Program-made: the position numbers and the translations under genes | Origin: Gammaproteobacteria bacterium | GTDB taxonomy: Bacteria > Pseudomonadota > Gammaproteobacteria > JAADJB01 | Assembly: GCA_013151035.1 (NCBI GenBank) | Contig: JAADJB010000053.1 | Coordinates: forward strand, 5,939 to 69,938 | Direction: 5' to 3' | Length of the DNA stretch: 64,000 nucleotides | Shown here: in pieces, positions 1 to 64,000 of the stretch | Numbering within the stretch: the first letter of the stretch is position 1 | Layout: every line of letters begins with the position of its first letter | Notes under the pieces: model-generated | Told to the model about the DNA's origin: nothing | Seen by the model: only the letters and a program-made list of their open reading frames with translations | Database searches by the model: none

Positions 1-212
1 GCATCTGTGGTGACTGTCTCAGGCCCACCGGAAAGAATAATTCCGTTGGGTGCAAAAGCACGAATAGTCGCTTCATCAACCTCACAGTCATGGATCTCAC
101 AATAGACCCCGATTTCACGCACCCGGCGTGCAATCAACTGGGTATACTGCGAGCCAAAATCAAGGATCAACAGACGTTGAGTATGAATATCATTGGTGTG
201 ATTTTTAGACAC
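1..212 (-). CDS. guaA: GMP synthase (glutamine-hydrolysing), N-terminal amidotransferase fragment; gene runs off the window start
   Basis: Minus-strand translation from GTG at 212 gives [39 protein letters not shown]...ILSGGPE, matching the GuaA class-I GATase N-terminus. It lies directly downstream of guaB, as in guaBA operons. Confidence 0.85.
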
Positions 213-1665
213 GATAGTTTGGCGCTTCCTTGGTGATCTGCACATCATGCACATGGCTCTCTGCCATACCGGCACCCGTTACCCGTACAAACTCAGGCTG
301 TTCACGCATCTCGTTCATGTTGGCACAGCCGGTATAACCCATACTCGAACGCAGGCCGCCGAGCAATTGATGCACCACTGGCTGCAACGAGCCCTTAAAC
401 GGCACCCGACCTTCAATACCTTCCGGCACTAGCTTGTCAGCATCATTACCTTCCTGAAAATAGCGATCACTGGAACCCTGGTTACCGCCCATGGCACCGA
501 GTGAACCCATGCCTCGGTAAGACTTGTAGGAACGTCCCTGAAATAACTCAACCTCACCCGGAGCCTCTTCGGTACCGGCAAACATACTACCGACCATAAT
601 CGAATAGGCACCAGCAACAATTGCCTTAGCAATGTCACCCGAATAGCGAATACCACCATCAGCAATGAGTGGCACACCCGTCCCCTGCAGGGCCTGAGCT
701 ACATTATCAATCGCCGTTATCTGCGGCACACCGACACCGGCAACCATACGGGTAGTACAGATCGAACCCGGCCCAATACCTACCTTAACCCCATCGGCAC
801 CCGCCTCAACCAGTGCCAGCGCAGCCGCACCTGTAGCAATATTGCCACCAATAACCTGCAATTCAGGATAACGCTGCTTGGTATCACGCACCCGATCCAG
901 TACACCTTGTGAATGACCGTGCGCGGTATCAACCACAACCACGTCAACACCCGCATCTACCAGCGCATCAATACGTTCACTCGTGCCCGCACCAACACCC
1001 ACAGCGGCACCCACGCGCAAACTGCCCTGATCATCCTTACAGGCATTGGGCTTATCCGAGGCCTTCTGAATATCCTTGACCGTCACCAGTCCTTGTAGAT
1101 GAAAGGCATCATCAATCACCAGGATTCTTTCAATACGATTTTCATGCAAAAGCCGTAATATCTCATCACGACCCGCACCCTCATATACCGTAACCAGCTT
1201 ATCCTTTGGTGTCATCACAGAGGAAATCGGATTATCCAGCCGGGTTTCAAAACGCAGATCCCGATTAGTCACAATACCGACCAGGTTCTCGCCATCGACT
1301 ACCGGTACACCCGAGATAGAATGTGCCTGTGTCAGTGCCTTCACTTGTTCGATAGTATCCGTTGGAGCAACCGTAATAGGATCCTTGACCATACCACTCT
1401 CATAACGCTTGACCTTACGCACCTCAGCCGCCTGTTGCTCAATCGTCATATTCTTGTGAATAATGCCGATCCCCCCCTCCTGCGCCACGGTAATCGCTAA
1501 ACGACCCTCAGTAACAGTGTCCATCGCTGCCGATATCAGAGGAATATTGAGCGTAATATTACGCGTCAATTGAGTCACCAGACTCACATCCTTGGGTAAC
1601 ACGGTAGAATGAGCAGGAAGTAACAAAACGTCATCAAAGGTAAAGGCTTCAGCGACAATACGCAT
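205..1665 (-). CDS. guaB: inosine-5-prime-monophosphate dehydrogenase
   Basis: 486-aa ORF. The [13 protein letters not shown] start, the catalytic-loop [11 protein letters not shown] motif and CBS-pair region are typical of IMPDH. Confidence 0.95.
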
Positions 1666-1844
1666 AAGAGTTGTATCCTGTGAAATAATATTAGAAAAGG
1701 TTAATCTGCCTATTATAAGACCTGTGCGCCCAAGGGTAAATCATGGAGTGACATAAAAGTCACGCTTCTGCGGGCTATTCCACCCAAAACCCGATACTCA
1801 TGGCATAATATGATGCAATCATCAAAATAATTCTGGCACACGAT

Positions 1845-4124
1845 ATGTCCAAGGATACATCAATGGTAAACAAACAACAGATTATGGCATTGATCCAGAG
1901 TCAGCAATTCCCCCAGGCTCAGAAAAAATGCGATGCCTTTTGCAAAGCCAACCCGACAGATGCTGAGGCCTGGTTCCTGCTCAGCGCCATTTGTGGTCAA
2001 CTCAATGACTTTGTTCATGCCGAACAATACTGCCTCAAGGCCATTGAACTACAAGGCAACAATCCAATGGCCTGGTATAACCTCGGTGTTGCCCAACTAC
2101 ACCAGAAAAAATATCAGGAGGCGATCCAGAGCTTCCAGCAGACCCTGCAACTAAACCCTCAGATTGCCATGGCACACCATGATATGGGTAACGCCCTGCA
2201 ACAAATGGGACAATATGAAGAGGCGCTGGAACAATATCGCAAGACCATTATTATGCAGCCAGAATTAGCCCAGGCCTGGTTTAACCAAGCGGTGACACAG
2301 CAATATCTTGAACGCCATAGTGAGGCATGCACCAGCCTGCAACAATTATTAAGCAAGATGCCACAGGCAACAGAGGGACATTTTCGTCTCGGTAACAGTT
2401 TATTTAGCCTGGGGCAATATGATGCTGCGGCTCAATCCTACCGTCAGGCCATCACACTCAAACCGGCGTATCATGAAGCTCTCAACAACCTGGGTAATAC
2501 CCTGCGCCATCTGGGTCAATACGAAACTGCGCTTGACTGTTATCGTCAGGCGATCACGGGGAACTCCGATTATGCCGAGGCTTATTCCAATCTCGGTAAT
2601 GCCTTACAAGACTTGGGGCAAAAAGAAGAGGCCCTCAATAACCTTGAGGTCGCAGTACGTCTAAAACCCGAACTAGCCGATGGACACTTTAATCTCGCTG
2701 TCACCTTGTCCGACAGCGGACGACTGGCGGCTGCCGAACAGAGCTATGAAAAGACCCTGGAACTTGATCCAAAACATGCTGAGGCAGCCAATAATCTGGG
2801 CAATTTATGTGTCTCACAAGGTCGCCTGCAAGAGGCCGAGTTCTGGTATTTGCAAGCTATCGAGATCCAGCCTGATTATCATATCGCCCATAGCAATCGA
2901 TTATTCTGCCTCAACTACCATAGTGACTATGATGCTAAAAAAAGTCTCGCAGCGCATCAACAATGGGATCAACAACACTGTGCAAAAATCACTGCTTTTA
3001 AACATAATAAGCACCACGCTGATCCCGATAAAATTTTACGCATAGCCTACATCTCACCCGATCTATGTGCACATTCTGTCGCCTTCTTCCTTGAACCGCT
3101 GTTACAACATCACAACCCAAGCCAGGTAGAAAGTTTCTGTTATGCCAATGTAAAACATGAGGATAAAACTAGCGCCAAATTACGCGCCCATACCAAACAT
3201 TGGCATAATATTTATGGTCAGGATGATGCAACAATTGCTCAACGAATAAAACAGGACAAGATAGATATACTGATTGATCTGGCCGGTCATACTGCAGGTA
3301 ATAACTTGCTGACCTTCGCCTGGCAAGCGGCTCCCGTGCAGGCAACCTGGCTAGGCTATCCTAATACCACGGGTATGCAACGTATGGCCTATCGGATTAC
3401 CGATGCCTATGTTGATCCTGAGGATGATAACAACCCCCATAGCGAAGAACTCATACGTCTACCCAAGGCCTTTTCATGTTACCAGCCACACCCCGATTGC
3501 CCACCGGTAGGGGACTTACCAGCAAGCCAAAAACCTCTGACCTTTGGCTCCTTCAACAACTTGGCAAAAGTAACTGATGATGTCATCAGCACCTGGGCGG
3601 CCTTGTTGCAGGCAATACCGGATAGCTCGCTGATCCTGAAAAACAAAGCACTGAGCGATGAACAAGTACGCAAGACATTTCTGCAACGCTTTTCTGAGCA
3701 CGGGATCAGTAGTGACCGGATTGAACTTATTGCCTGGACGGCCTCCATGGTCGACCATATGAAGTTGTATAACCGCATTGATATCGCACTCGACACCTTC
3801 CCTTACAATGGTGCCACCACCACTTGTGAAAGTTTGTATATGGGCGTTCCTGTCATCTGTCAGTATGGCAAACAACACGCCAGTCGAGTTAGCGCAGACT
3901 TCATGCAACAGGTAGGGCTTGCTGCATGGATAGCAAAAGACACCGAAGACTATATTGCAAAGGCGCTAGAACTGGCACAGGATACCAACACGTTAGCGAC
4001 TATTCGTCAAAAACTACGTCAAGACATGCTGCAATCCTCCCTCTGTGATGGTCAACGTTTTACCCACGATATAGAACAGGCCTTCAGGGATATGTGGCAA
4101 TGCTGGATTAAGGAGCCCGGATAG
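1845..4124 (+). CDS. TPR-repeat protein with C-terminal O-GlcNAc-transferase-like (GT41 / SPINDLY-type) glycosyltransferase domain
   Basis: 759-aa ORF. About 10 TPR units (AWFLLS..., AWYNLGVAQ..., AHHDMGNALQ..., AYSNLGNALQ...) are followed by a C-terminal region (ILRIAYISPDL...DLAGHTAGN...GYPNTTG...FGSFNNLAKV...) resembling bacterial OGT-family catalytic domains. Confidence 0.75.
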   Translation: MSKDTSMVNKQQIMALIQSQQFPQAQKKCDAFCKANPTDAEAWFLLSAICGQLNDFVHAEQYCLKAIELQGNNPMAWYNLGVAQLHQKKYQEAIQSFQQTLQLNPQIAMAHHDMGNALQQMGQYEEALEQYRKTIIMQPELAQAWFNQAVTQQYLERHSEACTSLQQLLSKMPQATEGHFRLGNSLFSLGQYDAAAQSYRQAITLKPAYHEALNNLGNTLRHLGQYETALDCYRQAITGNSDYAEAYSNLGNALQDLGQKEEALNNLEVAVRLKPELADGHFNLAVTLSDSGRLAAAEQSYEKTLELDPKHAEAANNLGNLCVSQGRLQEAEFWYLQAIEIQPDYHIAHSNRLFCLNYHSDYDAKKSLAAHQQWDQQHCAKITAFKHNKHHADPDKILRIAYISPDLCAHSVAFFLEPLLQHHNPSQVESFCYANVKHEDKTSAKLRAHTKHWHNIYGQDDATIAQRIKQDKIDILIDLAGHTAGNNLLTFAWQAAPVQATWLGYPNTTGMQRMAYRITDAYVDPEDDNNPHSEELIRLPKAFSCYQPHPDCPPVGDLPASQKPLTFGSFNNLAKVTDDVISTWAALLQAIPDSSLILKNKALSDEQVRKTFLQRFSEHGISSDRIELIAWTASMVDHMKLYNRIDIALDTFPYNGATTTCESLYMGVPVICQYGKQHASRVSADFMQQVGLAAWIAKDTEDYIAKALELAQDTNTLATIRQKLRQDMLQSSLCDGQRFTHDIEQAFRDMWQCWIKEPG

Positions 4125-4129
4125 GCCCA

Positions 4130-5482
4130 ATGCAAAAGGCTATAAATACAAGAGATATTCTTTCCGTATCACAGCTCAACCGCCAGGCACGTGATCTACT
4201 GGAACAAGGGCTACCATTGCTATGGATAGAAGGCGAGGTATCCAACCTTGCCCGTCCAGCCTCTGGTCACCTCTATTTTACGCTCAAAGATGCCCATGCC
4301 CAGATACGTTGCGCCCTGTTTCGTAACCGTAACCGTGCTGCCAACACCCGTATCGAAAATGGTGGGCAGGTCATCGTTAAGGCACGCATTTCTCTGTATG
4401 AGGCCAGAGGCGACTATCAGCTTATTGTTGAACAGATAGAAGAAGCCGGTGATGGTGCCCTGCGCCGTGCCTTTGAAGCCCTCAAACAAAAACTTTCTCA
4501 ACAAGGCCTGTTTAACGACATTCACAAACAAGCCTTGCCCACGCTACCCACCAGGATTGGTATTATTACCTCACCCACAGGCGCTGCGATTCGAGATATC
4601 CTGAGCATCCTGCAACGCCGTTTCCCATCCATTCCTGTACTCATTTATCCGGTTGCCGTACAAGGTGATCATGCCGCAGACGAGATCGCAGCAGCCATTA
4701 AACAAGCCGATCAACGGCAAGACTGTGCGGTGTTAATTATTGGTCGTGGTGGCGGTTCTCTGGAAGATCTATGGGCCTTTAATGAAGAGGTCGTAGCACA
4801 TGCAATCCATCAATGTTCCATACCCATTGTCAGCGCAGTGGGTCATGAGATCGACTTTACCATCAGCGATCTGGTTGCTGATCATCGAGCACCCACGCCC
4901 TCGGCTGCCGCCGAGATTCTGAGCCCCGATCAACGCGAATGGCTGGATAAACTACAGCATATTACAGATAAGCTCTACCGTAGCTTTCAACACCACATCA
5001 ACCAGTCTGCACAAAAACTGGATTGGCTGGGACAGCGCTTGCATCAGCAACATCCCGGACAACGGTTAAAGATACAGCAACAAACCCTCAACGATCAGAT
5101 TCACCGTCTGACCCATGTTATTAACAATAAACTAATCCAAAATAACAACCAACTTTCATTACTGACGGCCCGTTTACAACATAACAACCCACTGGCTTTT
5201 ATACATCAACAAGGCCAACGGCTACAAGCGATGCAAAAACGGCTGCAACAAACGATTAAACACAGCATGGAACAACATCAGGCGCGCTTCAAACAATGTG
5301 CTATGGCATTAAATATGGTCAGCCCCCTTGCCACCCTGACACGCGGTTATTCCATCACCAAAGACAGCCAGAGCGGTGCGATTCTGCGCGAGGCAAGCAA
5401 AATTCATATTGACGATTGTGTCGAGGTGCAACTCAAACAAGGCCGACTCTTCTGCAAGGTCGAGGGAATTAGCGAAAAATGA
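4130..5482 (+). CDS. xseA: exodeoxyribonuclease VII large subunit
   Basis: 450-aa ORF with an N-terminal OB-fold region (LWIEGEVSNLARPASGHLYFTLKDAHAQIRCALF) and a long C-terminal coiled-coil region, as in XseA. In E. coli xseA is likewise next to guaB. Confidence 0.9.
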   Translation: MQKAINTRDILSVSQLNRQARDLLEQGLPLLWIEGEVSNLARPASGHLYFTLKDAHAQIRCALFRNRNRAANTRIENGGQVIVKARISLYEARGDYQLIVEQIEEAGDGALRRAFEALKQKLSQQGLFNDIHKQALPTLPTRIGIITSPTGAAIRDILSILQRRFPSIPVLIYPVAVQGDHAADEIAAAIKQADQRQDCAVLIIGRGGGSLEDLWAFNEEVVAHAIHQCSIPIVSAVGHEIDFTISDLVADHRAPTPSAAAEILSPDQREWLDKLQHITDKLYRSFQHHINQSAQKLDWLGQRLHQQHPGQRLKIQQQTLNDQIHRLTHVINNKLIQNNNQLSLLTARLQHNNPLAFIHQQGQRLQAMQKRLQQTIKHSMEQHQARFKQCAMALNMVSPLATLTRGYSITKDSQSGAILREASKIHIDDCVEVQLKQGRLFCKVEGISEK

Positions 5483-6324
5483 AAAAACAACGCTTACTTG
5501 TCCTCAGCCTGATCATATTTTTTTTCAATAACATCACCATGGCACTGGAATTACCCGAGCCACAGGTTGTCCCTGGAGGTATCGCTGTTATAAAAATAGG
5601 CTCCAGCGAAAACCAGACAAAACCTCAAACCCGGTTCAACAACAAACCGGTCATGCTCGTTCAACACAATAGTGCATGGTACGCCATCATCGGTATCCCG
5701 TTAAAAACGCCTCTTGGTCAACAGATACTGGAGGTCAAGACCCATCACACACAACGTAGTATTCCATTTATAGTCAAGAACAAGGAATACGAGGCGCAAT
5801 ATATAACGATAAAAAACAAGCGCAAGGTCAACCCGGAACAGAGAGACCTCAAACGCATTCATACTGAGTCCGCACGTATGCGTAAGGCATTTAATCACTT
5901 TGATGAATCGATACCACTTAATAAACTACAATTTTCACTCCCCGTTGAAGGCACCATCAGTAGTCACTTTGGTCTACGCCGATTCTTCAATAAGCAACCG
6001 AGAAAACCTCATAGCGGGTTGGATATTGCAGCGGATACCGGCACAGAGATTCAGGCACCACTTGCTGGCAGGATCATCGAGACAGGTAATTTCTTCTTTA
6101 ACGGTAACACCGTTATGATAGATCATGGACAGGGACTCATCAGCATGTACTGCCATCTCAATAAGAGCCTGGTAAAAAAGGGGCAGGCGATTCAGGAAGG
6201 TGAGGTCATCGGTACCGTTGGTATGACGGGTCGGGTAACCGGCCCTCATCTGCACTGGAGTATCAGCCTGAATAATGCCCGGATTGATCCCCTGTTATTA
6301 CTACCTCCCCCACAGATTCCCTAA
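5479..6324 (+). CDS. M23-family metallopeptidase (LytM/NlpD-like) with signal peptide
   Basis: Contains the HSGLDIAADTGTEIQAPLAG and GPHLHWSISLNNARIDP M23 motifs and a hydrophobic N-terminus. Its ATG overlaps the xseA stop (ATGA). Confidence 0.85.
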   Translation: MKKQRLLVLSLIIFFFNNITMALELPEPQVVPGGIAVIKIGSSENQTKPQTRFNNKPVMLVQHNSAWYAIIGIPLKTPLGQQILEVKTHHTQRSIPFIVKNKEYEAQYITIKNKRKVNPEQRDLKRIHTESARMRKAFNHFDESIPLNKLQFSLPVEGTISSHFGLRRFFNKQPRKPHSGLDIAADTGTEIQAPLAGRIIETGNFFFNGNTVMIDHGQGLISMYCHLNKSLVKKGQAIQEGEVIGTVGMTGRVTGPHLHWSISLNNARIDPLLLLPPPQIP

Positions 6325-6390
6325 CCAGGCATTTCACCACACTCATTACAGGTTAATAAAAGTCGCTTTATTGGTATATCCTATACAATT

Positions 6391-6885
6391 ATGCAACGAC
6401 GTAATTTCATAAAACTTATCATACTGGCTACAGGTGTAACGACCCACAGGATCATCATGGCGGATAACACAGACAAAACCGTATGCAATATTGATAAAGT
6501 CGAATACTCCAAACAGGAATGGCAGCAACGCTTATCGGATGCTGAATATCAAATCCTCAGAGAAGAGGATACCGAACCCGCATTCAGTAGTCACCTGAAT
6601 GAAGAAAAGCGCAAAGGGGTCTTTGCCTGTGCAGGCTGTGGTCTGGAACTATTCCATTCTAACCAAAAATATGACAGTGGTACGGGCTGGCCCAGTTTCT
6701 TTGCGGCTATCCCCTGTAATCTTGAAACCCGACTGGATTTTAAACTCATTTATCCCCGCACCGAATACCACTGTGCCCGTTGTAGTGGACATCAGGGACA
6801 TATCTTCAGTGATGGCCCAAAACCAACAGGGAAGCGTTGGTGCAACAATGGACTGGCACTAAAATTTATACCTGATAAAGGGTGA
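6391..6885 (+). CDS. msrB: peptide-methionine (R)-S-oxide reductase MsrB, with twin-arginine-type signal peptide
   Basis: Has CxxC...CxxC zinc motifs and the HQGHIFSDGP active site. The N-terminus MQRRNFIKLIILATG looks like a Tat signal. Confidence 0.85.
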   Translation: MQRRNFIKLIILATGVTTHRIIMADNTDKTVCNIDKVEYSKQEWQQRLSDAEYQILREEDTEPAFSSHLNEEKRKGVFACAGCGLELFHSNQKYDSGTGWPSFFAAIPCNLETRLDFKLIYPRTEYHCARCSGHQGHIFSDGPKPTGKRWCNNGLALKFIPDKG

Positions 6886-7502
6886 CTCGAATGAAACGTA
6901 TATCCTATATATTGAGTTCCCTGTTATTACTTCTTATTCTAACGAGCGCACAGGCTATGGAACAAAACAAAGATACAAAGTCAATAGAACTGGCAACCTT
7001 TGCTGGAGGCTGCTTCTGGTGTATGGAACCCCCGTTCGACAAACTACCCGGTGTTATCAGCACCACATCTGGCTATTCTGGTGGAAGTGAGAAAGATCCA
7101 ACGTATCAAGAGGTATCGGCAGGTAAAACCCATCATGCCGAGGTGGTACAGGTACGTTATAACCCGAGCATTATCGACTATACTAAATTACTTGAAGTAT
7201 TCTGGAGGAATATCGACCCGACCAGTGAGGGACGACAATTTGTTGATATCGGTCAACAATACCGTTCAGCAATCTTTTATCATTCAGAGGAACAAAAGGC
7301 CTTGGCTATTAAAAGCCGGGATCAACTTGCCGCATCCGGACGCTTCGACAAACCTATCGTAACCGAGATCACTGCCTTCAGCCGGTTTTACCCTGCTGAG
7401 GATTATCATCAGGACTATTATCAGCACAACCCCATTCGCTACAAATATTATCGTTATCGTTCCGGTCGCGACCAGTTTTTGGAAAGGGTATGGGAGAAAT
7501 AA
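6882..7502 (+). CDS. msrA: peptide-methionine (S)-S-oxide reductase MsrA, with Sec signal peptide
   Basis: GGCFWCMEPPF active-site motif. The signal peptide MKRISYILSSLLLLLILTSAQA has an AxA cleavage site. 4-nt overlap with msrB. Confidence 0.85.
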   Translation: MTRMKRISYILSSLLLLLILTSAQAMEQNKDTKSIELATFAGGCFWCMEPPFDKLPGVISTTSGYSGGSEKDPTYQEVSAGKTHHAEVVQVRYNPSIIDYTKLLEVFWRNIDPTSEGRQFVDIGQQYRSAIFYHSEEQKALAIKSRDQLAASGRFDKPIVTEITAFSRFYPAEDYHQDYYQHNPIRYKYYRYRSGRDQFLERVWEK

Positions 7503-7505
7503 TAA

Positions 7506-7730
7506 CTATTTTAAAACATCATGAATTTTTTCAGATTCCATATCCCTGTTTTCAAGCTCTTCAATTAGTCGTTCCATCAGATGTGGTCCCGCAGCATAGG
7601 CACGAGCAAAACCCAGTTTAAAACCGAGCGTACTAATTTTTTTGGCGAGAAATTCCAACTCTTCATCATCCAATGGCCCATGCTTACCCGATAAAACCTT
7701 ACGCACTTCCTTAAGCAATTGCTTACTCAT
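7506..7730 (-). CDS. small conserved hypothetical protein (74 aa)
   Basis: Clean ORF between msrA and the ygiQ terminator; no family recognised by eye. Confidence 0.4.
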   Translation of the reverse strand: MSKQLLKEVRKVLSGKHGPLDDEELEFLAKKISTLGFKLGFARAYAAGPHLMERLIEELENRDMESEKIHDVLK

Positions 7731-7768
7731 CAGCCCACCTCACACAATAAAAACCAACCTTATTAAAA

Positions 7769-7804
7769 GAGACCTTTGCACCATAGAGGCGCAAAGGTCT
7801 CTAA
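7769..7804 (-). terminator. rho-independent terminator-like hairpin downstream of ygiQ
   Basis: agagacctttgcacc-ataga-ggcgcaaaggtctct forms a 14-bp stem. On the minus strand it is followed by TTTTA. Confidence 0.5.
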
Positions 7805-7861
7805 AAATTATAGCACCACTTACTGCTTTTTCTACCAGAATTTTATAACTAAACCGAGGGG

Positions 7862-10042
7862 TCAATCCTCACGCCCCTGCCTGCTACGTTTTAGCGGTTT
7901 ACGTCGCTTCTTCTTATTATTAGCGGACTTATTATGTAAACCGGTATGCTGGGTACGAAAAGATTTCTTGGGGTTCGTTTTTCTTTCATCATTACTTCCT
8001 GTTCCCTCCGGTTGCCAGAGTGGAATCAAATGCCGTTTGCCATTACCGATTAAATCCTCACGCCCCATCTCACGCAAGGCCTCACGTAATATCGGCCAGT
8101 TATTCGCATCGTGATAACGTAAAAAGGCCTTATGCAAACGACGAATACGCAAGCCCTTGGGGACTTCCACTTCACCACCCTCGCGGTGAATCTTGCGCAA
8201 GGGATTCTTGCCGGTATGATACATCGCCGATGCGGTTGCCATCGGTGATGGTAGAAAAGTCTGCACCTGATCTGCACGATAACCATGCTGCTTTAACCAG
8301 ATTGCCAGATTCATCATATCTTCTACACTCGTACCCGGGTGCGCAGCAATGAAATAGGGAATCAAATATTGTTCCTTACCTGCCTGTTTAGAAAAACGTT
8401 CAAACATCTCCCGGAAACGATAATAACTATCTACTCCCGGCTTCATCATCTTACTTAATGGCGCATCCTCGGTATGCTCCGGGGCAATTTTCAGGTAGCC
8501 ACCCACATGATGAGTGACCAGTTCTTTAACATATTCCGGTGAACGTACAGCCAGGTCATAACGCAGACCAGAGGCAATAAAGACCCGTTTTATCCCCGGT
8601 AATTCACGTACTCGCCGATACAGACTGATTAATGGATCATGGTTGGTGCCCATATTGGAACAAATATCAGGGTAGACGCAGGATAAACGCCGGCAGGCCG
8701 ATTCAATCTTTTTGCTCTTGCACGCCAGGCGATACATATTTGCCGTTGGCCCACCTAGATCCGAGATAACCCCGGTAAAACCAGGCACCGTATCACGAAT
8801 CTGTTCAATCTCACGAATAATGGATGCCTCTGAACGATTCTGGATAATCCTGCCCTCGTGTTCGGTAATCGAGCAAAAGGTACAACCTCCAAAACAACCC
8901 CGCATAATATTGATCGAGAAACGAATCATCTCATAAGCAGGGATATTTACACCGCCATAGGCAGGATGAGGCTGGCGTGTATAAGGCAACTCGAAGACCT
9001 GATCCAACTCCTCGGTGCTTAATGGAACAACCGGTGGATTAAGCCATACATAACGATTCCCATGCGCCTGAATCAGGGCACGCGCATTGCCCGGGTTTGT
9101 TTCCAAGTGCAAGACCCTGGAGGCATGAGCATACAACACACGATCGTGACATACCGTCTCAAATGAGGGAATACGCAAGACACAACGTTGACGATCCAGA
9201 CGCGGGCGTTTTTGAAAACGAACAATAGTTTGATCTGATTGATTATCCGCTGGCGCGGTATGACTCGATACTGGCTCCGCATAAGGATCTGTATGTGAAT
9301 CAACCCTACCGGGTTCATCAACCTCGCTTGAATCCAACTCTGTCCACCCGGTCGGAACCTCATTACAGGTATAGGCCGTACCCCTGATGTCAGTTAAATC
9401 GGACACCAACTCCCCTGCGGCAAGACGATGGGCAATCTCCACCACCTGTCGTTCCCCATTGCCGAACACCAGTAAATCCGCTTTGGCATCAATCAAGATC
9501 GAACGTCTAACCTTATCTGACCAGTAATCATAATGTGCAATACGTCTAAGACTGGCCTCAATCCCTCCGATAATAACAGGCACACCCTTACACGCCTCAC
9601 GACAACGCTGAGCATAAACCAGTACCGAACGATCAGGACGTTTACCCGCCTTTCCACCTGGAGTGTAGGCATCATCCGAACGCACCTTGCGATCTGCCGT
9701 GTAGCGATTAATCATGGAATCCATGTTGCCCGCTGTCACGCCAAAGAACAAATTAGGAACCCCTAGAGCCTGAAAATCATCCACCGATTGCCAATCCGGT
9801 TGAGCAATGATGCCCACACGGAAACCCTGCGCTTCCAGCACCCGACCAATCACCGCCATACCAAAACTGGGATGATCGACATAGGCATCACCCGTTACCA
9901 GAATAATGTCACAGGAATCCCAGCCCAGTGCATCCATATCAGCACGGGTGGTCGGCAATACTGAAGCAACACCAAAGCGTTTAGCCCAGAAGGAACGATA
10001 GGAAAACAATGCTTTAGTATCAGACATGGGGTAACCGATCAA
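7862..10042 (-). CDS. ygiQ: YgiQ-family radical SAM protein (UPF0313)
   Basis: 726-aa ORF with the N-terminal [10 protein letters not shown] region and the CFGGCTFC radical-SAM cysteine motif typical of YgiQ. Confidence 0.9.
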
Positions 10043-10085
10043 GAAGCCCCTGAAAACAAATTATTTTCAGGGGATGATATAAGAA

Positions 10086-10161
10086 TGGTGCCGGAAAGAG
10101 GAATTGAACCCCCGACCTTTTCATTACGAATGAACTGCTCTACCGACTGAGCTATTCCGGC
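10086..10161 (-). tRNA. tRNA-Thr (anticodon CGU)
   Basis: Reverse complement reads GCCGGAATAGCTCAGTCGGTAGAGCAGTTCATTCGTAATGAAAAGGTCGGGGGTTCAATTCCTCTTTCCGGCACCA. It has a 7-bp acceptor stem and a TTCGTAA anticodon loop, and is very similar to E. coli thrW. Confidence 0.85.
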
Positions 10162-10216
10162 ATGGGTGGGGATTATAACAGGCATACGGGATCAAGTCTT
10201 GACCCCATTTTACATT

Positions 10217-11290
10217 TTATACTGGTAAATAAGGTGTCACATCCAGAATGGGTTCCCGACCCAACAGCTGATCAACCAGCAAGTGCGCCGAGGCATAACC
10301 CATCACCACACCATTCCTGAAATGGCCGGCATTAATATACAGGCCATCGATACCAGGATGTGGTCCGACAAAAGGCGTGCCATCGGGTGATGCCGGGCGT
10401 AAACCGGCCCAATGTCGTTCGACTGGATAATTAGCCAGTGCAGGAATCATTGCCGTAGCAACCGCATATAATTCCTTACGCGCAGACTCACTAGTACCCT
10501 TATCAAAACCAGAATCTTCCATCGTACTACCGATCAACACACGACCATCACAACGGGGGATCACATAACGATCATGATGCAGGACGATACGCTGCAATAC
10601 ACTCGGTTCAGCCTTAAACAACAACATCTGTCCTTTGATCGGATAGACATCAAGACTCAAGCCCGTACCATTTAACACCTGCCCACTCCAGGCGCCACTG
10701 GCAATCACCACCTGCTGCGCAGCAAGGCGCTGACCGTCAACCCTGACCCCAAGAATTCGATCACCCTGTATATCAAGACCATTAACCTCACTCTGACAAC
10801 GGATCTCCACCCCCATAATCTGCAAGGTTTTACGCAAGGATTTCAGTAAACGTGGATTACGCAACTGTGCAATCTCCGGTAACCAGATACCTGGCGCACG
10901 CACCTCCGCCAGGGCGGGCTCACATTGACGTATCCCTGCGTCATCCAGGATTTTCATCCGCACATCAAATTGCTGTGCCCAGTTTTTTGCCTGTTCAGGA
11001 TCACCCCCCTGAATCAGTAGCCCACTCTTTACCCATTGCGGATCAATCCCGCTTTTATCCCTTAGATAATCGGCAAATACGGGGTAATGCAACTGACTCC
11101 AGCGAGCCAGTTCAGAGACAGCCTGCGGATAGCGCCACGGGTGCAGAGGCGATAAAATACCACCACCTGCCCATGAAGACTCCTGACCAGGCTCATTACG
11201 CTCAAGCACTAAAACATCCATACCGGCAAGCGCCAATTCATGTGCTGTCAATAACCCGATCAGACCAGCACCCACCACAATACACGTCAT
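10217..11290 (-). CDS. FAD-dependent oxidoreductase, glycine oxidase / D-amino-acid oxidase family (ThiO-like; equivalent of Pseudomonas PA4548)
   Basis: N-terminal VVGAGLIGLLTAHELALAG Rossmann dinucleotide-binding motif; position between tRNA-Thr and the minor-pilin operon as in P. aeruginosa. Confidence 0.8.
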   Translation of the reverse strand: MTCIVVGAGLIGLLTAHELALAGMDVLVLERNEPGQESSWAGGGILSPLHPWRYPQAVSELARWSQLHYPVFADYLRDKSGIDPQWVKSGLLIQGGDPEQAKNWAQQFDVRMKILDDAGIRQCEPALAEVRAPGIWLPEIAQLRNPRLLKSLRKTLQIMGVEIRCQSEVNGLDIQGDRILGVRVDGQRLAAQQVVIASGAWSGQVLNGTGLSLDVYPIKGQMLLFKAEPSVLQRIVLHHDRYVIPRCDGRVLIGSTMEDSGFDKGTSESARKELYAVATAMIPALANYPVERHWAGLRPASPDGTPFVGPHPGIDGLYINAGHFRNGVVMGYASAHLLVDQLLGREPILDVTPYLPV

Positions 11291-11321
11291 TACATACCTT
11301 CTTTCACTATCATTTCGAAGA

Positions 11322-11348
11322 GCTTTTGGTGCGTGGTACGCACCCTAC
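11322..11348. repeat. 27-bp direct repeat, left copy, flanking the minor-pilin operon; contains palindrome GGTGCGTGGTACGCACC
   Basis: ttggtgcgtggtacgcaccctaccata here versus ttggtgcgtagtacgcaccctaccgta at 18440-18466. Confidence 0.7.
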
Positions 11349-11492
11349 CATATTATATTAACACCGAAATGCAATGGATTCCCGCCTGCGCGGGAATGGC
11401 AGTCTAGCGATTTAATAACCGCTAGTCTGAAAAAACACACCGATCATCGGTTTTTACTAGCATACATACACAGGCTGCCCTATAACTCACAC

Positions 11493-12005
11493 ATGCACAA
11501 AAACTATGGATTTACACTCGTTGAACTTATGATCACTCTAGTGATCGCCGGTATCCTGTTAGGACTCGGAGTACCCGCCATGCAAAGCTTTGAACAAAAC
11601 AATCGTATTACCTCACAGGCCAACAACCTGGTATCGGCACTACAAATCACCCGCAGTGAGGCAATCCGCAGTGGCAGTCGCACGACTATCTGTAGTAGTG
11701 ATGATGGTCTAAGTTGTAGTGCCAGTAATGACTGGTCAACGGGTTGGATGGTCTTTGCCGATGGTAGCACTGCAGGCACTAAAGATAGCACCGATACGAT
11801 TATTCAGGTCTGGTCCAGTCTCAGTGGTGACAGTACATTATCGGGGTCAGCCAGTAATATTCAATACCTTGGCACTGGATACCAGGCAACCGCCAGCACC
11901 CTTTCATTCATCCTGACACGTCCATACTGTAGTGGTGATCAAATCCGTACCATCACTGTTAACCCACAGGGTCGCCCTTACACCAAGACTCATACCTGCC
12001 CATAA
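11493..12005 (+). CDS. fimT: type IV pilus minor pilin, GspH/FimT/FimU family
   Basis: Prepilin leader followed by GFTLVELMITLVIAGIL (N-methylation site plus hydrophobic helix). First gene of the fimU-pilVWXY1Y2E-type operon. Confidence 0.8.
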   Translation: MHKNYGFTLVELMITLVIAGILLGLGVPAMQSFEQNNRITSQANNLVSALQITRSEAIRSGSRTTICSSDDGLSCSASNDWSTGWMVFADGSTAGTKDSTDTIIQVWSSLSGDSTLSGSASNIQYLGTGYQATASTLSFILTRPYCSGDQIRTITVNPQGRPYTKTHTCP

Positions 12006-12008
12006 ATT

Positions 12009-12506
12009 ATGAAGAATAACCTACACAAACAAAATGGATTCAGCATGACCGAGGTTCTGGTTACCGTTGTTATCCTGTCGATTGGACTATTAGGCATCGC
12101 TGGCCTGCAGGCCACGGCACTTAGAAATAATCATAGTGCTTACCTGCGCACTCAGGCTACGCTGCTTAGTTATGATATAGCAGATCGTATGCGTGCCAAT
12201 ATGTCTGCAGTCAATGGCGGCTCCTACAATACACCTGCCGCTGCCAGTGTGGCATCCTGTTCCACTGTAGCCGGCTGCAGCTCTGACCAGATGGCACAGA
12301 ATGATGCCTGGCAATGGCGTCAGGAGGTTGCCTCTTTATTACCCAAGGGAGTGGGTATAGTTTGTCTGGATAGTAGCCCCGATGATGGTACTGGTGTCGC
12401 TGCTCCCGCCTGTAGTGGTGGCGGCAGTATCTATGTCATCAAGATCTGGTGGGATGATGATCGCAGTGGCAACCTCAAACGTTTTGTGATGAGTTTTCAA
12501 CCATGA
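12009..12506 (+). CDS. pilV: type IV pilus modification protein PilV (minor pilin)
   Basis: N-terminus GFSMTEVLVTVVILSIGLLG and operon position. Confidence 0.8.
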   Translation: MKNNLHKQNGFSMTEVLVTVVILSIGLLGIAGLQATALRNNHSAYLRTQATLLSYDIADRMRANMSAVNGGSYNTPAAASVASCSTVAGCSSDQMAQNDAWQWRQEVASLLPKGVGIVCLDSSPDDGTGVAAPACSGGGSIYVIKIWWDDDRSGNLKRFVMSFQP

Positions 12507-13468
12507 ATAGAATACCCGCAATAAAAAACCAACACGGATTGACCCTGGTCGAGGTCATGATATCCATCACCATCAGCCTGATCCTGCTGGCAGGCATCCT
12601 CCAGATCTTTGTTGGTACAAAACAGACCTACCGGGTACAGGAGGCCATATCCAGGATACAGGAGAATGGTCGCTTTGCTATGGATTTTCTGGCCAGAAAT
12701 GCACGCATGGCCGACTTCTGGGGTTGCAACCGGGATATGTCAAACTTTAATAATCTGCTTAATCCTGTCAGTGCGGGCTATATCGACTTTATGGGAGGTG
12801 GTGTGGATGGCACTGATAACACCGGACTTAATGGTTCCGATACACTGATCATACGTGGTGCCATTGGTAGTGGAATCATGGTCGAGACACCCTACATGAA
12901 TACCAACGCAGCCAATATCAAGGTCAACGCAAATAATGGACTACAGCAAAATGATGTCGTTGCCATTAGCGATTGTAAGATGGGTGACATCTTCCAGATC
13001 ACCAATGCCAACCCCAACACCAGTGGTACCGTGGTACACAATACCGGAACTGGCAGCATTGGCAACGCCACTAAAAACCTCTCTACCGTCTATCAAGGCG
13101 ATGCCCAGATCTATATCGCCCGCCAGTACTCCTACCAGATCGCAGCAGGTAACAGTGGTGAACCCGCTCTGTTCCGTAGCACTAATGGTGTCAATGAAGA
13201 ATTAGTGGATGGCATTGAAAATATGCAGATCATCTATGGCGAAGATACCGATGGCGATGGTTCTGCCAATTATTATGTATCCGCTGGCAGTGTTGTTGAT
13301 ATGAATAATGTTGTCAGTGTACGCATCTCACTCATGGTGCGTAACCCGGATGACAAGATCACGGATGCAGGGCGCACCTATAGCTATATGGGTAATACCT
13401 TTAGCGCACCTGATCAACGTCTGCGCAAGATATTCACCACAACCATCACCATTCGTAACCGCGTATAG
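12503..13468 (+). CDS. pilW: type IV pilus assembly protein PilW (minor pilin)
   Basis: N-terminus GLTLVEVMISITISLILLAG, size and operon position. Translationally coupled to pilV. Confidence 0.8.
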   Translation: MNRIPAIKNQHGLTLVEVMISITISLILLAGILQIFVGTKQTYRVQEAISRIQENGRFAMDFLARNARMADFWGCNRDMSNFNNLLNPVSAGYIDFMGGGVDGTDNTGLNGSDTLIIRGAIGSGIMVETPYMNTNAANIKVNANNGLQQNDVVAISDCKMGDIFQITNANPNTSGTVVHNTGTGSIGNATKNLSTVYQGDAQIYIARQYSYQIAAGNSGEPALFRSTNGVNEELVDGIENMQIIYGEDTDGDGSANYYVSAGSVVDMNNVVSVRISLMVRNPDDKITDAGRTYSYMGNTFSAPDQRLRKIFTTTITIRNRV

Positions 13469-13477
13469 AGAATAACC

Positions 13478-14014
13478 ATGAATACAACACCCACTCAAGC
13501 ACCCGGTAATAAAAAACAGCAAGGCGCGGTATTGGTTGTAAGTTTGATGATTCTGCTGGTGATGACCCTGCTCGGTCTATCCAGTATGCAAGGCACCATC
13601 CTGGAAGAAAAAATGTCCGGTAATATGCGTGATCGTAACCTGGCTCTTCAATCTTCCGAGGTTGCCATGCGTGACGGCGAGACCTTTGTTAATAACATCG
13701 TTAACACCAGTCAATTTAATGACACCGAGGGGCTCTATGCCTTAGCCACATCCGACCCGGACTACTTCATTTCAAACACCTGGGTCTCTGCTAGAACCTA
13801 CTCCGGAACTATGCCTGCGGTAAAATCACAACCGCGTTATGTCGTTAAACATGTCGGTGATATCAGTGGTGCCGGTGGCTCAATTAATATCGGTGGTTAC
13901 AGTGATAAACCCGTTGGCGGTAATGTAACCACCTTCCGTATCACCTCAAGAGGTACCGGGGGGCGTGATACGACCCAGGTATTATTACAAACCCATTATG
14001 GAAAACGTTTTTAG
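13478..14014 (+). CDS. pilX: type IV pilus assembly protein PilX (minor pilin)
   Basis: N-terminal hydrophobic segment QQGAVLVVSLMILLVMTLLG and operon position. Confidence 0.75.
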   Translation: MNTTPTQAPGNKKQQGAVLVVSLMILLVMTLLGLSSMQGTILEEKMSGNMRDRNLALQSSEVAMRDGETFVNNIVNTSQFNDTEGLYALATSDPDYFISNTWVSARTYSGTMPAVKSQPRYVVKHVGDISGAGGSINIGGYSDKPVGGNVTTFRITSRGTGGRDTTQVLLQTHYGKRF

Positions 14015-14035
14015 TGTGCTTGTCAGGAGTTAATT

Positions 14036-17000
14036 ATGAATCTATCTTATAAAATATTACTACTTACAACAGGCCTATCCTTACTTGCCTTTAATCAGGC
14101 AATAGCATCACCGGGCACCTTGAGCGAAAGCCCATTATTTTTACGCACCAGTTCAGAAGCCAATATTATGATGGTACTGGATGATTCTGGCAGTATGGAC
14201 TGGGAGATTGTATCAAAGGATTACAACTTCAATGCTCTGTTCACAGGATCACAGCCCGATGGTAGTAACCCAACCAGTTCTGGCAACATAAAAAACCGCG
14301 ACAGTAATGATAGTGGTACAGCAAATTGTAGTATTAACAGCGGTACCTTCACAGGATATACCTATGGTGTTGAGTTTGGTAGTAACACCTACGGTGATAA
14401 TAGCTCTGATTGTAATACAGCTGATGATGAGGCATGGCGTTTCCGCAACAGTGTTTTTAACCCCCTGTATTTTGACCCTAACAAGACCTACGTGCCCTGG
14501 TCTGGCGTTGATATCTCTGGTAATCCATTTACCGATATTAATATCACTAATGCCCCGGATAACCCCTATAACCCTGGTGAAACCATTAACCTGACAGTTA
14601 ATAATTCAAACTGGCTGGGTGGCACCAGTCGTGGCACCTCGGATCGAGATAGTGATGGTACCTTTGACGGCTTTCGTTACTACACCTGGGTCGATGCTGA
14701 TAGCGATGGGCTATTTGATAACGGTGAAGAAACCGAACATCAGATCAAGAACGAATCGGCAACGACTCAACAGAATTTTGCTAACTGGTTCAGTTATTAT
14801 CGTAGCCGTGAATTTCTCACCAAATCATCCTTTGGTCTGGTCATTGCCTCTGCCGAGAATGTCCGTATTGGCCTGACCACGATTAATAACAATGCGGGAC
14901 GTGTTGCCATCCAACCCATGAATGCTGATCCTGCTAGCGGAGCCAAGCGCGCCCTACTGGATAGACTCTACTCCATTAACTCATGGTCTGGAACACCCTT
15001 GCGCAGTACACTGTACAATGCTGGTCGCTATCTGGAATGTAAATCCAATTCCCTGTTCACCTCCTGCCCTGCTCTTTCACAGGCCGATGGCGGTGAGTGC
15101 CAACAAAACTTCAGCATACTGATGACCGATGGTTTTTATAATGGTCATTTCCACCTGGGCAACCAGGATGGTGATAATAACACCCAATGGGATAGCGGCA
15201 CCTCGGGTCCCTTTGGTGACCCTTACTCTGATACTCTGGCTGATATTGCCATGAATTTTTATGAGAGAGATATCCAGACCAGTCTGAATGATATGGTGCC
15301 CATCAAAGCCGGGGTTGATGAAGCGGATCACCAGCACGTCGTTAATTACAGTATTGCCTTCGGTACCACAGGGACTATTTCAGCCATGCCCACCAATACC
15401 ACATCCCCTTTCACCTGGCCCAGCCCCTGGGCAGGTAATCTACAAAAAATTGATGATCTGCGCCATGCCGCCTATAACAGCCGTGGGCTTTTCCTTGATG
15501 CCGAGGACCCCAGCACACTAAGTTCAGCCCTATCTGAAATGGTTGAAGACATCGCTGACCGTACCGGTAGTGCGGCAGCTGTAACCTTTAACACCGGTTC
15601 ACTGGAAGCCAACAGTATGGTCTACCTGGCACTGTTCAATTCTAATCGCTGGAGTGGTCAGTTACTCGCCTATGCCCTTGATGGTAACACCGGTGATATC
15701 AATAGCATCGCAAGCTGGGATACAGCCACTGAATTAAACAACCGTAACCTGGCAGTATCACCCCGCGTCATCCTGACCCATGATGGTAGTACCGGCATCC
15801 CCTTTCAGTGGGCCGACCTGGCAAGCACACAACAAGGTGACCTCAAGACCAATCCAGCGGGAGGCACCGACAGTAATGTCATTGGCGAAGCACGCCTTGA
15901 CTTTATACGCGGTGATCGTAGCAATGAAGGCAGTGGTCTTGGTTTCAGGATGCGTAGCAGTCGTCTTGGTGACATCATTCATTCTGCCCCGGTCTTTGTC
16001 GGTGAACCGGAGGTTAACTGGCCCGACGATTCACCCTTCCCCAGCAGTTCGGGCGGGCAATATTCTGACTTCAAAACCACCTACGCCACCCGTGCTGGTG
16101 TCATCTATGTGGGTGCCAATGATGGGATGTTACACGGTTTCCGATCTGATACAGGTCAAGAGGTACTCGCTTATATCCCCAGCAACATGTTCTCCAGCAG
16201 CACCAATGATGGGATGCATTACCTGACAGATCCCGCCTATAGTCATCGTTATTATGTCGACAACTCCCCGGTTATCAGTGATGCCTTCATTAAAACCGCC
16301 TTAACCGGGAGTGCCAAGTGGTCCTCCATATTGTTAGGTAGCGAACGTAGTGGTGGTCGTGGCATGTTTGCCCTGGATGTTACCGATCCATCAACATTTA
16401 CCGAGGCTAACGCATCAAAGATTGTCATGTGGGAATTTTATGAGGCTGATCTGGGCTACACCTACAGTAAGCCTGTTGTCGCCTTGATGAACAATGGTAA
16501 ATGGGCTGCCATCTTTGGCAACGGCTACAATGATACCGGTGCTGGTAGCGCGCAATTATTCGTGCTGTTCCTTGAAGGTGGCCTTGATGGTGTCTGGACA
16601 TACGGCACCGACTACATAAAGATCGACACCAAGGTTGGAACCTCCAGTGACCGTAACGGTATTGCTGGCCCTGCCGTGATTGATACCGATGGCAATGGCA
16701 CCGCAGATCGTGTCTATGCAGGCGATCTCAGGGGTAATCTATGGGCCTTCGATCTAAGTAATGCGACACCATCCAACTGGGCCTCGGTATTCAAGACTGG
16801 ATCGACACCCAAGCCCATGTTTACCACACCCACCGGACAGCCGATTACCAGTACCCCCGAGGTAGCTCCTCATCCAACAGAGGTAACAACCGCTAGCAAT
16901 ACCCCCAATGTTCTGGTCTATTTTGGTACCGGCCAATATCTGGTCAGTAGCGACAGCAGCACCACCACTGGACAGTCCTTCTACGGGGTCTGGGATGGCG

Positions 17001-17533
17001 GCAAGGCCAATCTGACCCGCAGTGATCTGATAGCCCAGACCTTCGCTGCTGGCAGCCCATCAGATGCCCGTGTACTATCCAGTAACAGCGTACCTTACGA
17101 TGCCAATGGTGGTTCAAAACGCTATGGCTGTTATTTTGATCTACCCGATTCAGGAGAGCGTGTCGTCACCGATCCTGTCATCCGTGGTGACTACGTCTAT
17201 TTTAACTCGATGGTGCCTTCAACTGCGATTTGTACCAGTGGTGGTTATGGCTGGCAGATGTCAATCAAGATCGAGAACTGTGGCCAACCTGATGATGCTG
17301 TCTTTGATTACACCGGTGATAATATTGTCGATGCATCCGATCTGCTCAATGGTAATGCCCTGTCCGGACAAAAATTTAATGAAGGCCTACCCGCGCAATC
17401 ATCCTTCCTCGGCGATAAACAATATACCCCGGGCACCGATACCGGTACCGGTGATGAAATTGTCGCCAAAACAGTAGAAACACTGGGTGGTGTCAACACG
17501 GGTCGTCTTTCCTGGGAAGAACTCTCTAAATAA
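14036..17533 (+). CDS. pilY1: type IV pilus tip-associated adhesin PilY1 (N-terminal vWA domain, C-terminal PilC/PilY beta-propeller)
   Basis: 1165 aa with signal peptide. vWA MIDAS motif VLDDSGSMDWE. The C-terminal region has DGNGTADRVYAGDLRGNLWAFDL PilY1-type propeller/calcium-site motifs. Confidence 0.85.
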   Translation: MNLSYKILLLTTGLSLLAFNQAIASPGTLSESPLFLRTSSEANIMMVLDDSGSMDWEIVSKDYNFNALFTGSQPDGSNPTSSGNIKNRDSNDSGTANCSINSGTFTGYTYGVEFGSNTYGDNSSDCNTADDEAWRFRNSVFNPLYFDPNKTYVPWSGVDISGNPFTDINITNAPDNPYNPGETINLTVNNSNWLGGTSRGTSDRDSDGTFDGFRYYTWVDADSDGLFDNGEETEHQIKNESATTQQNFANWFSYYRSREFLTKSSFGLVIASAENVRIGLTTINNNAGRVAIQPMNADPASGAKRALLDRLYSINSWSGTPLRSTLYNAGRYLECKSNSLFTSCPALSQADGGECQQNFSILMTDGFYNGHFHLGNQDGDNNTQWDSGTSGPFGDPYSDTLADIAMNFYERDIQTSLNDMVPIKAGVDEADHQHVVNYSIAFGTTGTISAMPTNTTSPFTWPSPWAGNLQKIDDLRHAAYNSRGLFLDAEDPSTLSSALSEMVEDIADRTGSAAAVTFNTGSLEANSMVYLALFNSNRWSGQLLAYALDGNTGDINSIASWDTATELNNRNLAVSPRVILTHDGSTGIPFQWADLASTQQGDLKTNPAGGTDSNVIGEARLDFIRGDRSNEGSGLGFRMRSSRLGDIIHSAPVFVGEPEVNWPDDSPFPSSSGGQYSDFKTTYATRAGVIYVGANDGMLHGFRSDTGQEVLAYIPSNMFSSSTNDGMHYLTDPAYSHRYYVDNSPVISDAFIKTALTGSAKWSSILLGSERSGGRGMFALDVTDPSTFTEANASKIVMWEFYEADLGYTYSKPVVALMNNGKWAAIFGNGYNDTGAGSAQLFVLFLEGGLDGVWTYGTDYIKIDTKVGTSSDRNGIAGPAVIDTDGNGTADRVYAGDLRGNLWAFDLSNATPSNWASVFKTGSTPKPMFTTPTGQPITSTPEVAPHPTEVTTASNTPNVLVYFGTGQYLVSSDSSTTTGQSFYGVWDGGKANLTRSDLIAQTFAAGSPSDARVLSSNSVPYDANGGSKRYGCYFDLPDSGERVVTDPVIRGDYVYFNSMVPSTAICTSGGYGWQMSIKIENCGQPDDAVFDYTGDNIVDASDLLNGNALSGQKFNEGLPAQSSFLGDKQYTPGTDTGTGDEIVAKTVETLGGVNTGRLSWEELSK

Positions 17534-17547
17534 AGGTAGAAACAATC

Positions 17548-18009
17548 ATGAAAACGATTACATATATTTTGTTATCCGCATTACTGGCAACATCAACCTT
17601 GTTGCAGGCTGCACAAAAAAAACCGGACTATGGTGGTGCCTTTACAGCGGGTTTTAACAAAATAGAAAATAAGGCAAGTCCGAAAGAAAAATCCGAAATC
17701 CAACCTGAATCAGAGGATAAATCAACCAGCAATAATAATACAATAACCACTCTACCGGACAGCTATCCTGAAAGCTTCCAGCGTATCGGCTATATTGATA
17801 GTATCCATGATCAGGATCGCACGATTAGCCTGAATGATGCCTCCTACCAAATAGCTAGCATTATACCCATTCATACACTGAAGGGTGATAGCATTCCCTT
17901 ATCCATGCTTAAACCTTATATACAAATAGGTGTTAGCCTCATAGCCAAAGAAAATATCATCACTGAAATATGGATATTGCCTGATAATTACGGCATTAGC
18001 AGTGAGTAA
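17548..18009 (+). CDS. small secreted hypothetical protein in the PilY2 position of the operon
   Basis: 153 aa with a signal peptide. Lies between pilY1 and pilE, where Pseudomonas has pilY2. No sequence similarity recognised. Confidence 0.45.
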   Translation: MKTITYILLSALLATSTLLQAAQKKPDYGGAFTAGFNKIENKASPKEKSEIQPESEDKSTSNNNTITTLPDSYPESFQRIGYIDSIHDQDRTISLNDASYQIASIIPIHTLKGDSIPLSMLKPYIQIGVSLIAKENIITEIWILPDNYGISSE

Positions 18010-18047
18010 TATATCACAACAGGACAACTCCATAGGGGAATCAGACC

Positions 18048-18434
18048 ATGCAAAAAACAAAGGGTTTTACATTAATCGAGTTACTGATAGCGATGGTTAT
18101 TATCGGTATTCTTGTTGTTCTGGTTTATCCTTCTTACCATGAACAAGTGGTTAAAACCCGACGTACCGATGGACAATCAGCACTAATGGTCGCTGCGCAA
18201 AGTCTGGAACGCTGTTATTCAGAGTTCAATGCCTATAACAATGCCAACTGCACCTTTAGTGCTACATCCGGTGAAGGGTATTATTCCATTGGTGGTACGC
18301 TCACAGCCAGCACTTTCATTCTCAAGGCCACAGCTATTGGAAATCAAACCAATGATACAAAATGTACCTCCCTATCCATTGATCAAACTAATTTAAGAAC
18401 GGCTACTGGATCCAGTCCCAGCGAATGCTGGTAA
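18048..18434 (+). CDS. pilE: type IV pilus minor pilin PilE
   Basis: N-terminus KGFTLIELLIAMVIIGILVVLVYPSY is a type IVa prepilin signature. Last gene of the operon, as in Pseudomonas. Confidence 0.8.
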   Translation: MQKTKGFTLIELLIAMVIIGILVVLVYPSYHEQVVKTRRTDGQSALMVAAQSLERCYSEFNAYNNANCTFSATSGEGYYSIGGTLTASTFILKATAIGNQTNDTKCTSLSIDQTNLRTATGSSPSECW

Positions 18435-18439
18435 TTTGA

Positions 18440-18466
18440 AAGAAATATTGGTGCGTAGTACGCACC
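18440..18466. repeat. 27-bp direct repeat, right copy, flanking the minor-pilin operon; doubles as a bidirectional terminator-like palindrome between pilE and ispH
   Basis: ttggtgcgtagtacgcaccctaccgta; 25 of 27 nt identical to 11322-11348. Confidence 0.7.
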
Positions 18467-19399
18467 CTACCGTAAATCTTTAGGTAGCAAGAAAGTAACG
18501 TCCTCGGTATAGGCATCAGGCTGAGGTATTACGGTACCACCCTGCTCAACCAGATCATCAACCACTTGTTGCACCAGTTGCTCAGGTGCAGAGGCACCTG
18601 CCGTGATCCCGATACAGCTATCTGAGGTAAACCAGGTTTTATTGATATCATCTGCTCCATCAATCAAATAAGCATTAACCCCTTTCTTCTCAGCCAGTTC
18701 ACGTAGACGATTGGAGTTTGAGCTATTCGGTGAACCCACCACCAGGATAATGTCACAATGATCAGCCAGTATCTTTACCGCATCCTGACGATTTTGAGTG
18801 GCATAACAAATATCCGATTTTTTAGGGCCCTGAATAGCAGGGAAATATTGCCTTAAGGCAGCAATAATTGCACTCGCATCATCCATCGACAAAGTTGTCT
18901 GCGTGACAAAGGCACAGGAATCAGGGTTATTAAGTTTAAGCTGCTCGACATCAGCAACATTCTCTACCAGGTAAATCCGTCCCCCCTGGCTAGTATCATA
19001 CTGTCCCATAGTACCTTCTACCTCGGGGTGACCAGCATGACCAATCAGCACACATTCCTGTCCGGCACGAGCATAACGATGAACCTCCAGATGCACCTTA
19101 GTCACTAGAGGACAGGTTGCATCAAACACCTTTAATTGACGTTGCTGCGCCTCCCGTTTAACCGACTCCGGTACACCATGTGCACTAAAAATCAGATTTG
19201 AACCTGCCGGCACCTCATCCAATGATTCAATAAAGACCGCGCCATGCTCACGTAAACATTCCACTACAAAACGGTTATGCACCACCTCATGCCGCACATA
19301 AACAGGGGGTGAAAATAACGCCAGAGTACGTTCCACAATGCCTATTGCCCGATCAACACCCGCACAAAAACCACGCGGACTGGCAAGCATAATATTCAT
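18467..19399 (-). CDS. ispH: 4-hydroxy-3-methylbut-2-enyl diphosphate reductase
   Basis: [20 protein letters not shown]-terminus and conserved Cys residues of IspH/LytB. Confidence 0.95.
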
Positions 19400-19869
19400 T
19401 CACCATGATCCTCTGAGGATAACGCCTCAACTAACAAAATCTCGGTTTTCAACAAGATGTCATGCCCTGCCAGCGGATGATTAAAATCAACCTGCACCTG
19501 TTCATCTTCCACTGCAATCACCAGTGCCGGTACTTCACCCTGACCTTCAAGTGAAAAAGACACCACAGAACCCGGCTTAATCTCCATATCATCAGGAAAA
19601 TCATTGCGTAAAACAGGGTAAATAGCCCCCTCCTCACGCACACCATAGGCATCTTTAGCGGTAATCAGAATTTTCTCACGACTACCAGCACGCAGACCAT
19701 AAAGCGCGTATTCCAGACCCGCTATCAAGCTGCCATCACCCATCACCAGATCAATCGGATCATCGGCAAAGGTATCCTCCACCACAGTACCATCCTCCAG
19801 CGTAATAGAGAGATGAAGCCGCACACGATCACCCGGTTCAATCACCTTCACAGGCTTATTTTCCATCAC
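19396..19869 (-). CDS. fkpB: FKBP-type peptidyl-prolyl cis-trans isomerase (FkpB/SlpA-like)
   Basis: 157 aa; [31 protein letters not shown] fold; conserved position between lspA and ispH. Confidence 0.85.
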
Positions 19870-20362
19870 TACTATCCTGAGTTTTAATACTATCCACCAG
19901 TAGCAATACCACCCCTACCGTAATCGCTGAATCGGCAATATTAAATGCCGGCCAGTGCCAGCCATTATAATAGACATCAATAAAATCGATAACGTAACCG
20001 TGCAATAGACGATCTACAATATTACCAATGGCACCACCCAGAACCAAAGCAAGAGCGATTGCCACACGTCTATCCGCACGCGACAAACCCCGCATCCAGA
20101 ATAATAATACTGTACTAATCACCACCCCGATAACAACAAAGAACCAGCGTTGCCAACCCGAGGCATCACTCAAAAAACTAAAGGCAGCCCCAGGGTTATA
20201 AAGTAACAAGAGATTCAACTGCGGAATAAGTGCAACCGGTTGAGCATAATCCAGACCCGTATCCGCCAGATACTTCGTCAACTGATCCAACACCAGCACC
20301 AGCAAGGATAACCACAACCACGACAACATCGAACTAGATTTAACCATTACACACCCTATCAA
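19856..20362 (-). CDS. lspA: lipoprotein signal peptidase II
   Basis: Four predicted TM segments plus NIVDRL and FNIAD motifs. The true start is probably a few codons into the ORF. Confidence 0.85.
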   Translation of the reverse strand: MIGCVMVKSSSMLSWLWLSLLVLVLDQLTKYLADTGLDYAQPVALIPQLNLLLLYNPGAAFSFLSDASGWQRWFFVVIGVVISTVLLFWMRGLSRADRRVAIALALVLGGAIGNIVDRLLHGYVIDFIDVYYNGWHWPAFNIADSAITVGVVLLLVDSIKTQDSSDGK

Positions 20363-20370
20363 CTACTCAA

Positions 20371-20477
20371 GAGGCAGGGATTGCTCCTCTCTAACAGAGA
20401 CCGTCAGCCGCAGGGATGCGAGCCTACACGGACGTATTCACGGCGTGTCTCTGTTAGAGAGGAGCAATCCCTGCCTC
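20371..20477. repeat. intergenic palindromic element, family B, copy 1 (perfect 31-bp inverted repeat around a 45-nt core)
   Basis: gaggcagggattgctcctctctaacagagac ... gtctctgttagagaggagcaatccctgcctc. The core gagcctacacggacgtattcacggcgtgtctctg is shared with 55005-55090. Confidence 0.75.
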
Positions 20478-20482
20478 GAACT

Positions 20483-23317
20483 TCAAGCATATTGCCGCTG
20501 CTCACCATGCCCATCAACATTCTCAATACAACGCCCACACAACTCAGGATGTTGCTCACTCAACCCCACATCCTCACAATGATGCCAACAACGCGTACAC
20601 TTGTTATGTTCCGATGCCTCAACCCTGACCCATAGTGGTTGCCCATCACAATCAAGTTCAACAATCTGATCCGGTCGTTCCTCCGCAGAATACAGACGCG
20701 CCGACGAGGTAATCAACACAAAGCGTAATTCATCCTCCAGTCGAGACAAAACATCCAGCAAACCTTGCTCACAATACAAGCTAACCTCCGCACCCAGCGA
20801 AGAACCAATATCACCGGCTACACGCACTCGTTCGAGTTCCTTGCCCACTGCCGTACGCACAGTAATCACCTGACCCCATATTGCCATATCAAGCACACGG
20901 CCATCACTGGTCTTCATCTCCGGGATCTCTGGCAATGCGTACCATTGATCAAGAAATACCGAGTCGCCATGTTCACCCGGTATCTGCTGCCAGATTTCTT
21001 CTGCAGTAAAACTCAGAATAGGAGCAACCCAGCGTACCAGCGCTTCAATGATGTAATACATTGCGGTCTGTGCTGAACGTCTGGCAACACTATCAGCCTG
21101 TGTGGTGTACTGTCGATCCTTGATAATATCGAGATAAAAACCACCCATGTCCGTTGCACAAAAATGATGGATCTTCTGATAGATTTGGTGAAATTCATAT
21201 TGTTCATAGGTCTGACACAAATCCTGTTGTAACAAACGCGTCTTTTCTACAGCCCAACGATCCAGTGCCAACATCTGATCGACGGGCAAAATATGTTCTA
21301 GCGGATCAAAACCATTGAGATTAGCCAATAGAAAACGTGCCGTATTACGAATACGTCGATAAGAGTCTGCGGTACGTTTGAGGATCTCATCCGAGACATG
21401 CATCTCACCACGATAATCGGTGGCTGCCACCCATAGACGCAAGATATCAGCACCCAGGTTTGAAATAATCTTCTGTGGTGCAACGACATTACCCTTGGAC
21501 TTGGACATCTTCTGTCCCTTGGCATCAACTACAAAACCATGCGTCAACACAGCCTTATAAGGTGCCTTGCCCTGCATTGCTACCGCACTTAATAGTGACG
21601 ACTGAAACCATCCTCGATGCTGATCGGAACCTTCCAGGTACAAGTCTGCCGGGGCATGTAGCTGTTGCCGACGATCCAGCACACAGTGATGCGAGGAACC
21701 CGAGTCAAACCAGACATCAAGGGTATCGGTTAATTTGTCATAGTCTCCGGCATCCGTACCGAGCAGATCTTCTGCCTCCAGCTCAAACCAGCCATCAACT
21801 CCCTTTTCTTCCACCAACCGTGCAACCTGTTCAATCAGCTTATGGGTATCGGGATGCAGCTCACCCGTGGTTTTATGGATAAACAAGGCAATGGGCACAC
21901 CCCAGGTACGTTGTCTGGAGACACACCAGTCGGGGCGATTCTCCACCATTGATTCAATCCTTGCCTGACCCCAGTCCGGCATCCACTGTACCTTACCAAT
22001 CTCTTTCATAGCCGCATCACGCAGACCATTTCGTTCCATGCTGATAAACCACTGCGGTGTAGCGCGAAAGATAATCGGTGTCTTGTGTCGCCAGCAATGC
22101 GGATAGCTATGTAATACGGCCTCTTCACGCAACAGCGCACCTTTGGCCTTAAGCACCTCAATCACATGATCATTCGCCTTAAATACATGTTCTCCGGCAA
22201 ATATTTCTGTGTCCGGCAGGAAGCAACCATTAGAACCCACAGGGTTATCCACGGCTAACCTATAACGCAGCCCCACGGCATAATCATCCTGACCATGTCC
22301 CGGTGCCGTATGCACCGCGCCTGTTCCTGCTTCAAGGCTAACATGATCGCCCAGAATCACCGGCACCTCACGCTGATAAAATGGGTGCGCGAGTTTCAGT
22401 CCTTCCAGATCAGAGCCCTTGCAATAGGCTAGCACACGATAGGTCTCTATCTCGTAACGCACCATCGTATCCTTCATCAGACCTTCAGCCATTAACAGCC
22501 GTTCATGTCCGCAATCAACCACTACATATTCCAGTTCAGGGTTCACTGCAACCGCCTGGTTGGCTGGTAAGGTCCAGGGCGTTGTGGTCCAGATCACCAC
22601 TGACAATGGCCCCTTGCCTTCACCCCCCTCAGCATGATGACAACGCGCCATCAGTGCCTCATCATCCAGCACCCGAAAACGCACATCAATCGCTGGTGAG
22701 GTCTTGTCCTCATATTCAACCTCGGCCTCAGCCAGAGCTGAACCACAATCAATACACCAATGCACGGGTTTAGAACCCTTGTGCAGGTGTCCATTCTCCG
22801 CAATCTGACCCAGCGAACGAATAATATCGGCCTCGAACTGGAAGTCCATGGTCAGGTAAGGGTTATCCCAATCGGCAACGATACCTAAACGAATAAAATC
22901 TTTCTTTTGCCCATCCACCTGTTTTTTTGCATATTCCCGGCAGGCGCGACGAAAGGTAGCCGCATCCACCTTGTGCCCGGCCTTACCCACCTTCTTCTCA
23001 ACATTGAGTTCAATCGGCAGGCCATGACAATCCCAACCCGGCACGTAAGGCGTATTAAAACCGGACAGGGTTTTACTCTTGATAATAATATCCTTGAGCA
23101 CCTTGTTGACCGCATGACCAATATGGATATTACCATTGGCGTAGGGCGGGCCATCATGCAGGATAAAATCAGGCCGATCCTTACCCTGCTCGATCAGGCG
23201 CTGGTAAAGATTAATCTCATCCCAACGTTTAAGAATCAAGGGTTCACGATTTGCCAGATTAGCCTTCATGGCAAAAGCCGTTTTTGGAAGATTTAATGTA
23301 TCTTTGTAATTCGCCAC
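20483..23317 (-). CDS. ileS: isoleucine--tRNA ligase
   Basis: 944 aa with the HIGH motif ([14 protein letters not shown]), KMSKS (KMSKSKGN) and a C-terminal zinc-finger Cys cluster. Confidence 0.95.
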
Positions 23318-23351
23318 AGAGCTATACCACCATCATAATAAAATATCATCG

Positions 23352-24287
23352 TTACGCTGAAAATTCGGCAAAAAATTGTCTTGCCTGTTCTGCATCAATA
23401 TCAATCTGCTGACGCAGATCCTCGAAAGAGTCGAAGCGCACTTCATCCCGCAGCTTGTACGAAAAGTCCACCTGGATATAACGTCCATAAATATCCGCAT
23501 TAAAATCAAACAGGTGGATCTCAAGCAGCGCCTTACTACCATCAACCGTTGGTCGTGTACCAATATTGGCAACCCCCTGTATGGGTTCCCGTTCCAGCCC
23601 AAACATCTCAACGGCAAACACACCTTGTACCGGTGATACCTTGCGATGCAAAAAAATATTAGCGGTAGGAAAACCAATCATACGACCCCGTTTATTACCA
23701 TGTGCAACACGTCCACACATCCGATACGGACGACCCAACATCTTTTCCGCCGTCTTCATATCTCCTTCAGCCAGGGCTTGACGAATACGGGTGCTACTCA
23801 CACGTTCCCCATCAATCGCGAAGGTATGCATGTTCACCACAGAAAACCCGTAACATTCTCCCGCTTCCTGTAAAAAGGCAAAATCACCCTCGCGTCCTTT
23901 ACCAAAATGGAAGTCATCACCGACCACTAGATAACGCACATCCAAACCATCCACCAACACCTGTTTAACAAACTGTTCTGCCGTCAGGTTAGCGAAGGTT
24001 TGATCAAAATTCAGACAACAGACCCGATCAACCGAATAACGCCGTAGTGCCACCAGTTTTTCACGAAAACGGGTTAACCGTGGAGGTGCCGATTGCGGCC
24101 TAAAAAATTCATTCGGTTGTGGCTCAAAGGTAATCACTACCGTTGGTAAACCCAACATCTCGGCACGTTCCGAAATCTGCCCCAATACTGCCTGATGACC
24201 TAGATGAACACCATCAAAATTACCAATGGTTGCCGCGCAACCCCGGTGTTCAGGTCTTAGATTATGTAAACCACGTATTAATTGCAT
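23352..24287 (-). CDS. ribF: bifunctional riboflavin kinase / FMN adenylyltransferase
   Basis: GNFDGVHLGHQAVL nucleotidyltransferase motif and a C-terminal riboflavin kinase domain. Confidence 0.9.
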   Translation of the reverse strand: MQLIRGLHNLRPEHRGCAATIGNFDGVHLGHQAVLGQISERAEMLGLPTVVITFEPQPNEFFRPQSAPPRLTRFREKLVALRRYSVDRVCCLNFDQTFANLTAEQFVKQVLVDGLDVRYLVVGDDFHFGKGREGDFAFLQEAGECYGFSVVNMHTFAIDGERVSSTRIRQALAEGDMKTAEKMLGRPYRMCGRVAHGNKRGRMIGFPTANIFLHRKVSPVQGVFAVEMFGLEREPIQGVANIGTRPTVDGSKALLEIHLFDFNADIYGRYIQVDFSYKLRDEVRFDSFEDLRQQIDIDAEQARQFFAEFSA

Positions 24288-24345
24288 TATTACTCAAAAT
24301 CAGGCTTGTTCAGACCGTACTAATTCTACATCATATCCAGTACAA

Positions 24346-25926
24346 TTATTTCTTTATATCGTTCTCATCGCCTAATTGTAACAAGGAACGGAGACGCAAT
24401 CCTGTCAGACGTAACACGATAAAATAACTCGCCATACCAAGCACTATCCACAGCACCAATTGAGTCACCCGTTCCTGGCCACCCAGCACATACCAGTTAC
24501 CCACCTGTTGTCGACCCAGTATAATAACCAGCGACAAAACCAGACTCCCCCCCAAGGCCTGCCACCAGACCTTCAACCAACCTGGATAAGGTTGATAAAC
24601 GCCCTGTTCTCGCAAACCACGATACAACAGAAAGGCATTCATATAGGCCGATATCGAGGTCGCCAGAGCCAGACCCGCATGAGCACCTTCAATATCCAGA
24701 TAAAGCATCGGTAACACGAATAATATATTCAAAAACATATTGGTAATCATCGAACGAATGGCAATTCTGACCGGGGTACGCGTATCCTGGCGGGCATAAT
24801 AGGCGGGGGCCAACACCTTGATCAGGACAAAAGCAGGCAAACCAAAGGCATAAGCAAGCAAACTCAGACTTGCCATCTGCGTGTCATGCACAGAAAACTC
24901 GCCATACTGAAACAGGGTTACAAGAATAGGTTCAGCCAATAACGCCAGACCCAGACAGGCCGGGATCGTCACCCATATCACACTACGTAATGCCCAATCC
25001 AGGGTGCGGCCAAAACGTTGCATGGAATCAGCCACATAACTACTCGACAGACTCGGCAGGATCACCGTTGATAAAGCAATCCCGAATACCCCCAACGGAA
25101 ACTCCACCATACGATCAGCATAATAAAGCCAACTGACACTGCCGGTAATCAGGAAAGATGCGATCAAGGTATCTAGCAATAGATTAATCTGTGCCACCGA
25201 GGAACCCAATACAGCAGGCCCCATCAGCCTCAGGATCTTCTGCACCCCACTATCACGCCAACCCCAACGCGGCCATGCCAATAGACCCAGCCGTTTAACG
25301 GGTGCAATGAGCAATAACAACTGTATCACCCCGGCAAAGGCCACCGCCCAAGCCAGAGCGGTAATGGGTTCGGCAAAATAAGGCGCGAAAAACAGCGCAC
25401 CACTGATTAACGATAAATTGAGCAACACCGGTGCAAAGGCCGGCATAGCAAAACGACCATAGCTATTCAAGATACCGCTGGCAAAAGACACCAGTGAGAT
25501 AAAAAAGATATAAGGGAAGGTAATTCGCAACAGATCCACTGTTAAATCAAATTTGGCCGATTGATCGATAAAACCCGGTGCAAACAAGGTCACCAAGCCA
25601 GGCGTAAACACAACGCCCAACAGGGTAATAATGCCAACAACCACCGCTAACGTACCCGTTACTCTGCCAACCAGATGCTGTACCTCATCATGCTCACAAT
25701 GAGTCTTGTACTCATTCAGGATCGGCACAAAGGCTTGAGAAAATGCCCCCTCAGCAAACAAACGACGCATAAAATTGGGGATCTTGAAGGCCACCAGAAA
25801 GGCATCCATACCCATACCCGCACCAAACATCCGCGCCAGCACCATATCGCGTACAAAGCCCAGCACTCTGGAAAGCAGAGTGATTGAGCCAATAACAAAG
25901 GTTGATTTAAGCAGATGACGACTCAT
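24346..25926 (-). CDS. murJ: lipid II flippase MurJ (MviN)
   Basis: Polytopic membrane protein with the N-terminal LLSRVLGFVRDMVLARMFGAG MurJ signature. The ORF extends to 25962, but the likely start is the Met of MSRHLLKS. Confidence 0.85.
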   Translation of the reverse strand: MSRHLLKSTFVIGSITLLSRVLGFVRDMVLARMFGAGMGMDAFLVAFKIPNFMRRLFAEGAFSQAFVPILNEYKTHCEHDEVQHLVGRVTGTLAVVVGIITLLGVVFTPGLVTLFAPGFIDQSAKFDLTVDLLRITFPYIFFISLVSFASGILNSYGRFAMPAFAPVLLNLSLISGALFFAPYFAEPITALAWAVAFAGVIQLLLLIAPVKRLGLLAWPRWGWRDSGVQKILRLMGPAVLGSSVAQINLLLDTLIASFLITGSVSWLYYADRMVEFPLGVFGIALSTVILPSLSSSYVADSMQRFGRTLDWALRSVIWVTIPACLGLALLAEPILVTLFQYGEFSVHDTQMASLSLLAYAFGLPAFVLIKVLAPAYYARQDTRTPVRIAIRSMITNMFLNILFVLPMLYLDIEGAHAGLALATSISAYMNAFLLYRGLREQGVYQPYPGWLKVWWQALGGSLVLSLVIILGRQQVGNWYVLGGQERVTQLVLWIVLGMASYFIVLRLTGLRLRSLLQLGDENDIKK

Positions 25927-25947
25927 AGTTCTCAGTGTAACAAGACT

Positions 25948-26014
25948 GGGGACAGACCCCAATTAAAAGGGCGGTGCTTTATAAGCACCACCCCTTTAAT
26001 TGGGGTCTGTCCCC
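25948..26014. repeat. GGGGACAGAC-family palindromic hairpin element, copy 1
   Basis: ggggacagaccccaattaaaaggg-cggtgctttataagcacca-cccctttaattggggtctgtcccc. Lies between the divergent murJ and rpsT. Confidence 0.75.
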
Positions 26015-26090
26015 TAAAAACAATTGACAAACAGACCAAAAAAACGCATAGTACGCCGTCTTTACAGAATCAATTATAGGAGTTCGACCC

Positions 26091-26357
26091 TTGGCCAACT
26101 CAGCACAAGCAAAGAAACGTGCCCGCCAGGCAGAAAATAATCGTCAACGTAACGTGAGCCAGCGCTCCGCTATGCGTACTACGATTAAAAAGATGCTTGC
26201 CAGCATTGATGCCGGTGATGCCGCTCAGGCACAGGCAGAATACAGGACTGTTACGTCAGTTATTGATGCAGCCGCAAGCAAAGGGCTGATTCACAAGAAC
26301 AAGGCCGCCCGTCATAAGAGCCGCTTGAACCTGAAGGTTAAGGCTCTCGCCTCTTAA
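26091..26357 (+). CDS. rpsT: 30S ribosomal protein S20
   Basis: [21 protein letters not shown]...[18 protein letters not shown] start preceded by AGGAG. Confidence 0.95.
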
Positions 26358-26362
26358 AAAAC

Positions 26363-26430
26363 CGGGGACAGACCCCAATTAAAAAGGGGTGCTTTATGAG
26401 CACCCCTTTTTAATTGGGGTCTGTCCCCGG
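26363..26430. terminator. GGGGACAGAC-family palindromic hairpin element, copy 2; bidirectional terminator between rpsT and phoU
   Basis: Perfect 30-bp stem (ggggacagaccccaattaaaaaggggtgct / agcacccctttttaattggggtctgtcccc) with loop ttatg, followed by TTTT. Confidence 0.8.
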
Positions 26431-26432
26431 TT

Positions 26433-27146
26433 TTACCCATCAAACTCTTCCTGGATCTGCTCCAGGCTGGTGTGACGCACATCCTTACCCATCACCAGAT
26501 AGATCACATATTCACAGATATTCTTAGCATGATCTCCCATGCGCTCCATCGCGCGTGCTGACCACATAATATCCAGGGTACGTTTGATATTACGTGGATC
26601 TTCCATCATATAGGTAATCATCTGGCGCATAATGAGATCATATTCGGTATCCACCTTCTCATCCTCGTGCGCAACAGCCAGTGCTGCCTCGGCATCCATT
26701 CGAGCAAAGGCATCCAATGCCTTATGAAACATACTCACCACCTGTTCACCCAAGTGTCTTAATTCGCTGAACTGCCCCTTGGGACGCTCCATACCCGCCA
26801 GGTGGATCGCCATCTTGCTCACTTTTCCCGCTTGATCACCAATACGCTCCAGATCGGTAATGGTCTTGATCACCGCAATCAACAGGCGTAGATCACTGGC
26901 GGCAGGTTGACGACGAGCCAGGATCATCACCGACTCCTCATCAATCGCGACCTCCAGTGCATTCACCTCATGGTCTCTTTCTATCACGCATTCAGCCAAA
27001 TCAATATCGGCATTCACCAGCGCCTCAATCGAGTTCTTAATCTGCTCCTCAACCAGCCCACCCATGATCAAAACCTTATTACGGATATCCTCCAGCTCCT
27101 CATTAAACTGGCGCGAGATATGATGACTAATCGTTGACTTATCCAT
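26433..27146 (-). CDS. phoU: phosphate signalling complex protein PhoU
   Basis: 237 aa with two PhoU repeats (EDxxxxD motifs); last gene of the pst operon. Confidence 0.9.
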   Translation of the reverse strand: MDKSTISHHISRQFNEELEDIRNKVLIMGGLVEEQIKNSIEALVNADIDLAECVIERDHEVNALEVAIDEESVMILARRQPAASDLRLLIAVIKTITDLERIGDQAGKVSKMAIHLAGMERPKGQFSELRHLGEQVVSMFHKALDAFARMDAEAALAVAHEDEKVDTEYDLIMRQMITYMMEDPRNIKRTLDIMWSARAMERMGDHAKNICEYVIYLVMGKDVRHTSLEQIQEEFDG

Positions 27147-27163
27147 AGTATTAACCTTCTTTA

Positions 27164-28000
27164 TTAACCGTAACGACCGGTAATATAATCTTCTGTCTGT
27201 TTCTTGCCCGGATTGGTAAACAGAGTGCTGGTATCACCAAACTCAATCAGCTCCCCCATATACATAAAGGCGGTGTAATCGGAGACACGCGCTGCCTGCT
27301 GCATATTATGCGTCACAATAACAATCGTGTATTTATCCTTCAACTCATAAATCAGCTCTTCGATCTTGAGAGTCGAGATTGGATCCAATGCCGATGCTGG
27401 CTCATCCAGCAATAATACCTCCGGTTCAATCGCTATCGCCCGAGCAATCACTAAACGCTGCTGTTGACCACCGGACAAACCCAGAGCACTATCCTCTAAT
27501 CGATCTTTCACCTCATCCCACAGTGCTGCACTACGCAGAGACTTCTCAACCACCTCAGTGATCAAACGCCTGTCATTGATACCCTGTAGGCGTAAACCAT
27601 AGGCCACATTTTCATAAATCGACTTAGGGAATGGATTAGGCTTTTGAAACACCATACCCACACGGCGACGTAGATCTGCCACATTAACCGACCTGTCATA
27701 AATATTACTGCCATCAAGCAGTATTTCACCCTCAATACGTGCAATATCAACCAGATCATTCATCCGGTTCATGCAACGCAACAGAGTTGATTTACCACAA
27801 CCACTGGGACCAATATAGGCCGTTACCCGCCGCCTGGGAATCAGCATATCAATATGATGCAACGCCTGTTTTTCACCATAAAACAGGTTTAAATCCTTTA
27901 CCTGCAAACAGACATCCTCCCGTTCCATACTCAAGGGAACACTGGGCTGCACCAGTTTTTTGATATCAATCGAATGTGTTTTTACATTTTCTTTGTTCAT
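27164..28000 (-). CDS. pstB: phosphate ABC transporter ATP-binding protein PstB
   Basis: Walker [10 protein letters not shown], the ABC signature LSGGQQQRL and Walker B LLLDEP. The start is probably the MNKEN Met. Confidence 0.9.
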
Positions 28001-28004
28001 GGTT

Positions 28005-29708
28005 TTAATTTTCCAACGCCCGATACTTCTCACGCAAATGATTACGAATACCAATTGCCGCTATATTCAATGCAATAATTACGATCACCAATAATAATGC
28101 CGTAGCATAAACCAGTGGTCTTGCTGCCTCTACATTGGGACTTTGGAAACCCACATCATAGATATGAAAACCCATGTGCATAAATTTTCTATCCAAGTGT
28201 AGAAATGGCATATTGCCATCCAGAGGCAAGGTTGGTGCCAGTTTAACCACACCCACCAGCATTAATGGAGCAACCTCACCCGCCGCTCTGGCAATCGCCA
28301 TAATCATACCCGTCATAATCGCAGGGCTTGCCATCGGCAATACCGTCCGCCACAAGGTCTCCGCCTTGGTGGCACCCAATGCCAGACTACCTTCACGAAT
28401 AGATTTAGGGATGCGTGATAAACCCTCTTCAGTCGCCACAATGACCACCGGTACAGTCAACAAAGCCAAGGTCAACGAAGCCCACATCAAACCCGGCGTA
28501 CCAAAGGTCGGAGCTGGCAGAGCCTCTGGATAAAATAATTGATCAATATTCCCACCGAGAAAATAAACGAAGAAACCAAGACCAAATACACCATATACAA
28601 TCGAAGGCACACCTGCCAAATTATTAACCGCAATACGGATCAATCGAATCATCGGCCCTTGGCTAGCATACTCGCGCAGATAAACCGCAGCCACCACACC
28701 AAAGGGAACCACAATAATCGACATGATAATAACCATCATCACAGTGCCAAATATAGCGGGGAAGATACCCCCCTCAGTATTCGCCTCACGCGGATCCTCA
28801 CTCACAAATTCATACAACTTGGCGATATAAAACAGTGATTTATCCAGCACACTCATATCATTAGGTTGATAAACCTTAACAATTTTAGCCAATGGCCACT
28901 CGATTTCCTGACCACCCGCCACCACCACGGTAATACTGTCTCGACGAATCTGATTATAGAGTTGCTCCAGTGCAACTTGCATTTTATTGTATTGGGCATC
29001 CAGTTGCGCACGTTGCTGTTTGATTAACTGTTTTGCAGACAAATCCAGTTGCCCCTTCAACTCCAGACTGCGAGTATGCAGACGCAGTTTCTCAATATCA
29101 TAATTAACCGCACCAATCTCTCCCCGTTCGATATCCTGTATCTGCTGAAACAGATCATCCGTACGTTGTAGATGTTGTTGTAACACTGCCCAGGCCTGAT
29201 TGCCTTCGGCAACCACCTCACCGGCCTGTTTAACATTGACCAGTTCACCGTAAAGATTGCCCCATTCCCTACGTTCAACTGTCATCAAGGAAGAAGGTAT
29301 CTGTTGTTTAACAATATCCGGTACCACTACCCAGCGAAAGTCCTGCCCTGTCAGATCACGATTACCCATTTTCAACAGAAAACGTTCAACGTCCTGATCA
29401 CCCTCAACAGAGTAACCGGCATCACGCAGACGTTCAGCAGAGACTCGTTCTCTATCGTGTATCTCGCCTTGTAACACAATCATTTCACCTGATTGACTAC
29501 GATAATCCAGTTTCACAATATCACTCGGCCAGAAGTGCCCCAAACCTCGCGCGGCAATCAACAACAACAGACCAAAAACCAGAATCATGCTAATACTAAC
29601 AGCAGAAGCTGCCATCCATACCCAGGGATCACCCGATCTAAACCATTGACGTATCATATCGTTATACTCACAGTGAACTGTACTTTGAACGCAAGCGCTG
29701 GCGAACAA
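28005..29708 (-). CDS. pstA: phosphate ABC transporter permease PstA (long form with large extra-membrane insert)
   Basis: The C-terminal half carries the EAA-loop permease domain. An insert of about 280 aa follows the first TM segment, as in Pseudomonas-type PstA. Confidence 0.85.
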
Positions 29709-31917
29709 TCTCAGCCAGGGTATTCACCACAAAGGTAAAGCCAAATAATACCAGTGCTGCCAGGAACAACACACGATAATGGGTACTATCCACCTCAGCC
29801 TCCGGCATCTCTACAGCAATATTAGCTGATAAGGTACGCATTCCCTGGAACACACTGAAATCCATTACCGGGGTATTACCTGTTGCCATTAACACAATCA
29901 TAGTCTCGCCCACAGCACGCCCCATGCCAATCATCACCGCAGAAAAGATACCCGGACTGGCTGTCAGTATCACCACCCGCACCAATGTCTGCCAGGAAGT
30001 GGCACCCAAAGCAAGAGAACCATTGGTCAAGTGTCTTGGAACACTGAATACTGCATCTTCGGTAATAGTAAAGATTGTTGGTATGACCGCAAAGCCCATA
30101 GCAATACCCACCACCAGTGAATTACGCTGATCAAAGCCAACACCAAATTCAGTATCCATCCAGGCACGCATATTATTATCAAATAGGAGGTGTTCGATAC
30201 TCCCTGACAGGGCGATAGAAAGCCAGCCTAAAAAAAGCACCACCGGAATCAGAATAGCGGCATCCCAACCCTCAGGAATACGGTTGCGAATAACCGGCAG
30301 GAAATGACTCCAGACAAAAGAGAACAACAACACACCCAATGGAACAATAATCAACAGACTAAAGATGCCGGGTAGATTAGCTTCAATTAACGGAGCCAAC
30401 CATAAACCAGCAAGAAAACCCAAAATAACCGTTGGTAGTGCCTCCATAGTCTCAATACTGGGCTTTACCAGACCACGCATACGCGGTGCCATAAAATAGG
30501 CCGTATAAATAGCACCCATAATCGCCAGTGGTACGGCAATTAACATGGCATAAAAGGCCGCCTTGAGAGTACCAAAAACCAGCGGTGTCAAACTGAGCTT
30601 AGGTTCAAAGTCATTACTCGCCGAGGATGACTGCCAGGCATAGACCGGCTCAGTATAACTCTCATACCAAACCTTCTCCCATAGACCCGACCAGGATATT
30701 TCGGGATGCTCATTAACAATATATTGAAAACGCATACGACCCATTGCATCTTCCATTAATATGGCATTAGCACGAGGACTTATTGTCAAATAATTAAAAT
30801 TGGCGCGCGGTAATTCTTCCAGCAAGATGGTGCGTTCAGATGTCGTATGGTAAACACCTAATACACCTCTTTTGTCCAATGCCAGAAAACCCTTGCGATT
30901 ATATTCAGGAACCAGAGCAACAATCTCTACCTGTTGGGAATGAAAAGAACGAATGCGTTGCAGTTTCTCATCACCCTGCTGATCTCTAACTGCAAACCAC
31001 TGACTAATACGACCATCATCCTCAGCAATCAACAAAGAGATATCACCCGCCAAAAAGCGGATATCACTAACACGAGTCCCTGTGGTCAATACATTGACAT
31101 GTTGCATTAACCCAGGTGATTCCTTATCACTGATATCAAAACGAGAAATCTCTCCAGACACGCTCAACACGTACAAGTTTTGCTGGTCTTTATCCATTAA
31201 CAAGGTTTGAATATCAATACCATCAACAACGATTTCAACCTGGGTCCGTTCAAAGATAAGCTCATCCCCAAACAGAGATTCTTCCTTGATATAACTGGTT
31301 AGTAGCAGACGACCATCATTAGTCTGAGCAACAATTGTTGCCTCTTCTTCCCCATTCTGGAAGGCCAAGCGAATAATAGCCACTCCATCCTCATCGATCA
31401 CCAGAGGTTTCTCACCAAAAGGATAAGTTATCTCAGGAGTAATCAGGCGCACATCATCAGGATAACTCACCCGATAAACCGGTTTAATCAGCGTGACATT
31501 ACCATCATCCAGGCCAAACAACATCTGCGCATCAACCGGATCGCTATGAGTAAAACTACTCACCAATACCTGTTCCGGAAGATCCAAACGCCTCTTACTG
31601 AGCAGTTTTCCATCCTTGGTACTAAAAAAAAACAATCCGGCATCAGCCGTCACCCGTAAGGCAATCTCAGACTGTTCTTCCATACTCAGCGATAGGGTTT
31701 TTGATGTATCACCCACCCGATCATATTCCCGATCACCGTAAAAAGAAGCCGGTTCAAACAGAGGAATAACAACATACAGCAGATAAAACAGGATCAAGAC
31801 GATAGCAAAAATAACCGTCATGCCCCCTAAACCCACACAATACCTAGCCAATACATCCTTGGCATAGCGCCAACGGTAGCGGTTGCTCATATTACTTATG
31901 GAGGACAAGTTACTCAT
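29668..31917 (-). CDS. pstC: phosphate ABC transporter permease PstC (long form)
   Basis: 749 aa. A large N-terminal extra-membrane region is followed by a 6-TM permease core, as in Pseudomonas PstC. Confidence 0.85.
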   Translation of the reverse strand: MSNLSSISNMSNRYRWRYAKDVLARYCVGLGGMTVIFAIVLILFYLLYVVIPLFEPASFYGDREYDRVGDTSKTLSLSMEEQSEIALRVTADAGLFFFSTKDGKLLSKRRLDLPEQVLVSSFTHSDPVDAQMLFGLDDGNVTLIKPVYRVSYPDDVRLITPEITYPFGEKPLVIDEDGVAIIRLAFQNGEEEATIVAQTNDGRLLLTSYIKEESLFGDELIFERTQVEIVVDGIDIQTLLMDKDQQNLYVLSVSGEISRFDISDKESPGLMQHVNVLTTGTRVSDIRFLAGDISLLIAEDDGRISQWFAVRDQQGDEKLQRIRSFHSQQVEIVALVPEYNRKGFLALDKRGVLGVYHTTSERTILLEELPRANFNYLTISPRANAILMEDAMGRMRFQYIVNEHPEISWSGLWEKVWYESYTEPVYAWQSSSASNDFEPKLSLTPLVFGTLKAAFYAMLIAVPLAIMGAIYTAYFMAPRMRGLVKPSIETMEALPTVILGFLAGLWLAPLIEANLPGIFSLLIIVPLGVLLFSFVWSHFLPVIRNRIPEGWDAAILIPVVLFLGWLSIALSGSIEHLLFDNNMRAWMDTEFGVGFDQRNSLVVGIAMGFAVIPTIFTITEDAVFSVPRHLTNGSLALGATSWQTLVRVVILTASPGIFSAVMIGMGRAVGETMIVLMATGNTPVMDFSVFQGMRTLSANIAVEMPEAEVDSTHYRVLFLAALVLFGFTFVVNTLAEIVRQRLRSKYSSL

Positions 31918-31993
31918 TATGGGATCATACTATGGCTATATGACAGTTTTGTGACACACTACATTAAAAAGGAACAGACTTCTACCCAAAAAA

Positions 31994-32018
31994 GGGGACA
32001 GACTTTAAGTCTGTCCCC
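31994..32018. repeat. GGGGACAGAC-family hairpin, copy 3 (short form), in the pstS-pstC intergenic region
   Basis: ggggacagac-tttaa-gtctgtcccc, a 10-bp stem. Positioned like the pstS-pstC mRNA stem-loop of other bacteria. Confidence 0.7.
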
Positions 32019-32088
32019 AGCCATTCTCATTATATGTGGTGCGCAATGCACACCCTACCTGGTAGGCTGCGTACCACGCACCAATAAA

Positions 32089-33063
32089 CTATTTAAGGCT
32101 ATGCAGAACCTTCTCTGCCACCTTGGCTGGCAGTGGAATATAGCCATCCTTAATAACGATCTGCTGACCCACTTTGGATAAAACCAGCTTGATAAACTCA
32201 CGTTCTAATGGAGGCAGTGGACGATTCGGGTGCTTATTCACATAAACATACAGATAGCGAGACAAAGGATACTTGTTTTTAAGGGCATTCTCAGGTGTGG
32301 CTGCAACAAACTCCTGACCGGGTTTCTTTGCCAGAGGGACTGCGCGCACACCCGATGTCTTATAACCAATACCAGAATAACCGATACCGTTTAATGAGGA
32401 TGAAACCGACTGTACCACAGAGGCAGAACCCGGTTGTTCATTCACCGTATTCTTGTAATCACCCTTACATAATGCCTTCTTCTTGAAATAGCCATAGGTA
32501 CCTGACACCGAATTACGACCATATAGTTGAATAGTACGGTTACTCCAACTACCCGTTAGGCCCAGATCACCCCATTTTTTAATATCGCTCTTGCTCTTAC
32601 ACTTGCGAGTTGAAGAGAATACTGCATCAACATCAGGAATCGTCATGCCCTTAATGGGGTTGTCCTTATGTACATAAACTGCCAGCGCATCAATGGCTAC
32701 TGGAATTGCAGTCGGCTTATAGCCATAACGACTCTCAAACGACTGTATCTCCTTGCTCTTCATCTTGCGACTCATTGGCCCTATATTCGAGGTACCCTCA
32801 GTCAGTGCAGGAGGGGCAGTAGAAGAACCCGCTGCCTGAATCTGAATATTTACATTTGGATACTCACGCTTAAATTGCTCAGCCCATAATGTCATCAGAT
32901 TAGCCAGGGTATCAGAACCCACACTGGACAGATTACCAGCGACACCACTGGAGCGGTGATAATCAGTCAGCGCAGGGTCAACCTGCTGTGTAGCCATGAC
33001 CTGTGATGACAATAAAAGACCGGCACACAAGGCCGCTAATGATGGTAATTTAATCTTCTTCAT
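32089..33063 (-). CDS. pstS: phosphate-binding periplasmic protein PstS
   Basis: 324 aa with a signal peptide, and PBP-family motifs (SGVAG..., GSSTA...). Confidence 0.9.
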
Positions 33064-33122
33064 GATTCCTCTCCCGTTATGGGTTTAATAATAAAATAAT
33101 TCTGATACCCACTATACCCAAG

Positions 33123-33166
33123 CAGAATGACATTATAATGAAAACTATATGAAGGTTTTATGACAA
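33123..33166 (-). promoter_or_regulatory. pstS promoter: four tandem 11-bp Pho-box repeats followed by a -10 element
   Basis: Minus strand reads TTGTCATAAAA CCTTCATATAG TTTTCATTATA ATGTCATTCTG, then CTTGGG and TATAGT. The architecture matches the E. coli pstS promoter (four CTGTCAT-type repeats with 11-bp phasing, replacing the -35). Confidence 0.7.
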
Positions 33167-33169
33167 CCC

Positions 33170-34462
33170 TCAACCAGCCAGTATCTTTGCTGGTAACCAT
33201 GCTCTGAAGGTACTCCCCTGACCTAGACGACTCTCAATATCAAGTCGACCGCCATAACAATCCAGACCATGTTTTACAATAGACAAGCCCAGACCAGTAC
33301 CACCAGAATCACGCGAACGATCTGAATCGACACGATAAAAGCGTTCAGTAAGCCTGGACAAATGCTGTACTCCAATACCAACCCCGCTATCGGTTACTTC
33401 AAAAAAAGCCCCCTTACCCTTGCGAGACCAACGAATATCAATACGTCCGCCTTCAGGGGTGTAGTGAAGCGCGTTAAAGATAAGGTTGGCAAAGATACTG
33501 TAAAATACCTTTTCATCACCCTTGAGTAACAGGCTATCATCCAGCTCCAGATGAAGGTTATGCGTACTGTTATCATGCAGCAAGGCATTCTCCTCACACA
33601 GCGCATAAATCATTACGGAGACATTAATCACCGCATCTGTTTTCACCACTTCAGAAGATTCAAGGCGCGATAATAATAATAAATCCTCCACAATGGTATT
33701 CATACGTTGTGCCTGTGAATGCATTTGCAACAGGATACTATTCCACTTCAGGGAAGAGTCATCCTCGGCATCAATTATATTTTCCAGATATCCACTAATG
33801 ACGGTTAATGGTGTCCGTAGCTCATGGGAAACATTGGCAACAAAATCTTGACGCACACGTTCCAGGTGATGAATACGCGTAATATCACGCACCACTAAAA
33901 GGCGTTGATTACTACCATAGTGCACAACACGAATAGAGAGAAACTGCTCATTATTAACGGGAGACAACATCTCCATAGGATCAGTAAAATCCCCGGCTTG
34001 CATAAAATCAACAAAACGTGGGTTACGAATCAGGTTTTCAATACGCTGCCCCACATCTTTATTCGCCTTTAACCCCAGATAACGTCTGGCAGACTTATTA
34101 AACCATTCAATATGACCACTGGCATTCAATACCACCGTCGCATCGGGCAAGGCTGAGGTGGATTTATTAAAACGACTTAGAATAGAGGCTAGTTTTTTCT
34201 TACGTCGACGATTGCGTTGCTGCAACAAATAGATCTGATGAAAGACTGACTCCCATATCCCGCTACCCTGCGGTGGGTAGATCTCTTTACGCTGATGATA
34301 CCAGCGTTCCAGACGATAGATATTAAGCAGATGCCAGATTAGATAAGCGGCAAGATATAAAAACAGGAATAAACCAACACCACTCACCAACCATCCCAAC
34401 AAAATCGCCAGAACAAAAAAAAGTAGCATACGCCGAATTTCTGCTACCCACGGATTAGACAA
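33170..34462 (-). CDS. phoR: phosphate regulon sensor histidine kinase PhoR
   Basis: N-terminal TM segment, PAS-like region, H-box VSHELRTPLT and HATPase domain; immediately downstream of phoB. Confidence 0.9.
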   Translation of the reverse strand: MSNPWVAEIRRMLLFFVLAILLGWLVSGVGLFLFLYLAAYLIWHLLNIYRLERWYHQRKEIYPPQGSGIWESVFHQIYLLQQRNRRRKKKLASILSRFNKSTSALPDATVVLNASGHIEWFNKSARRYLGLKANKDVGQRIENLIRNPRFVDFMQAGDFTDPMEMLSPVNNEQFLSIRVVHYGSNQRLLVVRDITRIHHLERVRQDFVANVSHELRTPLTVISGYLENIIDAEDDSSLKWNSILLQMHSQAQRMNTIVEDLLLLSRLESSEVVKTDAVINVSVMIYALCEENALLHDNSTHNLHLELDDSLLLKGDEKVFYSIFANLIFNALHYTPEGGRIDIRWSRKGKGAFFEVTDSGVGIGVQHLSRLTERFYRVDSDRSRDSGGTGLGLSIVKHGLDCYGGRLDIESRLGQGSTFRAWLPAKILAG

Positions 34463-34464
34463 GA

Positions 34465-35157
34465 TCAGGCTTTCCTGGAAAAACGATAACCGGAACCGCG
34501 TACCGTCTGTATCAACTTATCCATATCGTACGGAATAAGTGCCTTACGCAGCCTTCGAATATGCACATCAACCGTACGGTCATCAATATAAACATTCTGC
34601 CCCCAGACATAATCCAGCAACTGATTGCGGCTAAATACTCGATCAGGGTATTGCATAAAGTGGTGTAACAACTTGTATTCGGTTGGCCCCAGCACAACAT
34701 CTTTATTATCAACCATCACCCGATGAGAGGCTGTATCCAGTGATAGACCGGCAATATTAATAACGTCATCGTCATAAACATCTCCCACACGCCGCAAAAG
34801 CGCCTTGACCCTGGATATCATTTCGCGTGGCGAGAACGGTTTCACCATATAATCATCCGCGCCCACATCCAGCCCACGCACCATATCCTCCGGGGTATCA
34901 CGCGCAGTCAACAAAATCACCGGGAGATTGCGCGTAGTAATATCAGCACGTAATTCTCTGGCAAAATCATAGCCACTCACCCCCGGCATCATCCAGTCCA
35001 GCAACACCAATACCACTGAATTGTCTTGTATACACTGACGTGCCGCAACAACATCAGCAGCGGGGACCCACTGGAACCCCGCCTGTTCCAGGGTAAAGCC
35101 TATCATATCCCTGACAGCGGGCTCATCATCGACAACGAGTATCACCTTATTTGACAT
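34465..35157 (-). CDS. phoB: phosphate regulon response regulator PhoB (OmpR family)
   Basis: Receiver domain ILVVDDEPAVRDM...LDWMMPG plus a winged-helix C-terminus. Confidence 0.9.
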   Translation of the reverse strand: MSNKVILVVDDEPAVRDMIGFTLEQAGFQWVPAADVVAARQCIQDNSVVLVLLDWMMPGVSGYDFARELRADITTRNLPVILLTARDTPEDMVRGLDVGADDYMVKPFSPREMISRVKALLRRVGDVYDDDVINIAGLSLDTASHRVMVDNKDVVLGPTEYKLLHHFMQYPDRVFSRNQLLDYVWGQNVYIDDRTVDVHIRRLRKALIPYDMDKLIQTVRGSGYRFSRKA

Positions 35158-35193
35158 TGAATAAACATCTCTGAATTTTATTGGACCATCTAT

Positions 35194-35216
35194 TAAAACG
35201 GATCAACATTACAATT
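35194..35216 (-). promoter_or_regulatory. candidate Pho box upstream of phoB
   Basis: Minus strand CTTGTCATGAAATTGTAATGTTG is two TTGTCAT/TTGTAAT 7-mers 11 bp apart, about 60 bp upstream of the phoB ATG. Confidence 0.35.
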
Positions 35217-35265
35217 TCATGACAAGCTGGGAACAGTATACTGAATTAAAGCCCTGCCCCCAATA

Positions 35266-35292
35266 AAAAACGGACCCAAAGGGTCCGTGTTA
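35266..35292 (-). terminator. rho-independent terminator of the porin gene
   Basis: Minus strand ACGGACCCTTTGGGTCCGTTTTTT. Confidence 0.7.
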
Positions 35293-35333
35293 CTTCCATG
35301 TAAAGAGATATAAATGTTAGATTTATATATTCT

Positions 35334-36464
35334 TTAGAACACGTACTGTGCCTGCACGAAGACTTCATCACCATCTTTATTGGCGACACCGTTTTCATTC
35401 TCACCCATACGATAGGTGGTCTGCACCTTGATATCATGCTTATGTATAAACCAGTTCAGGCCAACAGAGGTTCGTGTCCATTCACTGGCGTAATTATCCG
35501 CATCCTGAACCTGATAAGCAGCAACCAGCTCCAGCTTTGCAGGGACAACCATATAACCGCCCTCAACCGAGTAATTTACCAGCTTGGTCGAACCACTCTT
35601 GAAGATACCACCGGTATAGCCTGCAGTAACCGTATCTGCAGAAAAACGGTTATATTCAGCATCGATTGAAAAACCGCTATTGCGATAGGCACCACTGACC
35701 TCAAAGGCATTGACCTTGTCAACATCCGGCTTACCTGCCCCGGCAGTATTATTCTGACCATCATTACTCCAGGTAAATGCAGCGATACCAATTGTTGCCT
35801 TCTGTTCACCCTTGAAATCACCCTGGGAGAACTTCAATTTACCAAAGGGATGGAAATCAACACGACCACCAACCATCCAGCCTTCGTTCCAGTCAGAGGC
35901 AGAATTATTGATCACCGTATCAAAATCAAGTTTCTTCTGATCAGGATCAAGTGCGGCCAATGCGGCAGAAAAGCCCCAGGTAATATCCTTGCCATCATTA
36001 TGACCGGTTAAATGAATACCGGTCTGGCGATCAGGTGTACCATAATTGTGATCACCGACAAAGCTACGTTCGACCAGTTGCTGCTTCTTGGATGAGGTCA
36101 GAAACTCGCGTGAGAATGGGAAATTAGCATTACCCACGGTTACCTTCATATTACTGAAGCCCTTATATTGCATATAAGCGTCTTTCACTGAAAGATCTGC
36201 CTTGCCCATATCCCACTGGAACTTGCCCTTCCAGTCCTTGTGCAGGCTACCTTCGATGTAAGGACGGAAGCGACGGAAGAACAATGATGATTCATCCGCA
36301 CTTCCATTTTTAAATTCATTATCATGATACTGTAGCTGAATACGGCCACCAACCTTCAGATATTTTTCACCATCCTTATATACAGTAATACCTGCAATAG
36401 ATGACACACTAACAACACTCGCAGCGATCCCGGCTGCTACCAATAGATTCATTTTTCTGGACAT
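35334..36464 (-). CDS. outer-membrane anion-selective porin, phosphate-selective porin O/P (OprO/OprP) family
   Basis: Signal peptide; beta-barrel with alternating hydrophobic strands and a C-terminal F. Its context is directly upstream of phoBR. The family assignment is made from overall resemblance, with moderate certainty. Confidence 0.6.
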   Translation of the reverse strand: MSRKMNLLVAAGIAASVVSVSSIAGITVYKDGEKYLKVGGRIQLQYHDNEFKNGSADESSLFFRRFRPYIEGSLHKDWKGKFQWDMGKADLSVKDAYMQYKGFSNMKVTVGNANFPFSREFLTSSKKQQLVERSFVGDHNYGTPDRQTGIHLTGHNDGKDITWGFSAALAALDPDQKKLDFDTVINNSASDWNEGWMVGGRVDFHPFGKLKFSQGDFKGEQKATIGIAAFTWSNDGQNNTAGAGKPDVDKVNAFEVSGAYRNSGFSIDAEYNRFSADTVTAGYTGGIFKSGSTKLVNYSVEGGYMVVPAKLELVAAYQVQDADNYASEWTRTSVGLNWFIHKHDIKVQTTYRMGENENGVANKDGDEVFVQAQYVF

Positions 36465-36687
36465 ACAATCTCCAACGCCATTCAGGATGGCTTACTCGTT
36501 TAGTTATTAAGACGAGCGCTATTATCTGTAGCGTTAATGACAGCAATGTGAAGGCTTGATGAATTTTTTATGACCAGGGAATTCGTAATGATTTTTTTGC
36601 TCAAGTATTGTATAATGTGCCTCCGTTCAAAAGACGGGCAAGCGTGACCTCTACCTTATCTTTACTTATCTTCACTCAGGCTATTCA

Positions 36688-38415
36688 ATGAAATTGACAT
36701 CGCTATTCCCCTTTCTTGTCTGGTTTAAAATTATCACCAGAGAATCGATCAAGGCTGACCTTATTGCCGGACTCACCGGTGCCGTCATTGTCCTGCCTCA
36801 AGGCGTAGCCTTTGCTACCATTGCCGGTCTGCCACCTGAGTACGGTCTGTATACCGCAATGGTGACACCCATTATCGCCGCCCTGTTTGGATCTTCCCTG
36901 CACCTGGTTTCCGGCCCAACCACAGCCATATCCATTGTTATCTTCAGTGCCATTAGTCACCATGCCGAGCCCGGCACCGCAGAATTTTTAAACCAGGCGT
37001 TAACACTCACATTCCTCGCCGGCGTCTATCAATTCGCCTTTGGTCTGGCACGCATGGGGGCACTGGTTAATTTTGTCTCCCATACCGTTGTCATTGGTTT
37101 TACCGCTGGTGCAGCCATTCTAATTGCAACCAGCCAAATGAAACACATCACCGGTATTATTGTCCCTAAAGGTGAATCCTTTCTGCATACCTGGGCTTAC
37201 CTGTTCCGAGAGGCTGATAACACCAATATTTATCTGCTCATTATTGCTCTGGTGACCTTATTTACTGCCATTATCAGCAAAAAGATAGCACCCAAATTAC
37301 CCAACTTGCTCATAGGTATGGTTGTGGGTAGCATTAGCGCCATACTAATGAAAGATTTTGCCACCGATATCAAACTGGTCGGTGAGATACCGGCACAACT
37401 CCCCCCATTATCCAGCCCTGAATTTTCCCTTGCCACGATCAAGTCACTAGCACCTGAGGCATTTGCCATTGCCTTGTTAGGCCTGATTGAAGCGGTATCC
37501 ATCAGTCGATCAGTCGCAACAAGATCACATCAGCGCATCGATTCCAATCAGGAATTTATTGGTCAGGGTCTGTCCAACATTGTTGGTAGCTTCTTTTCCA
37601 GTTATGCTGGATCAGGATCATTTACCCGTTCCGGCATCAATTATGAGGCCGGCGCCAAAACGCCACTTTCTGCCATATTTGCAGCCATCTCATTAATGAT
37701 TATTGTCTTGCTTATTGCACCATTAACCGCCTATCTTCCTATTGCATCCATGGGTGGGATTATTTTACTGGTTGCCTATAATCTTATTGATATCCATCAT
37801 ATTCGTCAGACCCTGCATTTCAGCAAAACAGAGTCTTCCATTCTGCTAACCACCTTCTTTGCCACCCTGTTTCTTGAACTTGAATTTGCTATTTATCTGG
37901 GCGTGATATTATCCCTTGTCTTATTTCTGGCCAAGACATCGACACCGGATATTGCCACCCTGAGCTTTGATTCTCTATCTAATGACAAGAAAAGAAAGTT
38001 GGTCAATATCAATCAAAAACCAGTGAAACAATGTCCGCAATTAAAGATAATCCGCATTGATATGTCAGTCTATTTTGGTTCCATCAATCACATACAAAAA
38101 CATATTGCCAAAGTCTCTGAGGAAAACCATATCAAACACATACTGATTGTGGCGAGCGGCATTAACTTCATTGACCTTGCCGGTGGCGAGGCGTTAATAG
38201 TAGAAAATGATCGACTAAAAGAACAAGGTGGTGGGCTATATTTTGTCGGCCTAAAATCATCTGTTTATGAATTTGCAGCACGATCCTCTTTTATTAGAAA
38301 GATGGGCAGCAATCACTTCTTTGACACCAAAACACAAGCCATCAGCAGTATCTACAAACATCTGGATCCAGATATCTGTTCAACATGCCAAGCACGCATC
38401 TTCAAGGAGTGTCGA

Positions 38416-38433
<18 letters not shown>
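36688..38433 (+). CDS. SulP-family inorganic anion transporter with C-terminal STAS domain
   Basis: 581 aa, about 11 TM segments, SulP signature region and a C-terminal STAS (anti-sigma-antagonist-like) domain. Confidence 0.85.
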
Positions 38434-40636
<2,203 letters not shown>

Positions 40637-40701
40637 TTAAAGATATACACCTAACTAAAAGAGCCAAAGGTTGGTAAACCCACCCACATTACAAACAAAA
40701 A

Positions 40702-40727
40702 AGCCCCGTACAATAACGGGGCTTTCT
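40702..40727 (-). terminator. rho-independent terminator after rpmA
   Basis: Minus strand AAAGCCCCGTTATTGTACGGGGCTTTTTTG. Confidence 0.7.
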
Positions 40728-40744
40728 AACGAATATTACAACAC

Positions 40745-41005
40745 TTAACCCGCAGCAATAATATCCACAAACTTGTGATTATTGGCACCACGCACAGCAA
40801 ACTTTACAACACCATCGGCCTTGGCAAACAAGGTGTGATCCTTGCCACAACCAACATTAACGCCCGGACGGAAACGAGTGCCACGCTGACGCACTAGAAT
40901 ACTACCAGCGGATACTTCCTGCCCACCATAGCGTTTAATCCCAAGCCGTTTTGATTCCGAATCACGACCGTTACGGGTACTACCACCTGCTTTTTTATGT
41001 GCCAT
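40745..41005 (-). CDS. rpmA: 50S ribosomal protein L27
   Basis: [22 protein letters not shown]... Confidence 0.95.
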
Positions 41006-41030
41006 TGCTCATTACTCCCAATCACTCAAA

Positions 41031-41342
41031 TCAACAGGTAATCCCGGTGATCTCTAATTCTGTATAAGACTGACGATGTCCCTGACGCTTCATATGGTGT
41101 TTACGACGACGAAACTTGATGATTTCAACCTTTTTAGCACGACCATTGGCACGCACCTTGGCTTCAACCTTACCACCATCAACTAATGGCGTACCTAACT
41201 TGATGTCATCGCCATCAGCAACCATCAAAACCTGATCAAACTCAACCGCATCACCTTCGGCAACGTTAAGCTTTTCAACACGTAAAACATCACCCTGGGC
41301 TACACGATACTGCTTGCCACCCGTTTTAATTACAGCATACAT
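41031..41342 (-). CDS. rplU: 50S ribosomal protein L21
   Basis: [25 protein letters not shown]. The ORF track extends 27 codons further upstream, but the conserved start is the MYAVIK Met. Confidence 0.9.
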
Positions 41343-41500
41343 TACTGAATCTCCAACAATTTTGTTCAGGAAGCCTGAAAGACCGCGTATTTTATAGACT
41401 TCCCTGCCTAAGGTCAAGTCCAACTTTTACCACAAGCACTGTGGTCTTCATAGTGCCACTTGAGGTAAACTACCCCTTCTAGAATAGTACATGGAATACC

Positions 41501-42502
41501 ATGAGCCAAGCCCTCAAGACATCGAACCAAACCCTGTCCCTTGATCAAATTCGTGAATTAATCGGGTCAGACATACAGGCTGTGGATAAGTTAATCCTTG
41601 ATAGCTTGCACTCCAATGTCCTGTTAATCAACCAAATCGGACACTATATTGTAAACAGTGGGGGCAAACGCCTGCGTCCCTTGCTTGTTCTACTCGCTGC
41701 CCGCACCTGTAATTACACAGGTAACAACCATATTGATCTTGCTGCGATTATTGAATTTATCCACACTGCCACTCTGCTACACGATGATGTTGTCGATGCC
41801 TCGGATATGCGGCGGGGTAATGAAACCGCCAATGCCATCTGGGGTAATGAGGCCAGTGTATTAGTTGGCGATTTTCTCTATTCCCGTGCCTTTGAAATGA
41901 TGGTAAAGACTGGCAGTATGCGCATTATGGAGATCATGGCACATACCACTAACACCATTGCCGAGGGTGAGGTGATGCAATTACTCAATTGCAATGATGC
42001 AGATACCACGGAAGCACGTTACATGGACGTGGTACAACGCAAGACTGCAATCTTGTTTGAAGCCGCTTCTCGTATCGGAGCCATCCTGGGCAAACAGGAC
42101 ACACCAATGGAACAGGCACTAGCTAACTATGGTCGCCATCTGGGGCTCGCCTTTCAGCTCATTGATGACGCACTGGATTACAGTGCTGACCCTGAGGAAA
42201 CAGGTAAAAATCTAGGCGATGACCTGGCTGAAGGCAAGCCCACCCTACCCCTGATCTACGCTATGCGTACCGGCAACAAGGAACAACAACAGATTATTCG
42301 TCATGCCATTGAACAAGGTGGCCACGAACATATTGACTCGGTACAACAAATCATCAAGGCGACCAACGCCATCAAATATACCACTCAGAGTGCCCATGAA
42401 CAGGCAGAGAAGGCGATACACGCCTTGACCACACTACCCGAATCACCCTATAAGGATGCCCTGCACACCCTTGCAGAGTTTTCGGTTCATCGCTCCTATT
42501 AA
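41501..42502 (+). CDS. ispB: octaprenyl-diphosphate synthase
   Basis: Trans-prenyltransferase DDxxD motifs (LLHDDVVDASDMRRG and FQLIDDALDY). It is divergent from rplU-rpmA, as in E. coli. Confidence 0.9.
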   Translation: MSQALKTSNQTLSLDQIRELIGSDIQAVDKLILDSLHSNVLLINQIGHYIVNSGGKRLRPLLVLLAARTCNYTGNNHIDLAAIIEFIHTATLLHDDVVDASDMRRGNETANAIWGNEASVLVGDFLYSRAFEMMVKTGSMRIMEIMAHTTNTIAEGEVMQLLNCNDADTTEARYMDVVQRKTAILFEAASRIGAILGKQDTPMEQALANYGRHLGLAFQLIDDALDYSADPEETGKNLGDDLAEGKPTLPLIYAMRTGNKEQQQIIRHAIEQGGHEHIDSVQQIIKATNAIKYTTQSAHEQAEKAIHALTTLPESPYKDALHTLAEFSVHRSY

Positions 42503-42510
42503 AAACGATT
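42415..42510 (+). repeat. direct repeat A, the last ~85 nt of ispB plus stop and 8 nt; left boundary of the islet
   Basis: About 86% identical to 49149-49245 when aligned by eye, with one 1-nt indel. Confidence 0.75.
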
Positions 42511-42645
42511 GCCCGGAGGAGATTGAATCCGACATCAAAGCGGCGTAATATCCTGCTAGAAGCTAGATTTTAGAAAAGTAGGCTGCTATGTGCATGACAT
42601 AAACTCAGCTGACTTTCCCGTATCAATAGCTCTACGAGATACTGA

Positions 42646-44853
42646 ATGAAACGCTATAACCACTTGTTATTATTTTGTATTTTATTGTCTGCAGAAACTT
42701 TAGCAGCAGCGGGGGACAACGGAGCAGGGATAGATCTCTGGCAAATATCCGGTAGTAATACTTTACGCTATGATTATTACAATAACTCTGGTGACATTGC
42801 GGCATCACCCTATCGTTTCAGTAATACACAGATTTACGATGAGTTTAATCTCAATTTCAAGCGGCAACTATCACCCTATAACCGGCTACAAGGCAATGTC
42901 AGTGGCTTATTTAATGATTCATTATATCGCAGCCGTTTTCAGGGTGGCAGTATAGAACGCTTCAGCTTGAAACAGGAAAATGGAGCAGTTAATCTGCCGT
43001 ACCGTGCCGAAGTCGGTGACTTATTTGCCTTTCAGAGTTTTCGTACCATCCAGCGTACTCTGAAGGGCGCACAGATTGAACTGCAACCTGATTTGGCTAC
43101 CGATACCCAACACTCTATCATAGTCTTTACCGGTAGTGCCTCAGCAGATTGGCGTGATATCAAATCTACGGATGGCTGGAGCAGTGGTATTTCCTGGTTA
43201 GCACAAGGTTCTGCCTGGGGCAAGCTTGCGGCCAATTTTCTCAACAATTACAAGAGCACAAATGCAACAACATTAACCGCTTCAACACAGCAGACGATAT
43301 ATAGCCTTGCCTACGAAAATCAGCCGCAGTGGTTTGGTCAAGCACTGACGCTTGAAGGAGAAGCGGGTTATTTTAATGGTGATCATGCTGACATTGCTGG
43401 TGTGGGTAGCGGCAAAGACAAGCAAGGCAGTGCGCTGTTCGCACAAATATCAGGCCGCCCTACTACATTGCCTGCACTGAATTACCGTCTTCGTTACGAA
43501 TCCTACGATCAGGATTATCGTCCTGATACCGCCTCGATTCAGCCAGACCGTCTCTCCAGAGAGGGTCATTTGTCCTGGCGTTTTAACAATGGCCTAACAT
43601 TACGCGGCCGACGGCAAAATTTTTATAGCAACAAGGGTACCGTCAACCCGCTGACAACCGATGTCTATGGCCTTAATCTTAGCGGGCCATTTTCAATTGG
43701 AAACGTATCCCCCCTGTCAGGCAATATTGATGCCTTCAAACAAACAGCAGAGAGTCGTAACCGTGCCACGATTACCGATACCCGAGTGGTCAATATAAAT
43801 GTCAGTCAAAGCCTGAGTCGGGATATTTCTATTCGCGGCGGATTTTTTTATTCGAATATCAATAACAAAGCTATTCCACAAAACCTCTCCATTACGCGAC
43901 AATATCTAACCGGTCTCAATTTCAAGGCTCAATGGCGGGGTTTCTCCGGCACTATATCTCCAGCATTTGTAATAAGGAGGTTGGATAACTCAGGCAAACG
44001 CACTAGCTGGGAGCGCAATCCCACCTTGAGCCTCAATGCCAGTCGTGGCCCACATACACTCTCATTTTCTCACGCGGTGCTGAGTCAGGGAGGAGCAGCC
44101 GCAGGCTTGGGGCAGTTAACTCGGACTAGTGGGATGAATTATCGCTATACACAAAAAAGCTATACTTTTGGGCTCGAAGGTAACTGGTATCAACGCAACC
44201 CCGATAGTCCCCTTAGCCGTAACACGGATGCCTGGCGTATTGGTGCTTACTGGACGTTAAACTTTGATAAACCAGTAAAGCAGGTCATCGCGGGGTCGTT
44301 AGCTGCGTCATCATCAGGAATGCGGGCTGTCGCACCATCATCACGACTAGCGCTTGATCTCACAAGACTGACACCAGGGATGATGGAAGGAGAGGCACGT
44401 AAGATCGCAATAAATAGTGATTTGGGTAAACCGACAAAACAACCGGGGCTATTGGTCTGGTTTAACCGCATTTTCCGTGATCTGGATCAAAGCCAACGAT
44501 TGGTCATACAACTGTTAAATAGTGAGCTCGCGCGTTCAGCGATTATTATTGATTTTGATGACGTGGGTGACAGTCAAAGTGTTGAACAAACCTTTGAACG
44601 AGTACGCCAGCAATTATTGTTGCGCTATGGTACTCCTGACTCATTTTTCGAGCAGGGAGATTTTACTGCGAACATAGCACTGGAATTATCTTCCGAGCGT
44701 TTTTATCGTAGCATGCAATGGGAAATAGCAGATGGTGTACTGCGCTTTGGCATACCACGTAGGCTGGATGGACAAGTACGGATGGAAATACAGTTTGCAC
44801 GTGAATTCCCGACTATTAAAGAGTCTCTATGGAGTCTGGAGGAATTACAATGA
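42646..44853 (+). CDS. exported hypothetical protein, probable outer-membrane beta-barrel with about 190-aa C-terminal extension
   Basis: Signal peptide MKRYNHLLLFCILLSAETLAAA. Long run of alternating amphipathic beta-strand-like segments rich in Y/R/N/G, with an internal OMP-like terminal-strand signature (RIGAYWTLNF) near residue 545, followed by a further non-barrel-like domain. Confidence 0.5.
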   Translation: MKRYNHLLLFCILLSAETLAAAGDNGAGIDLWQISGSNTLRYDYYNNSGDIAASPYRFSNTQIYDEFNLNFKRQLSPYNRLQGNVSGLFNDSLYRSRFQGGSIERFSLKQENGAVNLPYRAEVGDLFAFQSFRTIQRTLKGAQIELQPDLATDTQHSIIVFTGSASADWRDIKSTDGWSSGISWLAQGSAWGKLAANFLNNYKSTNATTLTASTQQTIYSLAYENQPQWFGQALTLEGEAGYFNGDHADIAGVGSGKDKQGSALFAQISGRPTTLPALNYRLRYESYDQDYRPDTASIQPDRLSREGHLSWRFNNGLTLRGRRQNFYSNKGTVNPLTTDVYGLNLSGPFSIGNVSPLSGNIDAFKQTAESRNRATITDTRVVNINVSQSLSRDISIRGGFFYSNINNKAIPQNLSITRQYLTGLNFKAQWRGFSGTISPAFVIRRLDNSGKRTSWERNPTLSLNASRGPHTLSFSHAVLSQGGAAAGLGQLTRTSGMNYRYTQKSYTFGLEGNWYQRNPDSPLSRNTDAWRIGAYWTLNFDKPVKQVIAGSLAASSSGMRAVAPSSRLALDLTRLTPGMMEGEARKIAINSDLGKPTKQPGLLVWFNRIFRDLDQSQRLVIQLLNSELARSAIIIDFDDVGDSQSVEQTFERVRQQLLLRYGTPDSFFEQGDFTANIALELSSERFYRSMQWEIADGVLRFGIPRRLDGQVRMEIQFAREFPTIKESLWSLEELQ

Positions 44854-47800
44854 ACGGGCGATTATCTGTAAATAAATGCGCGCAGCAGGTATTGATTGCG
44901 ATACTATTGTTACTGACCATCTCGATCGCTTTTATCGGCACTAGTATAGTTCAAGCTGCTGATTTCGCTGATGCGCCAGACTCTGACCTAAATAAGTGTC
45001 GCAAGTATTATCAGCCTAGCTGTGAATATCATTACCCTACTCTGGAAGTCAATAATGGTGCTCGTCATTTGAATACCCGTGCGGCATGGCTTGGCAACTC
45101 TGTTTCAGATGAAACAGCACCCAAATCAAGTGATGACGACGATTTTCTATCGACCCAGAAGATTTACAATGCCACATGGAATGGATCACTTTATATCAAT
45201 GTGCTGATTGATCACAACAGTGATGGCGACTGGGACGATCCCGGTGAATGGGTTGTTCAGAACAATAGCTATGACATTCCTAAGGGAAAATCACAAAGCA
45301 TCGGCATCGCTGGTCCGCCGCCGGGTAAGTGGTACCGAATCACCTTAACCGGAAGACCCGTAACCGCCTATACAGGCAAAGGCATTTTTTCAATTGGGGA
45401 AACCGAAGATTACTTGATTGGCGCCCAAAAGAAAAAGGGGGGGGAGAAGGACTCACTTCCGTTTCCACCACTGGAATTTTGTGGGGATGGCATTATCAAC
45501 CTTCCCGGTGAACAGTGTGATCCGCCCGGTGGCGGTTGTCCGGCTGGTCTGGCCTGCAACATAAACTGCCTGTGTGACGGTGAAGAGGGACTACCGCCTA
45601 TACCTGGTGCTTCTCCAGGTTCATCTTCTCCAGGCCTATCTTCTCCAGGCTCGGTTTCTCCAGATTCACTATTAGCACCTCAAAAACTGAAAGGACTAGA
45701 CCGTATCACTACCGGAAGCGGTCGGTGTCGATTACCTTGGCAAGGTGGCACAACCCCATGCGATGAGTGCATAAAAGGTCATGCGGGACAGAATTATGCC
45801 AAAGTATGTTATCAGCATGAGAATGAAATTGAAAAAAACCGTTTGCATGCTGAGGAACAGACGATAAAAATAAACCTACTCTATAATGCATACAATCATG
45901 AAAAAAATCGTTTAAAAAATAAAAACAGCGATCCTCTCAAGGGGATTGAATTACGAAACATCTATAAGAAATGGGCTAAAGAGAAACCATCTTACGATAG
46001 AAAGATTAAGGCATGGAAAAAAACCAAGGAGAATTGGAAGCAAGTAAAACCTGCTGTCATTGAAGACTCATTGGAAATGGCTCTCAAAAAATGCAAGGAT
46101 GAAGGGATTTGCGGCAACAGCAGTAAACAAGTTAAAACTGAAGAGCCTCTGCAAGAAGATGAACGCTGTACATCTCTGATCAAGCCCAAGACCTTTAAAA
46201 ACAACCTTGCACTGTTAAACGAAGCCAATCGAAATAACCTGGGAGCAGGAAAAGCAAGTAAGGTCTTAATGAATGGAATGATTGCGAAGGCAATGAATCC
46301 ATATTCTATTATTCTAGATGCAAAAAAGATTGGCAGCCGGTCACTAACTGCTGAATTTGATTCACCTGGGAAAAAAATAAAAACAAGTATCACCAAAATC
46401 AATGATTGTGATTCAGTTGTTTCCACAGGAATACGAAAAAAACATTATGAGTTTACTCTCATTATTGAAAAGTATGAAATTGATAAAACAATTAGTTTCT
46501 TTAATCCAACTGAAGCAATTATTAACATAGCTGATCTTGCTTCAGCAGCTACATCTATTCCCATACAATTAACCTGGATCAGCATAAATGGAGCTATGAA
46601 TGCTATTGATAAAGAATGGGCTGCGGGTGGATTTGAAGTCCTGGATTTTGCGTTTACAGCAGGGGGAGCTTTAGTTAAGGGAAGCCGTGCTGTTGCCGAA
46701 GGTGGAAAAGCTGTTGGTCATATTGGTTTGAAAACAATTAAGAAAGGATCTAAAACGGTAGTTAAATCGACTATCAAACAAAGGTTAAAAAGTGAATTAT
46801 CTTCAAGTGCCACTGATATTTTAACGCCAAAGGGTACGGGTAATAAAGAAAATGTTAATAACAAATCAATGTATATTGATCAGGTTAAATCTGATATAAA
46901 ATCCCGGCTTGATAAAAATCCACTGATCAATACCGTAAAGGCGGAAAAGCAGAGCATTTTGGGGCGGCTTAAACGAGGATTGCTAGGGGAACACTATATT
47001 CATCTTAAAGGAACGATAGAAATCCCTGTGGCTTATTGCATAAAGCTTAAAAACACATCTACTGAGTACAGCAGCGATATTATAACCAATTGTGAGAATA
47101 TCAAAGAACCTGTTCTGGAGGATACTATAGTAACAGGTGATGACAGCCTACCAACTGAAAGCGGTTCAAAAGACGTGAATGGCTTGAATGGTTTGTTTAA
47201 TATGCAGCGTATCAACCCGTGTCCTGCTTGTAGCAAAACTTATGCAGACTTTGCTGCTATACAGGCAAAAGCAAAACCACTAAAGGAAAAGATTATTCGC
47301 CAATTTGGTAGTGTTCGAGAGTGGCGAATAATGCTGGGGACAGCGGGTAAAATATTCGGCGGTTCTGCCGGTCAATTAAGGGAAAAAGCGATCAATTTGA
47401 AGAATGAAGTGGATTCGCTCAATAAACAATCAAACAAGACGCTTCTAAGTTTAACCCTATGCATGGGGAATTTATGTACTGGTACTAACAAAACCGCTTT
47501 AGAAGACCTGCCGATTGAAAGCGATTCAAATTGCCCTGATTGTGGAATTGAACTGGTGCAGGTTATAGCGGGTAGAGGGAATAACCCCTTGAGTCCGACA
47601 GACCCTGTTTCAGCGGGAACGACTAGTACCATTGTCGATACGCCCGCTACGGGTGGCGGCGGGGTTTCTGGCGACACGATACCGCCAGTCATTTCTGCGC
47701 CTGCCTCTATTACGGTAGCGGCAACGGATATGAATGGAATATCTGTGGCCAATGCAACCATTCAGGCTTTTCTTGCTGCGGCAACGGCGACAGATAATGT

Positions 47801-48638
47801 TGCTGTGGTAGGCTCGGTGACAAACAATGCACCACTGGTTTTTCCGGTGTTACCGAATATGCCCACAGGCAACACAACGAATGTGATTTTTTCTGCCGTC
47901 GATGCAGTAGGCAATATTGGTACCTCTACCAGTAGCGTGACTGTGGTGGATCAATCAGCACCTGGCCTGACCTTGCCAACATCAATTACCGTGACGGCAT
48001 CTTCTGGTGCTACAAGTGTTCCTGCTAGTAACGCCACTATAAGCACGTTTTTAAATGCTGCGCAAGCCCTTGATGACGTAGATGGCATGATAGCTGCACC
48101 TGCAGTGTCACCTCCAGCCAATTTCTCAGTAGGCACGACGACAGTGACCTTTAAAGCTACAGACGGCGCAGGAAATGTGCAAACAGGTACCCGTACGGTT
48201 ACCGTATTAGCATCGGCAGGATTGCCAGCGATAATAGATGGACGTTGGCAAATGACATGTGATTTGGCATTTGGTTCTGCAGCGGATGCCACTACTGTCA
48301 ATACATTGATGGGCACGCCAATGCCAAGCAATCCAATGTTGGTGATCACGGGGAACAGTAGCAATTTTGTAATAACCACTTTACCTCCAGGCGATTTTGC
48401 AGCAGGACCAGCGACAGAAAATCTTGCGACGACAGAAAATGATCTGATGCTGGGTTTTGCCAGTACCATAATATCCAGCAATGGTCATACCTTTAATGTT
48501 GGCATGGGAGAAACATGGACTTTCGATTTCCCTGTAGCGGGTCAACACGGACTACAATTATCATGGCAGATATTTACTCAAGCGCCTGACCCGATTATCA
48601 GCGTGCAGTACAATTGCAGCGGAAATAAAGCACCATGA
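44850..48638 (+). CDS. large exported surface protein: GEVED domain, Myxococcus-type Cys-rich repeat, Pro/Ser linker, Lys-rich helical region, two HYR-like repeats
   Basis: ATGA overlap with the upstream gene; N-terminal signal/anchor. DFADAPDSD...GARHL...DDDDF...IDHNSDGDWDDPGEW...WYRITL...GETEDYLIG fits the GEVED domain pattern. CGDGIINLPGEQCDPPGGGCPAGLACNINC fits the Myxococcus cysteine-rich repeat. Two ~85-aa repeats (TIPPVISAPASITVAATD... and LPTSITVTASSG...GTTTVTFKATDGAGNV) fit the HYR domain. Confidence 0.6.
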   Translation: MNGRLSVNKCAQQVLIAILLLLTISIAFIGTSIVQAADFADAPDSDLNKCRKYYQPSCEYHYPTLEVNNGARHLNTRAAWLGNSVSDETAPKSSDDDDFLSTQKIYNATWNGSLYINVLIDHNSDGDWDDPGEWVVQNNSYDIPKGKSQSIGIAGPPPGKWYRITLTGRPVTAYTGKGIFSIGETEDYLIGAQKKKGGEKDSLPFPPLEFCGDGIINLPGEQCDPPGGGCPAGLACNINCLCDGEEGLPPIPGASPGSSSPGLSSPGSVSPDSLLAPQKLKGLDRITTGSGRCRLPWQGGTTPCDECIKGHAGQNYAKVCYQHENEIEKNRLHAEEQTIKINLLYNAYNHEKNRLKNKNSDPLKGIELRNIYKKWAKEKPSYDRKIKAWKKTKENWKQVKPAVIEDSLEMALKKCKDEGICGNSSKQVKTEEPLQEDERCTSLIKPKTFKNNLALLNEANRNNLGAGKASKVLMNGMIAKAMNPYSIILDAKKIGSRSLTAEFDSPGKKIKTSITKINDCDSVVSTGIRKKHYEFTLIIEKYEIDKTISFFNPTEAIINIADLASAATSIPIQLTWISINGAMNAIDKEWAAGGFEVLDFAFTAGGALVKGSRAVAEGGKAVGHIGLKTIKKGSKTVVKSTIKQRLKSELSSSATDILTPKGTGNKENVNNKSMYIDQVKSDIKSRLDKNPLINTVKAEKQSILGRLKRGLLGEHYIHLKGTIEIPVAYCIKLKNTSTEYSSDIITNCENIKEPVLEDTIVTGDDSLPTESGSKDVNGLNGLFNMQRINPCPACSKTYADFAAIQAKAKPLKEKIIRQFGSVREWRIMLGTAGKIFGGSAGQLREKAINLKNEVDSLNKQSNKTLLSLTLCMGNLCTGTNKTALEDLPIESDSNCPDCGIELVQVIAGRGNNPLSPTDPVSAGTTSTIVDTPATGGGGVSGDTIPPVISAPASITVAATDMNGISVANATIQAFLAAATATDNVAVVGSVTNNAPLVFPVLPNMPTGNTTNVIFSAVDAVGNIGTSTSSVTVVDQSAPGLTLPTSITVTASSGATSVPASNATISTFLNAAQALDDVDGMIAAPAVSPPANFSVGTTTVTFKATDGAGNVQTGTRTVTVLASAGLPAIIDGRWQMTCDLAFGSAADATTVNTLMGTPMPSNPMLVITGNSSNFVITTLPPGDFAAGPATENLATTENDLMLGFASTIISSNGHTFNVGMGETWTFDFPVAGQHGLQLSWQIFTQAPDPIISVQYNCSGNKAP

Positions 48639-49162
48639 AGATCATTTTTGTAAGATATTGCATGGTATGCCTATTGGCAATAGTGGCCGGGGCTAGTCCG
48701 GGACTTAACCTGAAGGCGAGTGAATTTCGCGCATTTAGCCTGATTCGTTCACCATCCAGTGAACGTAGCAACCTGGTTTCGCAGTCTTCAGTTGCGTTAA
48801 AAACTGATATTCAGGTTGTATCAAGCAAGATGGTGCAGGATGCTGTAAGCAAGCTGGTTGCAGCCTGGAATAGCAATGGCCTAAGTACAATAGTCACTGA
48901 TAGCTTTATTGATAAATCTCGTTTGCTGGATTCTGTTAATAGTCAGATACCCCGCGATGCACAATTACGCGTGCTTGCCATTCAAAATACACGCACCCTT
49001 AATCAACATGTAGCTGATTCACCGAGTGGCAAGCTCCTGGTGAGTTTGGTTTCTACAACTTTGCGTACACAACTTGAGTTTAATGATCCTGCTCAGGGTT
49101 TTCAACGTCGGGAAGGGACAAATGAATATATTCTGCGTATTAAGCAGCGATACACGCCCTGA
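48635..49162 (+). CDS. small secreted hypothetical protein (175 aa)
   Basis: ATGA overlap with the upstream gene; signal peptide MKIIFVRYCMVCLLAIVAGASPG; no recognisable family. Confidence 0.5.
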   Translation: MKIIFVRYCMVCLLAIVAGASPGLNLKASEFRAFSLIRSPSSERSNLVSQSSVALKTDIQVVSSKMVQDAVSKLVAAWNSNGLSTIVTDSFIDKSRLLDSVNSQIPRDAQLRVLAIQNTRTLNQHVADSPSGKLLVSLVSTTLRTQLEFNDPAQGFQRREGTNEYILRIKQRYTP

Positions 49163-49245
49163 CTACACTACCCGAATCCACCCTACAAGGATGCATTGCA
49201 CAGCCTTGCAGAATTTTCAGTCAATCGATCTTATTAAAAACGATA
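49149..49245 (+). repeat. direct repeat B, a relic ispB 3-prime end; right boundary of the islet
   Basis: Apart from one frameshift, the relic translates as IHALTTLPES / PYKDALHSLAEFSVNRSY*, against IHALTTLPESPYKDALHTLAEFSVHRSY* at the end of the real IspB. The stop codon of the convergent TonB-dependent receptor lies inside the relic. Confidence 0.75.
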
Positions 49246-51237
49246 AGCGGCGTTTATATATACATAACGCCCCGGCTCATTAATCAACATCACATCACCC
49301 GTAGCATCCGCTAACAGGGTCAAATCCTTATAGGTATTGGTTGTACTATAGGTCTTGTTCATCACATTATCGATCCCCAGAGTCAGGGCAAGATGCCTAC
49401 TCAATGTATGCTGCAATTTCAGATTTAATACAGCATAGGAATCAATCGCCTGCTCTCCATTATCGACATCGAAATACCTCCATTCATCCATAGCCACCAA
49501 CTCAATTATTGCACTACTTCTCAATGCATAATCATAATTCAAGGTAAGATTAACCTTTAACGGAGGGATCTCGGCAAGATCTGTATCTGTCTGCCCCGTC
49601 AGTGTCTGGTTCTTCTGTCCACGCTGCCAGGCAAGACCAAAATCCAGATAAACCTCGTCATTAATAAACCAGGAACCACGAACATCAAGACCATAAATGG
49701 TGGCATCAACATTTTCAAAATTATTACTGGCATTACCGGCGTTGTAATAGATGAAGTCATTCAACCAGCTATGAAACAGCCTGACCTTAAGAGTTAAATC
49801 CTGGTAGTTCTTCTCTATACCAAAATCAAGCTCGGTATTGGTTGTTTTATTCAATGTAGGTGTACCAACGGTTACATTCATCATTGAACGAAAATAGAGC
49901 TCTCTGGCATCCGGTACGCGGGAGGCCCTGCCAATACCAGAAAAATACCGCGTACTACTATCAGGCTGATATGAAGTAAAGACAAAGGCACTCAATCCAT
50001 CATAATCCCTTGATGAATGCACACCGGTTTGAGGGACAATCGAGGTATTATCATAACGCACACCAAGCTTCGTACTCAGGCTGAAGTATCTCTTCTCAAT
50101 CTCGGCAAATACGGCTCTGTTTCCGGTATTGACATCATCAATACTCTTTCTACCCGTTATACCCGCCTTGGTACCCTTTCCGATATAGGTTCCATCCCAG
50201 TTTCGCAGGCTGGTATCCAGCCCGACAACAATCCGGGTATCCTTATCAAGAACAAACTTGTTACTGATCTTTAATCCTCTCATATCACTTTCCAGAGAAT
50301 TAGCCAATTCATCAACAGAGTTAATACCTGATGCCATTCTATAAAAAGTGGACATCGGATGTTCGACCGTTGACCGATAGATCTGTATATCAAGTGAACG
50401 GGAATAAACCCCCAGGTTCCTGATTGAATAATCCAGATCCAGCATATCTGAGTTATCATAAAGTGCATCCATCTTGCTGGAGGGATAAAGCACATTATCA
50501 CTACGATTGGCGGTATAACTCAACTTCAGATCCTGATCTTCAGTCATATCCAGATATAACTTACCCATAACAACCTGCTTCTTATAGGCATCCATACCAG
50601 CATACTGTGCCTGATAGCGTGGATTCATACCCGCCATTGCGGTAGGATTGAGATGACTAATCTGATCAGAAAAATTATTACCATCGCCGTCCTCGTACTG
50701 CTCACTGGTCTCCCTGGACATTCCCAGCAAGACCCTGGCCTTGTCATTACCACCACTCACCGTCGCTGATAATTTCCGGTAATCCCAACTCCCTGCATTC
50801 AAACTCACCTCACCCTTAAAGGCCTGTGAAGGGTTTCTGGTACTAATCCTTACCGCACCACTCAAAGTACCTGAGTTTTCCACATCATAAGGACCTTCAA
50901 TAATCTCGATACCATCAATTGTATTATTCAGTACATAAGAGATCGGTGGATCCATTCGATTAGGACCAGCCCCATAGATCCTGGCACCATCAATCAGGAC
51001 ATTGATATTGTCCTTTTTCTGCCCACGCAAAATAATATCATTAGCGATCCCGCTTCTACGCACCAGTGATATACCAGGAAGGTTCCGACTCAGGGCCTCA
51101 GCCAGATCTGCCGATTTCACCTCCTCGCCACTCACATCAGCGAGTCTTGTACTCTCAACCATGATAGTTGCTTCACCCATACCGGCTGCCTGTAACTCAA
51201 TCAGCCACAATAATAATAGATAGATACCTTTTTTCAT
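49234..51237 (-). CDS. TonB-dependent outer-membrane receptor
   Basis: 667 aa. Signal peptide; plug domain with a TonB-box-like region; 22-strand barrel pattern; C-terminal ...YINAAYRF ending in aromatic-x-F. Confidence 0.85.
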   Translation of the reverse strand: MKKGIYLLLLWLIELQAAGMGEATIMVESTRLADVSGEEVKSADLAEALSRNLPGISLVRRSGIANDIILRGQKKDNINVLIDGARIYGAGPNRMDPPISYVLNNTIDGIEIIEGPYDVENSGTLSGAVRISTRNPSQAFKGEVSLNAGSWDYRKLSATVSGGNDKARVLLGMSRETSEQYEDGDGNNFSDQISHLNPTAMAGMNPRYQAQYAGMDAYKKQVVMGKLYLDMTEDQDLKLSYTANRSDNVLYPSSKMDALYDNSDMLDLDYSIRNLGVYSRSLDIQIYRSTVEHPMSTFYRMASGINSVDELANSLESDMRGLKISNKFVLDKDTRIVVGLDTSLRNWDGTYIGKGTKAGITGRKSIDDVNTGNRAVFAEIEKRYFSLSTKLGVRYDNTSIVPQTGVHSSRDYDGLSAFVFTSYQPDSSTRYFSGIGRASRVPDARELYFRSMMNVTVGTPTLNKTTNTELDFGIEKNYQDLTLKVRLFHSWLNDFIYYNAGNASNNFENVDATIYGLDVRGSWFINDEVYLDFGLAWQRGQKNQTLTGQTDTDLAEIPPLKVNLTLNYDYALRSSAIIELVAMDEWRYFDVDNGEQAIDSYAVLNLKLQHTLSRHLALTLGIDNVMNKTYSTTNTYKDLTLLADATGDVMLINEPGRYVYINAAYRF

Positions 51238-51272
51238 TCAAACATTCCCCTTTATAACAAACCAGCCTCAAT

Positions 51273-51989
51273 TCAACTCAATTCAAAAATCATGGAATAA
51301 TTAACCAATACCGGTACCTCAATACTCTCGGGAGGCCTGGGAAATGGAGATGACTGTGTAACCGCATCCCCTGCAGCAGAACGCAATACTGAGTACCGAC
51401 CATCAACCAGCAGATCCTTTATGCTGCCATCCTCCATTAACCGGAAAGACACCTTGACTACATCCTCATAACCCCGTTTCCGCGCACTATGCGGGTAATA
51501 TCTGGCTGACTCAATAATGCGTAATATCGAAGCAAGGTAGACTTCCCTCATCTCATCACGAAAATCAGTCTGACTCACATCATCAAGCTCTACCATTGAC
51601 TCCATTGCAGTCAATAGTGGTGCTGCCACTGCCCGTTCAACAACAGGCTCCGCTAACTCTTCAGGTTCAGGAATCCATGACTGTTGCTGATCCATCGGTA
51701 CAAATACCTCAACAGGTACTAATTCAACCTGCTCCTGTATAGAACCACCTATCTTTTTATGCACAGGTATTACCGGGGCAGGTATCACGGGAGCAGGTAC
51801 TGACTCCATAACACTTATTGCCTGCATTCGTGGCTGTAGCATAATATCCAGTCGTACTCCGTAATCGGGGATTGACTTCGATACAGTGGAAGAAAAATAA
51901 AAGAACACCAATAAATGAATAAGCAACGATGTAACCATTGCCAAATCCCAGGGTTTGTCTCTCACAGCTTGAAAAACATGTACATTCAT
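51273..51989 (-). CDS. TonB-family energy transducer (C-terminal TonB domain)
   Basis: N-terminal TM anchor, Pro-rich spacer (PAPVIPAPVIPV) and a C-terminal TonB-like domain (YPHSARKRGYEDVVKVSFRLMEDGSI...). No exbBD adjacent. Confidence 0.7.
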   Translation of the reverse strand: MNVHVFQAVRDKPWDLAMVTSLLIHLLVFFYFSSTVSKSIPDYGVRLDIMLQPRMQAISVMESVPAPVIPAPVIPVHKKIGGSIQEQVELVPVEVFVPMDQQQSWIPEPEELAEPVVERAVAAPLLTAMESMVELDDVSQTDFRDEMREVYLASILRIIESARYYPHSARKRGYEDVVKVSFRLMEDGSIKDLLVDGRYSVLRSAAGDAVTQSSPFPRPPESIEVPVLVNYSMIFELS

Positions 51990-52130
51990 TTAATCCATAA
52001 CCCTGTTTAAGGAAGAAAAACCATCTGATATTAAAAGGATACGGGATCATTCATGGATCGGGAATGTGACATAGTGTCGCACCCCCAATATCTACTTGCT
52101 AAATAGAAGTCTTTATGAAATATTCTATAC

Positions 52131-53405
52131 ATGTCAGCATCCGAACCAACATTGCCCTACGCCAACAAAACCAACCTCAATCGACTATTTCGTCTGCGCA
52201 ATGCCCTGATTATTACCCAGATACCTGCATTGTTATTCGTCTATTATGGCCTGGGTATCCTGATTCCAATTGATACCTGTAGTCTGATTATTGCCCTGCA
52301 GGCCCTGTTTAATGCTTATGCATGGATACGGATAAAAAACAGCAATGAAGTCAGTGATAATGAGATCTTCATCCACCTCACACTGGATGTTCTTGCCCTT
52401 TCTGCTATGCTGTATTTCACTGGTGGTGCAACCAATCCCTTTATCATTCTGTTTCTATTCCCTCTGGCCATTACAGTCACCATCCTGCCAGCAAAATACG
52501 CCTGGATACTCGCATCTATTACCATTACCTGCTACAGCTTGCTGATGTGGAAATACATCCCCTTACCAATCGACCATAGCATGCACACCCCGAAACATAA
52601 TGATGAGTATAATCTTCACATTATTGGTATGTGGCTAGCCTTTATCGCTATTGCAGGCCTTATTACACACTATGTATTTAATATGGGTAACACCCTGCGT
52701 AAGCAACAAATACTGCTGACACAGGCTAGAGAAAAATCACTACAGGATGAACAACTGATCATGCTGGGCACCCTCGCTGCCAGCACTGCCCATGAACTGG
52801 GCACACCTCTGGGAACCATGCTATTGCTGACCAATGAGATCAAGAATGAACTGAAACAGGCACCGGAACTTGTACTCAATGATCTGGATAACCTGAACCG
52901 ACAGATTGAACGTTGCAAACTTGCCCTGTCACAACTATCCACATCAACGGGTGGATCCCCCCTGCAAAATGGCAAGGCAATGAAGATTGAAGACTACTTC
53001 CATCAACTACTGAAGGAAATCCTGGAAAGCAAACCTCAGGCCAGAATAAAAACCCAATGGAACAACACAAACCCCGACGCCCTGATCCTTGCCGATCGTA
53101 GTCTAAGCCAGGCCTTGAGTAACATTATCAATAATGCGATTGAGGCCTCAACAGAGGCCGTAGAATGGCACGCCCACTGGGATCAAAAACAACTAAAAAT
53201 CACCATCAGTGACCGTGGGCCAGGCCTTAGTGAAGAGGCAATATCAACCATTGGTAACACCCCCTTTAGTGAAAAGGAACATGGGCTTGGCCTGGGTCTG
53301 TATCTCGCTCATGCGATTATCAAACGACTGAATGGAGAAGTGAGCCACCGGAACCGTAAAGATGGCGGTAATTGCACCGAGATCAAGCTACCCTTGATCT
53401 ATTAA
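52131..53405 (+). CDS. regB: membrane sensor histidine kinase, RegB/PrrB family
   Basis: Six N-terminal TM helices, H-box TAHELGTPLGTM and HATPase domain. Paired with a RegA-type regulator. Confidence 0.75.
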   Translation: MSASEPTLPYANKTNLNRLFRLRNALIITQIPALLFVYYGLGILIPIDTCSLIIALQALFNAYAWIRIKNSNEVSDNEIFIHLTLDVLALSAMLYFTGGATNPFIILFLFPLAITVTILPAKYAWILASITITCYSLLMWKYIPLPIDHSMHTPKHNDEYNLHIIGMWLAFIAIAGLITHYVFNMGNTLRKQQILLTQAREKSLQDEQLIMLGTLAASTAHELGTPLGTMLLLTNEIKNELKQAPELVLNDLDNLNRQIERCKLALSQLSTSTGGSPLQNGKAMKIEDYFHQLLKEILESKPQARIKTQWNNTNPDALILADRSLSQALSNIINNAIEASTEAVEWHAHWDQKQLKITISDRGPGLSEEAISTIGNTPFSEKEHGLGLGLYLAHAIIKRLNGEVSHRNRKDGGNCTEIKLPLIY

Positions 53406-53420
53406 ATAAAGGTAAACCTG

Positions 53421-53968
53421 TGACGACAACTGATAAACCAACCACCCGACTACTATTGCTTGATGACGATGAAGCCTTTAGCAATATCCTTACGCGCACA
53501 CTCAACCGACACGGCTATGAAGTCTCCACCGCATCCAGTATCCAGCAGGCCTGTCTACTGGCAGAGCAAAACCGGTTTCCTTATGCCATTATTGATCTAT
53601 GTATTGGTTCTGAGTCAGGCCTGACTATGGTCGAACACCTGATTAAACGAGATGTGAATATTCGCATCATCATCCTCACTGGCTATGCCAGTATCGCTAC
53701 CGCAGTCGAGGCTATCAAACTTGGGGCAATCCATTACCTGACCAAACCTGCCGATGCCGATGAAATAATCAATGCCTTCAAACAGGAAAGCGGCAATCCC
53801 GATATCAAACCTGCACAAAATCCGATGTCAGTAAAACGAGTGGAGTGGGAACACCTGCAGAGGGTACTACAACAACATAATGGCAACATCTCGGCAACAG
53901 CTCGTGCCATAGGCATGCATCGCAGAACCCTGCAACGAAAACTACAGAACCGACCCGTCAGGAAATAA
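53421..53968 (+). CDS. regA: response regulator RegA/PrrA/ActR family (receiver plus Fis-type HTH)
   Basis: Receiver domain LLLDDDEAF...IIDLCIG...; the C-terminal ISATARAIGMHRRTLQRKL is the hallmark RegA HTH. GTG at 53421 sits behind AAAGG; an alternative ATG lies at 53372. Confidence 0.8.
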
Positions 53969-54248
53969 CCATGAAATATTATTATTTCTCTCTTTTTTCA
54001 ATAACTTAAAAACAAAAACTCAAAAATGTAAGAACCGCAGCCGTGTAAGATTTATTGATGCCTGATAAAAATCAGACAACTATTTCCAAATTCCCTCATT
54101 ACACTGTAAAATACGCGGCTTCTTACACGCTGGACACCGGTACATCCAGAAATAACGATGTGCATCCACGGCTTCGCCAGATTAGAGTCAGGGTCAGGCG
54201 TGATGAATAACGAATTCAAACCATTTAGTCAATTTTTAGGAGAAAGAC

Positions 54249-54896
54249 ATGAGACTTATTCTGTTAGGTGCACCTGGTGCTGGTAAAGGTACTGTAGCCA
54301 AGTTATTAACTCAGATCGACGGTTCTGTACAAATATCTACCGGTGACATCCTGCGTGGTGCTGTAAAAGATGGCACTGAACTGGGTAAGAAGGCTAAGGA
54401 CTTCATGAATTCCGGCGCACTGGTTCCTGACGAACTGATCCTGGAGATCATGGGCGAACGCCTGCTGGAAGATGATTGCAAGAGTGGATTCCTGCTGGAC
54501 GGTTTTCCTCGCACCATTCCTCAGGCCGATGCACTGGGTGCCATGCTGGAAAAACTAAACATCAAACTGGATGCTGCTGTTAATCTGGATGTTGCGCGTG
54601 ATGTTATTCTGGATCGTTTGACTACACGCCGTACCTGCTCCAATTCAGATTGCCAGGCTATTTATAACATCAAGAGCATGCCATCCAAGGTAGAAGGCAT
54701 CTGTGACAAGTGTGGTAGCCCGACTATCCAACGCGAAGATGAGACTGAAGAGGCCATTAGCAAGCGTCTGGACACCTTCAACGAGATGACCGCTCCATTG
54801 GTGGGTTACTATGAAGGCAAGGGCAACCTGCTCAGCATCAAGGCAACCTCCAGTGATGCAGTAGTGAATACTATCCAGGATCACCTGAAAAAATAA
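54249..54896 (+). CDS. adk: adenylate kinase (long, zinc-lid form)
   Basis: MRLILLGAPGAGKGT P-loop. The lid has CxxC...CxxC (TCSNSDCQ...CDKCG). Confidence 0.95.
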   Translation: MRLILLGAPGAGKGTVAKLLTQIDGSVQISTGDILRGAVKDGTELGKKAKDFMNSGALVPDELILEIMGERLLEDDCKSGFLLDGFPRTIPQADALGAMLEKLNIKLDAAVNLDVARDVILDRLTTRRTCSNSDCQAIYNIKSMPSKVEGICDKCGSPTIQREDETEEAISKRLDTFNEMTAPLVGYYEGKGNLLSIKATSSDAVVNTIQDHLKK

Positions 54897-54917
54897 ATCT
54901 TTCGGCACAATCTTGAA

Positions 54918-54951
54918 AGGGCTGCATTCCACCCGGATGCGGCCTTTTTTT
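54918..54951 (+). terminator. rho-independent terminator of adk
   Basis: gggctgcat-tccacccgg-atgcggcc followed by TTTTTTT. Confidence 0.75.
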
Positions 54952-55004
54952 ATGGGTTATAATTATCATCATTGCTGTCCCATTAACTCAAGAGACAGGA
55001 ATTG

Positions 55005-55090
55005 CGTTTCTCTATCAGAGATCCTTGCCCGCATGGACGCGGGCGTGGAGCCTACATGGATGTATTCACGGCGTGTCTCTGGTAGAGAAA
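55005..55090. repeat. intergenic palindromic element, family B, copy 2
   Basis: cgtttctctatcagagat ... gagcctacatggatgtattcacggcgtgtctctggtagagaaacg. The core is about 90% identical to 20421-20460. 18-bp imperfect inverted-repeat arms, with an inner gcccgcatggacgcgggc hairpin. Confidence 0.75.
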
Positions 55091-55191
55091 CGTGATTCAT
55101 GTCTCGAACTTACCAGGCATTTTTTTCGATGAACATCATGCTATTACAGTAATTACATAAATTCTTAACGGAACAGCAGTGAATTATCATA

Positions 55192-56043
55192 ATGAATTCA
55201 ATAACAGCACCCAGCGAATATCATATCAATGTCGATCATAATGATGAGATAGCCCTTGATCTATTGGCACAACATACCACCTATTCCCGACAGGGTATCA
55301 AACAAGCCATGACCAAAGGTGCCGTCTGGTTAAGCCATGGCACACAAACCACACGCCTGCGTCGCGCAAAAAAAAACCTCAACAAAGGCGATCAATTGCA
55401 CTTGTACTACGATGAAGGGATACTGGCAACAGAACCTCCAAAGCCCACACTCATTGCGGATGAGGAAGGTTATAGTATCTGGTACAAACCCTATGGCCTG
55501 TTATCACAGGGCTCTAAGTGGGGCGATCACTGCACTATTAATCGCTGGATTGAACAACATCAAAAACCTCAACGTCCCGCTATCATCGTGCATCGTCTGG
55601 ATCGTGCGGCTACCGGTCTAATGATTATTGCCCATCAAAAACGAATCGCGGCTGCCTTCTCCAGAATATTTCAGCAACGCGCCATCAGCAAACACTACCA
55701 GGCTATTGTGCAGGGGCATTTCCCTGTTGCAGAGAAAGCCCTGTGCATTGATCAAGCACTGGATGATCGACCGGCAATAAGCCATGTCACAGCGCTGGGT
55801 TATGACCGTGAAAAAAATCAATCACTGGTCAAGGTTGTTATTGAGACCGGACGCAAACATCAGATCCGACAACACCTGGCATCCATCGGCTTTCCTATTG
55901 TTGGTGATCGTCTGTATGGTTCACAACAACAGGAATATGAACAGGATTTACAACTCACAGCCTGTTATCTGGCGTTTGAGTGCCCGGTAGATCATCAGCA
56001 AAAGAAATTCCGATTAGCGGCACATCTTTGTCCTTGTTTTTAA
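55192..56043 (+). CDS. RluA-family pseudouridine synthase
   Basis: HRLDRAATGLMIIAHQ catalytic Asp motif and HQIRQHL...GDRLYG C-terminal motif. Confidence 0.85.
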   Translation: MNSITAPSEYHINVDHNDEIALDLLAQHTTYSRQGIKQAMTKGAVWLSHGTQTTRLRRAKKNLNKGDQLHLYYDEGILATEPPKPTLIADEEGYSIWYKPYGLLSQGSKWGDHCTINRWIEQHQKPQRPAIIVHRLDRAATGLMIIAHQKRIAAAFSRIFQQRAISKHYQAIVQGHFPVAEKALCIDQALDDRPAISHVTALGYDREKNQSLVKVVIETGRKHQIRQHLASIGFPIVGDRLYGSQQQEYEQDLQLTACYLAFECPVDHQQKKFRLAAHLCPCF

Positions 56044-56048
56044 GTGCA

Positions 56049-57818
56049 TCAGGGTTGCAGTGCATCAATAACAGCAACAATACTACTATTGCTAACACCC
56101 ACTGGTAACACCACGCCCGGAGTTACATCGCCCGCTCCGGTCAAACGCCGTTGTATCATCAGCCCATCATCGGCATCAACCTCACCATCACCATCCACAT
56201 CATAGGCCAGACCAGCATTAGTAATGCGTGCAACAATAGACGCATTATCCTCTCCCGCAGGCAAGAGTACACCCGGGGTTACATCACTCGCTCCGGTTAA
56301 ACGTCGTTGTATCATTAGTCCATCATCGGCATCGACATCGCTATCGCCATCCACATCAGTACTGGCAACAGAGGCTACACTGGACACAGTAATGGTCTTG
56401 CTCAACAGGGTACGGAAACCTGAGCCAGACTCTGAACCTGAATTGAGCACCCCATAACGACTTTGACCATCATCCAGTGCCACATAAATAGTATAGGTTC
56501 CATCCTGGGTAAAGGTGACATTGCGTGAGCTTGAACCTGGAAGCACAGTTAAATTATCAGCATCAACGTTAAAAAGCACTCCCTGAGTCGGAATATACCA
56601 ATTCACATCAACCGCATCACCCTCACCATCGGTCACTGCCGTCAGATTCAGCGCAACCGTTAATGGTGCTGCACCACTGCTAACCGACGCACTAAAACTA
56701 GCCGTCGGTGCCTGATTAAAAGATACCGAGGTATTCACCGACAAGGCCTTACTGGCTGCAAGCCGATTATTAATCAACAGATAAACTGTCCAGGCGCCCG
56801 GAATCGTGCCCATCGCTTCCAGCGTGGCAACAGTAACACCATTGGTACAAATACTGTTGGCAGAACAATTAAGGTTCACTGTTGTCCCATCATAGTAATA
56901 ACCCTGTGGATCCACATAGACCAGTTCCACAGCCATGGCAATGCCGGAACTTTGTATCATAGACCAGACATAGGTTCCCGTGGTACTCGAGTCAACCTGG
57001 GTTACCGTTGTATTGTTTGCCAAATTAACGTTTCCTGAGCCATCATCCACACTAAAATACACATCCTGGATACGCGCATCAATCACGACAGAAGGTGGAC
57101 TATATTGCACCGCCGGAACCAGGACAGCCGGAGGACCATACAGAGCCTGCACCGCTGCAATATCATCATCACGCGGGAAGTTCAGGGAATTATAGGGGTT
57201 GGAATACATCACCGATGCCGGGTTGTCTGAGTGACCCAGTCCCAGAAGATGCCCCAACTCATGCACCATCACCCGCACAAAGTTAGCCCGTGCACGCTCA
57301 TCCAGGGTACTTCCCCAGATCTGTTGATTATTATTCATCAACACACTGCCATCACGATAGGCACAATAACCTAGTGCCTGAAATTCTGTTCCGGTACAAC
57401 TCGAAGCCGCTCCCCCTTGTCCAGCGGCACCACTCAAGGAACCTGACCAGGCAATCACCACCTGATCATCATCACTATTTGTGTAATCAGAATTGGAAAT
57501 ACCATTACCAGCAGGCTGGAAGCTGACCCCACTGACATTTTCCCACGCCTGCATTGCCTCCTGAATTAACCCCAGTGTGACCTGTTGGTCAAAAAACAAG
57601 GCAGGGGCATTATTCGGATTATAGCTATAAGGAACCACGGCATCAGGCCAGCGACCAAAATCACTGGCATTACTAATACCCAGATACAGGGGTTGTAAAA
57701 TGATATCTGTATCTGCATACAGCGGTGTCATCAGGACACTACATAGAACAAAAAGGGTAGCAATGCCCCCTTTTATTATTTTTTTAACGGTAGCCGCCAC
57801 CCAATACGTAAATATCAT
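56049..57818 (-). CDS. secreted metzincin-type zinc metalloprotease with PKD-like domain and two C-terminal dockerin-like Ca-binding repeats
   Basis: HELGHLLGLGHSDNPASVMY is HExxHxxGxxH plus a Met-turn. The middle has a PKD-like segment (SFSASVSSGAAPLTVALN...GTYTIYVALDDG). The C-terminus has a tandem DVDGDSDVDADDGLMIQRRLTG / DVDGDGEVDADDGLMIQRRLTG. The ORF's 5-prime end overlaps the next gene, so the true start is probably MIFTYW or later. Confidence 0.7.
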   Translation of the reverse strand: MIFTYWVAATVKKIIKGGIATLFVLCSVLMTPLYADTDIILQPLYLGISNASDFGRWPDAVVPYSYNPNNAPALFFDQQVTLGLIQEAMQAWENVSGVSFQPAGNGISNSDYTNSDDDQVVIAWSGSLSGAAGQGGAASSCTGTEFQALGYCAYRDGSVLMNNNQQIWGSTLDERARANFVRVMVHELGHLLGLGHSDNPASVMYSNPYNSLNFPRDDDIAAVQALYGPPAVLVPAVQYSPPSVVIDARIQDVYFSVDDGSGNVNLANNTTVTQVDSSTTGTYVWSMIQSSGIAMAVELVYVDPQGYYYDGTTVNLNCSANSICTNGVTVATLEAMGTIPGAWTVYLLINNRLAASKALSVNTSVSFNQAPTASFSASVSSGAAPLTVALNLTAVTDGEGDAVDVNWYIPTQGVLFNVDADNLTVLPGSSSRNVTFTQDGTYTIYVALDDGQSRYGVLNSGSESGSGFRTLLSKTITVSSVASVASTDVDGDSDVDADDGLMIQRRLTGASDVTPGVLLPAGEDNASIVARITNAGLAYDVDGDGEVDADDGLMIQRRLTGAGDVTPGVVLPVGVSNSSIVAVIDALQP

Positions 57819-58821
57819 AGCCCGCCTCACTCAATAGATAGGCCGCTGCTGAACTACGTCGGCCCGTGTCACAAAAAACAATATAAGGTTTTTCTTCATC
57901 CAGCTCATGTAGTCGTAACCGCAGGAGATAAAGAGGAATGTTGATACTACCTTCAATCGTTGAATTATTAAATTCACTTTCCAGACGGACATCCAGCCAT
58001 ACTGCACCATCATCCCGCACCAACTCCTGACCATCTTCAAGGTCAACCTCATGCATAACCGGCGCCTTTAACAGATTATCAAAATCCGCCTTTGACATTC
58101 GCATCAAGGTACCATTGGTCAACATGGTAATGGTGGCATTGCGCTCACATTCCGTAATCAAGGCCTCTTCTCCAAAACCATCGCCTTGTTGTAATTCTGC
58201 CAGACGCACATCGGTACCCGTGGGAGACTTACGCGTCACCTCGGCACGACCCTGACTAATAATGTAATAATAATCACCCACATCGCCCTGACAGATGACA
58301 GCCTCACCCGCTTTCATGGGCATCTCTTCCATCCGTTTGAACACTTCCTGAATATTGGCAGGGGGTATCTGGTAGAAGATATTGGACTGCAACATGCGTG
58401 TCATCCAATCGGTGTTAGCATCATCATCCTCATCCAGTTCGGAGACCACATAACCGGCAGACTGATCCCAGGTCAACAGGATATCCAGTAAATCATTATC
58501 AATACGAATAAACTGAATATCAGAACGCGCTGTCGCGGTCATATTACGCGGCTGATGATGAGCAACCGGGTGGCGTGCCTCAGGCGTATCTGCCCTAATG
58601 ACAGTATTATCACCATGCTCACCGTGCAAATCCAGCGTACCTTTAATCAGATAAACAGCCTGATTATCCTGCCCACCTTTTTTAAACAACACAGAACCTG
58701 ATGCGGCTGATTCCAGCGCAGTCTTTTTATAGACTTCTTCAAAATTTTCTGACGATAAACCATCGATTGGAACCAGGCTCGCGAGAACCCGGCGATCCAC
58801 CGTCTCTTTTTCATCTACCAT
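57784..58821 (-). CDS. cyclic-nucleotide-binding domain protein fused to a C-terminal rhodanese-like domain
   Basis: cNMP-binding signature GDGFGEEALITECERNATI, plus a degenerate first CAP-like domain. The C-terminus has a rhodanese-like active-site loop FCDTGRRS. Confidence 0.65.
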   Translation of the reverse strand: MVDEKETVDRRVLASLVPIDGLSSENFEEVYKKTALESAASGSVLFKKGGQDNQAVYLIKGTLDLHGEHGDNTVIRADTPEARHPVAHHQPRNMTATARSDIQFIRIDNDLLDILLTWDQSAGYVVSELDEDDDANTDWMTRMLQSNIFYQIPPANIQEVFKRMEEMPMKAGEAVICQGDVGDYYYIISQGRAEVTRKSPTGTDVRLAELQQGDGFGEEALITECERNATITMLTNGTLMRMSKADFDNLLKAPVMHEVDLEDGQELVRDDGAVWLDVRLESEFNNSTIEGSINIPLYLLRLRLHELDEEKPYIVFCDTGRRSSAAAYLLSEAGYDIYVLGGGYR

Positions 58822-58918
58822 TGTTTACTACCGCTGAATTTACAACATATCCGCCTATTCTACTGCAATCACCGAATAGAAGCACTCTGTATCCTCCTTC
58901 GGGCGGACGACATCAGGC

Positions 58919-60118
58919 TTATTCCATATCAGGTGTTGCGCGAATACGATGAATACTCAGATCGGCCCCTTGATGCTCTTCTTCTTCTGTCAAACGAATA
59001 CCCACCACTGCCTTGATCAGCGCATAAATCAAAAAACCACCGCCAAAGGCAATAACAATGCCCATCAGTGTACCGATTAGCTGTACCGTGAGGCTCACAC
59101 CCCCTAAACCACCCAGGGCAACCGAACCAAAGATACCCGCAGCAATTCCGCCCCAGGCACCACACAGACCATGTAACGGCCAGACTCCGAGTACATCATC
59201 AATCTTCCAGCGGTTCTGGGTCAGGGTAAAGGTCCAGACAAACAACGCACCGGCCACCAGACCGGTTACCAACGCACCCAAAGGATGCATAATATCTGAC
59301 CCCGCACACACCGCCACCAAACCCGCCAACGGGCCATTATGCACAAAACCCGGATCATTTTTACCCATAACCAATGCTGCCAGAATACCACCCACCATCG
59401 CCATCAATGAGTTAACAGCCACCAGACCACTAATACCCTCAATGGTTTGAGCCGACATCACATTAAAACCGAACCAGCCAACGGTTAGTATCCACGCTCC
59501 CAATGCCAGAAAGGGGATACTGGAAGGTGGATGAGCATACAAGGTTCCATCACTACCATAACGACCCTTGCGATGACCGAGCAGGAGTACCGCAGCAAGG
59601 GCAATCCAGCCACCCATGGCATGAACCACGACCGAACCGGCAAAGTCATGGAAAGCAAAACCAAAAGTGCTCTCCAACGCATCTTGTATACCCCAGTTAC
59701 CATTCCATACCACACCCTCAAAAAAAGGATACAACAACGCAACAATGAGGAAGGTAGCGAATAAATGCGGATTAAAACGGGCACGTTCTGCAATCCCGCC
59801 TGAAATAATAGCTGGAATTGCAGCGGCAAAGGTCAGTAAAAAGAAAAACTTGACCAACTCATAGCCATTTTTCCCCGTCATGGTCTGTGCGCCATCAAGA
59901 AAACCAACCCCATAGGCGATACCATAACCAATAAAGAAATAGGCAATCGTTGATACGGCAAAATCAGTAATGATCTTAACCAGGGCATTAACCTGATTCT
60001 TGCTACGCACAGTACCCATCTCAAGAAAGGCAAACCCTGCATGCATGGCAAGCACCATAATAGCGCCCAGCAAGATAAATAAAACATCGGTACTCGTCTG
60101 TAAATTTTCCATCAACAT
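58919..60118 (-). CDS. amt: ammonium transporter (Amt family)
   Basis: 399 aa, 11 TM segments, and the Amt signature around ...DFAGSVVVHAMGGWIALAAVLLLG... Confidence 0.9.
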   Translation of the reverse strand: MLMENLQTSTDVLFILLGAIMVLAMHAGFAFLEMGTVRSKNQVNALVKIITDFAVSTIAYFFIGYGIAYGVGFLDGAQTMTGKNGYELVKFFFLLTFAAAIPAIISGGIAERARFNPHLFATFLIVALLYPFFEGVVWNGNWGIQDALESTFGFAFHDFAGSVVVHAMGGWIALAAVLLLGHRKGRYGSDGTLYAHPPSSIPFLALGAWILTVGWFGFNVMSAQTIEGISGLVAVNSLMAMVGGILAALVMGKNDPGFVHNGPLAGLVAVCAGSDIMHPLGALVTGLVAGALFVWTFTLTQNRWKIDDVLGVWPLHGLCGAWGGIAAGIFGSVALGGLGGVSLTVQLIGTLMGIVIAFGGGFLIYALIKAVVGIRLTEEEEHQGADLSIHRIRATPDME

Positions 60119-60131
60119 AAACCTCTGAATA

Positions 60132-60593
60132 TTAGTGGCGACGTCCCTTCATCAAAGCCTGAATCAATTCATCTTCATACTGAATACGATCTGCCAACAC
60201 TTCACCCAGGCGTGATAAATCATTCGCCAGATCATCCACTCGATCGTCCAGCACCGCCACATCGTAGCGATCATTGAAGGCAAGAATAAAATCAGTTGTT
60301 TTAACGATCTCTGGATAAATCCTGTCGGCTAATGCTGCAACAGTCTGCCGACGCTCCTGATTATTCTCAATAAAACGATATAACTGAAAATGCGCACTGG
60401 CAGTGTAGTCAATCAAGGATTGGCAAAAATCCTGCAAGCTCCCTTCGGTATCTTCATCTGCAACAAACGGACGCTGTTGAGCCAGATCAGCGTACAACGC
60501 CAGGGTCTCAGCACGCGTTGCCACCAAAGTAGAATGCTTTTCTTTTAATCTGGAACGGCGATCACCGTGACCTGTTCTATTATTAACTTCCAT
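60132..60593 (-). CDS. rsd: Rsd/AlgQ-family regulator of sigma-70 (anti-sigma D)
   Basis: LQDFCQSLIDYTASAHFQLYRFI aligns with E. coli Rsd LDDFCQSLVDYLSAGHFSIYERI; length 153 aa. Confidence 0.7.
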   Translation of the reverse strand: MEVNNRTGHGDRRSRLKEKHSTLVATRAETLALYADLAQQRPFVADEDTEGSLQDFCQSLIDYTASAHFQLYRFIENNQERRQTVAALADRIYPEIVKTTDFILAFNDRYDVAVLDDRVDDLANDLSRLGEVLADRIQYEDELIQALMKGRRH

Positions 60594-60663
60594 TACTCCC
60601 CCATACCTTCAATTCAATTATTTTTTTACAGTATAACAAGCCTTGGGAACCTTGCATAAAATA

Positions 60664-60688
60664 ATACTTGACTAAATTGATCAAGTAT
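60664..60688. promoter_or_regulatory. 25-bp palindromic operator resembling the IscR (Rrf2) type-1 site
   Basis: ATACTTGACTAAATTGATCAAGTAT has perfect 8-bp arms (ATACTTGA/TCAAGTAT) and matches 23 of 25 positions of the ATASYYGACTRWWWYAGTCRRSTAT consensus as recalled. It lies in the divergent rsd / Rrf2 intergenic region. Confidence 0.5.
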
Positions 60689-60764
60689 TAAATAATACGA
60701 TCACTATTTGATCATATGCAGTATCTCAGGATACCCGCGAATGAAGAAAACCAAGGAGTATGTT

Positions 60765-61226
60765 ATGAAATTATCCACCAAAAGTCGTCACGCAATTACT
60801 GCCATGATGGAACTGGCTCTGCACAAGAAACAGGGGCCCGTCACACTTGCCGATATTTCTATGGAACAGGCTATTTCTGTCTCCTATCTGGAACAATTAT
60901 TTGCGCATTTGAGAAAAAGCCAACTGGTCACCGGTCTACGCGGCCCTGGCGGCGGTTATCGATTAAGCAAACCTGCCCATGAAATCACCATTGCAGAAAT
61001 TATTGATGCCGTGTCTGGACTGAGCAAACACAGCCCACAATATACCGCCATTGCCGTTGATGGCGACCCTATCAATCGTCTATTGTGGAAACAATTAAGT
61101 GGTCGGATCTATCATTTTCTGGATGGTATTACGCTGGCCGATGCTATTCAGGAAGAGGATGACATCGTCTCTGATGCACATATCGTAACCAATACACCTA
61201 TAAGTCCTTATAGCGCGAGAATGTAA
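60765..61226 (+). CDS. Rrf2-family transcriptional regulator lacking the Fe-S ligand cysteines
   Basis: MKLSTKSRHAITAMMELAL... wHTH and GPGGGYRL motif. No Cys residues in the region where IscR/NsrR coordinate their cluster. The ORF track starts 19 codons earlier, but the conserved start is MKLSTK. Confidence 0.8.
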   Translation: MKLSTKSRHAITAMMELALHKKQGPVTLADISMEQAISVSYLEQLFAHLRKSQLVTGLRGPGGGYRLSKPAHEITIAEIIDAVSGLSKHSPQYTAIAVDGDPINRLLWKQLSGRIYHFLDGITLADAIQEEDDIVSDAHIVTNTPISPYSARM

Positions 61227-61269
61227 TTCAAGACTGAAAAGAGGATACGGGTAAACTGATCTCCAAAAT

Positions 61270-61321
61270 GGGGACAGAGCGAAAAGGGGAGCCTTTGGCT
61301 CCCCTTTTTTGCTCTGTCCCC
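61270..61321. repeat. GGGGACAGAC-family hairpin, copy 4 (variant termini GGGGACAGAGC); terminator-like after the Rrf2 gene
   Basis: ggggacagagc-gaaaa-ggggagcc-tttg-gctcccc-tttttt-gctctgtcccc. Confidence 0.7.
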
Positions 61322-61391
61322 GGGATATACGTACCCACAGACTCTACTAAATAATCTTTACAAGCACGGGGCATTCTCTCCATAATGCTTA

Positions 61392-62222
61392 ATGATCGAT
61401 ACCATTCAACAACTCTATCCACTGGCAGATAACCCGGTTCCCCTACGAGGACTTTACCTGGGGCACGCCCTGCACAAAAAAGCGACGGGGCAACAGCCTT
61501 TTATCTACGCTAACTTTATCAGCAGTCTGGATGGGCGTATCGGTCTGCAAGACCCTGATCAACAAACCCATCGTGTACCCGATGCTATTGCTAATCCGCG
61601 TGACTGGCGTTTATATCAGGAACTGGCGGCACAAGCCGACATCCTACTCACTAGCTCCCGTTATTTTCGTCAGGCCGCAACAAATACTGCTCAAGACCTG
61701 TTACCTATTGGTTCGGAGGCTGATTTTCAGGATTTAAGAGCATGGCGTTTACAACAAGGTCTACAGCCACAACCGGATATTGCTATTCTCAGTAGTCAGC
61801 TGGACATCCCGGAGATAGCACTGGAACCTTATCTTCATCGTCAAATTCATGTCTTTACCGGCAATACAGCCCCAACAGATAAAATCAATGCCCTACAGGC
61901 ATCCGGTATCACAGTACACGTTAATCCAAGCGACTCGATTGTTAACGGTCATTATCTTATTGAGCAACTAAAACAGCATAAATATCGTAGTATCTACGCC
62001 ATTTCCGGACCCCAGGTCTTATATACCCTGATCAAGGATCGGGTACTCAATCGCCTTTATCTCAGTCAGACACATCAGATCCTGGGTGGTCAGATATTTG
62101 ATACCTTTGCCTGGGGCCCCGAACTCAAGCCCCCGGTAGCCCTTACTCTCAATAGTCTCTACTATGATACCAAGGCACCTGCCGGGGCAGCACAGTGGCT
62201 CAGCACCTTTGACATAAAATAA
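61392..62222 (+). CDS. RibD C-terminal-domain / dihydrofolate-reductase-like family protein
   Basis: YANFISSLDGRIG motif typical of RibD-C/DHFR-like reductases; 276 aa. Confidence 0.55.
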   Translation: MIDTIQQLYPLADNPVPLRGLYLGHALHKKATGQQPFIYANFISSLDGRIGLQDPDQQTHRVPDAIANPRDWRLYQELAAQADILLTSSRYFRQAATNTAQDLLPIGSEADFQDLRAWRLQQGLQPQPDIAILSSQLDIPEIALEPYLHRQIHVFTGNTAPTDKINALQASGITVHVNPSDSIVNGHYLIEQLKQHKYRSIYAISGPQVLYTLIKDRVLNRLYLSQTHQILGGQIFDTFAWGPELKPPVALTLNSLYYDTKAPAGAAQWLSTFDIK

Positions 62223-62232
62223 GAGAACACGT

Positions 62233-62928
62233 ATGGATACACACCACAGCCTTGATCAACCACTCAATCACCTGGAACAAGAGGCGATACAATTTTTAAT
62301 GGAATATGGTGAGATCCGCAACTACAAGATCGATGACCTCATCGTACGTGAAGGTGAAGAATCAAATTATGTTTACATCCTGTTGAAAGGCATGGCTCAT
62401 ATCATCAAGGATGATGCCTTTAATAACAGCAATATTATTGCCAAGGCAATGCCGGGTGCCATCATCGGTGAGATGGGTGTTTTTATGGAACTGAAACGCA
62501 CTGCCAGCATTGTCGCAACAACGGAAGTCAATGCGCTGGAACTCAGCAACGAACGTTTTATGGAAGGCTTGGAGAACTACCCGGTATTGATGAATCGTCT
62601 ACTCAAGAATATGTCATCCAAGCTCAATTACATCAATCAGGTGATGGTACGCGAAAAACAATCCCGACAAATGCTTTTTATTGGCATGCTAATAATGAAA
62701 CAATTGGGTGATAATAAACAGGAGAACGCTCTGCTGGAAATGGACTTCGAGGAACCCATCAAGTCCGGCACCTTGTCGCTACTGGATCTTACCAATACCT
62801 TCATCAACTACCAAAAACTCCACATCCTGGATCAGGTACATTTCAAGGATGATAATCATATCTGTCATTTTATGGTTCACCCACTGTCACTGCAACGATT
62901 CATGGATCATGGTGCAACAGCACAATAA
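62233..62928 (+). CDS. cyclic-nucleotide-binding domain protein (CAP-effector domain, no obvious HTH)
   Basis: IIGEMGVFMELKRTASIVATTEVNALELS cNMP-binding signature; the C-terminal half is not a Crp-type HTH. Confidence 0.6.
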   Translation: MDTHHSLDQPLNHLEQEAIQFLMEYGEIRNYKIDDLIVREGEESNYVYILLKGMAHIIKDDAFNNSNIIAKAMPGAIIGEMGVFMELKRTASIVATTEVNALELSNERFMEGLENYPVLMNRLLKNMSSKLNYINQVMVREKQSRQMLFIGMLIMKQLGDNKQENALLEMDFEEPIKSGTLSLLDLTNTFINYQKLHILDQVHFKDDNHICHFMVHPLSLQRFMDHGATAQ

Positions 62929-62931
62929 GCG

Positions 62932-63417
62932 TTATTCAAGTAACACAAGCTCAACATCATCATCGGCATCAACGATATAATTGGGTAAATCATCCGGGTG
63001 TATATATTCTTCAGATATTGCCCGCCCCCTAATTGAGGCTCCCGCATCAAACACACTCTGTACCGACCCGCTCAATAACGGGTGCCACTCAGGCAGATCC
63101 TCTCCCACGGCTAACAGACGGTAAGCACAGGTCGCTGGTAACCAGTTGGCCTCCATCGCCAATTGCGGTGTCACCTGTAGACAATCCGGCACAATAACCG
63201 AGCGATCTTCATAACAGCTACAACGACAGGTCTCATGATCGAGAAAGCGACAGGCAACATTGGTAAAATAAAGATCTCCGCTATCCTCATCCTCCAGTTT
63301 ATGCAGGCAACACTGGGCACAACCATCACACAGGGATTCCCATTCTTCCGGGGTGAATTCCGTTAATTTCTTTTCTTGCCAAAAGGACTTTGTTTTTTGT
63401 TGCCCGACTAGTTTCAT
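62932..63417 (-). CDS. ycgN: YcgN-family protein (UPF0260)
   Basis: EWESLCDGCAQCCLHKLEDEDSGDLYFTNVACRFLD...WLPATCAYRLLAVGEDLPEWHPL is collinear with E. coli YcgN. Start set at MKLVGQ; the ORF track's extra 20 codons overlap the upstream hairpin. Confidence 0.8.
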   Translation of the reverse strand: MKLVGQQKTKSFWQEKKLTEFTPEEWESLCDGCAQCCLHKLEDEDSGDLYFTNVACRFLDHETCRCSCYEDRSVIVPDCLQVTPQLAMEANWLPATCAYRLLAVGEDLPEWHPLLSGSVQSVFDAGASIRGRAISEEYIHPDDLPNYIVDADDDVELVLLE

Positions 63418-63443
63418 AGGGGTATTGTAACATTCGTTTGGCT

Positions 63444-63492
63444 GGGGACAGACCTTTAGCTGGGGACAGCCCCCCAAAACGGGTCTGTCCCC
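63444..63492. repeat. GGGGACAGAC-family hairpin, copy 5
   Basis: ggggacagacc-tttagctggggacagccccccaaaac-gggtctgtcccc, between the divergent ycgN and typA. Confidence 0.65.
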
Positions 63493-63572
63493 GAATTTAT
63501 ATGAATACAGTCTTTATATTTACTGTATAATTAGCCGCCTCTTATATTCAACCTGAATCCAGACCACGCATT

Positions 63573-64000
63573 ATGAATAAAAAACTCCGTAACATCGCCA
63601 TTATCGCTCACGTTGATCATGGCAAGACCACCCTCGTTGACAAACTACTGGCACAGACTGGCACCCTGGGTGACCGCTCTGATGCCCCGCAAAGGGTCAT
63701 GGATTCTAATGAACTGGAGCAGGAACGTGGTATTACCATTCTTGCCAAGAACACAGCCATTAACTGGAAAGACCACCTGATCAATATCGTGGACACCCCA
63801 GGACATGCTGATTTTGGTGGTGAGGTTGAACGTGTACTATCAATGGTCGACTCGGTACTACTACTGGTTGATGCCGTTGAAGGTCCCATGCCACAGACTC
63901 GTTTTGTTACCGAAAAAGCATTGGCTCAGGGGCTCAAGCCCATTGTTGTTATCAACAAGATTGATCGTCCAGGCGCACGCCCGGACTGGGTTCTAGATCA
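63573..64000 (+). CDS. typA: translational GTPase TypA/BipA, N-terminal fragment; runs off the window end
   Basis: [26 protein letters not shown]...[20 protein letters not shown]...[16 protein letters not shown]...[13 protein letters not shown]. No stop codon before the window end. Confidence 0.9.

Follow-up and report, generated by a model that had tools for sequence, protein, structure and literature searches.

Two intergenic copies of a TwoAYGGAY/YPAL-type palindromic repeat in an uncultured gamma-proteobacterium

TwoAYGGAY is a structured RNA motif with two AYGGAY loops and a closing stem, P1, that is often very large (e.g. 24 bp); it occurs in multiple copies in Psychromonas (Weinberg 2010, PMC2864571), and CsrA binding or sequestration has already been proposed for it (Gardner and Eldai, PMC4333381). 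The YPAL/RU-2 repeat of Yersinia is classed as a miniature insertion sequence (De Gregorio 2006; Delihas 2007, PMC2759123), for which filled and empty sites, target duplications and a location next to dyad symmetries are described (PMC2229807). The SELEX consensus of CsrA, RUACARGGAUGU, places GGA in the loop of a hairpin (PMC4347634), and the RsmE consensus is A/U-CANGGANG-U/A (PMC6849547).

In this study, we analysed two palindromic elements, copy 1 and copy 2, within a 64-kb stretch of gamma-proteobacterial DNA, hereafter the window. The two copies are members of an already known family of mobile repeats and RNA motifs, not of a new family. Based on its identity, its fold and its behaviour as a mobile repeat, the element is probably a non-coding palindromic repeat similar in kind to MITE/REP, approximately 120 bp long, within the TwoAYGGAY/YPAL superfamily.

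Architecture and genomic setting of the two copies

The preliminary description had reported a conserved core shared by two intergenic palindromes. This core is real: its 41-nt degenerate form gave exactly two matches in the window, both on the + strand (20420–20460 and 55048–55088), and none in shuffled sequences; the start noted for copy 1 and the end noted for copy 2 were off by one base. The parts of the two copies and the adjacent genes are as follows.

20365–20483, + strand: copy 1, whole unit; ACTCAA flank, 107-nt hairpin and GAACTT flank (copy-versus-copy alignment, flank pattern search)
20371–20401, + strand: copy 1, P1 5′ arm; 31 of 31 positions in Watson–Crick pairs with 20447–20477
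20447–20477, + strand: copy 1, P1 3′ arm; 31 nt (fold and pairing)
20402–20421, + strand: copy 1, damaged P2; CGUC, AGCCGC and loop AGGGAU kept, 3′ arm reduced to GCG
20422–20444, + strand: copy 1, P3 hairpin; GCC-UAC-[ACGGAC]-GUA-UUCAC-GGC (sequence, model alignment)
54986–55111, + strand: copy 2, whole unit, intact; downstream of the adk terminator, ahead of the next + strand ORF
54992–55022, + strand: copy 2, P1 5′ arm; 31 nt, pairs with 55075–55105
55075–55105, + strand: copy 2, P1 3′ arm; 31 nt (pairing and MFE fold)
55023–55048, + strand: copy 2, P2; GCCCGC/GCGGGC stem (55027–55032 with 55039–55044), loop AUGGAC at 55033–55038
55050–55072, + strand: copy 2, P3; GCC-UAC-[AUGGAU]-GUA-UUCAC-GGC
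20483–23317, − strand: ileS; its stop TGA (20485–20483) abuts the shared flank of copy 1 (ORF list, sequence)
19856–20347, − strand: lspA (signal peptidase II, PF01252); ATG at 20347 (translation; homologues carry PF01252)
54917–54951, + strand: adk intrinsic terminator; hairpin AAAGGGCUGCAU...AUGCGGCC and a T7 run

The perfect 31-bp inverted repeat of copy 1 spans exactly the positions first noted. An outer extension had been ascribed to copy 1 alone, but copy 2 has an outer stem of equal length, which was overlooked because it contains 26 Watson–Crick pairs, four G.U pairs and one mismatch on the + strand; read on the − strand, it contains five mismatches and no G.U pair. Between the P1 stems of the two copies, five differences are fully compensatory. 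The inner GCCCGC...GCGGGC hairpin seen in copy 2 is genuine and corresponds to P2, with junction pairs C55023-G55048 and C55024-G55047. The tip of this hairpin, CAUGGACG, fits CANGGANG, and the tip of P3, ACAUGGAUGU, fits A/U-CANGGANG-U/A. The counterpart of P2 in copy 1 has lost 7 nt of its 3′ arm relative to the family consensus (a 7-position gap in the model alignment, with the P2 columns unpaired), and it was not formed in the single-sequence MFE fold. Copy 1 is an old and damaged copy. The predicted hairpins, each with a 31-bp stem, have energies of −65 to −80 kcal/mol; on the + strand, copy 1 folds with an MFE of −80.3 kcal/mol (z −13.3 versus shuffles) and copy 2 with a z of −8.6 versus shuffles.

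A covariance model, R1, built from environmental relatives, matched copy 1 with 68.7 bits (E 6e-16) and copy 2 with 88.4 bits (E 3.5e-21), and its unfiltered application detected no third copy in the 64 kb. Beyond the stems, the two copies have a left flank, ACTCAA, and a right flank, GAACTT, in common; the AACT flanking both could belong to the element, and no clear target-site duplication is definable. The ORFs at 20381–20635 and 54913–55095, which lie over the elements, are spurious. The earlier distinction between these elements and the GGGGACAGAC hairpin family was upheld on comparison.

Copy 1 separates the ileS stop from the lspA start, inside a gene pair on the − strand and antisense to both genes, with 18 nt between the lspA ATG and its shared flank. 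The original placement of copy 2 beyond adk stood, whereas that of copy 1 after lspA did not hold in the direction of transcription. The 5′ end of copy 2 is approximately 40 nt downstream of the adk terminator, and the next + strand ORF begins 80 nt beyond the copy. An own promoter was rejected, as no promoter-like site above the shuffle background was found upstream of either copy and the family has no conserved promoter. An intrinsic terminator was likewise rejected: no T-run follows P1 and the scan detected no terminator-like site at either copy, in line with the previous remark that the core is too long for a plain terminator. No csrA gene was found within the 64-kb window.

Family membership, conserved fold and folded strand

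At gathering thresholds, an Rfam search of the whole window detected tRNA alone. Copy 2 nevertheless aligned with Rfam RF01731, TwoAYGGAY, over its full length (1–168 of 168) with 28.3 bits and an E of 0.0084, against a gathering cut-off of 43, and with RF02770, Ysr224, on the reverse strand with 15.4 bits against a cut-off of 70; the strand modelled for Ysr224 is opposite to that of the GGA loops. In a permissive scan, copy 1 showed no match to RF01731 and only generic miRNA-hairpin noise. When the loops were compared with TwoAYGGAY, copy 2 was found to carry AUGGAC and AUGGAU, and copy 1 AGGGAU and ACGGAC, i.e. ANGGAY. The core GAGCCUACAUGGAUGUAUU(C/U)ACGGCG is common to the window element and the printed Y. 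pestis RU-2/YPAL sequence, and model R1, built without YPAL, matched YPAL copies over their full length with 64–72 bits. Since blastn of copy 2 against a plasmid collection including YPAL-bearing Yersinia plasmids gave no match, the relation to YPAL rests on a core of about 35 nt together with the shared fold. TwoAYGGAY, Ysr224 and YPAL/RU-2 seem to form a single superfamily with a common fold. Three separate entries are thereby joined: TwoAYGGAY, 'cis-regulatory' in Rfam, the Yersinia 'sRNA' Ysr224 and the MITE YPAL/RU-2. The initial suggestion of a MITE-like element or a structured RNA proved apt on both counts, the superfamily having been described as both. An unexplained conserved 40-mer in the window becomes an annotated repeat, which cautions against ORF or sRNA-gene calls there.

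Relatives were collected with a 21-nt degenerate core pattern, and genomes were scanned with an exact 20-mer, so that the family sample is biased by the collecting pattern. The matches came from two further genomes, six contigs of a viral collection and at least 120 metagenome stretches, and those listed include more than 140 related instances in public metagenomes; one match of the 20-mer scan (L001) was discarded as a chance match inside a coding sequence. The environmental branch of the superfamily is very common in metagenomes. Among the matches listed, the neighbouring genes differ at essentially every locus and both orientations occur. Adjacent gene ends lean slightly to 3′ (97 3′ ends versus 69); in tandem contexts the element is sense to its neighbours in 15 cases and antisense in 18, and a GC-skew proxy revealed no replication-strand bias (18 versus 20), again among the matches listed. 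The lack of both biases argues against a host function that requires co-transcription in the sense direction.

Close pairs among the matches listed are always arranged head-to-head (13 of 13 by nhmmer, 20 by reading covariance-model matches). Their spacers, of 61–291 bp, are unrelated, with no conserved spacer, small gene or promoter between the partners. The family likewise showed no conserved flanks, promoter or T-run, the T frequency being about 0.2 in the 45 nt past P1. The 5′ flank showed at most a slight preference for hairpins (median flank MFE −23.1 versus −18.9, p = 0.054; 5′-flank T-runs 23 versus 13) that is confounded by head-to-head partners. CGTC lies as a tag 5′ of P2, and GTAG lies beside P2 on the opposite strand. 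Spot checks of about 130 loci among the matches listed found no transposase between or beside copies. An autonomous parent element was rejected, as the ORFs between distant pairs (L011, L012, L013, L024, L025, L027 and L102) are ordinary genes, by translation an acyl-CoA synthetase, heptosyltransferases, an oxidoreductase, a sulfatase and an aldolase.

All listed instances share one fold, consisting of a long P1, a tight three-way junction and the two hairpins P2 and P3. The sequence of P1 is different in every listed instance, while its length has a median of 30 bp in 105 relatives among the matches listed. In 88 relatives among the matches listed, the 30 model pairs were paired at 87.6%, compared with 62.1% after shuffling and 30–43% when slid, and the covariation score was 0.616 versus 0.165; this covariation covers P1, P2 and the junction pairs, the sequence of P3 being fixed by the search pattern. 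Double-sided changes were found in all 23 pairs of P1 and P2. RNAalifold independently recovered P1, P2 and the junction pairs, and drew the region of P3 differently. The outcome named in the preliminary description as refuting it, two copies only and no covariation, was not observed: many more copies than two exist, and covariation is abundant.

In 105 P1 stems among the matches listed, 142 G.U wobbles were counted versus 43 A.C (binomial p = 1.5e-13). This excess indicates that one strand is the folded strand, and in the window it is the + strand; copy 2 itself has four G.U pairs on + and none on −.

Probable mobility, putative CsrA sites and alternative explanations

L133, the nearest relative, whose Adk is 93% identical and whose downstream gene is orthologous, lacks copy 2 at the adk site; alignment showed the adk terminator to be conserved there and free of the element. 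In a second relative (L132; LspA 78% identity), a 23-nt remnant alone lies between ileS and lspA. Occurrence in either orientation at many unrelated intergenic sites, presence or absence at orthologous sites, and decay by deletion together fit an element that is mobile and largely selfish.

The hairpin tips of the family read CANGGAYG. Two CANGGANG motifs, one at each hairpin tip, were found in 77 of 88 elements among the matches listed, the P2 motif lying outside the search pattern; the spacing of the pair is 22–24 nt in 76 of these 77 and 23 nt in 61. Both loop tips match the CsrA SELEX and RsmE consensus. Judged from sequence, CsrA/RsmA is a plausible but tentative candidate for the binding partner of the two GGA loops. 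In the window, the + strand folds into the 31-bp P1, whose sequence drifts rapidly with pairing kept, capped by the three-way junction with P2 and P3. In the mechanism that we propose, the folded strand may be RNA or a single-stranded DNA intermediate, and its two GGA loops could clamp one CsrA/RsmA dimer. A transcribed copy in the sense orientation, as copy 2 is, would then provide its transcript with a high-affinity site for CsrA or sequester the protein; from an antisense copy, as copy 1 is (with half of P2 lost), the ileS–lspA transcript would gain no more than a very stable hairpin. The further proposal that TwoAYGGAY/YPAL is a mobile element with a high-affinity two-site clamp for a CsrA/RsmA dimer as its conserved cargo, which by moving into transcribed intergenic regions would spread control or act as a sponge, is rather unlikely on the sequence data at hand. 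As a sponge, the family would titrate CsrA collectively, genome-wide and depending on copy number; otherwise, new transcripts would come under CsrA control.

Under this proposal, the rapid but perfectly compensated evolution of the arms, the strict head-to-head dimers and the strand-specific G.U excess would together point to a folded single-stranded intermediate of single polarity. Propagation through such an intermediate could allow one arm to template or correct the other. To our knowledge, no bacterial MITE has been described as spreading via an arm-templated single-stranded intermediate. If CsrA binding is true, sites for post-transcriptional regulation would be supplied by a mobile repeat. 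The spacing of the loop pair, the folded strand, the head-to-head rule and the lack of orientation bias provide handles on the published CsrA hypothesis.

An alternative that we regard as possible, although doubtful, is a selfish element acting at the level of DNA, the hairpin and its ANGGAY loops being recognized by a transposase or recombinase on single-stranded or cruciform DNA, as REP/REPIN are by RAYT; the RNA would then have no role and the likeness to CsrA sites would be coincidental. The absence of orientation bias to flanking genes, of an own promoter and of a terminator tail fits this explanation, as do the strict head-to-head close pairs, which resemble REP dimers (PMC3733652), and the CGTC and GTAG tags beside P2. 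Because G.T wobble is tolerated in DNA hairpins, the strand asymmetry also fits a strand-specific single-stranded DNA intermediate. However, the spot-checked loci yielded no associated transposase gene, and the GC-skew bias that IS200/IS605-like single-stranded DNA transposition would predict is lacking; in addition, the match of both tips to an independent consensus of 8–10 nt at such a constant spacing is much to ascribe to coincidence. The stricter version, a REP/REPIN with RAYT, was rejected, since the unit is 107–114 nt and branched and the ORFs between distant pairs are ordinary metabolic genes; a partial check saw no RAYT gene adjoining copies. An integron attC site was also rejected: a few stems have GTTRRRY R′/R″-like boxes in partial form, conservation is apical and not terminal, and a cassette context is lacking.

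Two explanations that assign each copy a dedicated role appear improbable. Each copy might be an sRNA gene, a miniature sponge of the CsrB/RsmZ type that titrates CsrA in trans from its own promoter. The two consensus CsrA hairpins, whose sense strand is the folded strand, the sequestration already proposed for TwoAYGGAY, and the record of a Yersinia relative as an expressed, temperature-responsive sRNA, Ysr224 (PMC9029176), all favour such a gene, but Ysr224 is modelled on the strand opposite to the GGA loops, and neither promoter nor terminator is conserved. Copy 1 is moreover wedged into the ileS–lspA junction with 6–18 nt to spare on each side, and copies are lost or decaying in close relatives. 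Known sponges also carry many more than two GGA sites. Similarly, the element might be conserved because ileS–lspA and adk need it in cis, as a terminator, attenuator, RNase III site or mRNA-stabilizing hairpin; this, too, has little to recommend it as the explanation. Both copies lie directly 3′ of a gene, the family leans slightly to gene 3′ ends, and the processing of a transcript will be affected by a 31-bp hairpin of such stability; for MITE hairpins, effects on how stable adjacent mRNAs are have been reported (PMC2229807). Against a requirement in cis, there is no T-run, adk is already served by a terminator of its own ahead of copy 2, the neighbours differ at essentially every locus in both orientations, and the nearest relatives lack the element at both loci. 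A hammerhead or other self-cleaving ribozyme was rejected, as the CUGAUAGAGAAAC likeness on the − strand of copy 2 is not kept in copy 1 and there is no Rfam match. Chance similarity or simple local duplication, which the presence of only two copies in the 64-kb window might suggest, can be practically dismissed in view of the absence of shuffle matches, the >140 related instances among the matches listed and the strong covariation. A mobile repeat of the TwoAYGGAY/YPAL superfamily is the reading that we retain.

Comparison with known repeats and regulatory RNAs

TwoAYGGAY and the window element have in common a large P1, a three-way junction and two hairpins with AYGGAY loops, and both are multi-copy in gamma-proteobacteria and tied to no particular genes. 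They differ in P3, which is shorter in the window (3+3 bp with a UUCAC bulge, versus about 15 bp in the Rfam consensus), in the junction sequence, and in the first loop, which in the window branch is often AGGGAU, i.e. ANGGAY, compared with the strict AYGGAY of TwoAYGGAY. The core of YPAL/RU-2 is arranged as in the window element, with CGUC, a GC hairpin with loop A(A/G)GGAU, and then GAGCCUACAUGGAUGUAUUUACGGCG. YPAL is likewise palindromic, intergenic and multi-copy, and is reported beside dyad symmetries (PMC2229807). In contrast, YPAL measures 167–168 bp and has a longer, imperfect stem with arms unrelated to those of the window copies, and it is known in Yersinia and plasmids of Enterobacterales, whereas the window DNA is from an uncultured gamma-proteobacterium.

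REP, BIME and REPIN resemble the window family as intergenic palindromes that lean to gene 3′ ends and form head-to-head dimers (PMC3733652). In REP and the window family alike, short unpaired tags (CGTC and GTAG) adjoin a GC-rich hairpin, and mobilization is probably in trans, but REP is a single hairpin of 20–40 bp, compared with about 110–130 nt, a branched core and a stem of about 30 bp for the window element. Closer in size are ERIC/IRU, Correia/NEMIS and RUP, which are also intergenic, about 100–170 bp in length and give long stem-loop transcripts (PMC2229807). These three groups have conserved terminal inverted repeats matching IS ends, with TA target duplications, whereas the window family has variable arms and a conserved apical core. 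Finally, CsrB, CsrC and RsmX/Y/Z resemble the window family in having short hairpins whose loops present GGA and fit the CsrA/RsmE consensus. Each of these sRNAs is encoded by a single-copy gene that has a GacA/UvrY-dependent promoter, an intrinsic terminator and numerous (more than two) GGA sites, while a unit of the window family has two sites and neither promoter nor terminator, and the many copies are dispersed and occur in both orientations.

Two copies of the repeat in the window

The degenerate 41-mer core that the preliminary description had proposed matched the forward strand exactly twice, at 20420-20460 and 55048-55088, and not once in 100 dinucleotide-preserving shuffles, supporting that proposal. 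Alignment of the surroundings indicated that the repeated unit exceeds this core, running from ACTCAA to GAACTT.

Repeat units, defined by alignment of the copy surroundings, and gene neighbours of copy 1
20365-20483, + strand: unit of copy 1
54986-55111, + strand: unit of copy 2
20485-20483, - strand: ileS stop codon (TGA), neighbour of copy 1
20347, - strand: lspA start codon (ATG), neighbour of copy 1

The main feature of both units is a 31-bp stem. All 31 pairs of copy 1 are Watson-Crick; copy 2 has 26 Watson-Crick pairs, four G.U pairs and one mismatch on the + strand, and five mismatches with no G.U pair when read on the - strand. The predicted folding energies were -80.3 kcal/mol (z -13.3) for copy 1 and -65.5 kcal/mol (z -8.6) for copy 2. 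The two stems differ at 10 positions, of which five are fully compensatory double changes. An unfiltered run of the family covariance model, which was built from the alignment of 88 elements presented below, detected only copy 2 (88.4 bits) and copy 1 (68.7 bits) in the window, and the model alignment showed the loss of 7 nt from the 3' arm of P2, one of two hairpins at a three-way junction, in copy 1.

Copy 1 lies between the ileS stop and the lspA ATG; this places it within a pair of - strand genes, to both of which it is antisense. Copy 2 is located about 40 nt 3' of the adk terminator hairpin and its T-run, with the next + strand ORF 80 nt on. No promoter-like or terminator-like site stood out at either copy. 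Mechanically called ORFs run through both elements (20381-20635, + strand, 84 codons; 54913-55095, + strand, 60 codons); these are probably spurious and are at risk of being mis-called as genes, and YPAL, the Yersinia MITE also named RU-2, is likewise traversed by such ORFs (Delihas, PMC2759123).

The window also carries separate near-perfect palindromes, the GGGGACAGAC family (GGGGACAGACCCCAATTAAAAGGG..GCACC..CCCTTTTAATTGGGGTCTGTCCCC). The two copies read from end to end, 25948-26014 and 26364-26428, measure about 67 bp; the sites at 31994-32018, 61270-61321 and 63444-63492 are shorter. Arm matches of this family numbered 11 against 2.7 expected, and its sequence is unrelated to that of the TwoAYGGAY-type element. 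In a metagenome contig (L107), GGGGACAGAC stands 30 nt upstream of the contig's own TwoAYGGAY-like element, showing that the two families co-occur in a related organism.

Covariation and the folded strand

Family members were gathered by the core pattern. Among the matches listed, 105 instances had a clear P1, the long closing stem; its length had a median of 30 bp, and its sequence was essentially unique to each instance. The alignment, trimmed to the core plus 14 bp of P1, comprised 88 non-redundant elements among the matches listed. In the structure counted, P1 is followed by P2 (a 6-bp stem with a 6-nt loop, separated from the junction pairs by an internal loop), by a single unpaired A and by P3 (GCC/GGC followed by UAC/GUA, with the loop ANGGAY and the bulge UUYAC), and GU precedes the closing of P1. 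Across the 88 elements, paired cells amounted to 87.6%, compared with 62.1% in shuffles and 30-43% when the partners were slid, and the covariation score was 0.616 versus 0.165. Double-sided changes were found in all 14 P1 pairs and all nine P2 pairs; the junction pair 17-45 was C-G in 49 elements and U-A in 24. P1, P2 and the junction pairs were recovered by RNAalifold with no structure supplied.

Because the search pattern fixed the sequence of P3, this hairpin lies outside the covariation test, and the modelled P3 rests on the Rfam alignment, single-sequence folds and the alternation of C:G, U:A and G.A at its base. The bottom pair (alignment columns 49 and 67; window positions 20424/20442 and 55052/55070) was C:G in 65 elements and U:A in three, while 20 of the 88 had no standard pair, being by eye mostly G.A (GCGUAC with ACAGCG). 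This tight alternation with a non-Watson-Crick pair may reflect a tertiary contact or a contact with a protein. At several loci of relatives (L011, L029, L031, L064, L090 and L101/L121), the palindrome extends well past the approximately 30-bp P1, so that each arm, interrupted by internal loops, measures 50-60 bp.

The stem-finding rule for the strand test treated G.U and A.C alike. The P1 stems of the 105 instances contained 2787 Watson-Crick pairs, 142 G.U, 43 A.C and 104 other mismatches, and G.U exceeded A.C with a binomial p of 1.5e-13. A neutral double-stranded palindrome is expected to have equal G.U and A.C, so this excess indicates that the GGA-loop strand is under selection as a folded single strand, either RNA or single-stranded DNA.

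Arrangement and history of the copies

No T-run was found 3' of P1 in the family instances, nor any conserved sequence 5' of P1 except for a frequent A before the GGC...GCC stem base; CGAACT follows P1 in the two window copies and in some of the other instances. In a crude survey of gene contexts, inferred from ORFs rather than annotation, 15 elements were tandem-sense, 18 tandem-antisense, 19 convergent and 12 divergent, with gene 3' ends slightly favoured (97 versus 69 adjoining ends). Element orientation showed no GC-skew bias (18 versus 20).

Pairs closer than 400 bp, as identified by nhmmer among the matches listed, were head-to-head (5' ends facing) in 13 cases, tail-to-tail in none and tandem in three, all three from one four-copy array (L070); our reading of the covariance-model hits gave 20 head-to-head pairs. 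At larger distances orientations were mixed, and no transposase-like ORF was found between the more distant pairs. The spacers between head-to-head partners are 61-291 bp long and unrelated in sequence; terminator-like dyads or REP-like pairs occur in several of them. The L070 array (9517-10721), which alone among the matches listed departs from the head-to-head rule, consists of four nearly identical copies in one orientation, spaced by about 240-460 bp, with their flanks also duplicated.

Head-to-head pairs in relatives
L002: 1428-1736
L003: 7376-7758
Further loci: L019, L016, L049, L053, L054, L072, L076, L112, L113, L117, L130 and others

The window belongs to a 97-kb MAG contig of an uncultured gamma-proteobacterium, and relatives are labelled Gammaproteobacteria or Chromatiales. 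In the nearest relative found for adk (L133; Adk 93% identical), the downstream ORF is 70% identical and therefore orthologous, the adk terminator is kept, the next gene follows after 54 bp, and the element is absent. The model gave no hit at the loci of eight relatives. Copy 2 is thus a presence/absence difference between close lineages. In L132, from the same sample (LspA 78% identical), the 78-nt ileS-lspA spacer holds only a remnant of the element, GCACAGAGACTCGCCGTGAAACC, in which 20 of 23 nt correspond to the inner 3' arm and core end in the same orientation. Copy 1 is an old, decaying insertion, with the P2 deletion in the window and a larger deletion in L132. The contig of a 90%-identical relative breaks exactly at the element boundary. 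No clear target duplication emerged for either copy: AACT stands on both sides of both, but may belong to the element. YPAL has been described as recently mobile, with variable target duplications beside dyad symmetries (PMC2229807), and the history of copies 1 and 2 is consistent with that description.

Possible function and relation to known families

Two CANGGANG motifs were present in 77 of the 88 elements, spaced by 22-24 nt in 76 of these 77 and by exactly 23 nt in 61; the P2 motif lies outside the search pattern. The P3 tip, (C)UACA(G/U)GGA(U/C)GUA, fits both the CsrA SELEX consensus RUACARGGAUGU, with GGA in a hairpin loop (PMC4347634), and the RsmE consensus A/U-CANGGANG-U/A (PMC6849547). 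CsrA binding by TwoAYGGAY was proposed earlier by Gardner and Eldai (PMC4333381), and this consensus match tentatively points to CsrA/RsmA as the leading candidate partner of the two loops. Copy 2, whose structure is intact and whose orientation matches that of adk and the downstream gene, would then offer a two-site CsrA clamp to any read-through transcript; copy 1, antisense and with a broken P2, probably does no more than form a highly stable hairpin in the transcript of ileS and lspA. Alternatively, the folded strand may serve nothing but the propagation of the element itself, for instance as an intermediate of single-stranded DNA recognized by an enzyme. The lack of an orientation bias toward genes leaves room for such a role and argues against a general host function requiring co-transcription. 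Overall, the evidence best supports a palindromic repeat of the TwoAYGGAY/YPAL superfamily that is mobile and largely selfish; its apical three-way junction is the conserved part, and its arms evolve freely under a pairing constraint. The function of the family has been in question for fifteen years, and three regularities make it easier to test: the 22-24-nt loop spacing, the G.U strand signal and the head-to-head rule.

At curated thresholds, Rfam reported neither copy anywhere in the window, the sole gathering-level match being a tRNA gene (10089-10161, - strand, RF00005, 67 bits). At permissive thresholds, copy 2 aligned with the whole TwoAYGGAY model (RF01731; 28.3 bits, E 0.0084, cut-off 43), and its reverse strand weakly matched 'Yersinia sRNA 224' (Ysr224, RF02770) through the near-identical stretch AAUACAUCCAUGUAGGCUC; copy 1 was not detected even then. 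A search with an exact 20-mer of the core found one copy each in Parahaliea aestuarii and a Pseudohongiella MAG, with the same core and long arms wholly different yet complementary, and a second, diverged copy close by at each locus. The 21-nt degenerate core pattern detected at least 144 instances in at least 120 metagenome stretches, and six contigs of a viral collection, four of which were YPAL/RU-2, identical to the Y. pestis CO92 RU-2 printed by Delihas (PMC2759123). The family model matched YPAL copies over its full length with 64-72 bits, and for Rfam Ysr224, which scored 133 bits against YPAL, the matching strand was the one complementary to the GGA loops.

YPAL copies matching Ysr224 (RF02770, 133 bits), strand opposite the GGA loops
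L010: 1553-1670
L007: 6178-6295
L009: 3277-3394

Conjugative plasmids from Klebsiella, Citrobacter, E. coli and Shigella, most of them of wastewater origin, carry an element 75% identical to YPAL in unannotated DNA (plasmid matches H8-H22; NZ_CP067312.1, NZ_CP055058.1, NZ_AP022395.1 and others). GC-rich variants on viral-collection contigs (L004, 3330-3401; L006, 195-270) scored only 30-38 bits with the family model, and the L006 core is embedded among TGTGGGAGCG... repeats resembling Pseudomonas REP.

TwoAYGGAY was described as having two terminal loops with AYGGAY and a P1 'often very large (e.g., 24 base pairs)', as occurring in Clostridia, gamma-proteobacteria and gut metagenomes, with many copies from Psychromonas ingrahamii in the alignment, and as not cis-regulatory (Weinberg et al., PMC2864571). 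The Ysr224 'sRNA' family, for which Rfam lists no clan, seems to model the complementary strand of a mobile repeat with the TwoAYGGAY fold. The YPAL/RU-2 MITE, TwoAYGGAY and, read on the opposite strand, Ysr224 appear to form one superfamily, including a very abundant environmental branch, and the window element is a member of this already known TwoAYGGAY/YPAL kind.

Follow-up and report, generated by a model that had tools for sequence, protein, structure and literature searches.

Five palindromic intergenic repeats of a Tenderia-related gammaproteobacterium as probable terminal-repeat dimers of an IS200-like tyrosine transposase

What are the long palindromes that recur in a 64-kb stretch of DNA (the window) from an uncultured gammaproteobacterium, and what kind of enzyme could have spread them? 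The source belongs to a Tenderia-related lineage, with a PstS protein about 82% identical to that of Ca. Tenderia. An earlier note on this DNA had described the palindromes as a REP/BIME-like family specific to the lineage and a possible substrate of a REP-associated tyrosine transposase (RAYT). The analysis presented here indicates that the five elements are probably non-autonomous, REPIN-like dimers of the terminal inverted repeats (TIRs) of an IS200-like HUH/Y1 tyrosine transposase (RAYT-like, 'TIRYT'). An enzyme of this kind is the most likely mobiliser of the family, which thereby receives a concrete, testable origin.

Anatomy of the five elements

Five palindromes with the ends GGGGACAGAS…STCTGTCCCC are present in the window (Table 1), all at the positions given in the earlier note; only the limits of copy 2, formerly 26363-26430, had to be narrowed to its core. 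The paired head pattern, observed five times, was absent from 100 shuffles. With at most one mismatch, the 10-mer head has 11 sites in the window against 2.73 +/- 1.64 in shuffles, and all 11 are inside the five elements. Each copy consists of two inverted short palindromic units with a short spacer, the distance between the two outward-facing heads being 5-47 nt, and each folds as single-stranded DNA into one hairpin (-11.5 to -46.6 kcal/mol; z -4.2 to -15.4). Only the outer 10 nt are common to all five copies, among which there are four different interiors. Copies 1 and 2 are near-duplicates that share their interior, and thus the whole unit was copied. An Rfam scan gave no match at the elements and one tRNA in the whole window.

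Table 1. Position, structure and surroundings of the five elements (positions in the window; neighbours named from Pfam matches)
Copy	Coordinates	Strand	Structure	Arms	Fold (kcal/mol)	z	Surroundings
1	25948..26014	.	two inverted heads GGGGACAGACCCCAATTAAA… around GC hairpin	32 nt, 94% complementary	-32.5	-11.4	divergent murJ/rpsT spacer
2	26358..26434	.	core 26364-26428, palindrome reaching into flanks; interior AAAAAGGGGTGC-TTTATGA-GCACCCCTTTTT	36 nt, 100% paired, AAAACC/GGTTTT flanks included	-46.6	-15.4	fills convergent rpsT/phoU spacer
3	31994..32018	-	minimal form GGGGACAGAC-TTTAA-GTCTGTCCCC, 25 bp, 5-nt interior				between pstS and pstC
4	61270..61321	.	G/C-variant heads GGGGACAGAG…CTCTGTCCCC enclosing AAAAGGGGAGCC-TTTG-GCTCCCCTTTTTT, terminator-like hairpin		-26.1	-9.8	starts 44 nt past stop codon of Rrf2 gene
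5	63444..63492	.	imperfect dimer; extra third partial head GGGGACAGCC, 63462-63471, direct orientation		-16	-4.2	between 90-aa ORF and CxxCxxCC-domain gene, upstream of the latter

Two ORFs reach into copies 1 and 5, but only through mechanical extensions to a TTG start. Their Pfam matches do not begin until residues 42 and 50, so an intergenic position is the best reading for all five copies, in agreement with the earlier note. The dispersed TIR copies of the 64 kb comprise five dimers, one of them with a third head. They are isolated; no alternating REP-type arrays were found in the window, nor was a GTAG or CGTC tag found at the flanks or ends of the five copies.

A constant 10-mer in inverted pairs, with a variable interior and at terminator-like sites, resembles a paired DNA-uptake sequence. 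The DUS of Neisseria and the USS of Haemophilus tend to form inverted pairs in terminators, and the head could likewise be read as a DNA-uptake-type or host-protein-binding signal. However, no unpaired 10-mer occurs outside the five elements anywhere in the 64 kb, coding regions included, and the shorter GGGACAG has eight sites outside them, which is chance level (shuffle mean of 6.8 for the whole window). Such a signal also does not predict the link between the head and Y1 transposase genes described below, and this explanation is extremely improbable.

Small intergenic elements with terminal inverted repeats around a variable interior might also be MITEs, deletion derivatives of an insertion sequence with a DDE transposase and terminal inverted repeats starting GGGGACAGAC; the ends of several IS and Tn3-family elements begin with GGGG. 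Yet no direct repeats or target-site duplications were found at the flanks of any of the five copies, an absence that is expected for HUH enzymes. Copy 3, at 25 bp and with 5 nt between its heads, is also atypical of a MITE, and no DDE transposase recurs beside the motif, the recurrent neighbour being a Y1/HUH enzyme. A MITE origin is therefore very unlikely.

Association of the head with a Y1 transposase gene in other genomes

GGGGACAGACCCCAATTAAA, the 20-nt arm found in copies 1 and 2, is present in 81 metagenome contigs, against about one chance occurrence estimated from the collection size. The commonest neighbour family among the ORFs of these contigs is a Y1 (IS200-like, RAYT-like) transposase, found at eight loci. 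These proteins match Pfam PF01797 (E 1e-11 to 1e-18), and their best NCBIfam model is the REP-associated tyrosine transposase NF047646, at 50-77 bits, below the RAYT equivalog cut-off of 80 bits. They extend about 90 aa past the Y1 domain, and no C-terminal HTH was matched by Pfam even at E up to 10. No PDB sequence matched them at E up to 0.01; the RAYT of E. coli, presumably present in the PDB, was likewise unmatched. The monomer in these contigs is a 24-nt REP-like hairpin, AATnGGGG-ACAGA-CCCCnATT, with an ACAGA loop and flanks of AAT(A), not GTAG.

A scan of a genome collection with the loose paired pattern gave at least 120 matches, and these loci are thus motif-selected. Those listed come from many phyla and are mostly unrelated long palindromes and terminators; they are uninformative alone owing to the selection, and became useful once the transposase was identified. 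By tblastn, the same Y1 protein adjoins the motif in motif-selected loci labelled as several phyla; among the matches listed these are Pseudomonas brassicacearum (L018), Treponema (L070), MAGs of Cytophagales (L105), Clostridia (L027) and Planctomycetota (L029), and locus L066. Outward-facing heads lie on both sides of the gene in at least ten motif-selected loci. In full TIRtrons the gene is bracketed as 5'-GGGGACAGACC…[gene]…GGTCTGTCCCC-3'. Doubled heads like that of copy 5 also occur among the matches listed (L027, L038, L129, L139 and L162). Among the matches listed are some from Acidobacteria MAGs, in whose loci no transposase was found; these may correspond to the Acidobacteria TIRYT group of PMC3733652.

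The association was also examined in reverse, with seven genes picked by protein similarity only (from Methylobacillus flagellatus, Desulfobacter hydrogenophilus and two MAG contigs). An upstream GGG(G)ACAGACCAC lies about 55 nt from the gene in all seven homologues. An intact …TCTGTCCC(C) follows within about 20 nt past the stop codon in five; in the other two, those of M. flagellatus and Desulfobacter, the 3' head is degenerate. Proteobacterial classes share the head as far as GGGGACAGACC[A/C]C. Firmicutes homologues at a greater distance (57-62% identity to the L027 protein) have GGGGACAA, GGGGACAT or GGGGACCG in place of GGGGACAG, which counts against the transposase-TIR reading. The strict 10-mer is therefore not universal, and the idea of a universal 9-mer head across all phyla was dropped, since these protein-selected homologues have only GGGGAC-type heads.

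The head is thus far from private to this lineage: it is shared across phyla and had already been published as a TIR with the consensus GGGGWSAS, so that the earlier claim of a lineage-specific sequence has to be corrected. What looks lineage-specific is the local expansion only, as the pst regions of three relatives hold no copies in 62 kb.

Proposed origin and a possible role in termination

Because the same heads bracket Y1 genes, the window elements can be understood as the terminal repeats of that gene without the gene; they keep both outward heads, with a short spacer in place of the gene. The earlier suggestion of a RAYT substrate is supported as the most likely one, the same outward-facing heads bracketing RAYT-like Y1 genes in many genomes. 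As single-stranded DNA or RNA, each copy snaps back on itself, and the conserved head duplex of 10 bp forms the foot of the resulting hairpin. By analogy with TnpA(REP) of E. coli and with IS200/IS605, a Y1 transposase encoded elsewhere in the genome would recognize the folded head on single-stranded DNA, and would cut and rejoin at the outer boundary with no target duplication. Whole dimers could be spread in this way, as the near-duplicate copies 1 and 2 suggest, and perhaps single heads, such as the third head of copy 5.

Two further observations count against this origin. No Y1 transposase was found in the 64-kb window by tblastn, and the best profile HMM hit had an E-value of 1.8; this fits a location elsewhere in the genome, although the cognate enzyme is then hypothetical and the copies could be relics. 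Classical REPIN populations cluster around one master sequence, unlike five copies with four interiors. For TIRYT-class enzymes in general, the discussion of PMC3733652 states that transposition of TIRs or REPINs has never been directly demonstrated.

From their position, some of these stable hairpins may also serve as, or replace, terminators or attenuators. Candidates include copy 2, in the rpsT/phoU spacer, copy 3, downstream of pstS, and the hairpin inside copy 4, past the Rrf2 gene. In copy 3, the top terminator-like site of its region, TTTTTT follows a stem of 11 bp on the transcribed minus strand, and the copy looks like an intrinsic terminator or attenuator. In relatives this pstS-pstC site is occupied by an ordinary terminator, an unrelated GC hairpin with a T-run, in whose place copy 3 with its TTTTTT may stand. 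The interior of copy 2 resembles a bidirectional terminator, and with its GGTTTT and GGTTTTTT tails this copy is a plausible case of a hairpin with a T-run, as is the hairpin inside copy 4. Copies 1 and 5 lack this combination. The terminator-like placement proposed in the earlier note holds for some copies.

The same evidence could suggest that the copies are no more than Rho-independent terminators or hairpins that stabilise mRNA, with no transposase involved and a GC-rich stem base shared through local duplication or convergent selection. Besides copy 3 and its counterpart in the relatives, this reading can invoke the convergent genes around copy 2 and the A and T tracts that flank that copy. 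Inside copies 1, 2 and 4, a GC hairpin stands between an A-tract and a T-tract, and AAAAA…TTTTT borders many of the listed motif matches from unrelated genomes. However, copy 1 is located in a divergent promoter spacer without a T-run, and copies 4 and 5 have no T-run past the outer stem. An identical 10-mer in five independent hairpins is unexpected from the constraints on terminators, and in the protein-selected, hence unbiased, sample Y1 transposase genes are bracketed by this head. Termination as the whole explanation is improbable. This reading, the DDE-MITE reading and the DNA-uptake-signal reading were all considered and rejected, for the reasons given with each.

Both aspects could be combined, albeit speculatively, within the transposase origin. 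Recognition by the enzyme might be limited to the head duplex, 10-14 bp at the base of the hairpin, so that whatever two inverted heads enclose would be cargo. Copies 1, 2 and 4 would then carry ready-made bidirectional terminators and copy 3 no cargo, and the family as a whole would consist of portable terminators that replace ancestral ones such as the pstS attenuator. This proposal is rather unlikely; if true, an enzyme of the TIRYT/Group-1 type, so far deemed poorly or not repeat-associated, drives a repeat population that is useful to the host.

For annotation, such elements account for long perfect palindromes in the intergenic regions of MAGs, and they can mark assembly break points.

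Relation to known repeat systems

Bidirectional intrinsic terminators resemble the window elements as GC-rich hairpins at gene ends, some with A and T tracts, and copy 3 has their hairpin and T-run. They differ in that the elements share a 10-bp foot across unrelated sites, that one copy lies in a promoter spacer and that the foot is tied to a transposase gene.

The REP/REPIN-RAYT systems, reportedly described by Nunvar in 2010, by Bertels and Rainey in 2011 and by Ton-Hoang in 2012, are closer. As in REPINs, a pair of short palindromic units in inverted orientation makes up one long hairpin, the copies are extragenic and without target duplication, and inverted units of the same kind bracket a single-copy IS200-like Y1 gene; the metagenome monomer is a REP-like hairpin. 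In contrast, the window copies carry neither the GTAG nor the CGTC tag, do not cluster around one master sequence and, unlike BIMEs, form no clusters of alternating REP types. The associated transposases differ from RAYTs in their sub-cut-off score and in the missing PDB match. They are probably the Group 1 RAYTs of Bertels 2017, said to be weakly or not associated with REPINs. The earlier REP/BIME-like label is therefore apt for dispersed, REP/REPIN-like palindromes and misleading as to the tag and BIME organization.

The closest counterpart is the TIRtron, a gene together with its TIRs, in which the TIRs on either side of a RAYT-like gene have GGGGWSAS in common (Di Nocera, De Gregorio and Rocco, 2013, BMC Genomics 14:522, PMC3733652). 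GGGGACAG, at both ends of all five copies, fits this consensus (W=A, S=C, A, S=G). The link to the literature came via the degenerate consensus: the motif strings themselves were not found in Nunvar 2010, Nunvar 2013, Di Nocera 2013 or Quentin 2018, and a literature string search returned eukaryotic primer sequences only. TIR families are moderately abundant and often dimers, according to section 16 of PMC3733652, and the present motif likewise shows dispersed dimers and small clusters, moderate abundance, a wide phylogenetic spread and, in other genomes, a near-constant distance of the TIRs from a RAYT-like Y1 gene (upstream and just past the stop codon, as above). The passages of Quentin 2018 (PMC6006769) on subclass 2.1 TnpA(REP)-like proteins give the consensus GGGG[AT][CG]A[CG] and report a C-terminal HTH-like extension (Bac_DnaA_C/HTH_23/HTH_28). 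The associated class is probably this subclass, although its HTH was not detected by Pfam in the associated proteins. Further differences are that no cognate transposase was found in the window, that the five copies share the 10-nt head only, with differing interiors, and that the Tenderia-related host lineage is not among the published examples in the available text of PMC3733652 and PMC6006769.

Given the absence of a GTAG tag and BIME organization, together with the sub-cut-off RAYT score, 'TIR family of a TIRtron' is a more exact label than REP/BIME. The family is an ordinary case of an already published repeat class and not a new system. To this thinly studied class it adds a conserved head, a monomer with an ACAGA loop, dimers with the polarity of the gene-flanking TIRs, and local copies that can stand in for terminators.

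Palindromic elements of the window and their neighbours

Five palindromes, each consisting of two inverted heads (a head being the conserved end of about 10 nt) around an interior, were found in the window at the positions claimed by an earlier note (see table). Allowing at most one mismatch, GGGGACAGAC occurs at 11 sites in the window versus 2.73 ± 1.64 in dinucleotide shuffles, and all 11 fall inside the five elements. In addition, the paired pattern GGGGACAGAS…STCTGTCCCC was obtained in 0 of 100 shuffles. Counting its AAAACC/GGTTTT flanks, copy 2 is palindromic without mismatch over 36-nt arms; the arms of copy 1 span 32 nt (94%). Single-strand folding of the copies gave energies of -11.5 to -46.6 kcal/mol (z -4.2 to -15.4). 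Copies 1 and 2 have the interior GGTGCTTTATRAGCACC in common, which indicates copying of the unit as a whole. The similarity of copies 3, 4 and 5 to these two is limited to the 10-nt head. A third head is present in copy 5, and doubled heads are also found in other genomes.

Pfam agreed with the neighbouring genes named previously (MurJ, S20, PhoU, PstC, PstS and Rrf2) and also identified RibD_C, a cNMP-binding regulator and a CxxCxxCC protein. The overlap of copies 1 and 5 with two ORFs is due only to mechanical TTG-start extensions. The PstS of the window matches a protein from a Gammaproteobacteria MAG at full identity, and its next relatives, Candidatus Tenderia electrophaga among them, are approximately 82–86% identical.

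Features located in the 64-kb window
Feature	Position	Strand	Description
Copy 1	25948-26014
Interior of copy 1	25968-25994		A-tract/GC-hairpin/T-tract unit
Copy 2	26358-26434		with flanks
Interior of copy 2	26383-26409		A-tract/GC-hairpin/T-tract unit
Copy 3	31994-32018	-
Copy 4	61270-61321
Interior of copy 4	61282-61310		A-tract/GC-hairpin/T-tract unit
Copy 5	63444-63492
Second, unrelated repeat family	20371-20477		~107-114 bp; 30-31-nt terminal inverted repeats (GAGGCAGGGATTGCTCCTCTCTAACAGAGAC…)
Second, unrelated repeat family	54992-55105		as above
tRNA-Thr (CGT)	10086-10161	-	sole RNA gene called in the window by Rfam or ARAGORN

The two copies of the second repeat family are 85% identical and both are bracketed by ACTCAA…GAACTT. 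Their arms carry apparently compensatory changes (CTCC/GGAG versus GTTT/AAAC), and in Rfam only a miRNA family was matched, below threshold (E 0.08; 19.8 bits versus a gathering score of 95.5). This repeat has the appearance of either a MITE or a structured RNA. GC skew is below zero (-0.03 to -0.21) all along the window apart from one block, 44001-48000 (+0.075), where a 1269-aa + strand ORF is located.

Terminators and the pstS-pstC site

Copy 3, the minimal palindrome of the family, has TTTTTT after it on the transcribed strand and ranks first among the terminator-like sites of the region. In the corresponding place between pstS and pstC, three relatives (L218:10985-11174, L219:10973-11154 and L121:10973-11341) carry an unrelated GC hairpin, GGCCCCGC…GCGGGGC, with a T-run; the pstS-pstC attenuator is conserved in position, not in sequence. 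In copies 1, 2 and 4, the interior looks like a bidirectional terminator; apparently, terminators and not random spacer DNA are carried or enclosed by the repeat. However, a reading of the palindromes solely as terminators leaves copy 1 unexplained, which lies in a divergent promoter spacer and has no T-run. In one of the relatives, the spacer downstream of phoU (L218:16807-16892) contains a short tandem repeat, (GAGTGCC)n, before a terminator hairpin.

No head motif was found in 62 kb around the pst operons of the three relatives, indicating that the expansion is local, though the head itself is widespread. The motif had been regarded as specific to this lineage; this does not hold, as the head lies next to Y1 transposase genes in loci labelled as several phyla and only its expansion looks local.

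A Y1 transposase associated with the head

Among the matches listed for a loose paired pattern in the genome collection were long palindromes from many phyla, which alone are uninformative because selection on any 10-mer would yield the same. A metagenome scan for GGGGACAGACCCCAATTAAA, the 20-nt arm that copies 1 and 2 share, found it in 81 contigs versus an estimated one or so expected by chance. When all ORFs of these contigs were clustered, the commonest neighbour was a single protein family, found at eight loci, with an HUH motif (NHVHLL) and a tyrosine motif (YIELNPVRA). Pfam assigned it to Y1_Tnp (IS200-like), and the top NCBIfam model was REP-associated tyrosine transposase (RAYT), with a score under the model cut-off. 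Solved structures gave no sequence match to these proteins. By tblastn, the same transposase adjoins the motif in Pseudomonas brassicacearum and in MAGs labelled Cytophagales, Clostridia, Planctomycetota and Treponema. The layout of these motif-selected loci is constant, with GGGGACAGAC… upstream and …GTCTGTCCCC downstream, both facing outward. No Y1 transposase lies within the window.

Because these loci had been picked by motif, the test was reversed and homologues were picked by protein similarity alone (seven genes from Methylobacillus flagellatus, Desulfobacter hydrogenophilus and two MAG contigs). GGG(G)ACAGACCAC was found approximately 55 nt 5' of the start codon in all seven, and an intact …TCTGTCCC(C) right past the stop codon in five; M. 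flagellatus and Desulfobacter retain a degenerate downstream copy. In more distant Firmicutes homologues, the heads are instead GGGGACAA, GGGGACAT or GGGGACCG. The general feature is the GGGGAC-type head only. Two Y1 genes, each with its own heads, lie 5–6 kb apart at two comparison loci (L207:10001-10693 and 15246-15938; L209:4499-5122 and 10001-10705), and the two proteins of L207 are identical. Such pairs resemble an active IS more than they do a domesticated gene present in single copy.

Relation to TIRtrons and other known classes

The window copies are dimers with the polarity of gene-flanking terminal inverted repeats (TIRs); they are TIRtrons, that is, Y1 genes bracketed by outward heads GGGGACAGACC…GGTCTGTCCCC, minus the gene. 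No target duplications were seen in the flanks of the five copies, which fits an HUH enzyme and counts against a DDE-type MITE. A 24-nt hairpin (AATnGGGG-ACAGA-CCCCnATT) constitutes the monomer in the metagenome set, where conservation begins at AAT(A) directly 5' of GGGG and ends at +20. This near-invariant 5' flank could be a target or cleavage site. At the metagenome loci, stuttered partial heads often lie 5' of the full head (…AATAGGGGAC AATAATA GGGGACAGACC…; e.g. L125, L126, L128, L150, L177 and L180), or several direct copies are arranged 20–65 nt apart, which suggests repeated insertion beside an existing copy.

RAYT-like genes with flanking TIRs are termed 'TIRtrons' or 'TIRYTs' by Di Nocera et al. 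(2013; PMC3733652, section 16), according to whom GGGGWSAS is common to many of these TIRs, and TIR families of moderate abundance frequently form dimers. The window head, GGGGACAG, matches this consensus. TIRYTs correspond to subclass 2.1, for which a C-terminal HTH was reported (Quentin et al., 2018; PMC6006769); none was detectable with Pfam in the motif-associated transposases. Of the RAYT groups, Group 1 has the widest distribution, which takes in Proteobacteria and Clostridia, and the 16-mers that flank its genes are of low frequency (Bertels et al., 2017; PMC5581495). This description fits the motif-associated transposases, which may belong to that group. The REP/RAYT interpretation of the earlier note stands in substance, while the class is not the classical REP/BIME but a GTAG-less TIRYT/TIR.

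What the first reader, a model, noticed from the sequence alone, without database searches (positions are those of the whole stretch)
42415..49245. 6.7-kb islet at the ispB 3-prime end, bounded by diverged direct repeats of the ispB terminus
The last ~85 nt of ispB plus its stop codon (42415-42510) recur at 49149-49245, with about 86% identity and one indel. Apart from that frameshift, the downstream copy still translates as an IspB C-terminus with conservative substitutions (…PYKDALHSLAEFSVNRSY*). This is the arrangement left by an element that integrates into the 3-prime end of a gene and brings its own copy of the displaced terminus (attL/attR-like). It could equally be a homologous-recombination scar from a donor with a diverged ispB. 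Three tightly coupled genes (ATGA overlaps) lie between the repeats, all for exported proteins with no housekeeping homologs. The centre of the insert is conspicuously AT-rich. No integrase or transposase is present, so this may be an old, stabilised insertion. The stop codon of the convergent TonB-dependent receptor falls inside the relic copy, so receptor, relic and islet have coexisted for some time.
Basis: seen in the sequence. Interest (0 to 1): 0.85.

Follow-up and report, generated by a model that had tools for sequence, protein, structure and literature searches.

The report
Gene islet displacing the ispB terminus
A 6.6-kb block of three imported outer-membrane genes sits in the tail of the essential gene ispB, between the working ispB end and a discarded second copy from another lineage, and there is no integrase in sight; the layout is a known kind of insertion scar, but its cargo is an uncharacterised gene module found at similar scars elsewhere.

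Summary
42413-42509 (the last 88 nt of ispB plus 7 nt) recurs at 49147-49244: 86.7% identity, one 1-nt indel, blastn E about 1e-25.

Ten of the 12 substitutions are synonymous in the ispB frame (dS 0.69, dN 0.03). The two copies therefore diverged as working ispB ends in different lineages, and the downstream relic was disabled only recently. This argues against an "old, stabilised" insertion.

The relic's stop overlaps the stop of the TonB-dependent receptor (TTAA), which marks the former ispB/receptor junction.

The islet carries no recombinase. Its cargo is a conserved, uncharacterised module:
- a 26-strand outer-membrane barrel (closest solved structure: MtrB);
- a hypervariable surface protein with GEVED and HYR domains;
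- an exported NTF2-like protein.

The barrel and the NTF2-like gene co-occur in about 70 of 91 loci from other organisms.

The same scar occurs elsewhere:
- this module after purL, followed by a purL-end relic (L083);
- this module between tRNA-Lys and a partial tRNA-Lys copy that abuts an integrase (L108);
- unrelated cargo behind ispB, followed by an ispB-end relic, in a mussel symbiont (L057).

Best reading: an e14/icd-like displaced-terminus insertion by an element without its own integrase. The main rival is homology-facilitated illegitimate recombination. No close relative exists in the databases, so the empty-site test could not be done.

The parts
41501..42502 (+). ispB (octaprenyl diphosphate synthase), intact, 333 aa
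   Evidence: NCBIfam NF008140 scores 441 bits against a cut-off of 412; Pfam polyprenyl_synt 2e-85
42413..42509 (+). Left repeat: the functional last 29 codons of ispB, its stop, and 7 nt (AAACGAT)
42510..42645 (+). Non-coding spacer between the left repeat and ORF1, and left junction of the islet. No convincing promoter or terminator, and no similarity to other cassette loci.
42646..44853 (+). ORF1: exported 735-aa outer-membrane protein, a 26-strand beta-barrel (residues 32-542) plus a C-terminal alpha/beta domain. No Pfam family.
44850..48638 (+). ORF2: large exported, adhesin-like protein. The longest ORF starts at 44829; the ATGA-coupled start is at 44850. It has a signal sequence, a GEVED domain (aa 122-197), a Cys-rich CGDG..EQCD stretch, a Pro/Ser linker, a Lys/Asn-rich variable middle and HYR/Ig-like repeats (aa 1041-1126).
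   Evidence: Pfam. Only the N-terminal and HYR parts match cargo proteins at other loci. Start confirmed.
45500..47500 (+). AT-rich variable middle of ORF2: GC 0.40, GC3 0.32, strongest compositional outlier in the window
48635..49162 (+). ORF3: exported 175-aa protein with an NTF2-like fold, the constant partner of the barrel. Its last four codons and stop (CGA TAC ACG CCC TGA) are read from the relic.
49146..49150 (+). Right junction. DNA homology to the ORF3 family runs up to 49149/50 and homology to ispB starts at 49146/7, giving a 3-4 nt overlap (GCGA).
   Evidence: together
49147..49244 (+). Right repeat: displaced, frameshifted relic of an ispB terminus (29 codons, stop at 49235-49237, then 7 nt)
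49234..51237 (-). TonB-dependent receptor, intact, ending ...AAYRF*. Its last three codons and stop lie in the relic, and its stop overlaps the relic's ispB stop (TTAA).
   Evidence: Pfam Plug plus TonB_dep_Rec_b-barrel; sequence
51273..51989 (-). TonB-like protein, partner of the receptor. Flanking host gene, not part of the islet.
   Evidence: Pfam TonB_C 2e-9

Best explanation
The segment 42510-49146 is a horizontally acquired islet that entered the last 88 nt of ispB through recombination involving a second ispB terminus from a different lineage.

Before the event, ispB and the TonB-dependent receptor converged with overlapping stop codons. After it, one terminus completes ispB. The other is a 98-nt non-functional relic that still abuts the receptor.

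I think the most likely mechanism is conservative site-specific integration of a small circular element, as in prophage e14 at icd/icdC. The element's attachment site would have contained an ispB-end sequence. The recombinase would have been supplied in trans or lost afterwards, as in a CIME-like, cis-mobilisable islet.

The cargo is a co-translated three-gene outer-membrane module. It consists of a 26-strand barrel, a hypervariable adhesin-like exported protein, and an exported NTF2-like partner. By analogy with MtrB/MtrA and LptD/LptE, I infer that the barrel and its partner export or display the variable protein.

Shown: the repeat; the coding-type divergence of the two copies; both junctions; the absence of a recombinase in cis; the conservation of the module; recurrence of the same scar at other loci.

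Inferred: the recombinase-dependent mechanism; which copy is the foreign one; the function of the module.

Confidence is about 0.85 that this is an acquired insertion with a displaced terminus, and about 0.45 for the site-specific mechanism specifically.
For: 1. The repeat is highly significant and derives from ispB.

2. Ten of 12 substitutions are synonymous, giving dS 0.69, dN 0.03 and dN/dS 0.05. None of 20,000 random placements gave 2 or fewer non-synonymous changes. Duplication in place followed by neutral decay of the relic is rejected at P = 0.003. Both termini were therefore coding for most of their divergence, in separate lineages.

3. The relic's ispB stop overlaps the stop of the intact receptor, so the relic marks the former ispB/receptor junction.

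4. All three islet genes have GC3 below the window mean, and ORF2 has the lowest GC3 of 49 genes. The middle of ORF2 is the strongest compositional outlier in the window.

5. The cargo moves between genomes. Homologues of ORF1 and ORF3 lie together in about 70 of 91 loci, in unrelated chromosomal contexts and in two circularly permuted gene orders.

6. The same scar occurs at other loci:
- L083: the cassette follows purL, and the last 42 nt of purL recur after it (81% identity, E 2e-6; WMRLFRNARSWVG* against WLRLFRNARKWVS*).
- L108/L136: the cassette lies between tRNA-Lys and a 205-nt, 86%-identical partial copy, which is followed directly by a tyrosine integrase (PF00589, 6e-30). This is the tandem layout of a cis-mobilisable element next to an autonomous one.
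- L057: unrelated cargo behind ispB is followed by an ispB-end relic (LEILVRFSLQRIY*) that is 36-37/45 identical to the ispB ends of related genomes.

7. The repeat copies differ by 13% (window), 19% (L083) and 27% (L057). This is much more than RecA-dependent anchoring tolerates well. A recombinase needs identity only in a short core, and identical blocks of 12-13 nt are present.

8. The e14/icd/icdC precedent has the same layout (PMC13626634).
Against: - No recombinase gene lies in or beside the islet, nor in the L083 and L057 inserts.
- No integrase specific for the ispB end was seen in 66 other ispB loci. The integrases found near ispB sit next to a tRNA-Pro gene.
- The islet is very compact: a 136-nt spacer on the left and no spare DNA on the right, with no pseudogene debris.
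- The right junction falls within the last codons of ORF3 and shows a 3-4 nt microhomology. That is the signature of illegitimate joining, not of a recombinase site.
- Only 2 of about 24 non-redundant cassette loci with both flanks available show flanking repeats.
- Codon usage weakly suggests that the relic, not the functional end, is the imported copy (9 of 10 sites). This is the opposite of the e14 layout.
- No excised circle and no empty site could be looked for.
Confidence: 0.45

Rival explanations
1. Homology-facilitated illegitimate recombination. Linear DNA from a related donor already carried ispB followed by the cassette. It paired with the recipient's ispB at one end. Its other end, at the 3' end of ORF3, was joined illegitimately at a short microhomology 88 nt before the recipient's ispB stop. 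The recipient's old terminus was thereby pushed downstream.
For: - No recombinase in any of the three integrase-less examples.
- The right junction has a 3-4 nt microhomology (GCGA) and replaces only the last codons of ORF3.
- The islet carries no spare DNA.
- The coding-type divergence of the two termini fits a donor and a recipient allele.
- The 7 nt after the functional stop match the end of the receptor, as expected if the donor shared this synteny.
- The same model has been proposed for displaced 'orphan' modules in T6SS, Rhs and CDI loci (PMC5361080).
Against: - The copies differ by 13-27%, which strongly depresses RecA-dependent anchoring, and the process is already rare (PMC5361080).
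- The illegitimate join must lie upstream of the end of the homologous anchor, which is an unusual geometry.
- The model does not explain how the cassette first came to lie behind ispB in the donor.
- The L108 case sits in a classical tRNA/integrase context.
Confidence: 0.3
2. Duplication in place followed by allele replacement. An insertion first created two identical copies of the 97-nt segment. Ordinary homologous recombination later replaced the functional ispB, or its 3' part, with a diverged allele from a relative.
For: This also yields mostly synonymous differences. Homologous replacement of core genes is common (general knowledge).
Against: - It needs two events, plus an unexplained mechanism for a 97-nt target duplication.
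- The relic would have to stay nearly undecayed through both events.
- The same two-step history would have to recur at purL (L083) and at ispB in L057.
Confidence: 0.08
3. Partial assembly artefact. The contig comes from a single metagenome-assembled genome. If two related populations share an identical cassette, the assembler may have joined the left flank of one to the right flank of the other. The 13% divergence would then be between populations, not within one genome.
For: Only one contig (97,233 bp, proteins NOX10070.1-NOX10073.1) carries these genes, and there is no independent copy. Mobile cassettes are typical places for such joins (general knowledge).
Against: - Neither junction can be produced by mis-assembly. 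The ORF3/relic junction shares only 3-4 nt with ispB, so the architecture is real in at least one population.
- GC3 and tetranucleotide usage are alike on both sides of the islet.
- Diverged repeats are seen independently in L083, L108 and L057.
Confidence: 0.07

Closest known systems
Prophage e14 (and phage 21) integrated in the 3' end of icd in E. coli K-12, with the icdC pseudogene
   Same: An element sits in the 3' end of a housekeeping gene. The gene stays intact, and a short diverged copy of its terminus lies at the far end of the insert. The differences between the two copies are mostly synonymous or conservative (PMC13626634).
   Different: e14 encodes its own integrase and excisionase next to icd, is a 15-kb prophage, and is known to excise. 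Here there is no recombinase, the insert is 6.6 kb of outer-membrane genes, the target is ispB, and excision has not been tested.
Cis-mobilisable elements (CIMEs) and tandem island arrays at tRNA genes or gene 3' ends
   Same: Bounded by att-like direct repeats derived from the target's 3' end, with no recombination genes of their own. L108 shows exactly this layout for the same cassette, next to an integrase-bearing neighbour.
   Different: No cognate autonomous element or integrase was found for the ispB site. What I know of CIMEs comes from my own knowledge of streptococcal ICESt-type elements and was not checked in the literature here.
Displaced 'orphan' 3' modules in Rhs, CDI and T6SS effector-immunity loci, attributed to homology-facilitated illegitimate recombination
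   Same: Incoming DNA with homology to the upstream gene takes over its 3' end and pushes the old end downstream as a relic. No recombinase is involved (PMC5361080).
   Different: In those systems the displaced 3' ends encode variable toxin tips and immunity genes, and they form arrays under diversifying selection. Here the gene is an essential enzyme, both termini encode the same protein end, and the new DNA is an unrelated operon.
MtrB/MtrA and LptD/LptE (26-strand outer-membrane barrels that enclose a partner protein)
   Same: ORF1 is predicted to be a 26-strand barrel. MtrB is the best structural match in two searches. ORF1 is always encoded with a small exported partner.
   Different: About 10% sequence identity and TM-scores of only 0.41-0.45. 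There are no cytochromes and no LPS-transport genes. The partner has an NTF2-like fold, unlike MtrA or LptE. ORF1 also has an extra C-terminal alpha/beta domain.

Membership tests
Integrative element in a gene's 3' end that supplies a replacement terminus (e14/icd type) | Direct repeats made of the target gene's 3' end, one copy completing the gene and one displaced | tested here: met
   42413-42509 against 49147-49244, E about 1e-25. Both copies read as IspB ends.
Integrative element in a gene's 3' end that supplies a replacement terminus (e14/icd type) | The two termini are alleles from different lineages (coding-type divergence) | tested here: met
   10 synonymous and 2 non-synonymous substitutions, dN/dS 0.05; decay in place rejected at P = 0.003
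Integrative element in a gene's 3' end that supplies a replacement terminus (e14/icd type) | Element-encoded tyrosine or serine recombinase next to one att site | tested here: not met
   No such domain in ORF1-3. No integrase-like sequence in the 64-kb window by tblastn.
Integrative element in a gene's 3' end that supplies a replacement terminus (e14/icd type) | Excision to a circle and regeneration of an empty site | not testable with these tools
   Needs the reads of the source metagenome or a culture. No close relative is available.
Cis-mobilisable element (CIME) | att-like repeats at both ends and no recombination or transfer genes inside | tested here: met
Cis-mobilisable element (CIME) | A related autonomous element whose integrase uses the same site | tested here: not met
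   None beside ispB in 66 other ispB loci; the integrases there flank a tRNA-Pro gene. For the same cassette at tRNA-Lys (L108), such a neighbour does exist. The rest of the source genome could not be searched.
Insertion by homology-facilitated illegitimate recombination | One junction inside homologous sequence, the other at a microhomology of a few nucleotides | tested here: inconclusive
   The right junction shows a 3-4 nt overlap of ORF3-family and ispB homology. The homologous crossover cannot be located without the parental alleles.
Insertion by homology-facilitated illegitimate recombination | Donor and recipient anchors similar enough for RecA pairing | tested here: inconclusive
   The copies are 87% identical in the 97 nt that can be compared, and the longest identical block is 13 nt. 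The upstream part of the donor allele is unknown.
XerCD-dependent integrating elements (IMEX) | Flanked by dif-like 28-bp sites at the chromosome dimer resolution site | not tested
   By eye, the repeat is coding sequence of ispB with no resemblance to the E. coli dif sequence as I recall it. No formal search was made.
MtrB-type or LptD-type 26-strand barrels | 26 transmembrane beta-strands | tested here: met
   26 strands between residues 32 and 542 in the AlphaFold2 model, pLDDT 83
MtrB-type or LptD-type 26-strand barrels | Sequence-family membership and cognate partner (MtrA/MtrC cytochromes, or LptE) | tested here: not met
   No Pfam or NCBIfam hit. About 10% identity to MtrB. The partner is NTF2-like. 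The module contains no cytochrome or Lpt genes.

The most novel reading that the evidence does not exclude
Small islets without an integrase form a recurrent class. They insert into the 3' ends of essential genes and tRNAs (ispB twice, purL, tRNA-Lys) and bring a replacement terminus with them. They would move by a recombinase acting in trans or by a mechanism not yet described; the circularly permuted gene orders of the cassette hint at a circular intermediate. One common cargo is an undescribed outer-membrane system in which a 26-strand barrel and an NTF2-like partner export or display a hypervariable adhesin.
Probability: 0.15. Interest if true: 0.75.

Novelty: new variant of a known kind. 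Interest (0 to 1): 0.5.

Why it matters
- **A dating method for insertion scars.** The ratio of synonymous to non-synonymous differences between a gene's end and its displaced copy shows whether the copy is foreign and how long it has been dead. Here it overturns the "old insertion" reading.
- **A new insertion point.** The tail of an essential isoprenoid gene, ispB, has been used as an insertion point in two unrelated lineages with different cargo. I found no report of this in four literature searches on related terms.
- **An open mechanistic question.** Three of the four scars have no recombinase nearby. How do integrase-less islets get into gene ends: by borrowed recombinases or by illegitimate recombination? 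The source community's reads could answer this for this locus.
- **An uncharacterised cargo family.** The module has 521 representative barrels among 1.84 billion proteins and no Pfam family. Its predicted 26-strand barrel, NTF2-like partner and hypervariable adhesin-like protein suggest an undescribed way to put large proteins on the surface of Gram-negative cells.

Tried and rejected
- **Empty-site test.** 80 ispB loci from species-representative genomes and the best IspB hits among 5.8 billion proteins contain nothing closer than 72-73% identity. None has the receptor or the cassette beside ispB. The test is not possible with current data.
- **Independent copy of the contig.** None is on record.
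- **Chance similarity.** Rejected (E about 1e-25, and homology to other ispB ends).
- **Duplication in place with neutral decay.** Rejected at P = 0.003.
- **Phage or defence-system origin.** No viral contig encodes the barrel. No PHROGs or PADLOC hits.
- **Hidden recombinase.** None in ORF1-3 or, by tblastn with the L108 integrase, anywhere in the window.
- **Conserved non-coding arm shared by cassettes.** The 42503-42660 spacer matches no other cassette locus.
- **ispB-specific integrases.** The integrases close to ispB in L016 and L060 turned out to sit next to a tRNA-Pro(CGG) gene that follows ispB there.
- **L109 flanking repeat.** The 128-nt repeat pairs the 3' end of a 442-aa ORF downstream of the barrel with sequence just upstream of the ORF3-like gene. 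I read it, without a test, as paralogous cargo-gene ends and not an att-like scar.
- **L088 tRNA-Glu.** It lies next to the cassette, but no repeat was found.
- **Deciding which terminus is foreign.** Codon usage gives only a weak hint that the relic fits islet usage (9 of 10 sites). In L057 both copies are equally distant from relatives.
- **AFDB fold search.** The library was unavailable.
- **Sequence search of ORF2 against the PDB.** Nothing found.


Full report

Yes. ispB is 41501-42502 (NCBIfam octaprenyl diphosphate synthase, 441 bits against a cut-off of 412). Its last 88 nt, including the stop at 42500-42502, plus the next 7 nt (42413-42509) recur at 49147-49244.

MAFFT and the repeat finder (families D1 and D5) both show this. 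blastn gives 86.7% identity over 98 columns with a single 1-nt gap. E ranges from 5e-18 to 3e-25 depending on settings, and nothing else within several kb approaches that score. The downstream copy also aligns to the ispB 3' ends of distant genomes (65-70% over about 90 nt, E down to 1.5e-8), so it is an ispB fragment.

- ORF1/ORF2 and ORF2/ORF3 overlap by ATGA.
- The stop of the minus-strand TonB-dependent receptor (49234-49236) lies inside the relic.
- No integrase or transposase domain is present.
- The centre is AT-rich.

**2. What the two copies say about their history**

The repeat starts on a codon boundary of ispB. There are 12 substitutions. Ten are synonymous and two are conservative (Thr/Ser and His/Asn). 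Eight fall at third codon positions. This gives dS 0.69, dN 0.03 and dN/dS 0.05.

None of 20,000 random placements of 12 substitutions gave 2 or fewer non-synonymous changes. A model in which the segment was duplicated in place and the relic then decayed neutrally predicts about 59% non-synonymous differences. It is rejected at P = 0.003.

The two termini therefore spent most of their divergence as working ispB ends in different lineages. One of them is foreign to this genome.

The relic has since acquired one frameshift (an extra C near 49178) and at most two non-synonymous changes over about 65 sites. It stopped being coding only recently relative to that divergence.

**3. The junctions**

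*Right side.* In the relic, the ispB stop (49235-49237) and the receptor stop (49234-49236) overlap as TTAA. The receptor is intact and ends ...AAYRF*. The relic thus preserves a former arrangement in which ispB and the receptor converged with overlapping stops.

*Extent of the repeat.* The similarity continues for 7 nt past the ispB stop in both copies (AAACGAT). On the other strand these nucleotides are the receptor's last codons. Two readings are possible:
- both source genomes had this ispB/receptor arrangement; or
- the identical 13-nt block TATTAAAAACGAT is a crossover core.

*Right junction of the islet.* DNA homology to other ORF3-family genes runs up to 49149/50. Homology to ispB starts at 49146/7. 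ORF3-family proteins end 1-4 residues after a conserved KQR. ORF3 is therefore full length, but its last four codons and its stop are read from the relic. The join shows a 3-4 nt microhomology (GCGA).

*Left junction.* A 136-nt spacer (42510-42645) separates the repeat from ORF1. It has no convincing promoter or terminator and no similarity to other cassette loci.

**4. Composition**

The window has GC 0.467. ORF1 and both ends of the islet are at background in GC and tetranucleotide usage. Only 45.5-47.5 kb, the Lys/Asn-rich middle of ORF2, is strongly atypical: GC 0.40 (z -3.2) and tetranucleotide z 4.4, the highest in the window.

At third codon positions all three genes lie below the mean of the 46 other genes (0.459 +/- 0.039): ORF1 0.420, ORF2 0.369 (the lowest of 49) and ORF3 0.386. 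This is a modest foreign signal. It fits a donor of similar composition.

**5. The cargo**

*ORF2 (about 1,260 aa).* It has a signal sequence, a GEVED domain, a Cys-rich stretch, a Pro/Ser linker, the variable middle and HYR/Ig-like repeats. These features are typical of surface adhesins.

*Distribution.*
- A profile of the barrel family finds 521 cluster representatives among 1.84 billion proteins.
- Of 91 loci from other organisms that encode the barrel, about 70 also have an ORF3 homologue beside it. Most of the rest are short contigs.
- In 44 loci a large ORF (300-1,478 aa) of variable sequence directly precedes the ORF3-like gene.
- Two circularly permuted gene orders exist. The common one is large protein - NTF2-like - barrel. 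The order seen here is barrel - ... - large protein - NTF2-like.
- The module is absent from viral contigs and has no PHROGs or PADLOC hits.

*Function.* Function is inferred only. By analogy with MtrB/MtrA and LptD/LptE, I propose that the barrel and its small partner export or display the variable protein.

**6. The same scar elsewhere**

I screened cassette loci for direct repeats that bracket the module. 54 loci passed a loose filter. 29 (about 24 non-redundant) had the whole module with flanks on both sides. Two were positive.

- **L083.** The insert (a hydrolase gene plus the cassette, barrel first) follows purL. The last 42 nt of purL, including the stop, recur 30 nt after the ORF3-like gene and before pyrG. 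Identity is 81% and E is 2e-6. The two ends read WMRLFRNARSWVG* and WLRLFRNARKWVS*. No integrase lies within 10 kb.
- **L108 (and the near-identical L136).** The cassette lies between tRNA-Lys(CTT) and a 205-nt, 86%-identical copy of the tRNA's 3' half plus about 155 nt of downstream sequence. That copy is followed directly by a tyrosine integrase (PF00589, 6e-30). This is the tandem layout of a cis-mobilisable island next to an autonomous one.

Four loci have a tRNA gene directly beside the cassette region.

I then screened 66 other ispB loci for a second ispB end downstream. One was positive.

- **L057, the Bathymodiolus platifrons methanotrophic symbiont.** ispB ends ...LEVLARFSVQRNY*. A 45-nt copy lies 5.3 kb downstream and reads LEILVRFSLQRIY* (E 3.7e-5). 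It is 36-37/45 identical to the ispB ends of Methyloprofundus and Methylomonas relatives. The DNA between the two copies carries unrelated cargo: a multicopper oxidase, Phd/YefM-like and ParD-like antitoxins, and no integrase. None of that cargo is found beside ispB in the relatives.

The ispB tail has thus been used twice with different cargo, and the cassette has arrived at three different targets.

**7. Mechanism**

Any model must explain four things: two termini from different lineages, a relic contiguous with the old downstream gene, no recombinase in cis, and a microhomology junction at ORF3.

*(a) Site-specific integration, as with e14 at icd/icdC* (PMC13626634), by an element that lacks or has lost its integrase. 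It is favoured by:
- the high divergence of the repeat pairs (13%, 19% and 27%), which a recombinase tolerates but RecA pairing does not;
- the repeated use of gene 3' ends and tRNAs;
- the L108 layout.

It is weakened by:
- the absence of any recombinase in three of the four cases;
- the lack of an ispB-specific integrase in 66 loci, where the integrases near ispB flank a tRNA-Pro gene;
- the compactness of the islet.

*(b) Homology-facilitated illegitimate recombination*, as proposed for displaced orphan modules in T6SS, Rhs and CDI loci (PMC5361080). It explains the microhomology, the compactness and the absence of a recombinase. It fits the divergence and the required geometry less well. 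It also leaves open how the cassette first reached ispB.

*(c) Duplication in place followed by allele replacement* needs two events at each of several loci.

*(d) Chimeric assembly of two populations* could inflate the divergence. It cannot create the junctions.

I put these at 0.45, 0.30, 0.08 and 0.07.

Which terminus is the imported one is unresolved. At the ten synonymous differences, the functional copy fits host codon usage and the relic fits islet usage (9 of 10 sites). This is a weak hint, and it runs against the e14 layout.

**8. Comparison, novelty and score**

The architecture is a known kind: a displaced gene terminus at an insertion in a gene's 3' end. It fails the defining test of an autonomous integrative element because it encodes no recombinase. 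For a CIME, the cognate autonomous element was not found. I therefore file it as a new variant of a known kind.

What is new:
- ispB as a target;
- recurrence of the scar without integrases;
- the uncharacterised outer-membrane module as cargo.

A specialist would find it interesting but not startling. Interest: 0.5.

**Limits**

- The source is a single contig of a metagenome-assembled genome (proteins NOX10070.1-NOX10073.1).
- No close relative and no reads were available.
- Signal peptides were judged by eye.
- The function of the module rests on structure prediction and analogy.

Noticed in passing
L083:8194-8235 and L083:15845-15886: In an unrelated GC-rich genome (GCA_054014255.1), the same cassette family plus a hydrolase gene follows purL. 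The last 42 nt of purL recur after the cassette (81% identity, stop retained), with no integrase within 10 kb.
   Followed up: yes
L108:3742-3975 and L108:12415-13800 (same in L136): The cassette lies between tRNA-Lys(CTT) and a 205-nt, 86%-identical partial copy of the tRNA plus its downstream sequence. That copy abuts a tyrosine integrase gene, giving a tandem island layout.
   Followed up: yes
L057:9169-9213 and L057:14573-14617: In the Bathymodiolus platifrons methanotrophic symbiont, 5.3 kb of unrelated cargo (multicopper oxidase, two antitoxin-like genes) behind ispB is followed by a relic of the ispB end (LEILVRFSLQRIY*), again without an integrase.
   Followed up: yes
L016:8543-9772; L060:10982-12930; L065:10985-11061: In several other gammaproteobacteria a tRNA-Pro(CGG) gene lies about 10 nt after ispB. 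Tyrosine integrases sit next to it in L016 (with an HTH_17 excisionase-like gene) and L060. The region behind ispB is thus an island hotspot for a different reason.
   Followed up: partly
window:45500-47500: The Lys/Asn-rich middle of ORF2 is the strongest compositional outlier in the whole window (GC 0.40, GC3 0.32). It has no counterpart in cargo proteins at other loci, where only the N-terminal GEVED part and the HYR repeats match. This suggests module swapping inside the gene.
   Followed up: partly
L081-L171 (cassette loci): The cassette occurs in two circularly permuted gene orders: barrel first with the NTF2-like gene last, or large protein - NTF2-like - barrel. This would be expected from a circular intermediate opened at different points, but it could also be ordinary rearrangement.
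   Followed up: no
L095:9999-10646: A HigB/HigA toxin-antitoxin pair is inserted between the barrel gene and the rest of the cassette.
   Followed up: no
L091, L094 and proteins P0003, P0010, P0012, P0013: Some barrel homologues carry a 150-260 aa N-terminal extension with a SPOR (peptidoglycan-binding) domain. This places the N-terminus in the periplasm.
   Followed up: no
L117:1862-12208: One metagenome contig carries two copies of the barrel plus NTF2-like pair about 7.5 kb apart.
   Followed up: no
window:48000-53500: The receptor, TonB-like and sensor kinase genes to the right of the relic have slightly low GC (0.43-0.445, z about -1 to -1.6). The receptor's best NCBIfam match is the copper receptor family, well below its cut-off. 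None of 80 other ispB loci has this block next to ispB.
   Followed up: partly
window:38416-39603 and 39524-40612: The longest ORFs for proB and obg overlap by 80 nt on the minus strand. The listed proB start is probably over-extended.
   Followed up: no

Follow-up and report, generated by a model that had tools for sequence, protein, structure and literature searches.

The known outer-membrane routes for Sec-exported proteins are type II and type V secretion, the chaperone-usher pathway, curli, type IX secretion and Slam. Ushers carry periplasmic domains after the barrel, and LptD is a 26-strand barrel with a partner protein of about 170 amino acids inside. Here we describe a locus of three overlapping genes in a window of 64,000 nucleotides (the whole stretch of DNA analyzed, from contig JAADJB010000053.1 of a gammaproteobacterium), in which a barrel protein, a large exported protein, hereafter called cargo, and a small secreted partner are encoded in this order; all features given below lie on the forward strand. 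The logic of this trio is similar to that of the chaperone-usher pathway and of two-partner secretion, but the parts are unrelated.

As in the chaperone-usher pathway (FimD/PapC with FimC/PapD), the substrates would be delivered by Sec, the barrel has an internal beta-signal and is followed by a domain predicted to be periplasmic, a small dedicated partner presumably resides in the periplasm, the substrate bears a strand-like candidate recognition element, all genes stand in a single operon, and ushers gave the lowest E-values in Foldseek. On the other hand, the trio barrel has 26 strands instead of 24, lacks the inserted plug and the N-terminal usher domain and gives no Pfam signal for Usher, PapC_N or PapC_C; its partner appears to be NTF2-like, not an Ig-fold PapD chaperone, and each of its substrates is one mosaic protein of at most 1700 amino acids instead of pilins that polymerise. 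In two-partner secretion (type Vb, TpsB/TpsA), too, a dedicated barrel gene is coupled with that of an adhesin- or toxin-like protein which is very large and exported by Sec, and a conserved element of the cargo serves for recognition, as it probably does in the trio. In contrast to TpsB, the trio barrel shows in Pfam neither POTRA nor a 16-strand Omp85/ShlB barrel; the cargo motif of about 26 amino acids lies near the C-terminus, whereas an N-terminal TPS domain was found in none of 33 cargo proteins, and the NTF2-like protein is added as an apparently obligatory third component.

LptD–LptE resembles the trio in its 26 strands, in a partner of about 140–170 amino acids that could plug the lumen, and in a lumen that must be occluded by a separate or appended domain. 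However, the trio barrel has neither homology to LptD/OstA in Pfam and NCBIfam nor the N-terminal beta-jellyroll, its partner appears to be NTF2-like instead of a conserved lipoprotein, its operon context is a large exported protein and not LPS transport, and its family is non-essential and patchy in distribution. MtrB/MtrA/MtrC shares the strand number, gives the best TM-scores and combines a barrel with a periplasmic and a surface partner, but the trio has no MtrB_PioB Pfam signal and no CxxCH, and its barrel bears an added C-terminal domain (CTD). Slam (type XI) and inverse autotransporters (type Ve) are outer-membrane barrels dedicated to displaying specific surface proteins, as the trio barrel may also be, and the N-terminal LysM of intimins is paralleled by SPOR or AMIN, both peptidoglycan-binding, on some trio barrels. 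Unlike Slam, the trio barrel has neither DUF560 nor TPR and not 14 strands, and its cargo is not a lipoprotein; unlike inverse autotransporters, it has 26 strands instead of 12, the cargo is a separate polypeptide, and the CTD is predicted to be periplasmic instead of an extracellular passenger.

The barrel gene (42646–44853) encodes an outer-membrane protein of 735 amino acids, as judged from the open reading frame, its homologues and an AlphaFold2 (AF2) model. Its N-terminus, MKRYNHLLLFCILLSAETLAAA|GD, combines a basic n-region with a hydrophobic core and an AxA-like site, and residues 1 to ~22 (42646–42711) are a predicted Sec-type signal peptide; in the model residues 1–26 are helical at low confidence, with a low-pLDDT helix at residues 6–21. 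The AF2 model built with 28 homologues (mean pLDDT 82.5, pTM 0.79) contained 26 beta strands in residues 32–542 (42739–44271), and the assignment of a transmembrane beta-barrel to this region is based on DSSP of the model, coevolution ladders and invariant alignment columns. All loops are of 14 residues or fewer, and no internal plug is inserted between the strands. Invariant charged residues are spaced i/i+2 in the alignment, implying a conserved lining of the lumen; the invariant charges assigned to this lining are R137, K140, E145, E239, R281, R283, E285, R322 and R517.

Closure of the barrel was evaluated by mean-field DCA of 207 barrel-family sequences. Ladder scores ranged from 0.11 to 0.46 across all 25 sequential hairpins and reached 0.387 between strands 1 and 26 (coevolving residues 43-533, 36-540 and 34-542), against a background of 299 non-adjacent strand pairs with a mean of 0.073 and a maximum of 0.195, indicating independently of the model that the protein closes into a single barrel whose closing strand is internal. 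GfcD-like multi-barrel outer-membrane proteins bear two consecutive barrels per chain (PMC11494523); such an architecture is excluded here by the coevolution of strands 1 and 26, and every alternative closure, such as that of strand 1 at strands 12–14, was at background. In the model, the coevolution data and the consensus alike, RIGAYWTLNF (residues 531–540, 44236–44265) forms the beta-signal-like end of closing strand 26, GAYWTLNF being its last residues; the family consensus at this strand is RxGAFWTxxFDKP, and the position of F540 is F or L family-wide. The even strand count, the antiparallel amphipathic strands and the single closure agree with the general properties of outer-membrane barrels. 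Judged from the model, this 26-strand protein with its internal closing strand is a real outer-membrane component of a conserved module.

The 193 residues beyond the barrel are divided into a disordered linker (residues 543–565, 44272–44340), with pLDDT below 50 for residues 546–565 and with length and sequence varying in the alignment, and the folded alpha/beta CTD (residues 566–735, 170 amino acids, 44341–44850; pLDDT 80–93). The CTD is conserved and Arg-rich, occurs in essentially all family members, and contains the invariant residues Q617, R618, W692, R700, G702, P704, R706, R712 and W729. It had no sequence match in Pfam or PDB, the peptidoglycan-binding C-terminal domain of OmpA included, and homology of the CTD to the small partner was rejected (hhalign probability 0.35%). 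Since the strands are even in number and the N-terminal SPOR or AMIN fusions of some members place the barrel N-terminus in the periplasm, the predicted topology rules out a surface domain, and the CTD must lie in the periplasm or be folded back into the lumen. In the coevolution analysis 21 of the 25 top pairs between CTD and barrel touched barrel residues 300–500 at all depths of the wall, although this signal was noisy.

A word-indexed search retrieved 28 full-length homologues of the barrel protein, and an exhaustive profile search extended the family to 521 cluster representatives at E ≤ 1e-3, 360 of them at E ≤ 1e-30 (clusters drawn at 50% identity), all alike in architecture, nearly all of 700–760 amino acids and matching the whole profile; these numbers (28 homologues and 521 representatives) argue against a chance open reading frame. 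Carriers belong to Gamma-, Alpha-, Beta- and Zetaproteobacteria, Desulfobacterota and other diderms, with Inquilinus sp. CAU 1745 as one cultured carrier; as the members stem almost entirely from metagenome-assembled genomes (MAGs), misassembly may account for some of the fusions or absences. Since members were found in Mariprofundus and Gallionella, the module was also compared with the sfz/sfb stalk-formation cluster of Zetaproteobacteria and Gallionellaceae, which is unrelated, the Sfz components being glycosyltransferase, GH10 and SH3-CotH proteins.

Pfam and NCBIfam gave nothing for the window barrel protein at E ≤ 1, and for the 28 homologues at the same threshold the sole match was an N-terminal SPOR on four of them; AMIN is carried by one barrel protein (P0152). 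Sequence searches of PDB were empty. Foldseek of the barrel model against PDB returned generic barrels only, of which the 26-strand MtrB had the best TM-scores (0.41/0.46) and the ushers FimD and PapC the lowest E-values (2e-7), with TM-scores of just 0.24–0.33. By these comparisons the family is unannotated and lies outside the known exporter families. The preliminary description of this locus had proposed an exported beta-barrel with an internal terminal-strand signal, continuing for about 190 residues into an extra C-terminal domain, and had seen no POTRA/TpsB, Slam or intimin signature; each of these points is borne out, by the n-h-c signal region, the modelled barrel and its closure in DCA, by the place of RIGAYWTLNF within strand 26, by the confidently folded residues 566–735, and by the blank Pfam and NCBIfam searches, which confirm that such signatures are lacking. 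The two outcomes that might have overturned it, a soluble periplasmic fold in structure prediction and homology to a known family such as the export barrels in Pfam, NCBIfam or PDB, were not obtained.

The barrel and cargo genes share an ATGA stop/start overlap (44850–44853) preceded by a GGAGGA ribosome-binding site (44838–44843), indicating translational coupling of the two genes. A second ATGA (48635–48638) joins the cargo stop to the start of the gene for the small partner (48635–49162), a secreted protein of 175 amino acids recognized by its open reading frame, this overlap and a family HMM. The preliminary description had not linked this gene to the barrel. Across loci the family of the small partner is of about 165–175 amino acids, the secreted protein being of about 140, with no conserved Cys. 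After a predicted flexible tail of the mature protein (residues 29–62, 48719–48820; pLDDT 49–60), whose conserved start reads xEFRxxxxIxxP with R32 invariant and I37 and P40 nearly so, AF2 placed a putative NTF2-like domain of three helices and three long bent strands at residues 63–172 (48821–49150; pLDDT 83–97). Sequence-family searches, Pfam included, gave no match for this protein, and its best Foldseek matches were all NTF2-like but weak (ARC6/PARC6 intermembrane-space domain, mL45 and CaMKII hub; E 1.6e-3 to 0.1, TM 0.33–0.45).

Linkage of the barrel to a large exported neighbour is kept in more than 40 loci from several phyla, and such conserved linkage is the strongest computational support that an export hypothesis can have. 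The gene for the NTF2-like partner was detected by the family HMM near the barrel in 41 of the 43 loci whose barrel gene is complete and in all 22 loci having at least 4 kb on both flanks; in 32 loci it stands directly upstream of the barrel gene, usually with a 4-bp overlap, and in one (L036 = P0107) the two are naturally fused as small::barrel. An apparent fusion of cargo and small partner in L041 was rejected, the ORF having been artificially extended in high-GC DNA. As an exception, one MAG locus labelled Planctomycetes has the motif and small proteins, with the barrel gene absent within 10 kb. In 6-gene loci the motif is found on a standalone secreted protein of about 250 amino acids adjoining the barrel gene, and the large proteins are separate. 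No other secretion genes were found in these operons, no T2SS or other exporter genes were linked to the cluster, and the clusters contained no glycosyltransferase, ABC, Wza or Lpt genes. The conserved unit is thus a trio of barrel, NTF2-like protein and one or more mosaic cargo proteins, in which the small protein is the most faithful partner of the barrel.

The window cargo gene (44850–48638; identified by ORF, Pfam and alignment) encodes 1262 amino acids, or 1269 if started at the upstream ATG at 44829. From the N-terminus it contains a predicted signal peptide with cleavage near VQA|AD, a GEVED domain (residues 115–190, 45192–45419; Pfam PF20009, E=9.1e-5, narrowly missing the curated cutoff), a Cys-rich segment and Lys/Glu-rich helical segments, and it also has a short motif, HYR-like repeats and a C-terminal beta-rich domain. 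The HYR domain is at residues 1034–1119 (47949–48206; Pfam PF02494, E=4.5e-6), with a second HYR-like repeat upstream of it, seen as internal repeats in comparison with L007/L008. Across loci the cargo proteins are extremely mosaic and range from 250 to 1700 amino acids; all have N-terminal hydrophobic signal-like segments. No lipobox was found within the first 45 residues of the cargo. Their domains include Big_9 and cadherin in the Inquilinus isolate and Anthrax_toxA in one further locus (L037), and their long helical stretches, rich in Lys, Glu and Leu, give ATG16/CENP-F-type coiled-coil matches. CxxCH was absent from the window partners and from all 43 collected large proteins.

The only element common to the cargo proteins is the short motif with its following linker and domain, CPDCGIELVQVIAGRGNNPLSPTDPV in the window (residues 895–920, 47532–47609), defined by the alignment of 33 cargo proteins and a motif HMM. 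Its consensus is [VI]E[LIV]xxVxxxxGNNP[FY]xxxDP; it is about 26 amino acids long, acidic, beta-strand-like in its first part, located near the C-terminal part, and after it come a linker rich in Gly, Ser and Thr and a C-terminal domain. The motif HMM matched the window cargo with iE=6e-9, and among 3815 ORFs it gave 37 matches with iE<0.05, 36 of which were in cluster genes. Self-processing at Asn-Pro might take place in GNNP...DP. Neither Pfam nor PDB supported a kinase-like interpretation of a module common to several cargo proteins, which was rejected. Of the remaining claims in the preliminary description, the ATGA overlap is confirmed at 44850–44853 and the length of 1263 amino acids for the neighbour is corrected to the 1262 given above; the coupled pair of barrel and giant protein holds as far as the linkage goes, but the NTF2-like partner makes the unit three-part. 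The tie to GEVED and HYR, for which co-occurrence had been proposed as a check, is rejected because these domains are carried by only 1 and 3 of the 33 cargo proteins, respectively; what ties the cargo to the module is the GNNP...DP motif, and the two domains are incidental to the cargo of the window.

We favour, with modest confidence, the explanation that the module is a dedicated Sec-dependent outer-membrane export/anchoring system unrelated to usher, TpsB, Slam, intimin, LptD and MtrB. Sec would take the cargo to the periplasm, where its motif module, the motif being acidic, would be recognized by the NTF2-like protein and/or the Arg-rich CTD. Wide and poor in loops, the barrel would leave an opening of some 3–4 nm unless filled, and its ring of invariant lumen charges would touch whichever partner fills it; as a conduit and/or socket, it would allow the cargo to be handed to, or kept at, the cell surface, and SPOR or AMIN on some members would tether the machine to peptidoglycan. 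The surface- or effector-type domains of the cargo (HYR, GEVED, Big_9, cadherin and Anthrax_toxA) favour export, whereas the coiled-coil-like segments suit a periplasm-spanning structural protein as well, and the 6-gene loci with their separate large proteins are explained by a stable complex of several subunits no less well than by a channel that substrates pass through.

These last observations lead to an explanation without secretion, in which a peptidoglycan-anchored barrel and periplasmic coiled-coil large proteins join the outer membrane, the wall and possibly the inner membrane. The SPOR and AMIN domains on some barrels, the long Lys/Glu/Leu-rich helices with their ATG16/CENP-F-type matches and the resemblance of the 6-gene version to a fixed complex speak for such a tether, which we nevertheless consider unlikely, as HYR, GEVED, Big_9, cadherin and the toxin-like domain are typically extracellular, a range of 250–1700 amino acids with mosaicism is unusual in a structural spacer, and 26 strands far exceed what an anchor needs. 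Alternatively, the barrel could be a docking socket plugged by the CTD or the NTF2-like protein, with the cargo leaving by another route (e.g. type II) and binding from outside, in a manner resembling the docking of MtrC on the MtrAB porin-cytochrome complex. In favour of a socket, the barrel agrees with MtrB in strand number and matches it best in structure, its strands hold no built-in plug and the lumen requires an occupant, and a small motif protein standing alone can make up the conserved module; yet genes for a T2SS or another exporter are not linked to the cluster, haem motifs are missing from all partners, and the tight translational coupling together with the periplasmic accessory protein suggests assembly from the periplasmic side, making both the socket and its likeness to MtrC docking quite unlikely.

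The two explanations that assign the barrel to functions already described fare worse. A porin, or an exporter of polysaccharide or lipid like LptD, GfcD or BcsC with accessory or unrelated neighbours, would be in keeping with a large barrel of short loops and with LptD, likewise of 26 strands around its partner of ~170 amino acids. Such a channel is very improbable: glycosyltransferase, ABC, Wza and Lpt genes are missing from the clusters, Pfam similarity to LptD, OstA, BcsC, AlgE, Wzi and YjbH is absent, the coevolution of strands 1 and 26 excludes the GfcD-like two-barrel form, and the tight association with a motif-bearing protein would stay unexplained. We give almost no credence to a highly diverged usher, TpsB/Omp85, Slam or inverse autotransporter, even with the lowest Foldseek E-values (2e-7) falling on FimD and PapC and with ushers too having periplasmic domains past the barrel. 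The usher TM-scores do not exceed 0.33, the barrel has 26 strands and not 24, 16, 14 or 12, the plug insertion and the POTRA, TPS, DUF560 and LysM domains are absent, the 28 members give no Pfam signal for such families even at E ≤ 1, and the partner appears to be NTF2-like and not the Ig-like PapD chaperone.

A bolder form of the export/anchoring explanation, which we regard as possible rather than probable, is that the trio represents an unrecognised, Sec-dependent type of secretion or surface display across the outer membrane, with a 26-strand translocon bearing the Arg-rich periplasmic domain, an NTF2-like periplasmic adaptor, a C-proximal GNNP...DP signal for export or anchoring and mosaic adhesin-, toxin- or enzyme-like payloads. 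No relevant description came up in the literature searched for type XII secretion, for 26-stranded barrels and for NTF2-like proteins combined with outer-membrane secretion.

If export/anchoring is indeed the function, a conserved and widespread three-part module homologous to none of the known systems would be a new route or a new kind of outer-membrane complex, and would explain how large 'orphan' adhesin- and toxin-like proteins are surfaced in uncultured marine, hydrothermal and groundwater bacteria. The short common motif gives a simple genomic handle for finding substrates, and the cultured carrier Inquilinus sp. CAU 1745 makes the export/anchoring idea directly testable. Even if the module is structural and not secretory, the family fills a large unannotated class of 26-strand barrels.

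The open reading frame at 42646..44853 on the forward strand encodes a protein of 735 amino acids, whose N-terminal sequence (MKRYNHLLLFCILLSAETLAAA, then GD) has the n-h-c layout of Sec signal peptides, in agreement with the preliminary description. In an AlphaFold2 model built on an alignment of 28 homologues (mean pLDDT 82.5, pTM 0.79), 26 β strands were found within residues 32–542, followed by a disordered stretch (546–565) and a confidently folded α/β domain (about 566 to 720). The outer-membrane-type strand pattern previously read as ending in RIGAYWTLNF was reproduced, this sequence (residues 531–540) lying in strand 26. All barrel loops were 14 aa or shorter, and an inserted plug was absent from the model.

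Since outer-membrane proteins with two barrels exist, e.g. GfcD (PMC11494523), closure of the barrel was evaluated independently of the model by mean-field direct-coupling analysis on 207 aligned family sequences (Neff 195). Antiparallel ladder scores were 0.11–0.46 for 25 of the 25 sequential hairpins of the AlphaFold2 model, against a background of 0.073 on average for 299 non-adjacent strand pairs (s.d. 0.026, maximum 0.195). The score between strands 1 and 26 was 0.387, the third highest overall, and the pairs 43–533, 36–540 and 34–542, all in one register, were among the top 100 couplings. These results support one closed 26-strand barrel, in which the RIGAYWTLNF strand closes the barrel and the following 193 residues, noted earlier as about 190, are a true appendage. 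By standard barrel geometry the lumen would be approximately 3–4 nm wide, and because of this width, the short loops and the absence of a plug, some occupant would have to fill it. Invariant mid-strand residues, mostly charged and in i/i+2 spacing (R137/K140/E145, E239, R281/R283/E285, R322/Q324 and R517), presumably face inwards and line a conserved lumen.

The barrel protein of the window had no match in Pfam or NCBIfam, and its 28 homologues matched nothing there at E ≤ 1 except SPOR, on 4 members. A PDB sequence search was empty, and Foldseek against the PDB gave generic barrels only; the lowest E-values were those of ushers (2e-7), yet with TM-scores of 0.24–0.33, and the highest TM-scores were those of the 26-strand MtrB (0.41/0.46). 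When 1.84 billion cluster representatives were searched exhaustively with the family profile, 521 proteins scored at E ≤ 1e-3, of which 360 at E ≤ 1e-30; with few exceptions they are 700–760 aa long and matched end to end including the C-terminal domain. Longer members bear N-terminal SPOR repeats (P0029) or an AMIN domain (P0152, E = 7.5e-15). Both are peptidoglycan-binding domains of the periplasm, indicating that the N-terminus is periplasmic and, given the even number of strands, that strand 26 exits on the same side. The C-terminal domain is thus periplasmic or folded back into the lumen. Its invariant residues are Q617, R618, W692, R700, G702, P704, R706, R712 and W729; a conserved Ser/His/Cys set is lacking, and neither Pfam nor the PDB sequences gave a match.

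The stop codon of the barrel gene overlaps the start codon of the large-protein gene (ATGA at 44850–44853, preceded by a GGAGGA ribosome-binding site; 1262 aa from this start), as had been pointed out. A second ATGA at 48635–48638 couples a third gene, encoding a small protein of 175 aa, which had been overlooked, so that the proposed pair is in fact a trio. We surveyed the context by looking up homologues and by scanning one genome per species, the scan covering 47 loci. Carriers were Gamma-, Alpha-, Beta- (Gallionella) and Zetaproteobacteria, Desulfobacterota and a few metagenome-assembled genomes (MAGs) labelled Victivallales or Planctomycetes, with one isolate, Inquilinus sp. CAU 1745. Of the 43 loci whose barrel gene is complete, 41 encode a homologue of the 175-aa protein by HMM search (the two others have a flank below 2.4 kb); where both flanks reach 4 kb or more, it was found in 22/22 loci. 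The small-protein gene is the immediate upstream neighbour of the barrel gene in 32 loci, mostly with a 4-bp overlap. Most often the large-protein gene comes first, then the small-protein gene and then the barrel gene; the window has a cyclic permutation of this order (barrel, large, small), as do L003, L007, L008 and L016.

In one MAG labelled Victivallales (L036:574-3360; P0107, 871 aa) the small protein including its signal peptide is fused N-terminally to the barrel, which gives Rosetta-stone-type support for physical association on the periplasmic side, or could be an assembly or frameshift artefact. At L054 (JACPCR010000063.1, a MAG labelled Planctomycetes), a 252-aa protein bearing the motif described below and a small NTF2-like protein adjoin a 1972-aa protein, and no barrel gene was found within 10 kb; the barrel gene may lie at another site of that genome, or the two proteins may have a different use in this lineage. 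Directly downstream of the trio in the window, convergent genes at 49234–51989 on the reverse strand encode, judging by sequence, a 667-aa TonB-dependent-receptor-like protein and a second protein, of 238 aa, whose C-terminus is TonB-like; they are probably unrelated, since they are not conserved beside the module at other loci.

In all-against-all BLAST, the large proteins were mosaics of shuffled common modules with several alternative types of C-terminal domain. The suggested tie to GEVED/HYR proteins did not hold, since Pfam recognised little in them (HYR in 3/33, GEVED in 1/33; Big_9 and cadherin repeats in that of Inquilinus); the tie is instead a short C-proximal motif. This frequently opens with a Cys pair, runs on as a strand-like [VI]E[LIV]xxVxxxx and ends in GNNP[FY]xxxDP; after it come a Gly/Ser/Thr-rich linker and then a terminal domain, 75–350 aa in length (up to about 770 aa in L007 and L008). 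In the window it is found at residues 895–920 (CPDCGIELVQVIAGRGNNPLSPTDPV). Its HMM gave 37 matches at iE < 0.05 among 3815 ORFs (658,000 aa; the entire window plus every locus retrieved), 36 of which fall in cluster genes. Four six-gene clusters (L014, L015, L044, L055) encode, in this order, a small protein, proteins of about 250, 950 and 1000 aa, a protein of about 250 aa with the motif, and the barrel; there the motif is borne by a standalone secreted protein, and the ~950–1000-aa proteins are homologous to internal stretches of fused cargo proteins elsewhere. No CxxCH motif or lipobox was found in the module partners.

Several payload segments were also observed. Residues 757–827 of the L037:5420-9382 cargo match Anthrax_toxA (lethal-factor-like, E = 1.2e-21), probably shared by a 62% identical L050 protein, which hints at a toxin-like nature of some payloads. 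A homologous module of about 270 aa (L001:7368-8240 and parts of the L027, L052, L014, L015 and L044 large proteins) has motifs resembling the protein-kinase fold (GEGASSKAYEV...VVKV...DNKPDN...VDPGG), unsupported by Pfam and PDB sequence search. One of at least three C-terminal types after the motif is a Cys-rich domain of about 70 aa (…VIPYGGF…DHYHS…C…DPDPGGCGFG…CPWP; e.g. L001:8646-8870), recurring in cargo of L001, L005, L010, L013, L022, L023, L026, L028, L031, L040, L043 and L052. The window cargo has a Cys-rich stretch at 45440–45600 (residues ~198–250; FCGDGIINLPGEQCDPPGGGCPAGLACNINCLCDG), apparently similar to cysteine-rich repeats of myxobacterial surface proteins and followed by a Pro/Ser-rich linker. 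In L005:7128-9494 (residues ~300–450 and ~640–680), 4–5 copies of an unannotated ~45-aa, 4-Cys repeat (C…P.CE.NC…C.F.Y.T..GK.C..C), separated by poly-Pro runs, lie upstream of the motif. G+C at 46001–48000, the central and 3' cargo gene, is 0.415 versus 0.45–0.49 in flanking housekeeping genes, as would fit a gene that is mosaic or was recently exchanged.

The small protein consists of a signal peptide, a flexible tail of about 35 residues opening with a conserved xEFRxxxxIxxP, and a domain modelled as three helices and three long strands (pLDDT 83–97). Sequence-family searches left it unmatched; its best PDB folds were all NTF2-like (ARC6/PARC6 intermembrane-space domain, Tim44-like mL45, CaMKII hub), at weak scores (E 1.6e-3 or worse, TM 0.33–0.45). 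ARC6/PARC6 domains bind a terminal peptide of their partner, which for the small protein is an analogy, not evidence.

With the parts, topology and conserved linkage of the trio established, we propose that Sec would export the large protein, whose motif module would then interact with the NTF2-like protein and/or, the motif being acidic, with the Arg-rich C-terminal domain. The barrel would serve as conduit and/or socket, putting the large protein on the surface or holding it there, and SPOR or AMIN domains would fix some versions to the wall. We give slightly better than even chances to such an outer-membrane export/anchoring module, which is favoured by the extracellular-type payload domains, the absence of other exporters from the operons and a barrel too large for a mere anchor. 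That the barrel is a socket on which a protein docks after export by a different route we regard as unlikely. Against export/anchoring count the resemblance of the six-gene version to a fixed complex and the locus without an adjacent barrel gene; a periplasmic tethering complex is a rather unlikely alternative, and a channel for a non-protein substrate a very unlikely one.

By its logic the module comes nearest to chaperone-usher and two-partner secretion, and by strand number the barrel comes nearest to LptD and MtrB. The module may work like these systems, but it belongs to none of them, since none of the defining sequence or architectural features of the four families was found where they could be tested; that it has diverged from within a known exporter family is accordingly highly improbable. 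The sfz stalk cluster, considered as the identity of the module, was unrelated, and searches of the literature turned up no account of the module. The barrel family and the module are unannotated and unrelated to known systems and hence new, as the earlier proposal of a novel pair had it in part, its function being what we infer; the third partner and the periplasmic C-terminal domain are additions to that proposal. If confirmed, the module would add notably to what is known of outer-membrane protein export, and its one cultured carrier makes the export/anchoring idea directly testable.
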